64,000 bases of DNA, taken from contig JAUCBJ010009115.1 in assembly GCA_032718475.1 (NCBI GenBank), positions 41,087 through 105,086 of the forward strand, in the 5' to 3' direction. The translations under genes and the position numbers were made by a program. The notes beneath the pieces were generated by a model that was not told where the DNA came from, did no database searches, and saw nothing but the letters and a program-made list of their open reading frames with translations. The stretch comes from Nemertoderma westbladi. Taxonomy: Eukaryota > Animalia > Xenacoelomorpha. Numbering within the stretch: the first letter of the stretch is position 1; every line of letters begins with the position of its first letter. Shown in pieces: positions 1 to 64,000 of the stretch.

Positions 1-41
1 TTTGCAATATACGAAAATAACACAGGTATCTCAACCTAAGA

Positions 42-137
42 GGAGTGTTCTCAACCTAGGCTGATATAACTGGGGAGTGTTCTCAGCCTAGGCTGAGACG
101 ACTGAGGAGTGTTCTCAGCCTAGGTTGAGATGACTGG
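42..137. repeat. Short 32-bp tandem repeat (3 copies) with a palindromic core TCTCAGCCTAGGCTGAGA
   Basis: GAGTGTTCTC recurs at 43, 75 and 107. Positions 81-98 form a perfect 18-bp palindrome. Confidence 0.8.
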
Positions 138-477
138 GGGTGGGGAGTATTTCAAGAGGGAGTTATCTCAGCCTTGTGCACCGGGCAATTAAGGAAGAGT
201 AACAAATAAGTTAGTATATTCAGGATTACCAATTATTTAGAGTTCCATCTCCAGACTCCATACTTAGGTTGAATTTTCTACTGATCAATATTTTCACTGT
301 TTTCCGGGTGTTTTACTGTTTTACTAGTGTTTTCCTAATTCACTACCCCGCATAGGACTGGAAAAGAGGGAAAATTTAGGTTTTAACCATTATCTGAAAA
401 CGAAAAATATCATTCTCAGATAATAAATTGCATTCAAAGATTAAAGCCCCACCCCCCTCCCCACTGCGCTCAAAACT

Positions 478-796
478 GTTTTTACGGTCAGTTAACAATA
501 ATGTCGGTTAAATTGCACTGAGGAGCAATGATTGGCGGTTGAATTCCCGAGTTCGATTGTAATATTTGGTGAAATGTCTGTCGGTCTGTCGGTCTGTTTT
601 CTTACATCTTGATGGACACACAAGCAGACTTACGAACAGCGATAACTCGAAAACTAAAAGAACGAAAAGATTACTTAGCTTTTTTCAGATAATAATTCCT
701 CATTAAATTCTGCTCTAGATGAAATATAAAATAAGAATATGAAATTTTGGTTCGAGGTATGTTTTGTTTACCGACCCCCCCCCCCCCCCCCCCCAC
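478..796 (+). mobile_element. Possible DINE-1/Helentron-like (HINE) non-autonomous element fragment
   Basis: A T-run start, a GTCTGTCG-type microsatellite (~576-597) and then GATAACTCGAAAACT..., a layout typical of these elements. It ends near a poly-C run. Boundaries are uncertain and the call is from recall only. Confidence 0.3.
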
Positions 797-909
797 CCTT
801 AAGGTTTCATATTCATTATATCAACCCAACCTATAAATTATATATCCTTTTACATATAAAAATATTCAAATTTATTTTGCTATTTTTATTTATATAATTT
901 ATTATTTAG

Positions 910-1015
910 AGATGCTTCGGGGTTTTTCGACGCAGAGAAATCCCGACTGTTGATGGAAATGGACGAACTGAGAGAGCAGAAGAAAAAGTCGGATGGAAAC
1001 TTTCGGCTCATGCTG
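910..1015 (+). CDS. JAKMIP: Internal coding exon A of a JAKMIP-family coiled-coil protein (DASGFFDAEKSRLLMEMDELREQKKKSDGNFRLML)
   Basis: T-rich acceptor ending TTTAG at 908-909, open frame from 911, donor CTG|GTAAAT at 1016, phase 0 join to the next exon. Resembles the recalled JAKMIP1 segment FDGERLRLQQEILELKAAKKQAE. Confidence 0.8.
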
Positions 1016-4000
1016 GTAAATATTTTACCATAAATATAGAAGCTGGTAAATATTGTACCACAAATATATAAGCTGGTAAATATTGTACCATAAATATAGA
1101 AGCTGGTAAATATTGTACCACAAATATAGAAGATGGTAAATATTGTACCACAAATATATGAGCTGGTAAATATTGTACCACAAATATATAAGCTGGTACT
1201 TATTGTACCACAAATATATAAGCTGGTAAATATTGTACCACAAATATAGAAGCTGGTAAATATTGTACCACAAATATAGAAGCTGGTAATTATTGTACCA
1301 CAAATATAGAAGCTTCTAAATATTGTACCACAAATATATAAGCTGGTAAATATTGCACCACAAATATAGAAGCTGGTAAATATTGTACCACAAATATAGA
1401 AGCTTGTAAATATTGTACCACAAATATATAAGTTGGCAAATATTGTACCACAAATATAGAAGCTGGTAAATATTGTTCCACAAATATAGAAGTTGGTACT
1501 TATTGTACCACAAATATATAAGCTGGTACTTATTGTACCACAAATATAGAAGCTGGTAAATATTGTACCACAAATACAGAAGCTGGTAAATATTGCACCA
1601 CAAATATAGAAGCCGTTAAATATTGTACCACAAATATAGAAGCTGGTAAATATTGTACCACAAATATAGAAGCTGGTAAATATTGAACCACAAATATAGA
1701 AGCTGGTAATTATTGTACCACAAATATAGAAGCTTCTAAATATTGTACCACAAATATATAAGCTGGTAAATATTGCACCACAAATATAGAAGCTGGTAAA
1801 TATTGCACCACAAATATAGAAGCTGGTTAATATTGCACCACAAATATATAAGCTGGTAAATATTGTACCACAAATATAGAAGCTGGTAAATATTGTACCA
1901 CAAATATAGAAGCTTGTAAATATTGTACCACAAATATATAAGTTGGCAAATATTGTACCACAAATATAGAAGCTGGTAAATATTGCACCACAAAAAATAT
2001 ATAAGCTGGTAAATATTGCACCACAAATATATAAGCTGGTAAATATTGTACCACAAAAATAAAAGCTGGTAAATATTGTACCACAAATATAGAAGCTGGT
2101 AAATATTGTACCACAAATATAGAAGCTGGTAAATATTGTACCACAAATATATAAGCTGGTAAAAATTGTACCACAAATATAGAAGCTGGTAAATATTGTA
2201 CCACAAATATAGAAGCTGGTAAATATTGAACCACAAATAAAGAAGCTGGTAATTATTGTACCACAAATATAGAAGCTTCTAAATATTGTACCACAAATAT
2301 ATAAGCTGGTAAATATTGCACCACAAATATAGAAGCTGGTAAATATTGTACCACAAATATAGAAGCTTGTAAATATTGTACCACAAATATAGAAGCTGGT
2401 AAATATTGTACCACAAATATATAAGCTGGTAAATATTGTACCACAAATATATAAACTGTTAAATATTGTACCACAAATATAGAAGCTGGTAAATATTACA
2501 CCACAAATATAGAAGCTGGTAAATATTGCACCACAAATATAGAAGCTGGTTAATATTGCACCACAAATATATAAGCTGGTAAATATTGTACCACAAATAT
2601 AGAAGCTGGTAAATATTGTACCACAAATATAGAAGCTTGTAAATATTGTACCACAAATATATAAGTTGGCAAATATTGTACCACAAATATAGAAGCTGGT
2701 AAATATTGCACCACAAAAAATATATAAGCTGGTAAATATTGCACCACAAATATATAAGCTGGTAAATATTGTACCACAAAAATAAAAGCTGGTAAATATT
2801 GTACCACAAATATAGAAGCTGGTAAATATTGTACCACAAATATAGAAGCTGGTAAATATTGTACCACAAATATATAAGCTGGTAAAAATTGTACCACAAA
2901 TATATAAGCTGGTAAAAATTGTACCACAAATATATAAGCTGTTAAATATTGCACCACAAATATATAAGCTGGTAAATATTGTACCACAAATATATAAGCT
3001 GGTAAATATTGCACCACAAATATAGAAGCTGGTAAATATTGTACCACAAATATAAAAGCTGGAAAATATTGTACCACAAATATAGAAGCTGGTAAATATT
3101 GCACCACAAATATAAAAGATGGTAAATATTGTACCACAAATATAGAAGCTGGTAAATATTGTACCACAAATATATAAGCTGGTAAATATTGTACCACAAA
3201 TATAGAAGCTGGTAAATATTGTACCACAAATATATAAGCTGTTAAATCTTGCACCACAAATATATAAGCTGGTAAATATTGTACCACAAATATAAAAGCT
3301 GGTAAATATTGCACCACAAATATAGAAGCTGGTAAATATTGCACCACAAATATAAAAGATGGTAAATATTGTACCACAAATATAGAAGCTGGTAAATATT
3401 GTACCACAAATATATAAGTTGGTAAATATTGTACCACAAATATAGAAGCTGGTAAATATTGCACCACAAAAATTATATAAGCTGGTAAATATTGCACCAC
3501 AAATATATAAGCTGGTAAATATTGTACCACAAATATAAAAGCTGGTAAATATTGTACCACAAATATAGAAGCTGGTAAATATTGTACCACAAATATAAAA
3601 GTTGGTAAATATTGTACCACAAATATAAAAGCTGGAAAATATTGTACCACAAATATAGAAGCTGGTAAATATTGCACCACAAATATAAAAGATTGTAAAT
3701 ATTGTACCACAAATATAGAAGCTGGTAAATATTGTACCACAAATATATAAGCTGGTAAATATTGCACCACAAATATAGAAGCTGGTAAATATTGCACCAC
3801 AAATATAGAAGCTGGTAAATATTGCACCACAAATATAGAAGCTGGTAAATATTGCACCACAAATATAGAAGCTGGTAAATATTGCACCACAAATATATAA
3901 GCTGGTAAATATTTCACCACAAATATATAAGCTAGTAAATATTGCACCACAAATATATAAGCTGGTAAATATTGTACCACAAATATAGAAGTTTGTAAAT

Positions 4001-7000
4001 ATTGCACCACAAATATAGAAGCTGGTAAATATTGCACCACAAATATAGAAGCTGGTAAATATTGCACCACAAATATATAAGCTGGTAAATATTGCACCAC
4101 AAATATATAAGCTGGTAAATATTGCACCACAAATATATAAGCTGGTAAATATTGTACCACAAATATAGAAGCTTGTAAATATTGCACCACAAATATAGAA
4201 GCTGGTAAATATTGCACCACAAATATAGAAGCTGGTAAATATTGCACCACAAATATATAAGCTGGTTAATATTGTACCACAAATATAGAAGCTTGTAAAT
4301 ATTGCACCACAAATATAGAAGCTGGTAAATATTGCACCACAAATATAGAAGATGGTACTTATTGCACCACAAATATATAAGCTGGTAAATATTGCACCAC
4401 AAATATAGAACATGGTACTTATTGCACCACAAATATATAAGCTGGTAAATATTGCACCACAAATATAGAAGCTGGTAAATATTGTACCACAAATATATAA
4501 GCTGGTTAATATTGTACCACAAATATAGAAGCTGGTAAATATTGTACCACAATTATATAAGCTGCTAAATATTGTACCACAAATATATAAGCTGGTAAAT
4601 ATTGTACCACAAATATAGAAGCTGGTAAATATTGTACCACAAATATAGAAGCTGGTAAATATTGCACCACAAATATAGAAGATGGTACTTATTGCACCAC
4701 AAATATATAAGCTGGTAAATATTGCACCACAAATATAGAAGATGGTACTTATTGCACTACAAATATAGAAGTTGGTAAATATTGTACCACAAATATAGAA
4801 GCTGGTAAATATTGTACCACAAATATAGAAGCTGGTAAATATTGCACCACAAATATAGAAGATGGTACTTATTGCACTACAAATATAGAAGTTGGTAAAT
4901 ATTGCACCACAAATATAGAAGATGGTACTTATTGCACTACAAATATAGAAGTTGGTAAATATTGTACCACAAATATAGAAGCTGGTAAATATTGTACCAC
5001 AAATATAGAAGCTGGTAAATATTGCACCACAAATATAGAAGATGGTACGTATTGCACCACAAATATAGAAATTGGTAAATATTGTACTACAAATATAGAA
5101 GCTGGTACTTATTGTACCATACATATATAAGCTGGTAAATATTGTACCACAAATATAGAAGCTGGTAAATATTGCACCACAAATATATAAGCTGCTAAAT
5201 ATTGTACCACAAATATATAAGCTGGTAAATATTGCACTACAAATATATAAGCTGGTACTTATTGTACCACAAATATAGAAGCTGGTAAATATTGTACCAC
5301 AAATATAGAAGCTGGTAAATATTGTACCACAAATATAAAAGCTGGTAAATATTGCACCACAAATATAGAAGCTGGTAAATATTGTACCACAAATATATAA
5401 GCTGCTAAATATTGTACCACAAATATATAAGCTGGTAAATATTGCACCACAAATATAGAAGCTGGTACTTATTGTACCACAAATATAGAAGCTGGTAAAT
5501 ATTGTACCACAATATAGAAGCTGGTAAATATTGTACCACAAATATAGAAGCTGGTAAATATTGCACCACAAATATAGAAGATGGTACTTATTGCACCACA
5601 AATATAGAAGTTGGTAAATATTGTACCACAAATATAGAAGCTGGTAAATATTGTACCACAAATATAGAAGCTGGTAAATATTGCACCACAAAACAGAAGA
5701 TGGTACTTATTGCACCACAAATATAGAAGTTGGTAAATATTGTACCACAAATATAGAAGCTGGTAAATATTGTACCACAAATATAGAAGCTGGTAAATAT
5801 TGTACCACAAATATAGAAGCTGGTAAATATTGTACCACAAATATAGAAGCTGGTAAATATTGCACCACAAATATAGAAGATGGTACTTATTGCACCACAA
5901 ATATAGAAGTTGGTAAATATTGTACCACAAATATAGAAGCTGGTAAATATTGTACCACATTATAGAAGCTGGTAAATATTGCACCACAAAATAGAAGATG
6001 GTACTTATTGCACCACAAATATAGAAGATGGTACTTATTGCACCACAAATATAGAAGCTGGTAAATATTGCACCACAAATATAGAAGATGGTACTTATTG
6101 CACCACAAATATAGAAGTTGGTAAATATTGTACCACAAATATAGAAGCTGGTAAATATTGTACCACAAATATAGAGGCTGGTAAATATTGTACCACAAAT
6201 ATAGAAGCTGGTAAATATTGCACCACAAATATAGAAGATGGTACTTATTGCACCACAAATATAGAAGTTGGAAAATATTGTACCACAAATATAGAAGCTG
6301 TTAAATATTGTACCACAGATATAGAAGCTGGTAAATATTGCACCACAAAATAGAAGATGGTACTTATTGCACCACAAATATAGAAGTTGGTAAATATTGT
6401 ACCACAAATATATAAGCTGGTACTTATTGTACCACAAATATATAAGCTGGTAAATATTGTACCACAAATATAGAAGCTGGTAAATATTGCACCACAAATG
6501 AAAAAGCTGGTAAATATTGCACCACAAATATAGAAGCTGGTAAATATTACACCACAAATATAGAAGCTGCTAAATATTGTACCACAAATATATAAGCTGG
6601 TAAATATTGCACCACAAATATATAAGCTGGTAAATATTGTACCACAAATATAGAAGCTGGTAAATATTGTACCACAAATATAGAAGCTGGTAAAAATTGT
6701 ACCGCAAATATAGAAGCTGGTAGATATTGCACCACAAAATAGAAGATGGTACTTATTGCACCACAAATATAGAAGATGGTACTTATTGCACCACAAATAT
6801 AGAAGCTGGTAAATATTGTACCACAAATATATAAGCTGGTAAATATTGTACCACAAATACAGAAGCTGGTAAATATTGTACCACAAATATAGAAGCTGGT
6901 AAATATTGCACCACAAATGAAAAAGCTGGTAAATATTGCACCACAAATATAGAAGCTGGTAAATATTGTACCACAAATATAGAAGCTGGTAAATATTGTA

Positions 7001-9256
7001 CCACAGATATAGAAGCTGGTAAATATTGTACAACAAATATAGAAGCTGGTAAATATTGTACCACAAATATAGAAGCTGGTAAATATTGCACCACAAATGA
7101 AAAAGCTGGTAAATATTGCACCACAAATATAGAAGATGGTACTTATTGCACCACAAATATAGAAGCTGGTAAATATTGTACCACAAATATATAAGCTGGT
7201 AAATATTGTACCACAAATATAGAAGCTGGTAAATATTGTACCACAAATATAGAAGCTTGTAAATATTGTACCACAAATATAGAAGCTGGTAAATATTGCA
7301 CCACAAATATAGAAGATGGTACTTATTGCACCACAAATATAGAAGTTGGTAAATATTGCACCACAAATATAGAAGCTGGTAAATATTGTACCACAAATAT
7401 AGAAGCTGGTAAATATTGCACCTCAAAATAGAAGATGGTTCTTATTGCACCACAAATATAGAAGTTGGTAAATATTGTACCACAAATATATAAGCTGGTA
7501 CTTATTGTACCACAAATATATAAGCTGGTAAATATTGTACCACAAATATAGAAGCTGGTAAATATTGCACCACAAATGAAAAAGCTGGTAAATATTGCAC
7601 CACAAATATAGAAGCTGGTAAATATTACACCACAAATATAGAAGCTGCTAAATATTGTACCACAAATATATAAGCTGGTAAATATTGCACCACAAATATA
7701 TAAGCTGGTAAATATTGTACCACAAATATAGAAGCTGGTAAATATTGTACCACAAATATAGAAGCTGGTAAAAATTGTACCACAAATATAGAAGCTGGTA
7801 GATATTGTACCACAAATATAGAAGCTGGTAAATATTGTACCACAAATATAGAAGCTGGTAAATATTGCACCACAAATGAAAAAGCTGGTAAATATTGCAC
7901 CACAAATATACAAGCTGGTAAATATTGTACCACAAATATAGAAGCTGGTAAATATTGTACCACAAATATATAAGCTGGTAAATATTGCACCACAAATATA
8001 TAAGCTGGTAAATATTGTACCACAAATATAGAAGCTGGTAAATATTGTACCACAAATATAGAAGCTGTTAAAAATTTGGACCACAAATATAGAAGCTGGT
8101 AGATATTGCACCACAAAATAGAAGATGGTACTTATTGCACCACAAATATAGAAGATGGTACTTATTGCACCACAAATATAGAAGATGGTACTTATTGCAC
8201 CACAAATATAGAAGCTGGTAAATATTGTACCACAAATATATAAGCTGGTAAATATTGTACCACAAATATAGAAGCTGGTAAAAATTGTACCACAAATATA
8301 GAAGCTGGTAGATATTGCACCACAAAATAGAAGATGGTACTTATTGCACCACAAATATAGAAGATGGTACTTATTGCACCACAAATATAGAAGTTGGTAA
8401 ATATTGTACCACAAATATAGAAGCTGGTAAATATTGTACCACAAATATAGAAGCTGGTAAATATTGTACCACAAATATAGAAGCTGGTAAATATTGTACC
8501 ACAAATATAGAAGATGGTACTTATTGCACCACAAATATAGAAGTTGGTAAATATTGTTCCACAAATATAGAAGCTGGTAAATATTGTACCACAGATATAG
8601 AAGCTGGTAAATATTGCACCACAAAATAGAAGATGGTACTTATTGCACCACAAATATAGAAGTTGGTAAATATTGTACCACAAATATATAAGCTGGTACT
8701 TATTGTACCACAAATATATAAGCTGGTAAATATTGTACCACAAATATAGAAGCTGGTAAATATTGTACCACAAATATATAAGCTGGTAAATATTGCACCA
8801 CAAATATATAAGCTGGTAAATATTGCACCACAAATATATAAGCTGGTAAATATTGTACCACAAATATAGAAGCTGGTAAATATTGTACCACAAATATAGA
8901 AGCTGGTAAAAATTGTACCACAAATATAGAAGCTGGTAGATATTGCCCCACAAATATAGAAGCCGGTAAATATTGCACCACAAATATAGAAGCTGGTAAA
9001 TATTGCACCACAAATATAGAAGCTGGTAAAAATTTACCACAAATATAGAAGCCGGTAAATATTGCACAACAAATATAGAAGCCAGTAAATATTGCACCAC
9101 AAATATAGAAGCTGGTAAATATTGCACCACAAATATAGAAGCTGGTAAAAATTGTACCACAAATATAGAAGCTGGTAAAAATTGTACCACAAATATAGAA
9201 GCCGGTAAATATTGCACCACAAATATAGAAGCCGGTAAATATTGCACCATATAGAA
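1012..9256 (+). repeat. 30-bp minisatellite, ~275 units, consensus GCTG|GTAAATATTGYACCACAAATATAKAA; unit spans the exon A donor site
   Basis: The 30-nt period is directly visible. The first unit starts at the exon's last 4 nt (1012-1015) and the array fills nearly all of intron 1016-9330. Confidence 0.98.
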
Positions 9257-9330
9257 TACATATACATATAAAATATTTACTTATACATTACAAATTTACT
9301 TATACATTAAACTACAAAATTATCTTACAG

Positions 9331-9435
9331 CAAGCCAACAAAGAGAAAACCGAAGAGATACGAACCATGATGAAAGACCACAAAAAGGAACTGGAAAGAT
9401 TGAAAAAATCCGCGGAATTGGATGTTAGAAAGTTG
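9331..9435 (+). CDS. JAKMIP: Coding exon B (QANKEKTEEIRTMMKDHKKELERLKKSAELDVRKL)
   Basis: Acceptor TCTTACAG (AG 9329-9330), 35 open codons, donor TTG|GTGAGT, phase 0/0. Resembles recalled JAKMIP QADKTKAADLR...HQDEVHRIKRECERDIRRL. Confidence 0.88.
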
Positions 9436-9560
9436 GTGAGTTCAGTTCAATAGGAACAAAATTCTCAACGTTTATTTATACTGTATAAACACTAACTGTA
9501 CATGTAAATTGATTGTTGTTTATGTATCACAGCAATTAAAAAACTATTTATAAATTTCAG

Positions 9561-9836
9561 ATCGATGAAATGAGAGAGAAAGACAAGTACATAACGTTCT
9601 TGGAGAAAGAACTGGGAAAACATTCCAACGACTTTCTGTTTCTCTTAAATCAACGGGATTCCGGGAAGAAATCTTTCAATTCCTTCCTGGACGCGCTGAC
9701 CAACCGGAGTAGAAGTCGATCGGTGCAGCGAGCGCCCCGGAGTATGAGCAGAAGTCCGGGGAGGTTCGGGATCGGGAACTTTCCGAGTCCGGTTCGGTTC
9801 GGTAGCAAACCTAGTCGGTCGTTGAGTCGGACGAAG
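9561..9836 (+). CDS. JAKMIP: Coding exon C (IDEMREKDKYITFLEKELGKHS... followed by an R/S/P-rich segment)
   Basis: Acceptor TTTCAG (AG 9559-9560), 92 open codons matching track ORF 9570-9905, donor AAG|GTGAGT at 9837. Resembles recalled JAKMIP MDEIKGKDRVILALEKELG. Confidence 0.88.
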
Positions 9837-9945
9837 GTGAGTCGGTTACCATGGCAGCATAGAAAGTATGAAAGGTACAAACGCGATAAAACAAGTTGTA
9901 TTTAGAAATCAGATGGTGAATTCCGAGTAATAAATTATTTTACAG

Positions 9946-10065
9946 ACCTATTCTTATGATGACGACAAATCGCGACGCGTTCAGAACAAAATGGCGGAAC
10001 TTAAAGTGAATAACTACAGATTGGAAGCAGCCAATCAGGATCTTCGAGACTACATTAACCAATTA
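9946..10065 (+). CDS. JAKMIP: Coding exon D (TYSYDDDKSRRVQNKMAELKVNNYRLEAANQDLRDYINQL)
   Basis: Acceptor TTTTACAG (AG 9944-9945), 40 open codons, donor TTA|GTAAGT. Resembles recalled JAKMIP [36 protein letters not shown]. Confidence 0.88.
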
Positions 10066-10083
10066 GTAAGTAAATATGGAATA

Positions 10084-10430
10084 TCTAATCTAATATATAT
10101 AAATCTGCTCAGTTTGTATGTAAATTTGTATGTAAATTTGTATGTATGTATGTCCATCGATACACGTCGTCAGATTTCGCTCTCACTACTTGCTTTGTGG
10201 CTCATTCGATGCGTATTAACACGATGCAGACAGCTGTCACTGTCTCCGGGTTTTATTTTACACGTTTGTTTGCGTGAATGCGTATTTTGTGTTCGTTTGG
10301 ACGAAATTTATCGAATTATTTCGGTTCTTCAATCGGTAATAAACTATTTAGGAGAGTAACATAAATATGACATATGAATATAATAAATATGACATATTCA
10401 CCAAGCACGATCGAATTGGCCTATTGTTAG
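10084..10430 (+). mobile_element. Putative short non-autonomous Helitron-like element
   Basis: Starts A|TCTAATCTAATATATATAAA, the same 5' end as the element at 10694. It contains a TGTA microsatellite and ends with a weak hairpin (CCAA...TTGG) then TTAG|T. The 3' end is uncertain. Confidence 0.4.
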
Positions 10431-10693
10431 TGAATAGGGAAGGATTTTTTCTGTATCATAGCAACGTTAAGGTAATTATTGAACTCGCAGCTAGCTGGTC
10501 ACAGATAAGGAGCAAGCCAGGCTGGAGTGTTGATTAGGGTGGGTTGTCTGTGCGAACTGTCCAAGAGTAATTCTGCTTTCTCTATCAATGGCTGCATGGA
10601 AGGAGAGGTTTATAACAGTTTAGCTATTTTATTGTTTTACTGTAGTAAAGTGATTATTTCTGTAGGCCTTCTTACTGTATTATTATTATTTTA

Positions 10694-11977
10694 TCTAATC
10701 TAATATACCGGTATATAAAAATCAATTGTCTGTGTGTCTGTTTGTCATCGGCTATACAATCGAACCATCTCGATGAAATCTCGCTTGCTATAGCTCGTTA
10801 GAAAGGTCTCCCCCTAACTCGTTGCAACGTAATATTCAGAGCCGTATGAAGTTCCGCCATCTGCCGCTAGAGGGTGAATTGCCTTAAGTGAAAATCTTCT
10901 CTAACTTTGTTATTTACAATCCGTTTAAGATAAAACTTTGCAGGTGTCTAATTTAGCCAACACTGCATTTTTACAGAGACGCAGATAAATCTGCATTTCT
11001 CCAATCTGCCGCTAGAGGGTGAAATCACTGAAAGTGACCACCTTCTCCAACTTCGTTATTTACAATCCGTTTAGACTGGTACTTGGTAGGCCTATATTAC
11101 AGCTATATCTTTATGGAGTCTTAGAGTCGTATACGGTTCCCCTGTCTGCCGCTAGAGGGCGAATTGTCTGATAGTGAAAACCTGATCTCATTTCGTTGTT
11201 TTTAATTCTATTCAGCTGAAACTTGGTAGGTATCTACTACAGCATAGGCTCAATCTTTACGGAGTCGCTGAGTCGTCTATAATTCCCCAGTCTTCAGCTA
11301 GAGGGCGAAATGTCTGAAAGTGAACATCTTCTCCAACTTTGTTATTTACTGTCCGTTTAGACTGAAACTTGGTAGGCATCTATTACAGCATAGGCTATAA
11401 CTTTATGGAGTCTTAAGAGTCGTCTACAGATCCCCGTCTACCGCTAGAGGGCGAATTGTCTGGTAGTGAAACCTGATCTCATTTGGTTGTTTTTAATCCT
11501 TTTCAGCTGAAACTTGGTAGGTATCTACTACAGCATAGGCTCAATCTTTCCGGAGTCGCTGAGTCGTCTCTAGTTCCCCAGTCTGCAGCTAGAGGGCGAA
11601 ATGTCTCAAAGTGAACATTTTCTCGAAATTTTGTTATTTACATCTGTTTAAGCTGAAAACTGACAAGCAGGCATATTACTTCACTTTACCATAAACTCCA
11701 TCTTTACACAACTGCAGCGCCATCTGCATTTCAAGCAGTCTGCAGGTAGAGGGTAAAATGTCCGAAAGTGATCATTTTCTCGAAATTAGGTTATATACTA
11801 TAAGCCGAAGCTAAAGTTGAAACTTGACAGTTATCTCCTATGGGGTGGTGTTTTATTTTATGATGGTGTCTGTTTTGTTGTAGTTCTCCAATCTGCGACA
11901 CATTTCTCCACACATATTCATATATCCTCTGCACGTGCACTAGAAAGCTGTGGCCCGAAGGGCCACAGGCTTTTTAG
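10694..11977 (+). mobile_element. Non-autonomous Helitron-like element with internal ~146-bp tandem repeats
   Basis: 5' A|TC start and TGTC-type microsatellite. A perfect GC-rich hairpin CTGTGGCCC-GAA-GGGCCACAG (11948-11968) lies 5 nt before a TTAG|T end (canonical end is CTRR). No target-site duplication is seen. Confidence 0.65.
10855..11830 (+). repeat. Diverged ~146-bp tandem repeat, about 7 copies, partly alternating A/B types
   Basis: A motif close to CTGCCGCTAGAGGGYGAA recurs at ~10861, 11006, 11146, 11292, 11438, 11583 and 11740. Confidence 0.85.
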
Positions 11978-12170
11978 TTTATATAATAAATTTATAAAAA
12001 CTAGAATTTAAACAGAACCATTAAGTATAATTGAGCCGAAATTACTGTAAGCCTATATTTAATTAACCACAGATAATGATATGATAATATGATAATTTGA
12101 TAATTCGAAATTGCATTTTAAGAACGTAAAACGAAAAATGTAAATAAATATAATTATGAATAATTGGAAA

Positions 12171-15100
12171 TCTTTTTTTATGTCTGGAATGAAGGAATGC
12201 CTGTTCACCGCCATAGGTGATCTTCCACAGTAAACCCTAACACTCTGTTTCTTAAAGGAATGCCTGTTCACCATCATGGGTGATCTTCCACAGTAAACCC
12301 TTCCACTCTGTTTCCTAACGGAGTGCCTGTTCACCACCATTGGTGATCTTCCTCAGTAAACCCTTCCACTCTGTTTCCTAACGGAGTGCCTGTTCACCAC
12401 CATTGGTGATCTTCCACAGTAAACCCTTCCACTCTGTTTCCTAAAGGAATGTCTGTTCACCACCATGGGTGATCTTCCACTGTAAACCCTAACACTCTGT
12501 TTCTTAAAGGAATGCCTGTTCACCACCATGGGTGATCTTCCTCAGTAAACCTTTCCACTCTGTTTCCTAAAGGAATGCCTGTTCACCGCCATAGGTGATC
12601 TTCCACAGTAAACCCTAACACTCTGTTTCTTAAAGGAATGCCTGTTCACCGCCATAGGTGATCTTCCACAGTAAACCCTAACACTCTGTTTCTTAAAGGA
12701 ATGCCTGTTCACCACCATGGGTGATCTTCCTCAGTAAACCTTTCCACTCTGTTTCCTAAAGGAATGCCTGTTCACCGCCATAGGTGATCTTCCACAGTAA
12801 ACCCTAACACTCCGTTTCTTAAAGGAATGCCTGTTCACCACCATGGGTGATCTTCCACAGTAAACCCTTCCACTCTGTTTCCTAAAGGAATGTCTGTTCA
12901 CCACCATGGGTGATCTTCCACTGTAAACCCTAACACTCTGTTTCTTAAAGGAATGCCTGTTCACCACCATGGGTGATCTTCCTCAGTAAACCTTTCCACT
13001 CTGTTTCCTAAAGGAATGCCTGTTCACCGCCATAGGTGATCTTCCACAGTAAACCTAACACTCTGTTTCTTAAAGGAATGCCTGTTCACCACCATGGGTG
13101 ATCTTCCACAGTAAACCCTTCCACTCTGTTTCCTAAAGGAATGCCTGTTCACCGCCATAGGTGATCTTCCACAGTAAACCCTAACACTCTGTTTCTTAAA
13201 GGAATGCCTGTTCACCACCATGGGTGATCTTCCACAGTAAACCCTTCCACTCTGTTTCCTAAAGGAATGCCTGTTCACCGCCATAGGTGATCTTCCACAG
13301 TAAACCCTAACACTCTGTTTCTTAAAGGAATGCCTGTTCACCACCATGGGTGATCTTCCTCAGTAAACCTTTCCACTCTGTTTCCTAAAGGAATGCCTGT
13401 TCACCGCCATAGGTGATCTTCCACAGTAAACCCTAACACTCTGTTTCTTAAAGGAATGCCTGTTCACCACCATGGGTGATCTTCCTCAGTAAACCTTTCC
13501 ACTCTGTTTCCTAAAGGAATGCCTGTTCACCGCCATAGGTGATCTTCCACAGTAAACCCTAACACTCTGTTTCTTAAAGGAATGCCTGTTCACCACCATG
13601 GGTGATCTTCCACAGTTAACCCTTCCACTCTGTTTCCTAAAGGAATGTCTGTTCACCACCATGGGTGATCTTCCACAGTAAACCCTAACACTCTGTTTCT
13701 TAAAGGAATGCCTGTTCACCACCATGGGCGATCTTCCTCAGTAAACCTTTCCACTCTGTTTCCTAAAGGAATGCCTGTTCACCGCCATAGGTGATCTTCC
13801 ACAGTAAACCCTAACACTCTGTTTCTTAAAGGAATGCCTGTTTACCACCATGGGTGATCTTCCACAGTAAACCCTTCCACTCTGTTTCCTAAAGGAATGC
13901 CTGTTCACCGCCATAGGTGATCTTCCACAGTAAACCCTAACACTCTGTTTCTTAAAGGAATGCCTGTTCACCACCATGGGTGATCTTCCTCAGTAAACCT
14001 TTCCACTCTGTTTCCTAAAGGAATGCCTGTTCACCGCCATAGGTGATCTTCCACAGTAAACCCTAACACTCTGTTTCTCTTAAAGGAATGCCTGTTCACC
14101 ACCATGGGTGATCTTCCTCAGTAAACCTTTCCACTCTGTTTCCTAAAGGAATGCCTGTTCACCGCCATAGGTGATCTTCCACAGTAAACCCTTCCACTCT
14201 GTTTCCCAAAGGAATGCCTGTTCACCACCATGAGTGATCTTCCACAGTAAACCCTAACACTCTGTTTCTTAAAGGAATGCCTGTTCACCACCATGGGTGA
14301 TCTTCCTCAGTAAACCTTTCCACTCTGTCTCCTAAAGGAATGCCTGTTCACCGCCATAGGTGATCTTCCACAGTAAACCCTAACACTCTGTTTCTTAAAG
14401 GAATGCCTGTTCACCACCATGGGTGATCTTCCACAGTAAACCCTTCCACTCTGTTCCCTAAAGGAATGCCTGTTCACTACCATGGGTGATCCTAACCCTT
14501 CCACTCTGTTTCTTAAAGAAATGTCTGTTCACCGCCATAGGTGATCTTCCACAGTAAACCCTAACACTCTGTTTCTTAAAGGAATGCCTGTTCACCACCA
14601 TGGGTGATCTTCCACAGTAAACCCTTCCACTCTGTTTCCTAAAGGAATGTCTGTTCACCACCATGGGTGATCTTCCACAGTAAACCCTAACACTCTGTTT
14701 CTTAAAGGAACGCCTGTTCACCACCATGGGTGATCTTCCACAGTAAACCCTTCCACTCTGTTTCCTAAAGGAATGTCTGTTCACCACCATGGGTGATCTT
14801 CCACAGTAAACCCTAACACTCTGTTTCTTAAAGGAATGCCTGTTCACCACCATGGGTGATCTTCCACATTAAACCGTTCCACTCTGTTTCCTAACGGAGT
14901 GCCTGTTCACCACCATTGGTGATCTTCCACAGTAAACCCTAACACTCTGTTTCTTAAAGGAATGCCTGTTCACCACCATGGGTGATCTTCCACAGTAAAC
15001 CCTTCCACTCTGTTTCCTAACGGAGTGCCTGTTCACCACCATTGGTGATCTTCCACAGTAAACCCTAACACTCTGTTTCTTAAAGGAATGCCTGTTCACC

Positions 15101-17252
15101 ACCATGGGTGATCTTCCACAGTAAACCCTAACACTCTGTTTCTTAAAGGAATGCCTGTTCACCACCATGGGTGATCTTCCCCAGTAAACCCTTCCACTCT
15201 GTTTCTTAAAGGAATGCCTGTTCACCACCATGGGTGATCTTCCACAGTAAACCCTTCCACTCTGTTTCCTAAAGGAATATCTGTTCACCACTATGGGTGA
15301 TCTTCCACAGTAAACCCTAACACTCTGTTTCTTAAAGGAATGCCTGTTCACCACCATGGGTGATCTTCCACAGTAAACCCTAACACTCTGTTTCTTAAAG
15401 AAATGCCTGTTCACCACCATGGGTGATATTCCACAGTAAACCCTAACACTCTGTTTCTTAAAGGAATGCCTGTTCACCACCATGGGTGATCTTCCACAGT
15501 AAACCCTTCCACTCTGTTTCTTAAAGGAATGCCTGTTCACCACCATGGGTGATCTTCCACAGTAAACCCTAACACTCTGTTTCTTAAAGGAATGCCTGTT
15601 CACCACCATGGGTGATCTTCCACAGTAAACCCTTCCACTCTGTTTCCTAAAGGAATGTCTGTTCACCACCATGGGTGATCTTCCACAGTAAACCCTAACA
15701 CTCTGTTTCTTAAAGGAATGCCTGTTCACCACCATGGGTGATCTTCCACAGTAAACCCTAACACTCTGTTTCTTAAAGGAATGCCTGTTCACCACCATGG
15801 ATGGGTGATCTTCCACAGTAAACCCTTCCACTCTGTTTCCTAAAGGAATGCATGTTCACCGCCATGGGTGATCTTCCACAGCAAACCCTTCCACTCAGTT
15901 TCCTAACGGAGTGCCTGTTCACCACCATTGGTGATCTTCCACAGTAAATCCTAACACTCTGTTTCTTAAAGGAATGCCTGTTCACCACCATGGGTGATCT
16001 TCCACAGTAAACCCTTCCACTCTGTTTCTTAAAGGAATGCCTGTTCACCACCATGGGTGATCTTCCACAGTAAACCCTTACACTCTGTTTCCTAACGGAG
16101 TGCCTGTTCACCACCATTGGTGATCTTCCACAGTAAACCCTTCCACTCTGTTCCCTAAAGGAATGCCTGTTCACTACCATGGGTGATCCTAACCCTTCCA
16201 CTCTGTTTCTTAAAGAAATGTCTGTTCACCACCATGGGTGATCTTCCACAGTAAACCCTTCCACTCTGTTTCTTAAAGGAATGCCCGTTCACCACCATGG
16301 GTGATCTTCCACAGTAAACCCTTCCACTCTGTTCCCTAAATGAATCTCTGTTTACCTCCATGGGTGATCTTCCAGAGTAAACCCTTCCACTCTTTTCCCT
16401 AAATGAATGTCTGTTTACCTACATTGGTGATCTTCCACAGTAAACCCTTCCATTCTGTTTCCCAAAGGAATGCCTGTTCAGCCACCATGGGTGATCTTCC
16501 ACAGTAAATCCCTCCACTCTGTTTCCTAAGGGAATGCATTTTCACCACCATGGGTGATCTTCCACAGTAAACCCTTCCACTCTGTTCCCTAAAGGAATGC
16601 CTGTTCACTACCATGGGCGATCCTAACCCTTCCACTCTGTTTCTTAAAGAAATGTCTGTTCACCACCATGGGTGATCTTCCACAGTAAACCCTTCCACTC
16701 TGTTTCTTAAAGGAATGCCCGTTCACCACCATGGGTGATCTTCCACAGTAAACCCTTCCACTCTGTTCCCTAAATGAATCTCTGTTTACCTCCATGGGTG
16801 ATCTTCCACAGTAAACCCTTCCACTCTGTTTCCTAAATGAATGTCTGTTTACCTCCATTGGTGATCTTCCACAGTAAACCCTTCCACTCTGTTTCCCAAA
16901 GGAATGCCTGTTCAGCCACCATGGGTGATCTTCCACAGTAAATCCCTCCACTCTGTTTCCTAAGGGAATGCATTTTCACCACCATGGGTGATCTTCCACA
17001 GTAAACCCTTCCATTCTGTTTCCCAAAGGAATGCCTGTTCAGCCACCATGGGTGATCTTCCACAGTAAATCCCTCCACTCTGTTTCCTAAGGGAATGCAT
17101 TTTCACCACCATGGGTGATCTTCCACAGTAAACCCTTCTACTCTGTTTCCTAAAGGAATGCCTGTTCACCACCATAGGATCAAAGCCGGGGTTGGGCTAA
17201 GCTGCATTTAAAACACTGCTGCCCCATCTAGGGATCGAACCAAGGCCTACTG
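12171..17252 (-). mobile_element. Putative 5'-truncated tRNA-derived SINE whose body is tandemly amplified
   Basis: On the minus strand: B-box GGTTCGATCCC (17241-17231), ~50 nt unique sequence, the 63-bp array, then an A7 tail (T7 at 12173-12179). It is flanked by the direct repeat ATTGGAAA (12163-12170 and 17253-17260). No A-box is seen. Confidence 0.5.
12192..17178. repeat. 63-bp minisatellite, ~79 units, with a 126-bp dimer tendency (CCCTAACACTCTGTTTCTT / CCCTTCCACTCTGTTTCCT)
   Basis: The 63-nt period is directly visible (GGAATGCC at 12194 and 12257). Units are more diverged at the right end. Confidence 0.97.
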
Positions 17253-17458
17253 ATTGGAAACTAAGGAATATTGTTTATTATTTATACAAAGATTGACTAA
17301 GTACCCTTCAACCATTTACCGAAAGACTGACATACCGAACAACATTTATTATTTCATATTTTGCACATGCAACATTGTATCGGCTTACTATTGCCCTGTA
17401 AAGTACAATAATTAAATTTTACATATTATATAGGAACACATTTGATTTCCCCCAATAG

Positions 17459-17618
17459 TGTCGGCAGCTAGAGGAAGTGGGCGGTGTAGTTCCCTCCCAG
17501 ACACCATTCTGTCTCAGAGACACCTCCACCTCCGGTGGATCTACGCCCATGTTCACTCCAATAACCGCTATACATCGCCTGAACACTTCAGTGGATGAGG
17601 TCTTTAGTTACCCCACAG
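17459..17618 (+). CDS. JAKMIP: Coding exon E (CRQLEEVGGVVPSQTPFCLRDTSTSGGSTPMFTPITAIHRLNTSVDEVFSYPT)
   Basis: Acceptor TTTCCCCCAATAG (AG 17457-17458), 53 codons + 1 nt, donor CAG|GTTAGT. It is a GC-richer island. The phase 0 start continues the heptad pattern YINQL-CRQLEE and the phase 1 end matches exon F. Confidence 0.75.
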
Positions 17619-18989
17619 GTTAGTTGTAATGCCTTAACCGCTGGTTGGTACCAGTTATTAAATATTGACAATTATTAAAGACTAATCTAATTGTGGTTCC
17701 GCATGTTATGTATTCATTAGCATATTATTTAATTTGAGACATGTGGTAGGCCTACCAAAATACAGTAGGCCCTAATACTGTAGGCATGGTACGTTCCGGC
17801 TACCGTTATCACAGTATGTCAGAAGTACATTCCTTTGTACTGTATAACTTTCCCCTTTTGGTAGACCCCCTAATCATACTAAATTCACCGTGCTTAAAAA
17901 CAGGGAAGCACTAATTGAATTTGGGACGTGCTGTAAGTAGGAAAAGGATCGGGTTACGGATTGGGGGAACCAAAACAATAAACTACAATTAAAACATGTT
18001 ACAAGATTATGCAGGTTAGTTAAGGGTTAAAAAATCATGAAAATACTGAATTTTGCAGATAGTGGCGCACATTGACGGCAAGTGAAAATTGTGATCGTCA
18101 GCGCAAATTGTCCGCAAGGAAAATAAAGTATCGTTTATTGTTTTGTTTAGAAAGCACGGCCACTATAATAAAATTTTTCAATTTTTGTGTTTGCGGTCAT
18201 TTTGCGACATTGTTTCGAATTTTGACAGCATTGCTCCGTGGTGTGGGAGAAATACTGTAGCTCTTAAGAAGGAGAGTTTCCCCATGATTATATTTGCCTC
18301 CCCGGCTAAAGTGTAAGTAGGCCCTAACAACTAACTGCCCGGGGGGGGGGGGGGGGGGTGTCTACAGGGGATGAGTTAACATACAACACCGGTACAAGAG
18401 CAGTAGTGTAGTTCACTCCTACATTAGTGGTCAAGGAAATGGTTTCAACATAACATTTATGTAGGCCTATCTGTACACGCTCGTGGGGCCTTCGTGCAGC
18501 ACGAGGCTCAGTTATGAGATACAAATTAAAATTGGGCAATTCTATCACAAAATCGGTATTTAAGAAATTAACCAAACCGCAAATACATCATAGAGGGGAA
18601 AGTTGCTCGCTTTCAACCCCCTCTTAATCTGCACCCCAACCCAAAGGCGCACAGACAGAGGATTGATGGCAGGCAGGTATTAACAGAAAATTGGTGTTTT
18701 AGAAGTAATATATTTTAGGTGTGGAGGCGACCCAATTTGTAAGAATTATTATAACTTACAGTACTACAATACCTTATGCCGTTTAGTATTGATACTGAAA
18801 TATTAATTTACCATGTCGATGTCTCAACAAAATTATTTAGCTATATTTATTCTACAGAATCTCCATTAAATACTCGGCCAATCATTTTGCGAGATAAACA
18901 ATAAGCAAGCTGTGTTATTAGTCTGTGGCCTAACACTATTGCCTGTCCTACATAATTAAACTTTGCTGGAATCGTGGTGAGGCGGAACT

Positions 18990-19350
18990 GGTTGGACTGA
19001 TTCATAGCCCGTCAAACACACCGGATGTGTTTTAGCACATATCTGAGAAGTACGTTTCAGCTAAATCAGTGATTGCACTTTGAGATATATCGTCCTCTAG
19101 CGGCAGCCTAGAGAACTGCAGACAGATGAGCCTCCTTTGAATGACACAGTTAATGATGTAGTACAAATATGCCAAGTTTCAGCTAGAACGGGTTTAAAGC
19201 AAAGAAATGTGAGGATATTTAATGTCTAGACATGTAGCCCTCTAGCGAGACACTGATGATTTGATGGTATCTGAAAGTCCCCAAAGAAACTAAACTTATG
19301 GTCTTATTGATGCCTAACTAATTTTCAACTCTACAGCGTTAAATCCGACG
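18990..19350 (-). repeat. Degraded, reverse-oriented relative of the ~146-bp CCGCTAGAGGG repeat family (TE remnant)
   Basis: CCTCTAGCG occurs at ~19094 and ~19239 (about 145 bp apart). CAAGTTTCAGCT (~19172) is the reverse complement of AGCTGAAACTTG seen in the 11.2-11.5 kb units. Confidence 0.5.
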
Positions 19351-19997
19351 AAGTTATAAGTAAGCCAAAATCGTAGCGTCAATGATGACATACAGTAACA
19401 TTATTGAATGAACTATTTGCCATAATAATTGAGCTACCCCCCTAAGAGATAGCGTCAGTTCGCAAAGGCTCCGCCAACTTCGTGGCTCGGACCCTATACC
19501 CCATGCTATAAATGTATTCGTTCGATATACAATCATACATTAAGCCGCTAGGTGGTGTCAAATTATTATTCTGCAATTTTGTACTTGTACAGTACAGCAG
19601 TACCGTACCGGTAGGCAGTAGGCCTATTGCTTTGGAGTCTCTAGTGGATCCCCAATTAGATGTCAATCAATTTCGTAAAAGATAGACTTTATGATTCTCT
19701 ACAAGCAACCAAAATTTCAGCTCTGGAAAATAAAGCGTTCCCGAGAAATTTAACAATTTCTAAAAACCACATACAGTAATCTGTCGTAGCTGACGTCAGA
19801 CTTTACAAAAGTTTGACACCAAACTTTACAAATTTTCTAAACATTCCCTCTAATACTAAGTATGGTTTAACTCCGAACCAGCAATGCCGCGAAATTTGCG
19901 ATCAAACATTTACCAGCCAGACGGAAATGCTCCATTTGCCCTATAAACAAATACTGTACAGTGTAATAGACTCACCCGTTATATTTAATGCTTTCAG

Positions 19998-20221
19998 TTG
20001 ACCATCCAAGGCCATACCACTTGTCTCCAGGGACCAGTAGGCGGAGGGGCGGCAGTAGGTCCAGGTCCCGTTCGCCCATGGTAACCGGTAAACCAAAACT
20101 GCCAACACAACCCATTACTATGGTGGACGTTGAAAAAGAAATGCTCCGACTAAAAAACCACTTCCATGATCAATTCGCGACCATACAAGAAATAACAGAT
20201 ACAATTCCAGCAGACCCTGAT
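19998..20221 (+). CDS. JAKMIP: Coding exon F (VDHPRPYHLSPGTSRRRGGSRSRSRSP...EKEMLRLKNHFHDQFATIQEITDTIPADPD), drawn to the first of many possible donors
   Basis: Acceptor CTTTCAG (AG 19996-19997); phase 1 start agrees with exon E (G+TT = Val); first donor GAT|GTAAGT at 20222. The 3' boundary is ambiguous because the donor is tandemly repeated. Confidence 0.8.
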
Positions 20222-23200
20222 GTAAGTATACAAGAAATAACAGATACAATACCGGCAGACCCTGATGTAAGTATACAAGAAATAACAGATACAATAACAG
20301 CAGACCCTGATGTAAGTATACAAGAAATAACAGATACAATAACAGCAGACCCTGATGTAAGTATACAAGAAATAACAGATACAATAACAGCAGACCCTGA
20401 TGTAAGTATACAAGAAATAACAGATACAATAACAGCAGACCCTGATGTAAGTATACAAGAAATAACAGATACAATAACAGCAGACCCTGATGTAAGTATA
20501 CAAGAAATAACAGATACAATACCAGCAGACCCTGATGTAAGTATACAAGAAATAACAGATACAATACCAGCAGACCCTGATGTAAGTATACAAGAAATAA
20601 CAGATACAATAACAGCAGACCCTGATGTAAGTATACAAGAAATAACAGATACAATACCGGCAGACCCTGATGTAAGTATGCAAGAAATAACAGATACAAT
20701 AACAGCAGACCCTGATGTAAGTATACAAGAAATAACAGATACAATAACAGCAGACCCTGATGTAAGTATACAAGAAATAACAGATACAATAACAGCAGAC
20801 CCTGATGTAAGTATACAAGAAATAACAGATACAATAACAGCAGACCCTGATGTAAGTATACAAGAAATAACAGATACAATAACAGCAGACCCTGATGTAA
20901 GTATACAAGAAATAACAGATACAATACCAGCAGACCCTGATGTAAGTATACAAGAAATAACAGATACAATACCAGCAGACCCTGATGTAAGTATACAAGA
21001 AATAACAGATACAATAACAGCAGACCCTGATGTAAGTATACAAGAAATAACAGATACAATAACAGCAGACCCTGATGTAAGTATACAAGAAATAACGGAT
21101 ACAATACCGGCAGACCCTGATGTAAGTATACAAGAAATAACAGATACAATACCGGCAGACCCTGATGTAAGTATACAAGAAATAACGGATATAATAACAG
21201 CAGACCCTGATGTAAGTATACAAGAAATAACAGATACAATACCAGCAGACCCTGATGTAAGTATACAAGAAATAACGGATACAATACCGGCAGACCCTGA
21301 TGTAAGTATACAAGAAATAACGGATACAATACCGGCAGACCCTGATGTAAGTATACAAGAAATAACAGATACAATACCGGCAGACCCTGATGTAAGTATA
21401 CAAGAAATAGCAGATACAATACCAGCAGACCTTGATGTAAGTATACAAGAAATAACAGATACAATAACAGCAGACCCTGATGTAAGTATACAAGAAATAA
21501 CAGATACAATAACAGCAGACCCTGATGTAAGTATACAAGAAATAACAGATACAATACCAGCAGACCCTGATGTAAGTATACAAGAAATAACAGATACAAT
21601 ACCGGCAGACCCTGATGTAAGTATACAAGAAATAACGGATACAATACCGGCAGACCCTGATGTAAGTATACAAGAAATAACAGATACAATACCGGCAGAC
21701 CCTGATGTAAGTATACAAGAAATAACAGATACAATACCAGCAGACCTTGATGTAAGTATACAAGAAATAACAGATACAATAACAGCAGACCCTGATGTAA
21801 GTATACAAGAAATAACAGATACAATAACAGCAGACCCTGATGTAAGTATACAAGAAATAACAGATACAATACCAGCAGACCCTGATGTAAGTATACAAGA
21901 AATAACAGATACAATACCGGCAGACCCTGATGTAAGTATACAAGAAATAACGGATACAATACCGGCAGACCCTGATGTAAGTATACAAGAAATAACAGAT
22001 ACAATACCGGCAGACCCTGATGTAAGTATACAAGAAATAGCAGATACAATACCAGCAGACCTTGATGTAAGTATACAAGAAATAACAGATACAATAACAG
22101 CAGACCCTGATGTAAGTATACAAGAAATAACAGATACAATAACAGCAGACCCTGATGTAAGTATACAAGAAATAACAGATACAATACCAGCAGACCCTGA
22201 TGTAAGTATACAAGAAATAACAGATACAATACCGGCAGACCCTGATGTAAGTATACAAGAAATAACGGATACAATACCGGCAGACCCTGATGTAAGTATA
22301 CAAGAAATAACAGATACAATACCGGCAGACCCTGATGTAAGTATACAAGAAATAACAGATACAATACCAGCAGACCTTGATGTAAGTATACAAGAAATAA
22401 CAGATACAATAACAGCAGACCCTGATGTAAGTATACAAGAAATAACAGATACAATAACAGCAGACCCTGATGTAAGTATACAAGAAATAACAGATACAAT
22501 ACCAGCAGACCCTGATGTAAGTATACAAGAAATAACAGATACAATACCGGCAGACCCTGATGTAAGTATACAAGAAATAACGGATACAATACCGGCAGAC
22601 CCTGATGTAAGTATACAAGAAATAACAGATACAATAACAGCAGACCCTGATGTAAGTATACAAGAAATAACAGATACAATACCAGCAGAAACTGATGTAA
22701 GTATACAAGAAATAACACATACAATAACAGCAGACCCTGATGTAAGTATACAAGAAATAACAGATACAATACCAGCAGACCCTGATGTAAGTATACAAGA
22801 AATAACAGATACAATAACAGCAGACCCTGATGTAAGTATACAAGAAATAACAGATACAATACCAGCAGACCCTGATGTAAGTATACAAGAAATAACAGAT
22901 ACAATAACAGCAGACCCTGATGTAAGTATACAAGAAATAACAGATATAATAACAGCAGACCCTGATGTAAGTATACAAGAAATAAAAGATACAATAACAG
23001 CAGACCCTGATGTAAGTATACAAGAAATAACAGATACAATACCAGCAGACCCTGATGTAAGTATACAAGAAATAACAGATACAATTCCAGCAGAAACTGA
23101 TGTAAGTATACAAGAAATAACAGATACAATAACAGCAGACCCTGATGTAAGTATACAAGAAATAACAGATACAATACCAGCAGACCCTGATGTAAGTATA

Positions 23201-26200
23201 CAAGAAATAACAGATACAATACCAGCAGAAACTGATGTAAGTATACAAGAAATAACAGATACAATAACAGCAGACCCTGATGTAAGTATACAAGAAATAA
23301 CAGATACAATACCAGCAGACCCTGATGTAAGTATACAAGAAATAACAGATATAATAACAGCAGACCCTGATGTAAGTATACAAGAAATAACAGATACAAT
23401 ACCAGCAGACCCTGATGTAAGTATACAAGAAATAACAGATATAATAACAGCAGACCCTGATGTAAGTATACAAGAAATAACAGATACAATACCAGCAGAC
23501 CCTGATGTAAGTATACAAGAAATAACAGATACAATACCAGCAGACCCTGATGTAAGTATACAAGAAATAACAGATACAATACCGGCAGACCCTGATGTAA
23601 GTATACAAGAAATAACAGATACAATAACAGCAGACCCTGATGTAAGTATACAAGAAATAACAGATACAATACCGGCAGACCCTGATGTAAGTATACAAGA
23701 AATAACAGATACAATAACAGCAGACCCTGATGTAAGTATACAAGAAATAACAGATACAATACCGGCAGACCCTGATGTAAGTATACAAGAAATAACAGAT
23801 ACAATAACAGCAGACCCTGATTTAAGTATACAAGAAATAACAGATACAATACCAGCAGACCCTGATGTAAGTATACAAGAAATAACAGATACAATTCCAG
23901 CAGAAACTGATGTAAGTATACAAGAAATAACAGATACAATAACAGCAGACCCTGATGTAAGTATACAAGAAATAACAGATACAATACCAGCAGACCCTGA
24001 TGTAAGTATACAAGAAATAACAGATACAATACCAGCTGAAACTGATGTAAGTATACAAGAAATAACAGATACAATAACAGCAGACCCTGATGTAAGTATA
24101 CAAGAAATAACAGATACAATACCGGCAGACCCTGATGTAAGTATACAAGAAATAACAGATATAATAACAGCAGACCCTGATGTAAGTATACAAGAAATAA
24201 CAGATACAATACCGGCAGACCCTGATGTAAGTATACAAGAAATAACAGATACAATACCAGCAGACCCTGATGTAAGTATACAAGAAATAACAGATATAAT
24301 AACAGCAGACCCTGATGTAAGTATACAAGAAATAACAGATATAATAACAGCAGACCCTGATGTAAGTATACAAGAAATAAAAAATACAATAACAGCAGAC
24401 CCTGATGTAAGTATACAAGAAATAACAGATACAATACCAGCAGAAACTGATGTAAGTATACAAGAAATAACAGATACAATAACAGCAGACCCTGATGTAA
24501 GTATACAAGAAATAACAGATACAATACCAGCAGACCCTGATGTAAGTATACAAGAAATAACAGATATAATAACAGCAGACCCTGATGTAAGTATACAAGA
24601 AATAACAGATACAATAACAGCAGACCCTGATGTAAGTATACAAGAAATAACAGATACAATAACAGCAGACCCTGATGTAAGTATACAAGAAATAACAGAT
24701 ACAATAACAGCAGACCCTGATGTAAGTATACAAGAAATAACAGATACAATACCGGCAGACCCTGATGAAAGTATACAAGAAATAACAGATACAATAACAG
24801 CAGACCCTGATGTAAGTATACAAGAAATAACAGATATAATAACAGCAGACCCTGATGTAAGTATACAAGAAATAACAAATACAATAACAGCAGACCCTGA
24901 TGTAAGTATACAAGAAATAACAGATACAATACCGGCAGACCCTGATGTAAGTATACAAGAAATAACGGATACAATACCGGCAGACCCTGATGTAAGTATA
25001 CAAGAAATAACAGATACAATACCGGCAGACCCTGATGTAAGTATACAAGAAATAACAGATACAATACCAGCAGACCTTGATGTAAGTATACAAGAAATAA
25101 CAGATACAATAACAGCAGACCCTGATGTAAGTATACAAGAAATAACAGATACAATAACAGCAGACCCTGATGTAAGTATACAAGAAATAACAGATACAAT
25201 ACCAGCAGACCCTGATGTAAGTATACAAGAAATAACAGATACAATACCGGCAGACCCTGATGTAAGTATACAAGAAATAACGGATACAATACCGGCAGAC
25301 CCTGATGTAAGTATACAAGAAATAACAGATACAATAACAGCAGACCCTGATGTAAGTATACAAGAAATAACAGATACAATACCAGCAGAAACTGATGTAA
25401 GTATACAAGAAATAACACATACAATAACAGCAGACCCTGATGTAAGTATACAAGAAATAACAGATACAATACCAGCAGACCCTGATGTAAGTATACAAGA
25501 AATAACAGATACAATAACAGCAGACCCTGATGTAAGTATACAAGAAATAACAGATACAATACCAGCAGACCCTGATGTAAGTATACAAGAAATAACAGAT
25601 ACAATAACAGCAGACCCTGATGTAAGTATACAAGAAATAACAGATATAATAACAGCAGACCCTGATGTAAGTATACAAGAAATAAAAGATACAATAACAG
25701 CAGACCCTGATGTAAGTATACAAGAAATAACAGATACAATACCAGCAGACCCTGATGTAAGTATACAAGAAATAACAGATACAATTCCAGCAGAAACTGA
25801 TGTAAGTATACAAGAAATAACAGATACAATAACAGCAGACCCTGATGTAAGTATACAAGAAATAACAGATACAATACCAGCAGACCCTGATGTAAGTATA
25901 CAAGAAATAACAGATACAATACCAGCAGAAACTGATGTAAGTATACAAGAAATAACAGATACAATAACAGCAGACCCTGATGTAAGTATACAAGAAATAA
26001 CAGATACAATACCAGCAGACCCTGATGTAAGTATACAAGAAATAACAGATATAATAACAGCAGACCCTGATGTAAGTATACAAGAAATAACAGATACAAT
26101 ACCAGCAGACCCTGATGTAAGTATACAAGAAATAACAGATATAATAACAGCAGACCCTGATGTAAGTATACAAGAAATAACAGATACAATACCAGCAGAC

Positions 26201-29200
26201 CCTGATGTAAGTATACAAGAAATAACAGATACAATACCAGCAGACCCTGATGTAAGTATACAAGAAATAACAGATACAATACCGGCAGACCCTGATGTAA
26301 GTATACAAGAAATAACAGATACAATAACAGCAGACCCTGATGTAAGTATACAAGAAATAACAGATACAATACCGGCAGACCCTGATGTAAGTATACAAGA
26401 AATAACAGATACAATAACAGCAGACCCTGATGTAAGTATACAAGAAATAACAGATACAATACCGGCAGACCCTGATGTAAGTATACAAGAAATAACAGAT
26501 ACAATAACAGCAGACCCTGATTTAAGTATACAAGAAATAACAGATACAATACCAGCAGACCCTGATGTAAGTATACAAGAAATAACAGATACAATTCCAG
26601 CAGAAACTGATGTAAGTATACAAGAAATAACAGATACAATAACAGCAGACCCTGATGTAAGTATACAAGAAATAACAGATACAGTACCAGCAGACCCTGA
26701 TGTAAGTATACAAGAAATAACAGATACAATACCAGCTGAAACTGATGTAAGTATACAAGAAATAACAGATACAATAACAGCAGACCCTGATGTAAGTATA
26801 CAAGAAATAACAGATACAATACCGGCAGACCCTGATGTAAGTATACAAGAAATAACAGATATAATAACAGCAGACCCTGATGTAAGTATACAAGAAATAA
26901 CAGATACAATACCGGCAGACCCTGATGTAAGTATACAAGAAATAACAGATACAATACCAGCAGACCCTGATGTAAGTATACAAGAAATAACAGATATAAT
27001 AACAGCAGACCCTGATGTAAGTATACAAGAAATAACAGATATAATAACAGCAGACCCTGATGTAAGTATACAAGAAATAAAAAATACAATAACAGCAGAC
27101 CCTGATGTAAGTATACAAGAAATAACAGATACAATACCAGCAGAAACTGATGTAAGTATACAAGAAATAACAGATACAATAACAGCAGACCCTGATGTAA
27201 GTATACAAGAAATAACAGATACAATACCAGCAGACCCTGATGTAAGTATACAAGAAATAACAGATATAATAACAGCAGACCCTGATGTAAGTATACAAGA
27301 AATAACAGATACAATAACAGCAGACCCTGATGTAAGTATACAAGAAATAACAGATACAATAACAGCAGACCCTGATGTAAGTATACAAGAAATAACAGAT
27401 ACAATAACAGCAGACCCTGATGTAAGTATACAAGAAATAACAGATACAATACCGGCAGACCCTGATGTAAGTATACAAGAAATAACAGATACAATAACAG
27501 CAGACCCTGATGTAAGTATACAAGAAATAACAGATACAATACCAGCAGACCCTGATGTAAGTATACAAGAAATAACAAATACAATAACAGCAGACCCTGA
27601 TGTAAGTATACAAGAAATAACAGATACAATACCAGCAGAAACTGATGTAAGTATACAAAAAATAACAGATACAATAACAGCAGACCCTGATGTATGTATA
27701 CAAGAAATAACAGATACAATACCAGCAGACCCTGATGTAAGTATACAAGAAATAACAGATACAATACCGGCAGACCCTGATGTAAGTATACAAGAAATAA
27801 CAGATACAATACCAGCAGACCCTGATGTAAGTATACAAGAAATAACAGATACAATACCAGCAGACCCTGATGTAAGTATACAAGAAATAACAGATACAAT
27901 ACCGGCAGACCCTGATGTAAGTATACAAGAAATAACAGATACAATACCAGCAGACCCTGATGTAAGTATACAAGAAATAACAGATACAATACCAGCAGAC
28001 CATGATGTAAGTATACAAGAAATAACAGATACAATAACAGCAGACCCTGATGTAAGTATACAAGAAATAACAGATACAATTCCAGCAGACCTTGATGTAA
28101 GTATACAAGAAATAACAGATACAATACCAGCAGACCTTGATGTAAGTATACAAGAAATAACAGATACAATAACAGCAGACCCTGATGTAAGTATACAAGA
28201 AATAACAGATACAATACCAGCAGACCCTGATGTAAGTATACAAGAAATAACAGATACAATACCGGCAGACCCTGATGTAAGTATACAAGAAATAACGGAT
28301 ACAATACCGGCAGACCCTGATGTAAGTATACAAGAAATAACAGATACAATACCGGCAGACCCTGATGTAAGTATACAAGAAATAACAGATACAATACCAG
28401 CAGACCTTGATGTAAGTATACAAGAAATAACAGATACAATAACAGCAGACCCTGATGTAAGTATACAAGAAATAACAGATACAATAACAGCAGACCCTGA
28501 TGTAAGTATACAAGAAATAACAGATACAATACCAGCAGACCCTGATGTAAGTATACAAGAAATAACAGATACAATACCGGCAGACCCTGATGTAAGTATA
28601 CAAGAAATAACGGATACAATACCGGCAGACCCTGATGTAAGTATACAAGAAATAACAGATACAATACCGGCAGACCCTGATGTAAGTATACAAGAAATAA
28701 CAGATACAATAACAGCAGACCCTGATGTAAGTATACAAGAAATAACAGATACAATACCGGCAGACCCTGATGAAAGTATACAAGAAATAACAGATACAAT
28801 ACCGGCAGACCCTGATGAAAGTATACAAGAAATAACAGACACAATACCGGCAGACCCTGATGTAAGTATACAAGAAATAACAGCAGACCCTGATGTAAGT
28901 ATACAAGAAATAACAGATTACCAGCAGACCCTGATGTAAGTATACAAGAAATAACAGATACAATACCGGCAGACCCTGATGTAAGTATACAAGAAATAAC
29001 AGATACAATACCGGCAGACCCTGATGTAAGTATACAAGAAATAACAGATACAATACCAGCAGACCTTGATGTAAGTATACAAGAAATAACAGATACAATA
29101 ACAGCAGACCCTGATGTAAGTATACGAGAAATAACAGATACAATAACAGCAGACCCTGATGTAAGTATACAAGAAATAACAGATACAATACCAGCAGACC

Positions 29201-32200
29201 CTGATGTAAGTATACAAGAAATAACAGATACAATACCGGCAGACCCTGATGTAAGTATACAAGAAATAACGGATACAATACCGGCAGACCCTGATGTAAG
29301 TATACAAGAAATAACAGATACAATACCGGCAGACCCTGATGTAAGTATACAAGAAATAACAGATACAATAACAGCAGACCCTGATGTAAGTATACAAGAA
29401 ATAACAGATACAATACCGGCAGACCCTGATGAAAGTATACAAGAAATAACAGATACAATACCGGCAGACCCTGATGAAAGTATACAAGAAATAACAGACA
29501 CAATACCGGCAGACCCTGATGTAAGTATACAAGAAATAACAGCAGACCCTGATGTAAGTATACAAGAAATAACAGATTACCAGCAGACCCTGATGTAAGT
29601 ATACAAGAAATAACAGATACAATACCGGCAGACCCTGATGTAAGTATACAAGAAATAACAGATACAATAACAGCAGACCCTGATGTAAGTATACAAGAAA
29701 TAACAGATTACCAGCAGACCCTGATGTAAGTATACAAGAAATAACAGATACAATACCGGCAGACCCTGATGTAAGTATACAAGAAATAACAGACACAATA
29801 CCGGCAGACCCTGATGTAAGTATACAAGAAATAACAGATACAATAACAGCAGACCCTGATGTAAGTATACAAGAAATAACAGATTACCAGCAGACCCTGA
29901 TGTAAGTATACAAGAAATAACAGATACAATAACAGCAGACCCTGATGTAAGTATACAAGAAATAACAGATACAATACCAGCAGAAACTGATGTAAGTATA
30001 CAAGAAATAACACATACAATAACAGCAGACCCTGATGTAAGTATACAAGAAATAACAGATACAATACCAGCAGACCCTGATGTAAGTATACAAGAAATAA
30101 CAGATACAATAACAGCAGACCCTGATGTAAGTATACAAGAAATAACAGATACAATACCAGCAGACCCTGATGTAAGTATACAAGAAATAACAGATACAAT
30201 AACAGCAGACCCTGATGTAAGTATACAAGAAATAACAGATATAATAACAGCAGACCCTGATGTAAGTATACAAGAAATAAAAGATACAATAACAGCAGAC
30301 CCTGATGTAAGTATACAAGAAATAACAGATACAATACCAGCAGACCCTGATGTAAGTATACAAGAAATAACAGATACAATTCCAGCAGAAACTGATGTAA
30401 GTATACAAGAAATAACAGATACAATAACAGCAGACCCTGATGTAAGTATACAAGAAATAACAGATACAATACCAGCAGACCCTGATGTAAGTATACAAGA
30501 AATAACATATACAATACCAGCAGAAACTGATGTAAGTATACAAGAAATAACAGATACAATAACAGCAGACCCTGATGTAAGTATACAAGAAATAACAGAT
30601 ACAATACCAGCAGACCCTGATGTAAGTATACAAGAAATAACAGATATAATAACAGCAGACCCTGATGTAAGTATACAAGAAATAACAGATACAATACCAG
30701 CAGACCCTGATGTAAGTATACAAGAAATAACAGATATAATAACTGCAGACCCTGATGTAAGTATACAAGAAATAACAGATACAATACCAGCAGACCCTGA
30801 TGTAAGTATACAAGAAATAACAGATACAATACCAGCAGACCCTGATGTAAGTATACAAGAAATAACAGATACAATACCGGCAGACCCTGATGTAAGTATA
30901 CAAGAAATAACAGATACAATAACAGCAGACCCTGATGTAAGTATACAAGAAATAACAGATACAATACCGGCAGACCCTGATGTAAGTATACAAGAAATAA
31001 CAGATACAATAACAGCAGACCCTGATGTAAGTATACAAGAAATAACAGATACAATACCGGCAGACCCTGATGTAAGTATACAAGAAATAACAGATACAAT
31101 AACAGCAGACCCTGATTTAAGTATACAAGAAATAACAGATACAATACCAGCAGACCCTGATGTAAGTATACAAGAAATAACAGATACAATTCCAGCAGAA
31201 ACTGATGTAAGTATACAAGAAATAACAGATACAATAACAGCAGACCCTGATGTAAGTATACAAGAAATAACAGATACAATACCAGCAGACCCTGATGTAA
31301 GTATACAAGAAATAACAGATACAATACCAGCTGAAACTGATGTAAGTATACAAGAAAAAACAGATACTATAACAGCAGACCCTGATGTAAGTATACAAGA
31401 AATAACAGATACAATACCGGCAGACCCTGATGTAAGTATACAAGAAATAACAGATATAATAACAGCAGACCCTGATGTAAGTATACAAGAAATAACAGAT
31501 ACAATACCGGCAGACCCTGATGTAAGTATACAAGAAATAACAGATACAATACCAGCAGACCCTGATGTAAGTATACAAGAAATAACAGATATAATAACAG
31601 CAGACCCTGATGTAAGTATACAAGAAATAACAGATATAATAACAGCAGACCCTGATGTAAGTATACAAGAAATAAAAAATACAATAACAGCAGACCCTGA
31701 TGTAAGTATACAAGAAATAACAGATACAATACCAGCAGAAACTGATGTAAGTATACAAGAAATAACAGATACAATAACAGCAGACCCTGATGTAAGTATA
31801 CAAGAAATAACAGATACAATACCAGCAGACCCTGATGTAAGTATACAAGAAATAACAGATATAATAACAGCAGACCCTGATGTAAGTATACAAGAAATAA
31901 CATATACAATAACAGCAGACCCTGATGTAAGTATACAAGAAATAACAGATACAATAACAGCAGACCCTGATGTAAGTATACAAGAAATAACAGATACAAT
32001 AACAGCAGACCCTGATGTAAGTATACAAGAAATAACAGATACAATACCGGCAGACCCTGATGTAAGTATACAAGAAATAACAGATACAATAACAGCAGAC
32101 CCTGATTTAAGTATACAAGAAATAACAGATACAATACCAGCAGACCCTGATGTAAGTATACAAGAAATAACAAATACAATAACAGCAGACCCTGATGTAA

Positions 32201-35200
32201 GTATACAAGAAATAACAGATACAATACCAGCAGAAACTGATGTAAGTATAAAAAAAATAACAGATACAATAACAGCAGACCCTGATGTATGTATACAAGA
32301 AATAACAGATACAATACCAGCAGACCCTGATGTAAGTATACAAGAAATAACAGATACAATACCGGCAGACCCTGATGTAAGTATACAAGAAATAACAGAT
32401 ACAATACCAGCAGACCCTGATGTAAGTATACAAGAAATAACAGATACAATACCAGCAGACCCTGATGTAAGTATACAAGAAATAACAGATACAATACCGG
32501 CAGACCCTGATGTAAGTATACAAGAAATAACAGATACAATACCAGCAGACCCTGATGTAAGTATACAAGAAATAACAGATACAATACCAGCAGACCATGA
32601 TGTAAGTATACAAGAAATAACAGATACAATAACAGCAGACCCTGATGTAAGTATACAAGAAATAACAGATACAATTCCAGCAGACCTTGATGTAAGTATA
32701 CAAGAAATAACAGATACAATACCGGCAGACCCTGATGTAAGTATACAAGAAATAACAGATATAATAACAGCAGACCCTGATGTAAGTATACAAGAAATAA
32801 AAGATACAATTCCAGCAGACCCTGATGTAAGTATAAAAGAAATAGCAGATACAATAACAGCAGACCCTGATGTAAGTATACAAGAAATAACAGATACAAT
32901 ACCGGCAGACCCTGATGTAAGTATACAAGAAATAACAGATACAATAACAGCAGACCCTGATGTAAGTATACAAGAAATAACGGATACAATACCAGAAGAC
33001 GCTGATGTAAGTATACAAGAAATAACAGATACAATAACAGCAGACCCTGATGTAAGTATACAAGAAATAACAGATACAATAACAGCAGACCCTGATGTAA
33101 GTATACAAGAAATAACAGATACAAATCCAGCAGACCTTGATGTAAGTATACAAGAAATAACAGATACAATTCCAGCAGACCCTGATGTAAGTATACAAGA
33201 AATAACAGATACAATACCAGCAGAAACTGATGTAAGTATACAAGAAATAACAGATACAATAACAGCAGACCCTGATGTAAGTATACAAGAAATAACAGAT
33301 ACAATACCGGCAGACCCTGATGTAAGTATACAAGAAATAACAGATACAATAACAGCAGACCCTGATGTAAGTATACAAGAAATAACAGATACAATAACAG
33401 CAGACCCTGATGTAAGTATACAAGAAATAACAGATACAATAACAGCAGACCCTGATGTAAGTATACAAGAAATAACAGATACAATAACAGCAGACCCTGA
33501 TGTAAGTATACAAGAAATAACAGATACAATAACAGCAGACCCTGATGTAAGTATACAAGAAATAACAGATATAATAACAGCAGACCCTGATGTAAGTATA
33601 CAAGAAATAACAGATACAATACCGGCAGACCCTGATGTAAGTATACAAGAAATAACAGATACAATTCCAGCAGACCTTGATGTAAGTATACAAGAAATAA
33701 CAGAAACAATTCCAGCAGACCCTGATGTAAGTATACAAGAAATAACAGAAACAATAACAGCAGACCCTGATGTAAGTATACAAGAAATAACAGATACAAT
33801 TCCAGCAGACCTTGATGTAAGTATACAAGAAATAACAGAAACAATAACAGCAGACCCTGATGTAAGTATACAAGAAATAACAGATACAATACCGGCAGAC
33901 CCTGATGTAAGTATACAAGAAATAACAGATACAATACCAGCAGACCCTGATGTAAGTATACAAGAAATAACAGATACAATACCAGCAGACCCTGATGTAA
34001 GTATACAAGAAATAACAGATACAATACCGGCAGAACCTGATGTAAGTGTACAAGAAATAACGGATACAATACCGGCAGACCCTGATGTAAGTATACAAGA
34101 AATAACAGATACAATACCAGCAGAAACTGATGTAAGTATACAAGAAATAACAGATACAATAACAGCAGACCCTGATGTAAGTATACAAGAAATAACAGAT
34201 ACAATACCAGCAGACCCTGATGTAAGTATACAAGAAATAACAGATACAATAACAGCAGACCCTGATGTAAGTATACAAGAAATAACAGATACAATACCAG
34301 CAGACCCTGATGTAAGTATACAAGAAATAAAAGATACAATAACAGCAGACCCTGATGTAAGTATACAAGAAATAACAGATACAATAACAGCAGACCCTGA
34401 TGTAAGTATACAAGAAATAACAGATATAATAACAGCAGACCCTGATGTAAGTATACAAGAAATAAAAGATACAATAACAGCAGACCCTGATGTAATTATA
34501 CAAGAAATAACAGATACAATACCAGCAGACCCTGATGTAAGTATACAAGAAATAACAGATACAATTCCAGCAGAAACTGATGTAAGTATACAAGAAATAA
34601 CAGATACAATAACAGCAGACCCTGATGTAAGTATACAAGAAATAACAGATACAATACCAGCAGACCCTGATGTAAGTATACAAGAAATAACAGATACAAT
34701 ACCAGCAGAAACTGATGTAAGTATACAAGAAATAACAGATACAATAACAGCAGACCCTGATGTAAGTATACAAGAAATAACAGATACAATACCAGCAGAC
34801 CCTGATGTAAGTATACAAGAAATAACAGATACAATAACAGCAGACCCTGATGTAAGTATACAAGAAATAACAGATATAATAACAGCAGACCCTGATGTAA
34901 TTATACAAGAAATAACAGATACAATAACAGCAGACCCTGATGTAAGTATACAAGAAATAACAGATACAATAACAGCAGACCCTGATGTAAGTATACAAGA
35001 AATAACAGATACAATTCCAGCAGAAACTGATGTAAGTATACAAGAAATAACAGATACAATAACAGCAGACCCTGATGTAAGTATACAAGAAATAACAGAT
35101 ACAATACCAGCAGACCCTGATGTAAGTATACAAGAAATAACAGATACAATAACAGCAGACCCTGATGTAAGTATACAAGAAATAACAGATATAATAACAG

Positions 35201-38200
35201 CAGACCCTGATGTAAGTATACAAGAAATAAAAGATACAATAACAGCAGACCCTGATGTAAGTATACAAGAAATAACAGATACAATACCAGCAGACCCTGA
35301 TGTAAGTATACAAGAAATAACAGATACAATAACAGCAGACCCTGATGTAAGTATACAAGAAATAACAGATATAATAACAGCAGACCCTGATGTAAGTATA
35401 CAAGAAATAAAAGATACAATAACAGCAGACCCTGATGTAAGTATACAAGAAATAACAGATACAAATCCAGCAGACCTTGATGTAAGTATACAAGAAATAA
35501 CAAATACAATGACAGCAGACCCTGATGTAAGTATACAAGAAATAACAGATACAAATCCAGCAGACCTTGATGTAAGTATACAAGAAATAACAAATACAAT
35601 AACAGCAGACCCTGATGTAAGTATACAAGAAATAACAGATACAATACCAGCAGAAACTGATGTAAGTATAAAAAAAATAACAGATACAATAACAGCAGAC
35701 CCTGATGTATGTATACAAGAAATAACAGATACAATACCAGCAGACCCTGATGTAAGTATACAAGAAATAACAGATACAATACCGGCAGACCCTGATGTAA
35801 GTATACAAGAAATAACAGATACAATAACAGCAGACCCTGATGTAAGTATACAAGAAATAACAAATACAATAACAGCAGACCCTGATGTAAGTATACAAGA
35901 AATAACAGATACAATACCAGCAGACCCTGATGTAAGTATACAAGAAATAACAGATACAATAACAGCAGACCCTGATGTAAGTATACAAGAAATAACAGAT
36001 ACAATAACAGCAGACCCTGATGTAAGTATACAAGAAATAACAGATACAATACCAGCAGACCCTGATGTAAGTATACAAGAAATAACAGATACAATAACAG
36101 CAGACCCTGATGTAAGTATACAAGAAATAACAGATACAATACCGGCAGACCCTGATGTAAGTATACAAGAAATAACAGATACAATAACAGCAGACCCTGA
36201 TGTAAGTATACAAGAAATAACAGATACAATACCGGCAGACCCTGATGTAAGTATACAAGAAATAACAGATACAATACCGGCAGACCCTGATGTAAGTATA
36301 CAAGAAATAACAGATACAATACCGGCAGACCCTGATGTAAGTATACAAGAAATAACAGATACAATACCAGCAGAAACTGATGTAAGTATACAAGAAATAA
36401 CAGATACAATAACAGCAGACCCTGATGTAAGTATACAAGAAATAACAGATACAATACCAGCAGACCCTGATGTAAGTATACAAGAAATAACAGATACAAT
36501 ACCGGCAGACCCTGATGTAAGTATACAAGAAATAACAGATACAATACCGGCAGACCCTGATGTAAGTATACAAGAAATAACAGATACAATAACAGCAGAC
36601 CCTGATGTAACTATACAAGAAATAACAGATACAATACCGGCAGACCCTGATGTAAGTATACAAGAAATAACGGATACAATACCAGCAGACCCTGATGTAA
36701 GTATACAAGAAATAACAGATACAATACCAGCAGACCATGATGTAAGTATACAAGAAATAACAGATACAATAACAGCAGACCCTGATGTAAGTATACAAGA
36801 AATAACAGATACAATACCGGCAGACCCTGATGTAAGTATACAAGAAATAACGGATACAATACCAGCAGACCCTGATGTAAGTATACAAGAAATAACAGAT
36901 ACAATAACAGCAGACCCTGATGTAAGTATACAAGAAATAACAGATACAATTCCAGCAGACCCTGATGTAAGTATACAAGAAATAACAGATACAAATCCAG
37001 CAGACCTTGATGTAAGTATACAAGAAATAACAGATACAATTCCAGCAGACCTTGATGTAAGTATACAAGAAATAACAGATACAATACCGGCAGACCCTGA
37101 TGTAAGTATACAAGAAATAACAGATACAATACCAGCAGACCCTGATGTAAGTATACAAGAAATAACAGATACAATAACAGCAGACCCTGATGTAAGTATA
37201 CAAGAAATAACATATACAATTCCAGCAGACCCTGATGTAAGTATACAAGAAATAACAGATACAATACCGGCAGACCCTGATGTAAGTATACAAGAAATAA
37301 CAGATACAATACCAGCAGACCCTGATGTAAGTATACAAGAAATAACAGATACAATAACAGCAGACCCTGATGTAAGTATATAAGAAATAACAGATACAAT
37401 ACCGGCAGACCCTGATGTAAGTATACAAGAAATAACAGATACAATACCAGCAGACCCTGATGTAAGTATACAAGAAATAACAGATACAATAACAGCAGAC
37501 CCTGATGTAAGTATACAAGAAATAACAGATACAATACCAGCAGACCCTGATGTAAGTATACAAGAAATAACAGATACAATAACAGCAGACCCTGATGTAA
37601 GTATACAAGAAATAAAAGATACAATACCGGCAGACCCTGATGTAAGTATACAAGAAATAACAGATATAATACCAGCAGACCCTGATGTAAGTATACAAGA
37701 AATAACAGATACAATACCGGCAGACCCTGATGTAAGTATACAAGAAATAACAGATATAATACCAGCAGACCCTGATGTAAGTATACAAGAAATAACAGAT
37801 ACAATACCGGCAGACCCTGATGTAAGTATACAAGAAATAACAGATATAATACCAGCAGACCCTGATGTAAGTATACAAGAAATAACGGATACAATACCGG
37901 CAGACCCTGATGTAAGTATACAAGAAATAACAGATACAATACCGGCAGACCCTGATGTAAGTATACAAGAAATAACAGATACAATACCAGCAGACCCTGA
38001 TGTAAGTATACAAGAAATAACAGATACAATAACAGCAGACCCTGATGTAAGTATACAAGAAATAACAGATACAATACCGGCAGACCCTGATGTAAGTATA
38101 CAAGAAATAACAGATACAATACCAGCAGACCCTGATGTAAGTATACAAGGAATAACAGATACAATACCGGCAGACCCTGATGTAAGTATACAAGAAATAA

Positions 38201-41200
38201 CGGATACAATACCGGCAGACCCTGATGTAAGTATACAAGAAATAACAGATACAATACCGGCAGACCCTGATGTAAGTATACAAGAAATAACGGATACAAT
38301 ACCGGCAGACCCTGATGTAAGTATACAAGAAATAACAGATACAATACCAGCAGACCCTGATGTAAGTATACAAGAAATAACAGATATAATAACAGCAGAC
38401 CCTGATGTAAGTATACAAGAAATAACAGATACAATACCGGCAGACCCTGATGTAAGTATACAAGAAATAACAGATATAATAACAGCAGACCCTGATGTAA
38501 GTATACAAGAAATAACAGATACAATAACAGCAGACCCTGATGTAAGTATACAAGAAATAACAGATACAATACCGGCAGACCCTGATGTAAGTATACAAGA
38601 AATAACAGATACAATAACAGCAGACCCTGATGTAAGTATACAAGGAATAACAGATACAATACCAGCAGACCCTGATGTAAGTATACAAGAAATAACAGAT
38701 ACAATACCAGCAGACCCTGATGTAAGTATACAAGAAATAACAGATACAATAACAGCAGACCCTGATGTAAGTATACAAGAAATAACAGATACAATACCAG
38801 CAGACCCTGATGTAAGTATACAAGAAATAACAGATACAATAACAGCAGACCCTGATGTAAGTATACAAGAAATAACAGATACAATACCGGCAGACCCTGA
38901 TGTAAGTATACAAGAAATAACAGATACAATAACAGCAGACCCTGATGTAAGTATACAAGAAATAACAGATACAATACCAGCAGACCCTGATGTAAGTATA
39001 CAAGAAATAACAAATACAATAACAGCAGACCCTGATGTAAGTATACAAGAAATAACAGATACAATACCAGCAGACCCTGATGTAAGTATACAAGAAATAA
39101 CAGATATAATAACAGCAGACCCTAATGTAAGTATACAAGAAATAACGGATACAATTCCAGCAGACCCTGATGTAAGTATACAAGAAATAACGGATACAAT
39201 TCCAGCAGACCTTGATGTAAGTATACAAGAAATAACAGATACAATAACAGCAGACCCTGATGTAAGTATACAAGAAATAACAGATACAATACCGGCAGAC
39301 CCTGATGTAAGTATACAAGAAATAACAGATACAATAACAGCAGACCCTGATGTAAGTATACAAGAAATAACGGATACAATACCGGCAGACCCTGATGTAA
39401 GTATACAAGAAATAACAGATACAATACCAGCAGACCCTGATGTAAGTATACAAGAAATAACAGATACAATACCAGCAGACCCTGATGTAAGTATACAAGA
39501 AATAACAGATACAATACCGGCAGACCCTGATGTAAGTATACAAGAAATAACAGATACAATACCGGCAGACCCTGATGTAAGTATACAAGAAATAACAGAT
39601 ACAATAACAGCAGACCCTGATGTAAGTATACAAGAAATAACAGATACAATAACAGCAGACCCTGATGTAAGTATACAAGAAATAACAGATACAATACCGG
39701 CAGACCCTGATGTAAGTATACAAGAAATAACAGATACAATAACAGCAGACCCTGATGTAAGTATACAAGAAATAACAGATATAATAACAGCAGACCCTGA
39801 TGTAAGTATACAAGAAATAACAGATACAATACCGGCAGACCCTGATGTAAGTATACAAGGAATAACAGATACAATACCGGCAGACCCTGATGTAAGTATA
39901 CAAGAAATAACAGATACAATACCAGCAGACCCTGATGTAAGTATACAAGAAATAACAGATACAATAACAGCAGACCCTGATGTAAGTATACAAGAAATAA
40001 CAGATATAATAACAGCAGACCCTGATGTAAGTATACAAGAAATAACAGATACAATAACAGCAGACCCTGATGTAAGTATACAAGAAATAACAGATACAAT
40101 ACCAGCAGACCCTGATGTAAGTATACAAGAAATAACAGATATAATAACAGCAGACCCTGATGTAAGTATACAAGAAATAACAGATACAATAACAGCAGAC
40201 CCTGATGTAAGTATACAAGAAATAACAGATACAATACCGGCAGACCCTGATGTAAGTATACAAGAAATAACAGATACAATAACAGCAGACCCTGATGTAA
40301 GTATACAAGAAATAACAGATATAATAACAGCAGACCCTGATGTAAGTATACAAGAAATAACAGATACAATACCGGCAGACCCTGATGTAAGTATACAAGG
40401 AATAACAGATACAATAACAGCAGACCCTGATGTAAGTATACAAGAAATAACGGATACAATACCGGCAGACCCTGATGTAAGTATACAAGAAATAACGGAT
40501 ACAATACCGGCAGACCCTGATGTAAGTATACAAGAAATAACAGATACAATACCGGCAGACCCTGATGTAAGTATACAAGAAATAACAGATACAATACCAG
40601 CAGACCCTGATGTAAGTATACAAGGAATAACAGATACAATAACAGCAGACCCTGATGTAAGTATACAAGAAATAACAGATACAATAACAGCAGACCCTGA
40701 TGTAAGTATACAAGAAATAACAGATACAATACCGGCAGACCCTGATGTAAGTATACAAGAAATAACAGATACAATACCGGCAGACCCTGATGTAAGTATA
40801 CAAGAAATAACAGATACAATACCGGCAGACCCTGATGTAAGTATACAAGAAATAACAGATACAATAACAGCAGACCCTGATGTAAGTATACAAGAAATAA
40901 CAGATACAATAACAGCAGACCCTGATGTAAGTATACAAGGAATAACAGATACAATACCAGCAGACCATGATGTAAGTATACAAGAAATAACAGATATAAT
41001 AACAGCAGACCCTGATGTAAGTATACAAGAAATAACAGATACAATACCAGCAGACCCTGATGTAAGTATACAAGGAATAACAGATACAATACCAGCAGAC
41101 CATGATGTAAGTATACAAGAAATAACAGATATANNNNNNNNNNNNNNNNNNNNNNNNNNNNNNNNNNNNNNNNNNNNNNNNNNNNNNNNNNNNNNNNNNN

Positions 41201-44200
41201 NNNNNNNNNNNNNNNNNNNNNNNNNNNNNNNNNCAGCAGACCCTGATGTAAGTATACAAGAAATAACAGATACAATACCGGCAGACCCTGATGTAAGTAT
41301 ACAAGGAATAACAGATACAATAACAGCAGACCCTGATGTAAGTATACAAGAAATAACAGATACAATACCGGCAGACCCTGATGTAAGTATACAAGAAATA
41401 ACAGATACAATACCGGCAGACCCTGATGTAAGTATACAAGAAATAACAGATACAATAACAGCAGACCCTGATGTAAGTATACAAGAAATAACAGATACAA
41501 TACCAGCAGACCCTGATGTAAGTATACAAGGAATAACGGATACAATAACAGCAGACCCTGATGTAAGTATACAAGAAATAACAGATACAATACCGGCAGA
41601 CCCTGATGTAAGTATACAAGGAATAACAGATACAATACCAGCAGACCCTGATGTAAGTATACAAGAAATAACAGATACAATACCGGCAGACCCTGATGTA
41701 AGTATACAAGGAATAACAGATACAATAACAGCAGACCCTGATGTAAGTATACAAGAAATAACAGATACAATACCGGCAGACCCTGATGTAAGTATACAAG
41801 GAATAACGGATACAATAACAGCAGACCCTGATGTAAGTATACAAGAAATAACAGATACAATACCAGCAGACCCTGATGTAAGTATACAAGAAATAACAGA
41901 TACAATAACAGCAGACCCTGATGTAAGTATACAAGAAATAACAGATACAATACCGGCAGACCCTGATGTAAGTATACAAGAAATAACGGATACAATACCG
42001 GCAGACCCTGATGTAAGTATACAAGAAATAACAGATACAATACCGGCAGACCCTGATGTAAGTATACAAGAAATAACAGATACAATACCGGCAGACCCTG
42101 ATGTAAGTATACAAGGAATAACAGATACAATACCAGCAGACCCTGATGTAAGTATACAAGAAATAACAGATACAATAACAGCAGACCCTGATGTAAGTAT
42201 ACAAGAAATAACAGATACAATACCGGCAGACCCTGATGTAAGTATACAAGAAATAACAGATACAATACCGGCAGACCCTGATGTAAGTATACAAGGAATA
42301 ACAGATACAATACCAGCAGACCCTGATGTAAGTATACAAGAAATAACGGATACAATACCGGCAGACCCTGATGTAAGTATACAAGGAATAACAGATACAA
42401 TACCAGCAGACCCTGATGTAAGTATACAAGAAATAACAGATACAATACCGGCAGACCCTGATGTAAGTATACAAGAAATAACAGATACAATACCGGCAGA
42501 CCCTGATGTAAGTATACAAGAAATAACAGATACAATACCGGCAGACCCTGATGTAAGTATACAAGGAATAACAGATACAATACCAGCAGACCCTGATGTA
42601 AGTATACAAGAAATAACAGATACAATACCGGCAGACCCTGATGTAAGTATACAAGAAATAACAGATACAATACCGGCAGACCCTGATGTAAGTATACAAG
42701 AAATAACAGATACAATACCGGCAGACCCTGATGTAAGTATACAAGGAATAACAGATACAATAACAGCAGACCCTGATGTAAGTATACAAGAAATAACAGA
42801 TACAATACCAGCAGACCCTGATGTAAGTATACAAGAAATAAAAGATACAATAACAGCAGACCCTGATGTAAGTATACAAGAAATAACAGATACAATACCG
42901 GCAGACCCTGATGTAAGTATACAAGAAATAACAGATACAATACCGGCAGACCCTGATGTAAGTATACAAGAAATAAAAGATACAATAACAGCAGACCCTG
43001 ATGTAAGTATACAAGAAATAACAGATACAATACCGGCAGACCCTGATGTAAGTATACAAGAAATAAAAGATACAATAACAGCAGACCCTGATGTAAGTAT
43101 ACAAGAAATAACAGATATAATACCGGCAGACCCTGATGTAAGTATACAAGAAATAACAGATACAATACCGGCAGACCCTGATGTAAGTATACAAGAAATA
43201 AAAGATACAATAACAGCAGACCCTGATGTAAGTATACAAGAAATAACAGATACAATACCGGCAGACCCTGATGTAAGTATACAAGAAATAAAAGATACAA
43301 TAACAGCAGACCCTGATGTAAGTATACAAGAAATAACAGATACAATACCGGCAGACCCTGATGTAAGTATACAAGAAATAACAGATACAATACCGGCAGA
43401 CCCTGATGTAAGTATACAAGAAATAACAGATACAATACCGGCAGACCCTGATGTAAGTATACAAGAAATAACAGATACAATACCGGCAGACCCTGATGTA
43501 AGTATACAAGAAATAACAGATACAATAACAGCAGACCCTGATGTAAGTATACAAGAAATAACAGATACAATACCGGCAGACCCTGATGTAAGTATACAAG
43601 AAATAACAGATACAATACCGGCAGACCCTGATGTAAGTATACAAGAAATAACAGATACAATACCGGCAGACCCTGATGTAAGTATACAAGAAATAACAGA
43701 TACAATACCGGCAGACCCTGATGTAAGTATACAAGGAATAACAGATACAATACCGGCAGACCCTGATGTAAGTATACAAGAAATAACAGATACAATACCG
43801 GCAGACCCTGATGTAAGTATACAAGAAATAACAGATACAATACCGGCAGACCCTGATGTAAGTATACAAGGAATAACAGATACAATACCGGCAGACCCTG
43901 ATGTAAGTATACAAGAAATAACAGATACAATACCAGCAGACCCTGATGTAAGTATACAAGAAATAACAGATACAATACCGGCAGACCCTGATGTAAGTAT
44001 ACAAGAAATAACAGATACAATACCGGCAGACCCTGATGTAAGTATACAAGAAATAACAGATACAATACCGGCAGACCCTGATGTAAGTATACAAGAAATA
44101 ACAGATACAATACCGGCAGACCCTGATGTAAGTATACAAGGAATAACAGATACAATACCGGCAGACCCTGATGTAAGTATACAAGAAATAACAGATACAA

Positions 44201-47200
44201 TACCGGCAGACCCTGATGTAAGTATACAAGGAATAACAGATACAATACCAGCAGACCCTGATGTAAGTATACAAGAAATAAAAGATACAATAACAGCAGA
44301 CCCTGATGTAAGTATACAAGAAATAACAGATACAATACCGGCAGACCCTGATGTAAGTATACAAGAAATAACAGATACAATACCGGCAGACCCTGATGTA
44401 AGTATACAAGAAATAACAGATACAATACCGGCAGACCCTGATGTAAGTATACAAGAAATAACAGATACAATAACAGCAGACCCTGATGTAAGTATACAAG
44501 AAATAACAGATACAATACCGGCAGACCCTGATGTAAGTATACAAGAAATAACGGATACAATACCGGCAGACCCTGATGTAAGTATACAAGAAATAACAGA
44601 TACAATACCGGCAGACCCTGATGTAAGTATACAAGAAATAACAGATACAATACCGGCAGACCCTGATGTAAGTATACAAGAAATAACAGATACAATACCG
44701 GCAGACCCTGATGTAAGTATACAAGGAATAACAGATACAATAACAGCAGACCCTGATGTAAGTATACAAGAAATAACAGATACAATACCAGCAGACCCTG
44801 ATGTAAGTATACAAGAAATAACAGATACAATACCGGCAGACCCTGATGTAAGTATACAAGAAATAACAGATACAATAACAGCAGACCTTGATGTAAGTAT
44901 ACAAGGAATAACAGATACAATAACAGCAGACCCTGATGTAAGTATACAAGAAATAACAGATACAATACCGGCAGACCCTGATGTAAGTATACAAGAAATA
45001 ACAGATACAATACCGGCAGACCCTGATGTAAGTATACAAGAAATAACAGATACAATACCGGCAGACCCTGATGTAAGTATACAAGAAATAACAGATACAA
45101 TACCGGCAGACCCTGATGTAAGTATACAAGGAATAACGGATACAATAACAGCAGACCCTGATGTAAGTATACAAGAAATAACAGATACAATACCGGCAGA
45201 ACCTGATGTAAGTATACAAGAAATAACAGATACAATACCAGCAGACCCTGATGTAAGTATACAAGAAATAACAGATACAATACCGGCAGACACTGATGTA
45301 AGTATACAAGGAATAACGGATACAATAACAGCAGACCCTGATGTAAGTATACAAGAAATAACAGATACAATACCAGCAGACCCTGATGTAAGTATACAAG
45401 AAATAACAGATACAATACCGGCAGACCCTGATGTAAGTATACAAGGAATAACAGATACAATACCAGCAGACCCTGATGTAAGTATACAAGAAATAAAAGA
45501 TACAATAACAGCAGACCCTGATGTAAGTATACAAGAAATAACAGATACAATACCGGCAGACCCTGATGTAAGTATACAAGGAATAACAGATACAATACCA
45601 GCAGACCCTGATGTAAGTATACAAGAAATAACAGATACAATACCAGCAGACCCTGATGTAAGTATACAAGAAATAACAGATACAATAACAGCAGACCCTG
45701 ATGTAAGTATACAAGAAATAACAGATACAATAACTGCAGACCCTGATGTAAGTATACAAGAAATAACAGATACAATACCGGCAGACCCTGATGTAAGTAT
45801 ACAAGAAATAACAGATACAATACCGGCAGACCCTGATGTAAGTATACAAGAAATAACAGATACAATAACAGCAGACCCTGATGTAAGTATACAAGAAATA
45901 ACAGATACAATACCAGCAGAACCTGATGTAAGTATACAAGAAATAACAGATACAATAACAGCAGACCCTGATGTAAGTATACAAGAAATAACAGATATAA
46001 TAACAGCAGACCCTGATGTAAGTATACAAGAAATAACAGATACAATACCAGCAGAAACTGATGTAAGTATACAAGAAATAACAGATACAATAACAGCAGA
46101 CCCTGATGTAAGTATACAAGGAATAACAGATACAATACCGGCAGACCCTGATGTAAGTATACAATAAATAACAGATACAATACCGGCAGACCCTGATGTA
46201 AGTATACAATAAATAACAGATACAATACCGGCAGACCCTGATGTAAGTATACAAGAAATAACAGATACAATACCGGCAGACCCTGATGTAAGTATACAAG
46301 AAATAACAGATATAATAACAGCAGACCCTGATGTAAGTATACAAGAAATAACAGATACAATACCAGCAGAACCTGATGTAATTATACAAGAAATAACAGA
46401 TACAATAACAGCAGACCCTGATGTAAGTATACAAGGAATAACAGATACAATACCAGCAGACCCTGATGTAAGTATACAAGAAATAACAGATATAATAACA
46501 GCAGACCCTGATGTAAGTATACAAGAAATAACAGATACAATACCAGCAGAACCTGATGTAATTATACAAGAAATAACAGATACAATAACAGCAGACCCTG
46601 ATGTAAGTATACAAGGAATAACAGATACAATACCAGCAGACCCTGATGTAAGTATACAAGAAATAACAGATACAATACCGGCAGACCCTGATGTAAGTAT
46701 ACAATAAATAACAGATACAATACCGGCAGACCCTGATGTAAGTATACAAGAAATAACAGATACAATACCGGCAGACCCTGATGTAAGTATACAAGGAATA
46801 ACAGATACAATAACAGCAGACCCTGATGTAAGTATACAAGAAATAACAGATACAATACCGGCAGACCCTGATGTAAGTATACAAGAAATAACAGATACAA
46901 TACCGGCAGACCCTGATGTAAGTATACAAGAAATAACAGATACAATACCAGCAGACCCTGATGTAAGTATACAAGAAATAACAGATACAATACCGGCAGA
47001 CCCTGATGTAAGTATACAAGAAATAACAGATACAATACCGGCAGACCCTGATGTAAGTATACAAGAAATAACAGATACAATACCAGCAGACCCTGATGTA
47101 AGTATACAAGAAATAACAGATACAATACCGGCAGACCCTGATGTAAGTATACAAGGAATAACGGATACAATAACAGCAGACCCTGATGTAAGTATACAAG

Positions 47201-50200
47201 AAATAACAGATACAATAACAGCAGACCCTGATGTAAGTATACAAGGAATAACAGATACAATAACAGCAGACCCTGATGTAAGTATACAAGGAATAACAGA
47301 TACAATAACAGCAGACCCTGATGTAAGTATACAAGAAATAACAGATACAATACCGGCAGACCCTGATGTAAGTATACAAGGAATAACAGATACAATACCA
47401 GCAGACCCTGATGTAAGTATACAAGAAATAACAGATACAATAACAGCAGACCCTGATGTAAGTATACAAGGAATAACAGATACAATAACAGCAGACCCTG
47501 ATGTAAGTATACAAGAAATAACAGATACAATACCGGCAGACCCTGATGTAAGTATACAAGAAATAACAGATACAATAACAGCAGACCCTGATGTAAGTAT
47601 ACAAGGAATAACAGATACAATACCAGCAGACCCTGATGTAAGTATACAAGAAATAACAGATACAATACCAGCAGACCCTGATGTAAGTATACAAGAAATA
47701 ACAGATACAATACCGGCAGACCCTGATGTAAGTATACAAGAAATAACAGATACAATACCAGCAGACCCTGATGTAAGTATACAAGAAATAACAGATACAA
47801 TAACAGCAGACCCTGATGTAAGTATACAAGGAATAACAGATACAATACCGGCAGACCCTGATGTAAGTATACAAGAAATAACAGATACAATAACAGCAGA
47901 CCCTGATGTAAGTATACAAGAAATAACAGATACAATACCAGCAGACCCTGATGTAAGTATACAAGAAATAACAGATACAATACCGGCAGACCCTGATGTA
48001 AGTATACAAGAAATAACAGATACAATACCAGCAGACCCTGATGTAAGTATATAAGAAATAACAGATACAATAACAGCAGACCCTGATGTAAGTATACAAG
48101 AAATAACAGATACAATACCAGCAGACCCTGATGTAAGTATACAAGAAATAACAGATACAATACCAGCAGACCCTGATGTAAGTATACAAGAAATAACAGA
48201 TACAATAACAGCAGACCCTGATGTAAGTATACAAGAAATAACAGATACAATACCGGCAGACCCTGATGTAAGTATACAAGAAATAACAGATACAATACCG
48301 GCAGACCCTGATGTAAGTATACAAGGAATAACGGATACAATAACAGCAGACCCTGATGTAAGTATACAAGAAATAACAGATACAATAACAGCAGACCCTG
48401 ATGTAAGTATACAAGAAATAACAGATACAATAACAGCAGACCCTGATGTAAGTATACAAGAAATAACAGATACAATAACAGCAGACCCTGATGTAAGTAT
48501 ACAAGGAATAACAGATACAATACCAGCAGACCCTGATGTAAGTATACAAGGAATAACAGATACAATAACAGCAGACCCTGATGTAAGTATACAAGAAATA
48601 ACAGATACAATACCGGCAGACCCTGATGTAAGTATACAAGAAATAACAGATACAATACCGGCAGACCCTGATGTAAGTATACAAGGAATAACGGATACAA
48701 TAACAGCAGACCCTGATGTAAGTATACAAGAAATAACAGATACAATAACAGCAGACCCTGATGTAAGTATACAAGAAATAACAGATACAATAACAGCAGA
48801 CCCTGATGTAAGTATACAAGGAATAACAGATACAATACCAGCAGACCCTGATGTAAGTATACAAGGAATAACAGATACAATAACAGCAGACCCTGATGTA
48901 AGTATACAAGAAATAACAGATACAATACCGGCAGACCCTGATGTAAGTATACAAGAAATAACAGATACAATACCGGCAGACCCTGATGTAAGTATACAAG
49001 AAATAACAGATACAATACCAGCAGACCCTGATGTAAGTATACAAGAAATAACAGATACAATACCAGCAGACCCTGATGTAAGTATACAAGAAATAACAGA
49101 TACAATACCGGCAGACCCTGATGTAAGTATATAAGAAATAACAGATACAATACCGGCAGACCCTGATGTAAGTATACAAGGAATAACGGATACAATAACA
49201 GCAGACCCTGATGTAAGTATACAAGAAATAACAGATACAATACCGGCAGACCCTGATGTAAGTATACAAGAAATAACAGATACAATACCGGCAGACCCTG
49301 ATGTAAGTATACAAGGAATAACAGATACAATACCAGCAGACCCTGATGTAAGTATACAAGAAATAACAGATACAATACCGGCAGACCCTGATGTAAGTAT
49401 ACAAGAAATAACAGATACAATACCGGCAGACCCTGATGTAAGTATACAAGAAATAACGGATACAATACCGGCAGACCCTGATGTAAGTATACAAGAAATA
49501 ACAGATACAATACCGGCAGACCCTGATGTAAGTATACAAGAAATAACAGATACAATAACAGCAGACCCTGATGTAAGTATACAAGGAATAACAGATACAA
49601 TACCAGCAGACCCTGATGTAAGTATACAAGAAATAACAGATACAATACCAGCAGACCCTGATGTAAGTATACAAGAAATAACAGATACAATACCGGCAGA
49701 CCCTGATGTAAGTATACAAGAAATAACAGATACAATACCGGCAGACCCTGATGTAAGTATACAAGAAATAACAGATACAATACCGGCAGACCCTGATGTA
49801 AGTATACAAGGAATAACGGATACAATAACAGCAGACCCTGATGTAAGTATACAAGGAATAACAGATATAATAACAGCAGACCCTGATGTAAGTATACAAG
49901 GAATAACAGATACAATACCAGCAGACCCTGATGTAAGTATACAAGAAATAACAGATACAATAACAGCAGACCCTGATGTAAGTATACAAGAAATAACAGA
50001 TACAATACCAGCAGACCCTGATGTAAGTATACAAGGAATAACAGATACAATACCGGCAGACCCTGATGTAAGTATACAAGAAATAACAGATACAATACCA
50101 GCAGACCCTGATGTAAGTATACAAGAAATAACAGATACAATACCGGCAGACCCTGATGTAAGTATACAAGGAATAACAGATACAATAACAGCAGACCCTG

Positions 50201-53200
50201 ATGTAAGTATACAAGAAATAACAGATACAATAACAGCAGACCCTGATGTAAGTATACAAGAAATAACAGATACAATACCGGCAGACCCTGATGTAAGTAT
50301 ACAAGAAATAACAGATACAATACCAGCAGACCCTGATGTAAGTATACAAGGAATAACAGATACAATACCGGCAGACCCTGATGTAAGTATACAAGAAATA
50401 ACAGATACAATACCAGCAGACCCTGATGTAAGTATACAAGAAATAACAGATACAATACCGGCAGACCCTGATGTAAGTATACAAGGAATAACAGATACAA
50501 TAACAGCAGACCCTGATGTAAGTATACAAGGAATAACAGATACAATACCGGCAGACCCTGATGTAAGTATACAAGAAATAACAGATACAATACCAGCAGA
50601 CCCTGATGTAAGTATACAAGAAATAACAGATACAATACCGGCAGACCCTGATGTAAGTATACAAGGAATAACAGATACAATAACAGCAGACCCTGATGTA
50701 AGTATACAAGAAATAACAGATACAATACCGGCAGACCCTGATGTAAGTATACAAGAAATAACAGATACAATACCAGCAGACCCTGATGTAAGTATACAAG
50801 AAATAACAGATACAATACCAGCAGACCCTGATGTAAGTATACAAGAAATAACAGATACAATACCGGCAGACCCTGATGTAAGTATACAAGAAATAACAGA
50901 TACAATAACAGCAGACCCTGATGTAAGTATACAAGAAATAACAGATACAATACCGGCAGACCCTGATGTAAGTATACAAGAAATAACAGATACAATACCA
51001 GCAGACCCTGATGTAAGTATACAAGAAATAACAGATACAATAACAGCAGACCCTGATGTAAGTATACAAGGAATAACAGATACAATAACAGCAGACCCTG
51101 ATGTAAGTATACAAGAAATAACAGATACAATACCAGCAGACCCTGATGTAAGTATACAAGAAATAACAGATACAATACCGGCAGACCCTGATGTAAGTAT
51201 ACAAGAAATAACAGATACAATACCGGCAGACCCTGATGTAAGTATACAAGAAATAACAGATACAATACCGGCAGACCCTGATGTAAGTATACAAGAAATA
51301 ACAGATACAATACCAGCAGACCCTGATGTAAGTATACAAGAAATAACAGATACAATACCAGCAGACCCTGATGTAAGTATACAAGAAATAACAGATACAA
51401 TACCGGCAGACCCTGATGTAAGTATACAAGAAATAACAGATACAATACCGGCAGACCCTGATGTAAGTATACAAGAAATAACAGATACAATAACAGCAGA
51501 CCCTGATGTAAGTATACAAGAAATAACAGATACAATACCGGCAGACCCTGATGTAAGTATACAAGAAATAACAGATACAATACCGGCAGACCCTGATGTA
51601 AGTATACAAGGAATAACAGATACAATACCAGCAGACCCTGATGTAAGTATACAAGAAATAACAGATACAATACCGGCAGACCCTGATGTAAGTATACAAG
51701 AAATAACAGATACAATACCGGCAGACCCTGATGTAAGTATACAAGAAATAACAGATACAATACCGGCAGACCCTGATGTAAGTATACAAGAAATAACAGA
51801 TACAATACCGGCAGACCCTGATGTAAGTATACAAGAAATAACAGATACAATAACAGCAGACCCTGATGTAAGTATACAAGGAATAACAGATACAATACCA
51901 GCAGACCCTGATGTAAGTATACAAGAAATAACAGATACAATACCAGCAGACCCTGATGTAAGTATACAAGAAATAACAGATACAATACCGGCAGACCCTG
52001 ATGTAAGTATACAAGAAATAACAGATACAATACCGGCAGACCCTGATGTAAGTATACAAGAAATAACAGATACAATACCGGCAGACCCTGATGTAAGTAT
52101 ACAAGGAATAACAGATACAATAACAGCAGACCCTGATGTAAGTATACAAGGAATAACAGATACAATAACAGCAGACCCTGATGTAAGTATACAAGGAATA
52201 ACAGATACAATACCAGCAGACCCTGATGTAAGTATACAAGAAATAACAGATACAATAACAGCAGACCCTGATGTAAGTATACAAGAAATAACAGATACAA
52301 TACCGGCAGACCCTGATGTAAGTATACAAGAAATAACAGATACAATAACAGCAGACCCTGATGTAAGTATACAAGAAATAACAGATACAATACCAGCAGA
52401 CCCTGATGTAAGTATACAAGAAATAACAGATACAATAACAGCAGACCCTGATGTAAGTATACAAGGAATAACAGATACAATACCAGCAGACCCTGATGTA
52501 AGTATACAAGAAATAACAGATACAATAACAGCAGACCCTGATGTAAGTATACAAGAAATAACAGATACAATACCAGCAGACCCTGATGTAAGTATACAAG
52601 AAATAACAGATACAATACCGGCAGACCCTGATGTAAGTATACAAGAAATAACAGATACAATACCAGCAGACCCTGATGTAAGTATACAAGAAATAACAGA
52701 TACAATACCGGCAGACCCTGATGTAAGTATACAAGGAATAACAGATACAATAACAGCAGACCCTGATGTAAGTATACAAGAAATAACAGATACAATAACA
52801 GCAGACCCTGATGTAAGTATACAAGAAATAACAGATACAATACCGGCAGACCCTGATGTAAGTATACAAGAAATAACAGATACAATACCAGCAGACCCTG
52901 ATGTAAGTATACAAGGAATAACAGATACAATACCGGCAGACCCTGATGTAAGTATACAAGAAATAACAGATACAATACCAGCAGACCCTGATGTAAGTAT
53001 ACAAGAAATAACAGATACAATACCGGCAGACCCTGATGTAAGTATACAAGGAATAACAGATACAATAACAGCAGACCCTGATGTAAGTATACAAGGAATA
53101 ACAGATACAATACCGGCAGACCCTGATGTAAGTATACAAGAAATAACAGATACAATACCAGCAGACCCTGATGTAAGTATACAAGAAATAACAGATACAA

Positions 53201-56200
53201 TACCGGCAGACCCTGATGTAAGTATACAAGGAATAACAGATACAATAACAGCAGACCCTGATGTAAGTATACAAGGAATAACAGATACAATACCGGCAGA
53301 CCCTGATGTAAGTATACAAGAAATAACAGATACAATACCAGCAGACCCTGATGTAAGTATACAAGAAATAACAGATACAATACCGGCAGACCCTGATGTA
53401 AGTATACAAGGAATAACAGATACAATAACAGCAGACCCTGATGTAAGTATACAAGAAATAACAGATACAATACCGGCAGACCCTGATGTAAGTATACAAG
53501 AAATAACAGATACAATACCAGCAGACCCTGATGTAAGTATACAAGAAATAACAGATACAATAACAGCAGACCCTGATGTAAGTATACAAGGAATAACAGA
53601 TACAATAACAGCAGACCCTGATGTAAGTATACAAGAAATAACAGATACAATACCAGCAGACCCTGATGTAAGTATACAAGAAATAACAGATACAATACCG
53701 GCAGACCCTGATGTAAGTATACAAGAAATAACAGATACAATACCAGCAGACCCTGATGTAAGTATACAAGAAATAACAGATACAATAACAGCAGACCCTG
53801 ATGTAAGTATACAAGAAATAACAGATTACCAGCAGACCCTGATGTAAGTATACAAGAAATAACAGATACAATACCAGCAGACCCTGATGTAAGTATACAA
53901 GAAATAACAGATACAATAACAGCAGACCCTGATGTAAGTATACAAGGAATAACAGATACAATAACAGCAGACCCTGATGTAAGTATACAAGAAATAACAG
54001 ATACAATACCAGCAGACCCTGATGTAAGTATACAAGAAATAACAGATACAATACCAGCAGACCCTGATGTAAGTATACAAGGAATAACAGATACAATAAC
54101 AGCAGACCCTGATGTAAGTATACAAGAAATAACAGATACAATACCGGCAGACCCTGATGTAAGTATACAAGAAATAACAGATACAATAACAGCAGACCCT
54201 GATGTAAGTATACAAGGAATAACAGATACAATAACAGCAGACCCTGATGTAAGTATACAAGAAATAACAGATACAATACCAGCAGACCCTGATGTAAGTA
54301 TACAAGAAATAACAGATACAATACCAGCAGACCCTGATGTAAGTATACAAGAAATAACAGATACAATACCAGCAGACCCTGATGTAAGTATACAAGAAAT
54401 AACAGATACAATACCGGCAGACCCTGATGTAAGTATACAAGAAATAACAGATACAATACCGGCAGACCCTGATGTAAGTATACAAGAAATAACAGATACA
54501 ATAACAGCAGACCCTGATGTAAGTATACAAGAAATAACAGATACAATACCGGCAGACCCTGATGTAAGTATACAAGAAATAACAGATACAATACCGGCAT
54601 AACCTGATGTAAGTATACAAGAAATAACAGATACAATACCGGCATAACCTGATGTAAGTATACAAGAAATAACGGATACAATACCGGCAGACCCTGATGT
54701 AAGTATACAAGAAATAACAGATACAATACCGGCAGACCCTGATGTAAGTATACAAGAAATAACAGATACAATACCGGCATAACCTGATGTAAGTATACAA
54801 GAAATAACGGATACAATACCGGCAGACCCTGATGTAAGTATACAAGAAATAACAGATACAATACCGGCAGACCCTGATGTAAGTATACAAGAAATAACGG
54901 ATACAATAACAGCAGACCCTGATGTAAGTATACAAGAAATAACAGATACAATACCGGCAGACCCTGATGTAAGTATACAAGAAATAACAGATACAATACC
55001 GGCAGACCCTGATGTAAGTATACAAGAAATAACAGATACAATAACAGCAGACCCTGATGTAAGTATACAAGAATTAACAGATACAATACCGGCAGAACCT
55101 GATGTAAGTATACAAGAAATAACAGATACAATACCAGCAGACCCTGATGTAAGTATACAAGAAATAACAGATACAATAACAGCAGACCCTGATGTAAGTA
55201 TACAAGAAATAACAGATACAATACCGGCAGACCCTGATGTAAGTATACAAGAAATAACAGATACAATAACAGCAGACCCTGATGTAAGTATACAAGAAAT
55301 AACAGATACAATAACAGCAGACCCTGATGTAAGTATACAAGAATTAACAGATACAATACCGGCAGACCCTGATGTAAGTATACAAGAAATAACAGATACA
55401 ATAACAGCAGACCCTGATGTAAGTATACAAGAAATAACAGATACAATACCAGCAGACCCTGATGTAAGTATACAAGAATTAACAGATACAATACCGGCAG
55501 ACCCTGATGTAAGTATACAAGAAATAACAGATACAATAACAGCAGACCCTGATGTAAGTATACAAGAAATAACAGATACAATACCAGCAGACCCTGATGT
55601 AAGTATACAAGAAATAAAAGATACAATACCAGCAGACCCTGATGTAAGTATACAAGAAATAACAGATACAATTCCAGCAGACCTTGATGTAAGTATACAA
55701 GAAATAACAGATACAATACCGGCATAACCTGATGTAAGTATACAAGAAATAACGGATACAATACCGGCAGACCCTGATGTAAGTATACAAGAAATAACAG
55801 ATACAATACCGGCAGACCCTGATGTAAGTATACAAGAAATAACAGATAAAATAACAGCAGACCTTGATGTAAGTATACAAGAAATAACAGATACAATACC
55901 GGCATAACCTGATGTAAGTATACAAGAAATAACAGATACAATAACAGCAGACCCTGATGTAAGTATATAAGAAATAACAGATACAATACCAGCAGACCCT
56001 GATGTAAGTATACAAGAAATAAAAGATACAATAACAGCAGACCCTGATGTAAGTATACAAGAAATAACAGATACAATTCCAGCAGACCTTGATGTAAGTA
56101 TACAAGAAATAACAGATACAATACCGGCATAACCTGATGTAAGTATACAAGAAATAACGGATACAATACCGGCAGACCCTGATGTAAGTATACAAGAAAT

Positions 56201-59200
56201 AACAGATACAATACAGGCAGACCCTGATGTAAGTATACAAGAAATAACAGATACAATTCCAGCAGACCTTGATGTAAGTATACAAGAAATAACAGATACA
56301 ATACCGGCATAACCTGATGTAAGTATACAAGAAATAACGGATACAATACCGGCAGACCCTGATGTAAGTATACAAGAAATAACAGATACAATACCGGCAG
56401 ACCCTGATGTAAGTATACAAGAAATAACAGATAAAATAACAGCAGACCCTGATGTAAGTATACAAGAAATAACAGATACAATACCGGCAGACCCTGATGT
56501 AAGTATACAAGAAATAACAGATACAATACCGGCAGACCCTGATGTAAGTATACAAGAAATAACGGATACAATAACAGCAGACCCTGATGTAAGTATACAA
56601 GAAATAACAGATACAATACCGGCAGACCCTGATGTAAGTATACAAGAAATAACAGATACAATACCAGCAGACCCTGATGTAAGTATACAAGAAATAACAG
56701 ATACAATACCAGCAGACCCTGATGTAAGTATACAAGGAATAACAGATACAATACCGGCAGACCCTGATGTAAGTATACAAGAAATAACAGATACAATACC
56801 AGCAGACCCTGATGTAAGTATACAAGAAATAACAGATACAATACCGGCAGACCCTGATGTAAGTATACAAGGAATAACAGATACAATAACAGCAGACCCT
56901 GATGTAAGTATACAAGAAATAACAGATACAATAACAGCAGACCCTGATGTAAGTATACAAGAAATAACAGATACAATACCGGCAGACCCTGATGTAAGTA
57001 TACAAGAAATAACAGATACAATACCAGCAGACCCTGATGTAAGTATACAAGGAATAACAGATACAATACCGGCAGACCCTGATGTAAGTATACAAGAAAT
57101 AACAGATACAATACCAGCAGACCCTGATGTAAGTATACAAGAAATAACAGATACAATACCGGCAGACCCTGATGTAAGTATACAAGGAATAACAGATACA
57201 ATAACAGCAGACCCTGATGTAAGTATACAAGGAATAACAGATACAATACCGGCAGACCCTGATGTAAGTATACAAGAAATAACAGATACAATACCAGCAG
57301 ACCCTGATGTAAGTATACAAGAAATAACAGATACAATACCGGCAGACCCTGATGTAAGTATACAAGGAATAACAGATACAATAACAGCAGACCCTGATGT
57401 AAGTATACAAGAAATAACAGATACAATACCGGCAGACCCTGATGTAAGTATACAAGAAATAACAGATACAATACCAGCAGACCCTGATGTAAGTATACAA
57501 GAAATAACAGATACAATACCGGCAGACCCTGATGTAAGTATACAAGAAATAACAGATACAATAACAGCAGACCCTGATGTAAGTATACAAGAAATAACAG
57601 ATACAATACCGGCAGACCCTGATGTAAGTATACAAGAAATAACAGATACAATACCAGCAGACCCTGATGTAAGTATACAAGAAATAACAGATACAATAAC
57701 AGCAGACCCTGATGTAAGTATACAAGGAATAACAGATACAATAACAGCAGACCCTGATGTAAGTATACAAGAAATAACAGATACAATACCAGCAGACCCT
57801 GATGTAAGTATACAAGAAATAACAGATACAATACCGGCAGACCCTGATGTAAGTATACAAGAAATAACAGATACAATACCGGCAGACCCTGATGTAAGTA
57901 TACAAGAAATAACAGATACAATACCGGCAGACCCTGATGTAAGTATACAAGAAATAACAGATACAATACCAGCAGACCCTGATGTAAGTATACAAGAAAT
58001 AACAGATACAATACCAGCAGACCCTGATGTAAGTATACAAGAAATAACAGATACAATACCGGCAGACCCTGATGTAAGTATACAAGAAATAACAGATACA
58101 ATACCGGCAGACCCTGATGTAAGTATACAAGGAATAACAGATACAATAACAGCAGACCCTGATGTAAGTATACAAGAAATAACAGATACAATACCGGCAG
58201 ACCCTGATGTAAGTATACAAGAAATAACAGATACAATACCGGCAGACCCTGATGTAAGTATACAAGGAATAACAGATACAATACCAGCAGACCCTGATGT
58301 AAGTATACAAGAAATAACAGATACAATACCGGCAGACCCTGATGTAAGTATACAAGAAATAACAGATACAATACCGGCAGACCCTGATGTAAGTATACAA
58401 GAAATAACAGATACAATACCGGCAGACCCTGATGTAAGTATACAAGAAATAACAGATACAATACCGGCAGACCCTGATGTAAGTATACAAGAAATAACAG
58501 ATACAATAACAGCAGACCCTGATGTAAGTATACAAGGAATAACAGATACAATACCAGCAGACCCTGATGTAAGTATACAAGAAATAACAGATACAATACC
58601 AGCAGACCCTGATGTAAGTATACAAGAAATAACAGATACAATACCGGCAGACCCTGATGTAAGTATACAAGAAATAACAGATACAATACCGGCAGACCCT
58701 GATGTAAGTATACAAGAAATAACAGATACAATACCGGCAGACCCTGATGTAAGTATACAAGGAATAACAGATACAATAACAGCAGACCCTGATGTAAGTA
58801 TACAAGGAATAACAGATACAATAACAGCAGACCCTGATGTAAGTATACAAGAAATAACAGATACAATACCAGCAGACCCTGATGTAAGTATACAAGAAAT
58901 AACAGATACAATACAGCAGACCCTGATGTAAGTATACAAGAAATAACAGATACAATACCGGCAGACCCTGATGTAAGTATACAAGAAATAACAGATACAA
59001 TAACAGCAGACCCTGATGTAAGTATACAAGAAATAACAGATACAATACCAGCAGACCCTGATGTAAGTATACAAGAAATAACAGATACAATAACAGCAGA
59101 CCCTGATGTAAGTATACAAGGAATAACAGATACAATACCAGCAGACCCTGATGTAAGTATACAAGAAATAACAGATACAATAACAGCAGACCCTGATGTA

Positions 59201-62200
59201 AGTATACAAGAAATAACAGATACAATACCAGCAGACCCTGATGTAAGTATACAAGGAATAACAGATACAATACCGGCAGACCCTGATGTAAGTATACAAG
59301 AAATAACAGATACAATACCAGCAGACCCTGATGTAAGTATACAAGAAATAACAGATACAATACCGGCAGACCCTGATGTAAGTATACAAGGAATAACAGA
59401 TACAATAACAGCAGACCCTGATGTAAGTATACAAGAAATAACAGATACAATAACAGCAGACCCTGATGTAAGTATACAAGAAATAACAGATACAATACCG
59501 GCAGACCCTGATGTAAGTATACAAGAAATAACAGATACAATACCAGCAGACCCTGATGTAAGTATACAAGGAATAACAGATACAATACCGGCAGACCCTG
59601 ATGTAAGTATACAAGAAATAACAGATACAATACCAGCAGACCCTGATGTAAGTATACAAGAAATAACAGATACAATACCGGCAGACCCTGATGTAAGTAT
59701 ACAAGGAATAACAGATACAATAACAGCAGACCCTGATGTAAGTATACAAGGAATAACAGATACAATACCGGCAGACCCTGATGTAAGTATACAAGAAATA
59801 ACAGATACAATACCAGCAGACCCTGATGTAAGTATACAAGAAATAACAGATACAATACCGGCAGACCCTGATGTAAGTATACAAGGAATAACAGATACAA
59901 TAACAGCAGACCCTGATGTAAGTATACAAGGAATAACAGATACAATACCGGCAGACCCTGATGTAAGTATACAAGAAATAACAGATACAATACCAGCAGA
60001 CCCTGATGTAAGTATACAAGAAATAACAGATACAATACCGGCAGACCCTGATGTAAGTATACAAGGAATAACAGATACAATAACAGCAGACCCTGATGTA
60101 AGTATACAAGAAATAACAGATACAATACCGGCAGACCCTGATGTAAGTATACAAGAAATAACAGATACAATACCAGCAGACCCTGATGTAAGTATACAAG
60201 AAATAACAGATACAATAACAGCAGACCCTGATGTAAGTATACAAGGAATAACAGATACAATAACAGCAGACCCTGATGTAAGTATACAAGAAATAACAGA
60301 TACAATACCAGCAGACCCTGATGTAAGTATACAAGAAATAACAGATACAATACCGGCAGACCCTGATGTAAGTATACAAGAAATAACAGATACAATACCA
60401 GCAGACCCTGATGTAAGTATACAAGAAATAACAGATACAATAACAGCAGACCCTGATGTAAGTATACAAGAAATAACAGATACAATACCAGCAGACCCTG
60501 ATGTAAGTATACAAGAAATAACAGATACAATACCGGCAGACCCTGATGTAAGTATACAAGAAATAACAGATACAATAACAGCAGACCCTGATGTAAGTAT
60601 ACAAGAAATAACAGATACAATAACAGCAGACCCTGATGTAAGTATACAAGAAATAACAGATACAATACCAGCAGACCCTGATGTAAGTATACAAGAAATA
60701 ACAGATACAATACCAGCAGACCCTGATGTAAGTATACAAGAAATAACAGATACAATACCAGCAGACCCTGATGTAAGTATACAAGAAATAACAGATACAA
60801 TACCGGCAGACCCTGATGTAAGTATACAAGAAATAACAGATACAATACCGGCAGACCCTGATGTAAGTATACAAGAAATAACAGATACAATAACAGCAGA
60901 CCCTGATGTAAGTATACAAGAAATAACAGATACAATACCGGCAGACCCTGATGTAAGTATACAAGAAATAACAGATACAATACCGGCATAACCTGATGTA
61001 AGTATACAAGAAATAACAGATACAATACCGGCATAACCTGATGTAAGTATACAAGAAATAACGGATACAATACCGGCAGACCCTGATGTAAGTATACAAG
61101 AAATAACAGATACAATACCGGCAGACCCTGATGTAAGTATACAAGAAATAACAGATACAATACCGGCATAACCTGATGTAAGTATACAAGAAATAACGGA
61201 TACAATACCGGCAGACCCTGATGTAAGTATACAAGAAATAACAGATACAATACCGGCAGACCCTGATGTAAGTATACAAGAAATAACGGATACAATAACA
61301 GCAGACCCTGATGTAAGTATACAAGAAATAACAGATACAATACCGGCAGACCCTGATGTAAGTATACAAGAAATAACAGATACAATACCGGCAGACCCTG
61401 ATGTAAGTATACAAGAAATAACAGATACAATAACAGCAGACCCTGATGTAAGTATACAAGAATTAACAGATACAATACCGGCAGAACCTGATGTAAGTAT
61501 ACAAGAAATAACAGATACAATACCAGCAGACCCTGATGTAAGTATACAAGAAATAACAGATACAATAACAGCAGACCCTGATGTAAGTATACAAGAAATA
61601 ACGGATACAATACCGGCAGACCCTGATGTAAGTATACAAGAAATAACAGATACAATAACAGCAGACCCTGATGTAAGTATACAAGAAATAACAGATACAA
61701 TAACAGCAGACCCTGATGTAAGTATACAAGAATTAACAGATACAATACCGGCAGACCCTGATGTAAGTATACAAGAAATAACAGATACAATAACAGCAGA
61801 CCCTGATGTAAGTATACAAGAAATAACAGATACAATACCAGCAGACCCTGATGTAAGTATACAAGAATTAACAGATACAATACCGGCAGACCCTGATGTA
61901 AGTATACAAGAAATAACAGATACAATAACAGCAGACCCTGATGTAAGTATATAAGAAATAACAGATACAATACCAGCAGACCCTGATGTAAGTATACAAG
62001 AAATAAAAGATACAATACCAGCAGACCCTGATGTAAGTATACAAGAAATAACAGATACAATTCCAGCAGACCTTGATGTAAGTATACAAGAAATAACAGA
62101 TACAATACCGGCATAACCTGATGTAAGTATACAAGAAATAACGGATACAATACCGGCAGACCCTGATGTAAGTATACAAGAAATAACAGATACAATACCG

Positions 62201-64000
62201 GCAGACCCTGATGTAAGTATACAAGAAATAACAGATAAAATAACAGCAGACCCTGATGTAAGTATACAAGAAATAACAGATACAATTCCAGCAGACCTTG
62301 ATGTAAGTATACAAGAAATAACAGATACAATACCGGCAGACCCTGATGTAAGTATACAAGAAATAACAGATATAATAACAGCAGACCCTGATGTAAGTAT
62401 ACAAGAAATAAAAGATACAATTCCAGCAGACCCTGATGTAAGTATACAAGAAATAACAGATACAATACCGGCAGACCCTGATGTAAGTATACAAGAAATA
62501 ACAGATACAATACCAGCAGACCCTGATGTAAGTATACAAGAAATAACAGATACAATACCAGCAGACGCTGATGTAAGTATACAAGAAATAACAGATACAA
62601 TACCGGCAGACCCTGATGTAAGTATACAAGAAATAACAGATACAATAACAGCAGACCCTGATGTAAGTATACAAGAAATAACAGATACAATAACAGCAGA
62701 CCCTGATGTAAGTATACAAGAAATAACAGATACAATAACAGCAGACCCTGATGTAAGTATACAAGAAATAACAGATACAATACCAGCAGACCCTGATGTA
62801 AGTATACAAGAAATAACAGATACAATAACAGCAGACCCTGATGTAAGTATACAAGAAATAACAGATACAATAACAGCAGACCCTGATGTAAGTATACAAG
62901 AAATAACAGATACAATACCAGCAGACCCTGATGTAAGTATACAAGAAATAACAGATACAATACCGGCAGACCCTGATGTAAGTATACAAGAAATAACAGA
63001 TACAATAACAGCAGACCCTGATGTAAGTATACAAGAAATAACAGATACAATAACAGCAGACCCTGATGTAAGTATACAAGAAATAACAGATACAATAACA
63101 GCAGACCCTGATGTAAGTATACAATAAATAACAGATACAATACCGGCAGACCCTGATGTAAGTATACAAGAAATAACAGATACAATAACAGCAGACCCTG
63201 ATGTAAGTATACAAGAAATAACAGATACAATACCAGCAGACCCTGATGTAAGTATACAAGAATTAACAGATACAATACCGGCAGACCCTGATGTAAGTAT
63301 ACAAGAAATAACAGATACAATAACAGCAGACCCTGATGTAAGTATACAAGAAATAACAGATACAATACCAGCAGACCCTGATGTAAGTATACAAGAAATA
63401 ACAGATACAATACCAGCAGACCCTGATGTAAGTATACAAGAAATAACAGATACAATTCCAGCAGACCCTGATGTAAGTATACAAGAAATAACAGATACAA
63501 TACCAGCAGACCCTGATGTAAGTATACAAGAAATAACGGATACAATACCGGCAGACCCTGATGTAAGTATACAAGAAATAACAGATACAATACCGGCAGA
63601 CCCTGATGTAAGTATACAAGAAATAACAGATACAATAACAGCAGACCCTGATGTAAGTATACAAGAAATAACAGATACAATTCCAGCAGACCCTGATGTA
63701 AGTATACAAGAAATAACAGATACAATACCGGCAGACCCTGATGTAAGTATACAAGAAATAACAGATACAATAACAGCAGACCCTGATGTAAGTATACAAG
63801 AAATAACAGATACAATTCCAGCAGACCCTGATGTAAGTATACAAGAAATAACAGATACAATACCGGCAGACCCTGATGTAAGTATACAAGAAATAACAGA
63901 TACAATACCAGCAGACCCTGATGTAAGTATACAAGAAATAACAGATACAATACCAGCAGACCCTGATGTAAGTATACAAGAAATAACAGATACAATACCG
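20183..64000 (+). repeat. 45-bp satellite, ~970 units visible, consensus ATACAAGAAATAACAGATACAATAMCRGCAGACCCTGAT|GTAAGT (last 39 nt of exon F + first 6 intron nt)
   Basis: The 45-nt period is directly visible. The first unit begins inside the exon at 20183, and the array runs past the window end and across an N gap. Confidence 0.99.
41134..41233. other. Assembly gap (100 N) inside the 45-bp array
   Basis: A run of exactly 100 N, the usual placeholder for a gap of unknown size. Confidence 0.97.

Follow-up and report, generated by a model that had tools for sequence, protein, structure and literature searches.

Two unrelated, probable splice donor-spanning minisatellites in a predicted gene of Nemertoderma westbladi

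Two tandem arrays in a predicted gene of Nemertoderma westbladi, with units of 30 and 45 bp, were found to start inside the 3′ ends of two predicted exons and to extend into the introns that follow, repeating the splice donor in most of their units. We consider it most probable (roughly 0.7) that both are donor-spanning minisatellites, or "mirages", which would have arisen by chance local duplication, been tolerated through use of the first donor, and then expanded. The class is already known; size alone (8 kb and over 43 kb) makes these arrays stand out. The window analyzed is a 64,000-nucleotide stretch of contig JAUCBJ010009115.1 (assembly GCA_032718475.1), and its features are collected in Table 1.

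Table 1. Predicted exons and tandem arrays of the gene, in window coordinates
Feature	Position	Strand	Remarks
Exon 1 of those visible, predicted, internal	910..1015	+	106 nt; AG/GT flanks, open frame, GC 48% vs 10% upstream
30-bp donor-spanning array	1012..9256	+	275 units; TRF: 1012-9249, 274.6 copies, 91% matches
Remainder of intron 1	9257..9330	+	74 nt, of which 9257-9311 is a 19-bp x 2.8 repeat
Exon 2, predicted	9331..9435	+	Charged, coiled-coil-like
Exon 3, predicted	9561..9836	+	Charged part, then Arg/Ser-rich
Exon 4, predicted	9946..10065	+	Coiled-coil-like
63-bp array	12192..17175		79 copies, ~5 kb, in intron 4; TRF
Exon 5, predicted	17459..17618	+	Ser/Thr/Pro-rich; codon bias weakest of the exons
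Exon 6, predicted	19998..20221	+	224 nt; final 39 nt belong to the first unit of the 45-bp array
45-bp donor-spanning array	20183..64000	+	972 units tiled; TRF: 20183-63999, 974.6 copies, 95% matches

The six predicted exons, with GT-AG boundaries throughout, join into an ab initio model of 330 codons without a stop, while the other frames contain 19 and 20 stops. Codon-position bias was detected in the joined exons (p = 0.013; two intron controls gave 0.70 and 0.51), and exon GC contents of 39–54% contrast with 10–36% in the 70 nt upstream. The exon following exon 6 lies beyond the window, and splicing at the 20222 donor is a prediction. A Pfam scan of all six exons gave no match above threshold, that of exon 4 to DUF2205 falling below it (E = 0.067). 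Single-exon searches for homologues of exons 3, 4, and 6 found none; for exon 3, where longer proteins were included, the best score in one search was 0.89. There were three database matches to exon 3, and the two examined were unrelated Thr/Ser-rich repeat proteins. Among metagenome contigs, 593 pattern matches yielded no confirmed relative of exon 3, and a 24-nt probe of the 45-mer had no exact match. ARAGORN and Rfam (at gathering score) detected nothing over positions 1–21000, and a tRNA-like reading of 17200–17290 was set aside as being without Rfam support.

The 30-bp array has a sharp left edge 4 nt inside predicted exon 1, the last 4 nt of the exon forming the start of the array. Each unit consists of 4 exon and 26 intron nucleotides, with the donor CTG/GTAAATAT (the slash marks the exon-intron boundary). 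The exonic share of this array is thus just those 4 bases. Reading through from exon 1 meets a stop at 1031, 5 codons inside the intron, and stops in the frame of the exon are present in 184 of the 259 full-length units. With a single 30-bp unit, intron 1 would be about 100 nt long, comparable to the array-free introns 2 (125 nt, after exon 2) and 3 (109 nt, after exon 3). The 45-bp array also has a sharp left edge, 39 nt inside predicted exon 6; its unit is made up of 39 exon and 6 intron nucleotides, with the donor GAT/GTAAGTAT, and GTAAGT is intact in 955 units. The count of 972 units is a lower bound, because the array leaves the window and contains a 100-N gap at 41134–41233. Runs of 21–39 identical units recur within it at lags of 60–148 units, as predicted by block duplication. 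The two units are unrelated to one another, with a best cross-match of 7 nt, and no copies of either were found elsewhere within the window (best match 10 nt). Both the unrelatedness of the arrays and their course from inside an exon 3′ end into the intron had been claimed in the original prediction and are borne out; its further claim of a GT donor in each unit holds for most units (255/275 and 963/972) but not for all.

Both arrays of the original prediction are real, but it left unmentioned a 63-bp array and four smaller arrays (19, 12, 146, and 36 bp) in the same gene. The 63-bp array serves as an internal control, lying within intron 4 at distances of 2126 nt (donor) and 283 nt (acceptor) and overlapping no junction, and none of the four smaller arrays overlaps a junction either. 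The donor arrays are therefore two of three large arrays or two of all seven, leaving 5/7 free of junctions; they are also the two largest arrays of the gene. The 63-mer was considered as an acceptor mirage and rejected, since an acceptor-like tract is present but no in-frame exon follows the last unit. Unit length modulo 3 was dropped as a signal because the junction-free 63-mer shares the multiple-of-3 length and because reading on from exon 1 already meets a stop within the first unit.

Of the 4 and 12 GT candidates in the respective exon regions, the donors at 1016 and 20222 match U1 best, each at 9 of 11 positions, whereas competing GTs reach at most 4 and 6. The remaining four donors of the gene score 6, 7, 7, and 8. 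That both amplified donors are the top U1 matches of the six is a coincidence of about 1 in 15, spotted post hoc. Within the arrays, variant units at the successive donor positions number 13, 6, 5, 38, 39, and 9 for the 30-mer (median 4.5) and 4, 5, 0, 3, 5, and 0 for the 45-mer (median 3). The pseudo-donors in the array copies are not conserved, and the copies are without sign of coding constraint; stops, frameshifts, and GT-less variants are distributed through the arrays. GT-less units are spread from unit 11 to unit 236 and do not adjoin the exon. Acceptor tracts in the array units are poor, with pyrimidines making up a fraction of 0.28–0.5, and no new exon is evident.

Repeats of this kind have been described in human genes. 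The 37-bp unit of the VNTR in intron 7 (IVS7) of human F7 comprises the last 4 bases of the exon and 33 bases of the intron (Borensztajn et al. 2006, PMC1557585). As in the 30-mer, with its 4 + 26 split, the first unit spans the exon-intron boundary, and further copies of the donor follow within the intron. In F7 the upstream donor alone is used, whatever the copy number or the strength up to CV 91, in experiments covering up to 12 units (PMC1557585). By analogy with F7, the first donor is likely to be used in Nemertoderma westbladi as well; such use has been shown in F7 and is predicted here. The same report lists IFI 6-16, CBS IVS13, lamin B2, and PDGF intron 4 as further human donor-repeat genes (PMC1557585). 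The human cases have one array per gene, in contrast to two here. F7 carries 5–9 copies and the other genes no more than about 25, compared with 275 and at least 972 in the present gene. The copy numbers in Nemertoderma westbladi are thus 10–40 times the largest in the publications compared.

The closest invertebrate parallels are the mirage minisatellites of amphioxus, reported for the globins BflGb6 and BflGb9 (PMC3087553), for PGBD5 (PMC3902484), and for Adh3 (Canestro et al. 2002, as cited in PMC3087553 and PMC3902484). These are likewise tandem duplications at exon-intron boundaries, with units of 10–160 bp and with the splice signal lost in some units. The arrays described here have head-to-tail units within that size range, a first unit spanning the boundary of a predicted exon, and the donor in most units. 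Lancelet PGBD5 even has two separate repeats, one of 60 bp and one of 108 bp, each located directly next to a 5′ splice site (PMC3902484), and so resembles the present gene in carrying two such repeats. Splicing is undisturbed by the lancelet mirages, which show length instability and homogenization (PMC3087553, PMC3902484). However, the globin and PGBD5 mirages have 2–7 units and affect donors and acceptors, whereas only donors are affected in this gene. Boundary-spanning internal tandem repeats are also numerous in human duplicated genes (162 alignments, 27 curated intron modifications; De Grassi and Ciccarelli 2009, PMC2812944), where they can make new introns via cryptic sites, a difference from the arrays here with their poor acceptor tracts. 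The giant introns of Drosophila fertility genes are similarly inflated by tandem repeats but measure megabases, with no link to a splice-donor unit noted in the available part of that source (PMC6508621).

We propose that each array originated in an ordinary local tandem duplication that probably covered the exon end and the splice donor by chance. Such a duplication would likely be tolerated because the spliceosome would choose the most upstream donor, with the exon and first donor intact. Tolerance of this kind was one of two options in the original prediction; it is consistent with the data and is backed by experiments on human F7 (PMC1557585). Unequal exchange or slippage would then likely have enlarged the duplication into a multi-kilobase intronic satellite. 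The occurrence of two events in one gene probably reflects a repeat-prone locus, with its seven arrays, whose introns were formerly short, and a further contributor to the coincidence may be that the window was picked from very many.

The apparent improbability of two donor arrays is mostly set by the choice of null. With random intronic positions, as the original prediction proposed, and present intron lengths, the probability of at least two is 0.0001–0.0004. This null is inflated because the arrays themselves lengthen the introns. Collapsing the arrays raises the probability to 0.005–0.01 for the three large arrays and 0.03–0.06 for all seven. With ancestral introns of 110–300 nt it becomes 0.07–0.98, a compact-ancestor null that has direct support from intron 1 only, introns 4 and 5 collapsing to about 1.9 and 2.3 kb and intron 6 ending outside the window. 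All of these values apply to one gene, chosen after the fact. In short introns a large share of the tolerated duplication sites overlap the donor: a tolerated 30-nt duplication in an intron of ~100 nt would span the donor 41% of the time and a 45-nt duplication in a 110-nt intron 55% of the time. Nevertheless, two of three large arrays at donors are still unlikely for one gene at collapsed lengths.

It is doubtful that donor-containing units were favored either at birth, through lesions at strong 5′ splice sites, or during growth, through the U1 site in each unit, so that strong donors would seed intronic satellites peculiar to the gene and giant in size (8 to over 43 kb), leaving the spliceosome to pick the foremost of roughly a thousand identical donors. 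The first of these routes, in which a transcription-coupled lesion (polymerase pausing, an R-loop, or a nick near the donor) directs the seeding duplications to 5′ splice sites before amplification, draws on the collapsed-null probability for the three large arrays, two of which start 4 and 39 nt from a donor, and on the amphioxus work, where the way in which the repeats arise is described as unclear and the phenomenon is suspected to be general (PMC3087553, PMC3902484). However, the two units sit differently on their junctions (−4 to +26 and −39 to +6), so there is no common breakpoint offset, lancelet mirages occur at 5′ and 3′ boundaries alike (PMC3087553, PMC3902484), the coincidence can be unremarkable under the compact-ancestor null, and the case is a single gene selected post hoc. 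We regard this route as unlikely. The process aimed at splice sites that the original prediction offered as its other option is not a likely origin and goes unsupported here, because the class is known, PGBD5 has two donor repeats of its own, 5/7 arrays lie off junctions, and the improbability depends on the null. Among titles and abstract openings, with subscription journals mostly outside coverage, we found no published genome-wide test of donor enrichment.

U1 binding suppresses premature cleavage and polyadenylation in transcribed introns (telescripting). Duplications of random origin might therefore have been filtered during expansion, with units carrying strong U1 sites being able to reach tens of kilobases. 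On the sense strand, the top two U1 matches of the gene do lie in its two largest arrays, the 45-mer providing about 955 perfect GTAAGT sites across 43.8 kb. Against this, the donor positions show no extra conservation, there is little for U1 to suppress (AATAAA occurs 3 times in the 8.2 kb of the 30-bp array and 27 times in the 43.8 kb of the 45-bp array, compared with 4 times in the 2.4 kb of intron 5), and the 63-bp array grew to 5 kb although no U1 match in it exceeds 5/11. A filter of this type appears quite unlikely, and no paper linking U1 sites to array expansion was found among titles and abstract openings.

The 45-bp array could also be read as a giant coding repeat, with exon 6 continuing as a 15-residue acidic repeat of about 2,900 codons. 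Indeed, the exon 6 frame stays open for 2,905 codons beyond the donor, to 28937, the first 194 units contain no stop or frameshift, and no downstream exon is visible in the window. The open frame is automatic, however, because the unit comprises 39 in-frame exon bases plus GTAAGT. Synonymous variant types amount to 7/43 overall (22% expected, p = 0.46) and 5/21 in the proximal part (p = 0.51). Downstream, 20 stop units and 6 frameshifting units are spread through the array, and after the first frameshift there are again uninterrupted stretches of 166 and 192 clean units. The unit moreover ends exactly at a consensus donor, and GT sites scoring 9 or higher against U1 number 2 in the 4,669 nt of unique non-coding sequence. 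On the evidence of the stops, the frameshifts, and the lack of a synonymous excess, the 45-mer was rejected as constrained coding sequence, and a coding repeat is very unlikely.

Regulated use of the pseudo-donors as alternative donors, as a length dial for exon 6 and a nonsense switch for exon 1, is highly improbable: each 45-mer would add 15 in-frame residues, and human 6-16 and CBS do splice at the next one or two pseudo-sites (PMC1557585), but every later donor of exon 1 would take in the stop at 1031, the pseudo-donors lack conservation, and such a role would not need hundreds of copies.

As donor-spanning minisatellites, these arrays present an annotation hazard, in that they yield long spurious in-frame ORFs such as the one beyond exon 6, and tests of enrichment call for arrays to be collapsed before shuffling. 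With roughly 970 strong, nearly identical donors following the authentic one, the gene would put first-donor selection to a much more severe test in nature than F7 does. If a genome-wide enrichment beyond tolerance were true, splicing or co-transcriptional events would be linked to the sites of tandem duplication, a mechanism that the amphioxus work left open (PMC3087553, PMC3902484).

Six predicted exons, GC-richer than their surroundings and flanked by AG and GT, make up the visible part of the predicted host gene. Joined, they read through 330 codons uninterrupted, whereas a script counted 19 and 20 stops in the alternative frames. Their codon-position bias has p = 0.013; two intron controls gave 0.70 and 0.51. 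The gene model is a middle piece whose start and end both lie outside the window. Its GT-AG introns, together with the minisatellites, suggest a eukaryotic and probably animal source. On our reading the predicted protein would be charged and coiled-coil-like, with Arg/Ser-rich stretches. Protein searches with single exons, which are weak queries when short, returned no homologue, and the gene may be lineage-restricted or fast-evolving.

Three large arrays dominate the window. The size of the 45-bp array is a lower bound because a 100-N scaffold gap lies within it. Self-comparison at the unit lag placed the left edge of the 30-bp array 4 nt within predicted exon 1 and that of the 45-bp array 39 nt within predicted exon 6, bearing out the original prediction that both start inside exon 3' ends and reach into the intron. 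The predicted donors are the top U1 matches of their exon regions, with 9/11 at exon 1 (≤4 at three other GT sites) and 9/11 at exon 6 (≤6 at 11 other GT sites). The frame of exon 1 closes five codons past the donor, so the exon must end there. The units are mutually unrelated, as had been claimed, sharing ≤7 nt, and neither has another copy within the window. A donor in every unit had also been proposed; this holds for most units but not literally for all, GT being kept in 255 of 275 30-mer and 963 of 972 45-mer units.

Coordinates of predicted gene features, tandem arrays and neighboring elements
Feature	Position	Description	Source
Predicted exon 1	910-1015		
Predicted exon 2	9331-9435		
Predicted exon 3	9561-9836		
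Predicted exon 4	9946-10065		
Predicted exon 5	17459-17618		
Predicted exon 6	19998-20221		
Predicted donor, exon 1	1016	CTG/GTAAATAT	
Predicted donor, exon 6	20222	GAT/GTAAGTAT	
30-bp array	1012-9249	274.6 copies	Tandem Repeats Finder
63-bp array (intron 4)	12192-17175	79.4 copies	Tandem Repeats Finder
45-bp array	20183-window end	974.6 copies	Tandem Repeats Finder
Smaller arrays		32, 19, 19, 12, 146, 36 bp	Tandem Repeats Finder
32-bp repeat	42-139	3 copies; units partly palindromic (inverted pairs)	
19-bp repeat	9257-9311	2.8 copies	
146-bp array	10838-11798	about 7 units; 291-bp dimer	
B-box-like motif	17231-17241	minus strand	
Spaced pieces	about 19080-19250	near 19083 and 19228, 145 nt apart	
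Open frame	20000-28939	2,979 codons; exon 6 + 194 repeat units	
Scaffold gap	41134-41233	100 N, inside 45-bp array	

Donor-spanning arrays account for two of the three large arrays, or two of the gene's seven. The donor nearest to the 63-bp array is 2,126 nt away and the nearest acceptor 283 nt; the gene's four smaller arrays are likewise away from junctions. Unit variants of the 63-bp array alternate, and each unit carries a pyrimidine-rich acceptor-like site (fraction 0.78), yet no junction is overlapped. A motif 55 nt from the end of this array resembles a tRNA B box, possibly a decayed SINE head; ARAGORN and Rfam gave the tRNA-type reading no support. The 146-bp array is older and diverged, and six of its units contain a motif resembling a CTCF core site; the spaced pieces in the table look, by eye, like reverse-strand copies of this family.

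Human F7 has a 37-bp unit of 4 exon and 33 intron bases, and its most upstream functional donor is the only one used at any copy number (1-12 tested), also in competition with stronger downstream sites that fall short of perfect consensus; four further human genes of this anatomy are named there (PMC1557585). Boundary repeats are described as common in human duplicated genes (PMC2812944), and the available portion of PMC10078293, on repeats altering splicing, contains no donor-enrichment test. The most likely beginning for each array here is a local tandem duplication that spanned the end of the exon. This would leave the exon and first donor intact, with added copies landing in the intron; if the first donor is used as in F7, the copies would be nearly neutral and could grow as other minisatellites do where a locus is repeat-prone. 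We give these steps together a probability of about 0.7, and the tolerance filter originally offered as one option is supported.

Intron 1 owes its large size entirely to the 30-bp array; collapsed to one unit plus the 74-nt remainder, it measures ∼100 nt, similar to introns 2 and 3 (125 and 109 nt). The 19-bp repeat adjoins the array's right end and stops 19 nt short of the acceptor, so intron 1 is nearly all tandem repeat. Our null model let duplications start uniformly at any tolerated position, either spanning a donor or lying wholly inside the intron and clear of its last 30 nt. Under it, the probability of at least two donor-spanning arrays is 0.0001-0.0004 at present intron lengths. The use of present lengths, proposed in the original prediction, is wrong because the arrays themselves lengthen the introns. 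With arrays collapsed, the probability is 0.005-0.01 (three large arrays) or 0.03-0.06 (all seven); with all introns set to 600, 300 or 110 nt, it is 0.02-0.11, 0.07-0.37 or 0.6-0.98. Under this model a 30-mer seeded in a 100-nt intron would span the donor in 41% of cases. The low collapsed values (0.005-0.06) keep donor targeting in consideration, but all these values concern a single gene, chosen from very many for its appearance, and do not demonstrate the systematic, splice-site-targeted genesis that the geometry of both arrays had suggested. That donor units were favored at birth or in growth is unlikely, and a mutational process focused on donors is quite improbable.

Of the gene's six donors, the two that were amplified match U1 best, and the donor-bearing arrays are its two largest, which we count against the neutral-tolerance reading; U1-assisted expansion of the arrays is nonetheless more doubtful still. 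That the 45-mer is a coding repeat is less probable again. The exon 6 frame stays open through it for 2,905 codons because of the unit make-up, but there is no synonymous excess among its variant types (7/43, p = 0.46; proximal part 5/21, p = 0.51), in substitution counts that leave out units of other length (9/972; 16/275 for the 30-mer). Moreover, 20 units with stops and 6 frameshifting units have spread; past the first frameshift, too, there are clean stretches of 166 and 192 units. Stretches of 21-39 units reappear unchanged 60-148 units further on, a mark of block duplication. The 2,979-codon frame is likely prone to mis-annotation as a giant exon. Donor positions are as variable as, or more variable than, the remaining unit positions, and 30-mer units lacking GT are scattered along the array; regulated use of pseudo-donors is the least probable reading.

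In amphioxus, such minisatellites are called mirages and occur at both exon boundaries; some units lack the signal, splicing is undisturbed and the origin is termed unclear (PMC3087553). In lancelet PGBD5, a 60-bp and a 108-bp repeat occur separately and both abut a 5' splice site (PMC3902484), so two events per gene are already published. The scale differs, with 275 and at least 972 units here and no more than about 25 in the published cases consulted. Both arrays belong to the known donor-spanning class, at unusual size.

Follow-up and report, generated by a model that had tools for sequence, protein, structure and literature searches.

In the window analysed here (the whole 64,000-nt stretch of Nemertoderma westbladi contig JAUCBJ010009115.1, in whose coordinates all positions are given), a 45-bp unit is repeated head to tail about 974 times on the forward strand, from position 20183 to the window edge at 64000, and each unit is composed of the 39 nt that end a predicted exon followed by the splice donor GTAAGT. 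The explanation that best accounts for this array, and in which there is good though not full confidence, is that it is a neutral, donor-spanning minisatellite that was born in place from the end of this exon (exon F) and its 5' splice site. If so, it would constitute a giant intron whose first donor is the one used. Arrays of this kind are already known; only the size of the present one is exceptional.

The first-pass annotation of this DNA had claimed an array of more than 43 kb with some 970 tandem donors, and this is borne out. Tandem Repeats Finder, applied to the 64-kb window, places the repeat at 20183-63999 with a period of 45, 974.6 copies and 95% matches. When the array is tiled unit by unit, 973 units are obtained: 964 of 45 nt (2 of them with N), 5 of 41, 2 of 33, 1 of 44 and 1 of 51, the last spanning an assembly gap. 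The statement that every later unit repeats the 39 nt plus GTAAGT holds for 944 of the 962 full units free of N, which end in GAT|GTAAGT, but not all units are intact, and the GT itself has been lost in 9. In all, 955 exact GTAAGT hexamers are counted in the array. The mean identity of the units to the column consensus is 97.4% and is even along the array. A 23-nt stretch taken from the unit occurs 966 times across the window, beginning at 20183, and appears in 0 of 100 shuffled sequences. The left edge is sharp, since no more than 10 positions agree between the unit and the 45 nt that precede it, and the remaining 20 kb of the window contain no further copy, the best match there being 25/45. 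On the right, the array runs past the window edge, and it is interrupted by a scaffold gap of 100 N at 41134-41233; 43.8 kb is thus neither an exact size nor an upper limit. Long blocks within the array are repeated as well, with 39 identical units at 22208 and 24908 (60 units apart) and 26 identical units at 52639 and 59294 (148 units apart).

The gene to which the array appears to belong is a model of six exons on the forward strand, with boundaries chosen by eye from splice signals and reading frame. Predicted exon A lies at 910-1015 (its start being 910 or 912, with no exon seen upstream of it), and is followed by predicted exons B (9331-9435, 105 nt), C (9561-9836, 276 nt), D (9946-10065, 120 nt), E (17459-17618, 160 nt) and F (19998-20221, 224 nt). 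The six segments, each bounded by AG and GT, join without a stop in one frame of 330 codons, and the other two frames contain 19 and 20 stops. Furthermore, exactly one frame is open in five of the six exons. These include exon E, to which a small coding model gives no support, and exon F, which has a ttttcag-type acceptor, begins in phase 1 and ends in phase 0. By inspection, the predicted peptide is coiled-coil-like and rich in Arg and Ser, and the layout of the gene points to an animal. No homologue was found in any protein search: among longer proteins, none of 107 candidates for exon C, 74 for exon F and 4 for exon D was confirmed; Pfam gave nothing reaching the cut-off for any of the six exon peptides; the best ESM Atlas match to exon C was an unnamed entry at 0.89, with nothing for exon F; and 0 of 599 pattern matches to exon F in metagenomes were confirmed. 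A phmmer search with exon C (1.84 billion representatives) returned three hits, each a long repeat protein in which the weak matches are scattered and do not reach into the other exons; these were set aside as chance. At the nucleotide level, the 23-nt unit pattern is absent from viral and metagenome contigs, collections that are poor in animal DNA; Rfam gave a single match in positions 1-21000, far under the gathering score, and ARAGORN found no gene. The host gene could be a fast-evolving one, or it could be dead. On the gene model the array would be intronic, and no downstream exon lies within the window.

Whether exon F ends in unit 1 is central to this reading. Unit 1 (20183-20227) would comprise the last 13 codons of exon F (20183-20221) and the likely authentic donor GTAAGT (20222-20227), and the junction that had been quoted, TTC GCG ACC followed by ATA CAA and, at the end of the unit, GAT|GTAAGT, is present in the sequence. 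The 45-mer amounts to 15 stop-free codons in frame with predicted exon F. Scored against the donor consensus, the donor of unit 1 reaches 9/11, and the other five donors of the gene reach 6 to 9; within exon F, the rival donors ATG|GTAACC (which would end the exon at 20080) and CCG|GTAAAC score 5/11 and 6/11. The 102 nt between the former and the array (20081-20182) score 0.15 in the exon frame under a 3-periodic coding model and -7.4 and -5.0 off frame. Such a score is reached by 1.2% of 1,497 intronic windows, and windows that are both stop-free and as high number 14 of 4,966. This model is small: it was trained on exons A-E, failed exon E when that exon was left out, and takes its intron background from its own training set. 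When the same model is applied to the 39 nt of unit 1, the score lies between the two classes: 7% of 244 exon windows score as low and 31% of 1,078 intron windows score as high. Taken together, these results suggest that exon F likely runs into the array, and from them we infer an exonic origin for the 39 nt. Birth in place at the exon-intron junction, as the first-pass annotation had it, is accordingly the reading that best fits the stop-free six-exon frame, the 9/11 donor, the coding-like 102 nt and a twin donor array in the same gene, but its exonic element is not vouched for by composition, by which the 39 nt are indistinguishable from intron.

The twin array lies at 1012-9256, also on the forward strand. 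Here the unit is 30 bp and consists of the last 4 nt of predicted exon A, the donor GTAAAT and 20 nt of intron; there are 274 units, with 94.7% identity and the GT retained in 239 of 258 full units. Both ends of this array are visible, and beyond it a unique stretch of 74 nt (9257-9330) forms the rest of the intron between exons A and B and ends in the acceptor of exon B. When the array is collapsed to one unit plus this tail, an intron of about 100 nt results, and the neighbouring introns measure 125 and 109 nt. On the predicted splice sites, the 30-mer array thus displays the start and the end point of the route by which the 45-mer array is proposed to have formed. If it were read through, a stop would be met already inside unit 1. 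The chance that a unit covers one of the six donors of the gene, collapsed to 7,090 nt, is 2.5% for the 30-mer and 3.7% for the 45-mer, values that were calculated post hoc. The presence of two donor-spanning arrays in one gene suggests that exon-derived repeats may survive if they carry their own donor. A third array in the gene, built from a 63-mer, covers no donor; it apparently grew within mobile-element-like sequence.

The substitutions that have accumulated in the 45-mer units indicate how the array evolves. The 43 distinct changes comprise 7 synonymous, 34 missense and 2 nonsense substitutions, and the 135 possible changes divide as 30, 103 and 2 (p 0.46). Both of the one-step nonsense changes that are possible do occur, and one change scored as missense creates a stop where the unit also carries a second variant (11 units). 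Overall, 26 of the 973 units are disrupted, 20 by a stop and 6 by a frameshift, and these arise from five alleles. Of the 43 variants, 5 fall in the donor hexamer, the number to be expected from its share of 6 in 45 positions, and nothing points to a removal or a retention of decoys. The copies of the 45-mer thus drift neutrally, with the donor neither protected nor eroded, and the array as a whole is non-coding. Coding on the antisense strand was also considered. Minus-strand frames extend to as many as 10,630 codons, but the consensus unit is stop-free in all three of them, and length is therefore uninformative.

The splice anatomy of the unit limits what the later copies could do. An acceptor scan found no acceptor-like site in the array, a blank that by itself carries little weight, since the scan caught the acceptors of exons E and F and missed those of A-D. 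There is no AGGT, the longest pyrimidine run is 4, and the AG dinucleotides end at unit positions 7, 16, 28, 31 and 44, none of them in frame with the donor at 39. A recursive splicing (ratchet) site consists of a pyrimidine tract and an AG directly ahead of a GT, a combination that these features preclude; nor does the unit supply both a donor and an in-frame acceptor, as the AGGT model of intron gain would need. Consequently, the units can serve neither as exons nor as ratchet points, and they cannot make an intron by themselves. Masking of the donors by RNA structure is unsupported, because the folding of a three-unit RNA is no better than that of shuffled sequences (z -0.06 and -1.11). The array also contains 27 AATAAA motifs, the first at 22981. 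In human cells, U1 suppresses cryptic polyadenylation (PMC12216098), and it may be speculated that the many donor-like sites here aid read-through past AATAAA.

Whether such arrays had been described was left open by the first-pass annotation, and the literature answers that they have, with the first donor dominant (PMC1557585, PMC3087553). In the F7, CBS, 6-16, LMNB2 and PDGF minisatellites, the first monomer spans the exon-intron boundary (PMC1557585). The 37-bp VNTR of human F7 intron 7 contains 5-9 identical donors, of which only the first is used; LMNB2 and PDGF intron 4 are reported there to use the authentic donor only, and CBS intron 13 and 6-16 intron 2, with up to 25 copies, to use the authentic site together with two pseudo-sites (PMC1557585). 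The same work shows that, among the reiterated sites, the most upstream donor wins (PMC1557585). The 45-mer array resembles this group in that the donor is reiterated head to tail (here with a period of 45) into a predicted intron, and the later units are without coding constraint; on the predicted gene model the first monomer would also lie over the boundary, its 39 nt scoring between exon and intron. It differs in having about 974 copies rather than 5-25, and in that donor use was measured in those genes and is predicted here. The F7 unit, moreover, takes 4 nt from the exon and 33 from the intron, an arrangement similar to that of the 30-mer array, whereas the 45-mer takes 39 and 6 and keeps the frame. 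Against the preferred reading stands that the F7 work is mammalian and concerns 5-9 sites (PMC1557585).

Minisatellites of the exon-intron boundary also include the "mirages" of amphioxus (Adh3, BflGb6, BflGb9, troponin C and PGBD5), which are described as leaving splicing undisturbed and which in the globin case have 3-6 units, as against about 974 here (PMC3087553, PMC3902484). The giant introns of Drosophila Y-linked genes likewise present a long tandem-repeat intron to be transcribed and spliced out; they extend over hundreds of kb to Mb, and in the descriptions compared they contain no repeats of the gene's own donor (PMC11207136). A tandem duplication touching splice signals is common to the 45-mer array and the AGGT model of intron gain, but the 45-mer lacks AGGT and each of its AGs is out of frame with the donor, and so it would not create a new intron by itself (PMC4974935). 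A donor-spanning array of such size was not found in the open-access literature searched.

These considerations lead to the following model. Unit 1, as seen in the sequence, carries on the frame of predicted exon F and ends in GAT|GTAAGT. A single tandem duplication over the exon-intron junction would have done no harm to the coding sequence, since a donor still closed the first copy. The array then grew by block duplications, which are visible in the repeated blocks and probably came about by unequal exchange or slippage. Stops, frameshifts and amino-acid changes have built up in the copies at neutral proportions. By analogy with human F7 and the amphioxus mirages, the spliceosome would commit to the most upstream donor and produce an exon of 224 nt, and the later donors, having no acceptor of their own, would be spliced away within the intron. 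If donors 2-3 were used at a low level, the protein would gain 15 or 30 residues without loss of frame, and this would be tolerated.

Two alternatives would give the repeats a place in the protein. The array could be partly coding, either with exon F as the last exon or with a far donor in use, and about 194 copies of a 15-residue acidic repeat of Thr, Pro and Asp would then be translated into a mucin-like tail, about 2,900 residues long and ending at 28937. Indeed, the unit is stop-free and in the frame of exon F, a read-through frame of 2,979 codons (20000-28939) extends through exon F and the first 194 units, and all 26 disrupted units lie past unit 194; a leading clean run of this length occurs in 2.0% of circular shifts. 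However, of 30 harmless alleles with comparable copy numbers, 12 occur in these 194 units, and the chance that all five disruptive ones miss them works out at about 0.08. Deeper in the array, other undisrupted stretches reach 194 (across the gap), 166 and 103 units, and 38% of intronic 45-nt windows (2,012/5,337) are stop-free in a given frame anyway. Moreover, the frame is closed by accident, at a stop at 28937 that follows the first 41-nt frameshift unit, and the 4-nt deletion allele responsible is present 5 times. The 21 distinct changes in the open part of the array include 5 synonymous ones, which is the neutral share (p 0.51), and also radical swaps (T to K, D to H, V to E, P to L); in addition, the donor of unit 1 equals any in the gene. 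Mucin-type coding VNTR exons are in-frame repeats, and the 45-mer is like them in being in frame and rich in T, P, D and S. It is unlike them in its stops, frameshifts and neutral substitutions, and in the full splice donor of each unit; it is open in 194 of 973 units only, and neither a synonymous excess (5/21 in the open part, 7/43 overall) nor an absence of nonsense alleles is observed. A coding first part is therefore unlikely. The choice of donor could instead be variable, several early donors being used and each adding 15 residues, so that the array would serve as an in-frame length dial of an acidic linker. Use of donor 2 or 3 would lengthen the exon to 269 or 314 nt and bring in neither a stop nor a frameshift, RNA structure leaves the donors exposed, and CBS and 6-16 do use two pseudo-sites beside the real donor (PMC1557585). 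Nevertheless, neither the donor hexamer nor the peptide bears a sign of selection, a few units rather than 970 would suffice for a dial, and the preference for the first site in the F7 experiments is strong (PMC1557585). Furthermore, the 30-mer unit, too, has a length divisible by 3, and yet its array meets a stop in unit 1, so that the keeping of frame is not a design of this gene. Variable choice is accordingly given a small probability.

The remaining alternatives concern where the array came from, how long it is and whether it is put to use. It is quite improbable that the 45-mer belongs to a dispersed satellite or a mobile element, was inserted in or after exon F and supplied a donor by chance, or that exon F ends at 20080. 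The composition of the 39 nt does not mark them as exon, and the 63-mer array of this gene seems to have grown within mobile-element-like sequence. Against this, the array opens exactly on a unit whose donor falls in phase 0 with respect to the open frame, the sequence past 20080 is coding-like, the rival donor there is weak, no better match than that of 25 positions turns up elsewhere in the window, and the in-place route is displayed by the 30-mer array. There is also a low probability that the array is real and its length distorted by assembly, through collapse or the joining of two haplotypes at the N gap; the gap itself and the long near-identical blocks speak for this. However, the longest duplicated blocks keep to one side of the gap, the sets of variants differ by region, and the 21 kb before the gap and 23 kb after it are each far beyond published sizes. 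Finally, the array might be in use: donor choice over the first 194 units, or read-through to 28937, would give proteins with 1 to about 194 acidic repeats, a ruler tuned by splicing, and about 950 U1 sites would in addition protect the 43-kb intron against its 27 AATAAA signals. This, too, is doubtful.

The neutral minisatellite born at the end of exon F thus remains the preferred reading. In number of reiterated donors the array exceeds the largest published case compared (25 pseudo-sites) about 40-fold, and it would provide a stringent natural experiment on the rule that the first donor wins and on exon definition. If, on the other hand, donor choice were variable and in frame, it would represent a new way of varying the length of a protein.

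Roughly 57 kb of the 64-kb window is array sequence, and in all three of the large arrays (positions 1012-64000) the unit length, 30, 45 or 63 nucleotides, is a multiple of 3. Only the 45-mer, which repeats the predicted end of exon F together with its donor, has a unit free of stops on the plus strand. The 30-mer array, which spans the exon A donor, comprises 274 units (1012-9256) and makes up 99% of the predicted intron A-B; RNA of four of its units folds better than shuffled sequences (z of -2.45; 5 of 200 shuffles). In the peptides encoded by exon C (9561-9836) and exon F (19998-20221), stretches rich in Arg and Ser separate segments predicted to be helical, and searches with the two predicted exons found no homologue in any case.

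The 63-mer array (79 copies, minus strand; with its flanks, 12192-17175 and 17176-17270) touches no predicted splice site. On one side lies a tRNA B-box-like motif, and on the other a short A run; judging by these flanks, it is as if the array had grown inside a SINE-like element. ARAGORN and Rfam gave no match in this region (12192-17270). Among the smaller repeats, a tandem 146/291-bp repeat (10997-11658) with a recurring CCGCTAGAGGGCG motif, resembling a CTCF site, is probably a dispersed element. The motif occurs again near 10870, with related forms at 19090-19250. A 32-mer with a palindromic core is present in three copies (42-139), for which Rfam returned only a weak match, far under the cut-off.

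Within the 45-mer array (20183-64000), transversions outnumber transitions among the 43 distinct substitutions: C>A and G>T changes together account for 14 of the 43, and changes between A and T, in either direction, for another 10. The exact variant of unit 1, the first copy, occurs only 6 times. Because three of these occurrences fall within the last 600 nucleotides of the window (63434-63794), the far end of the array may be near the window edge.
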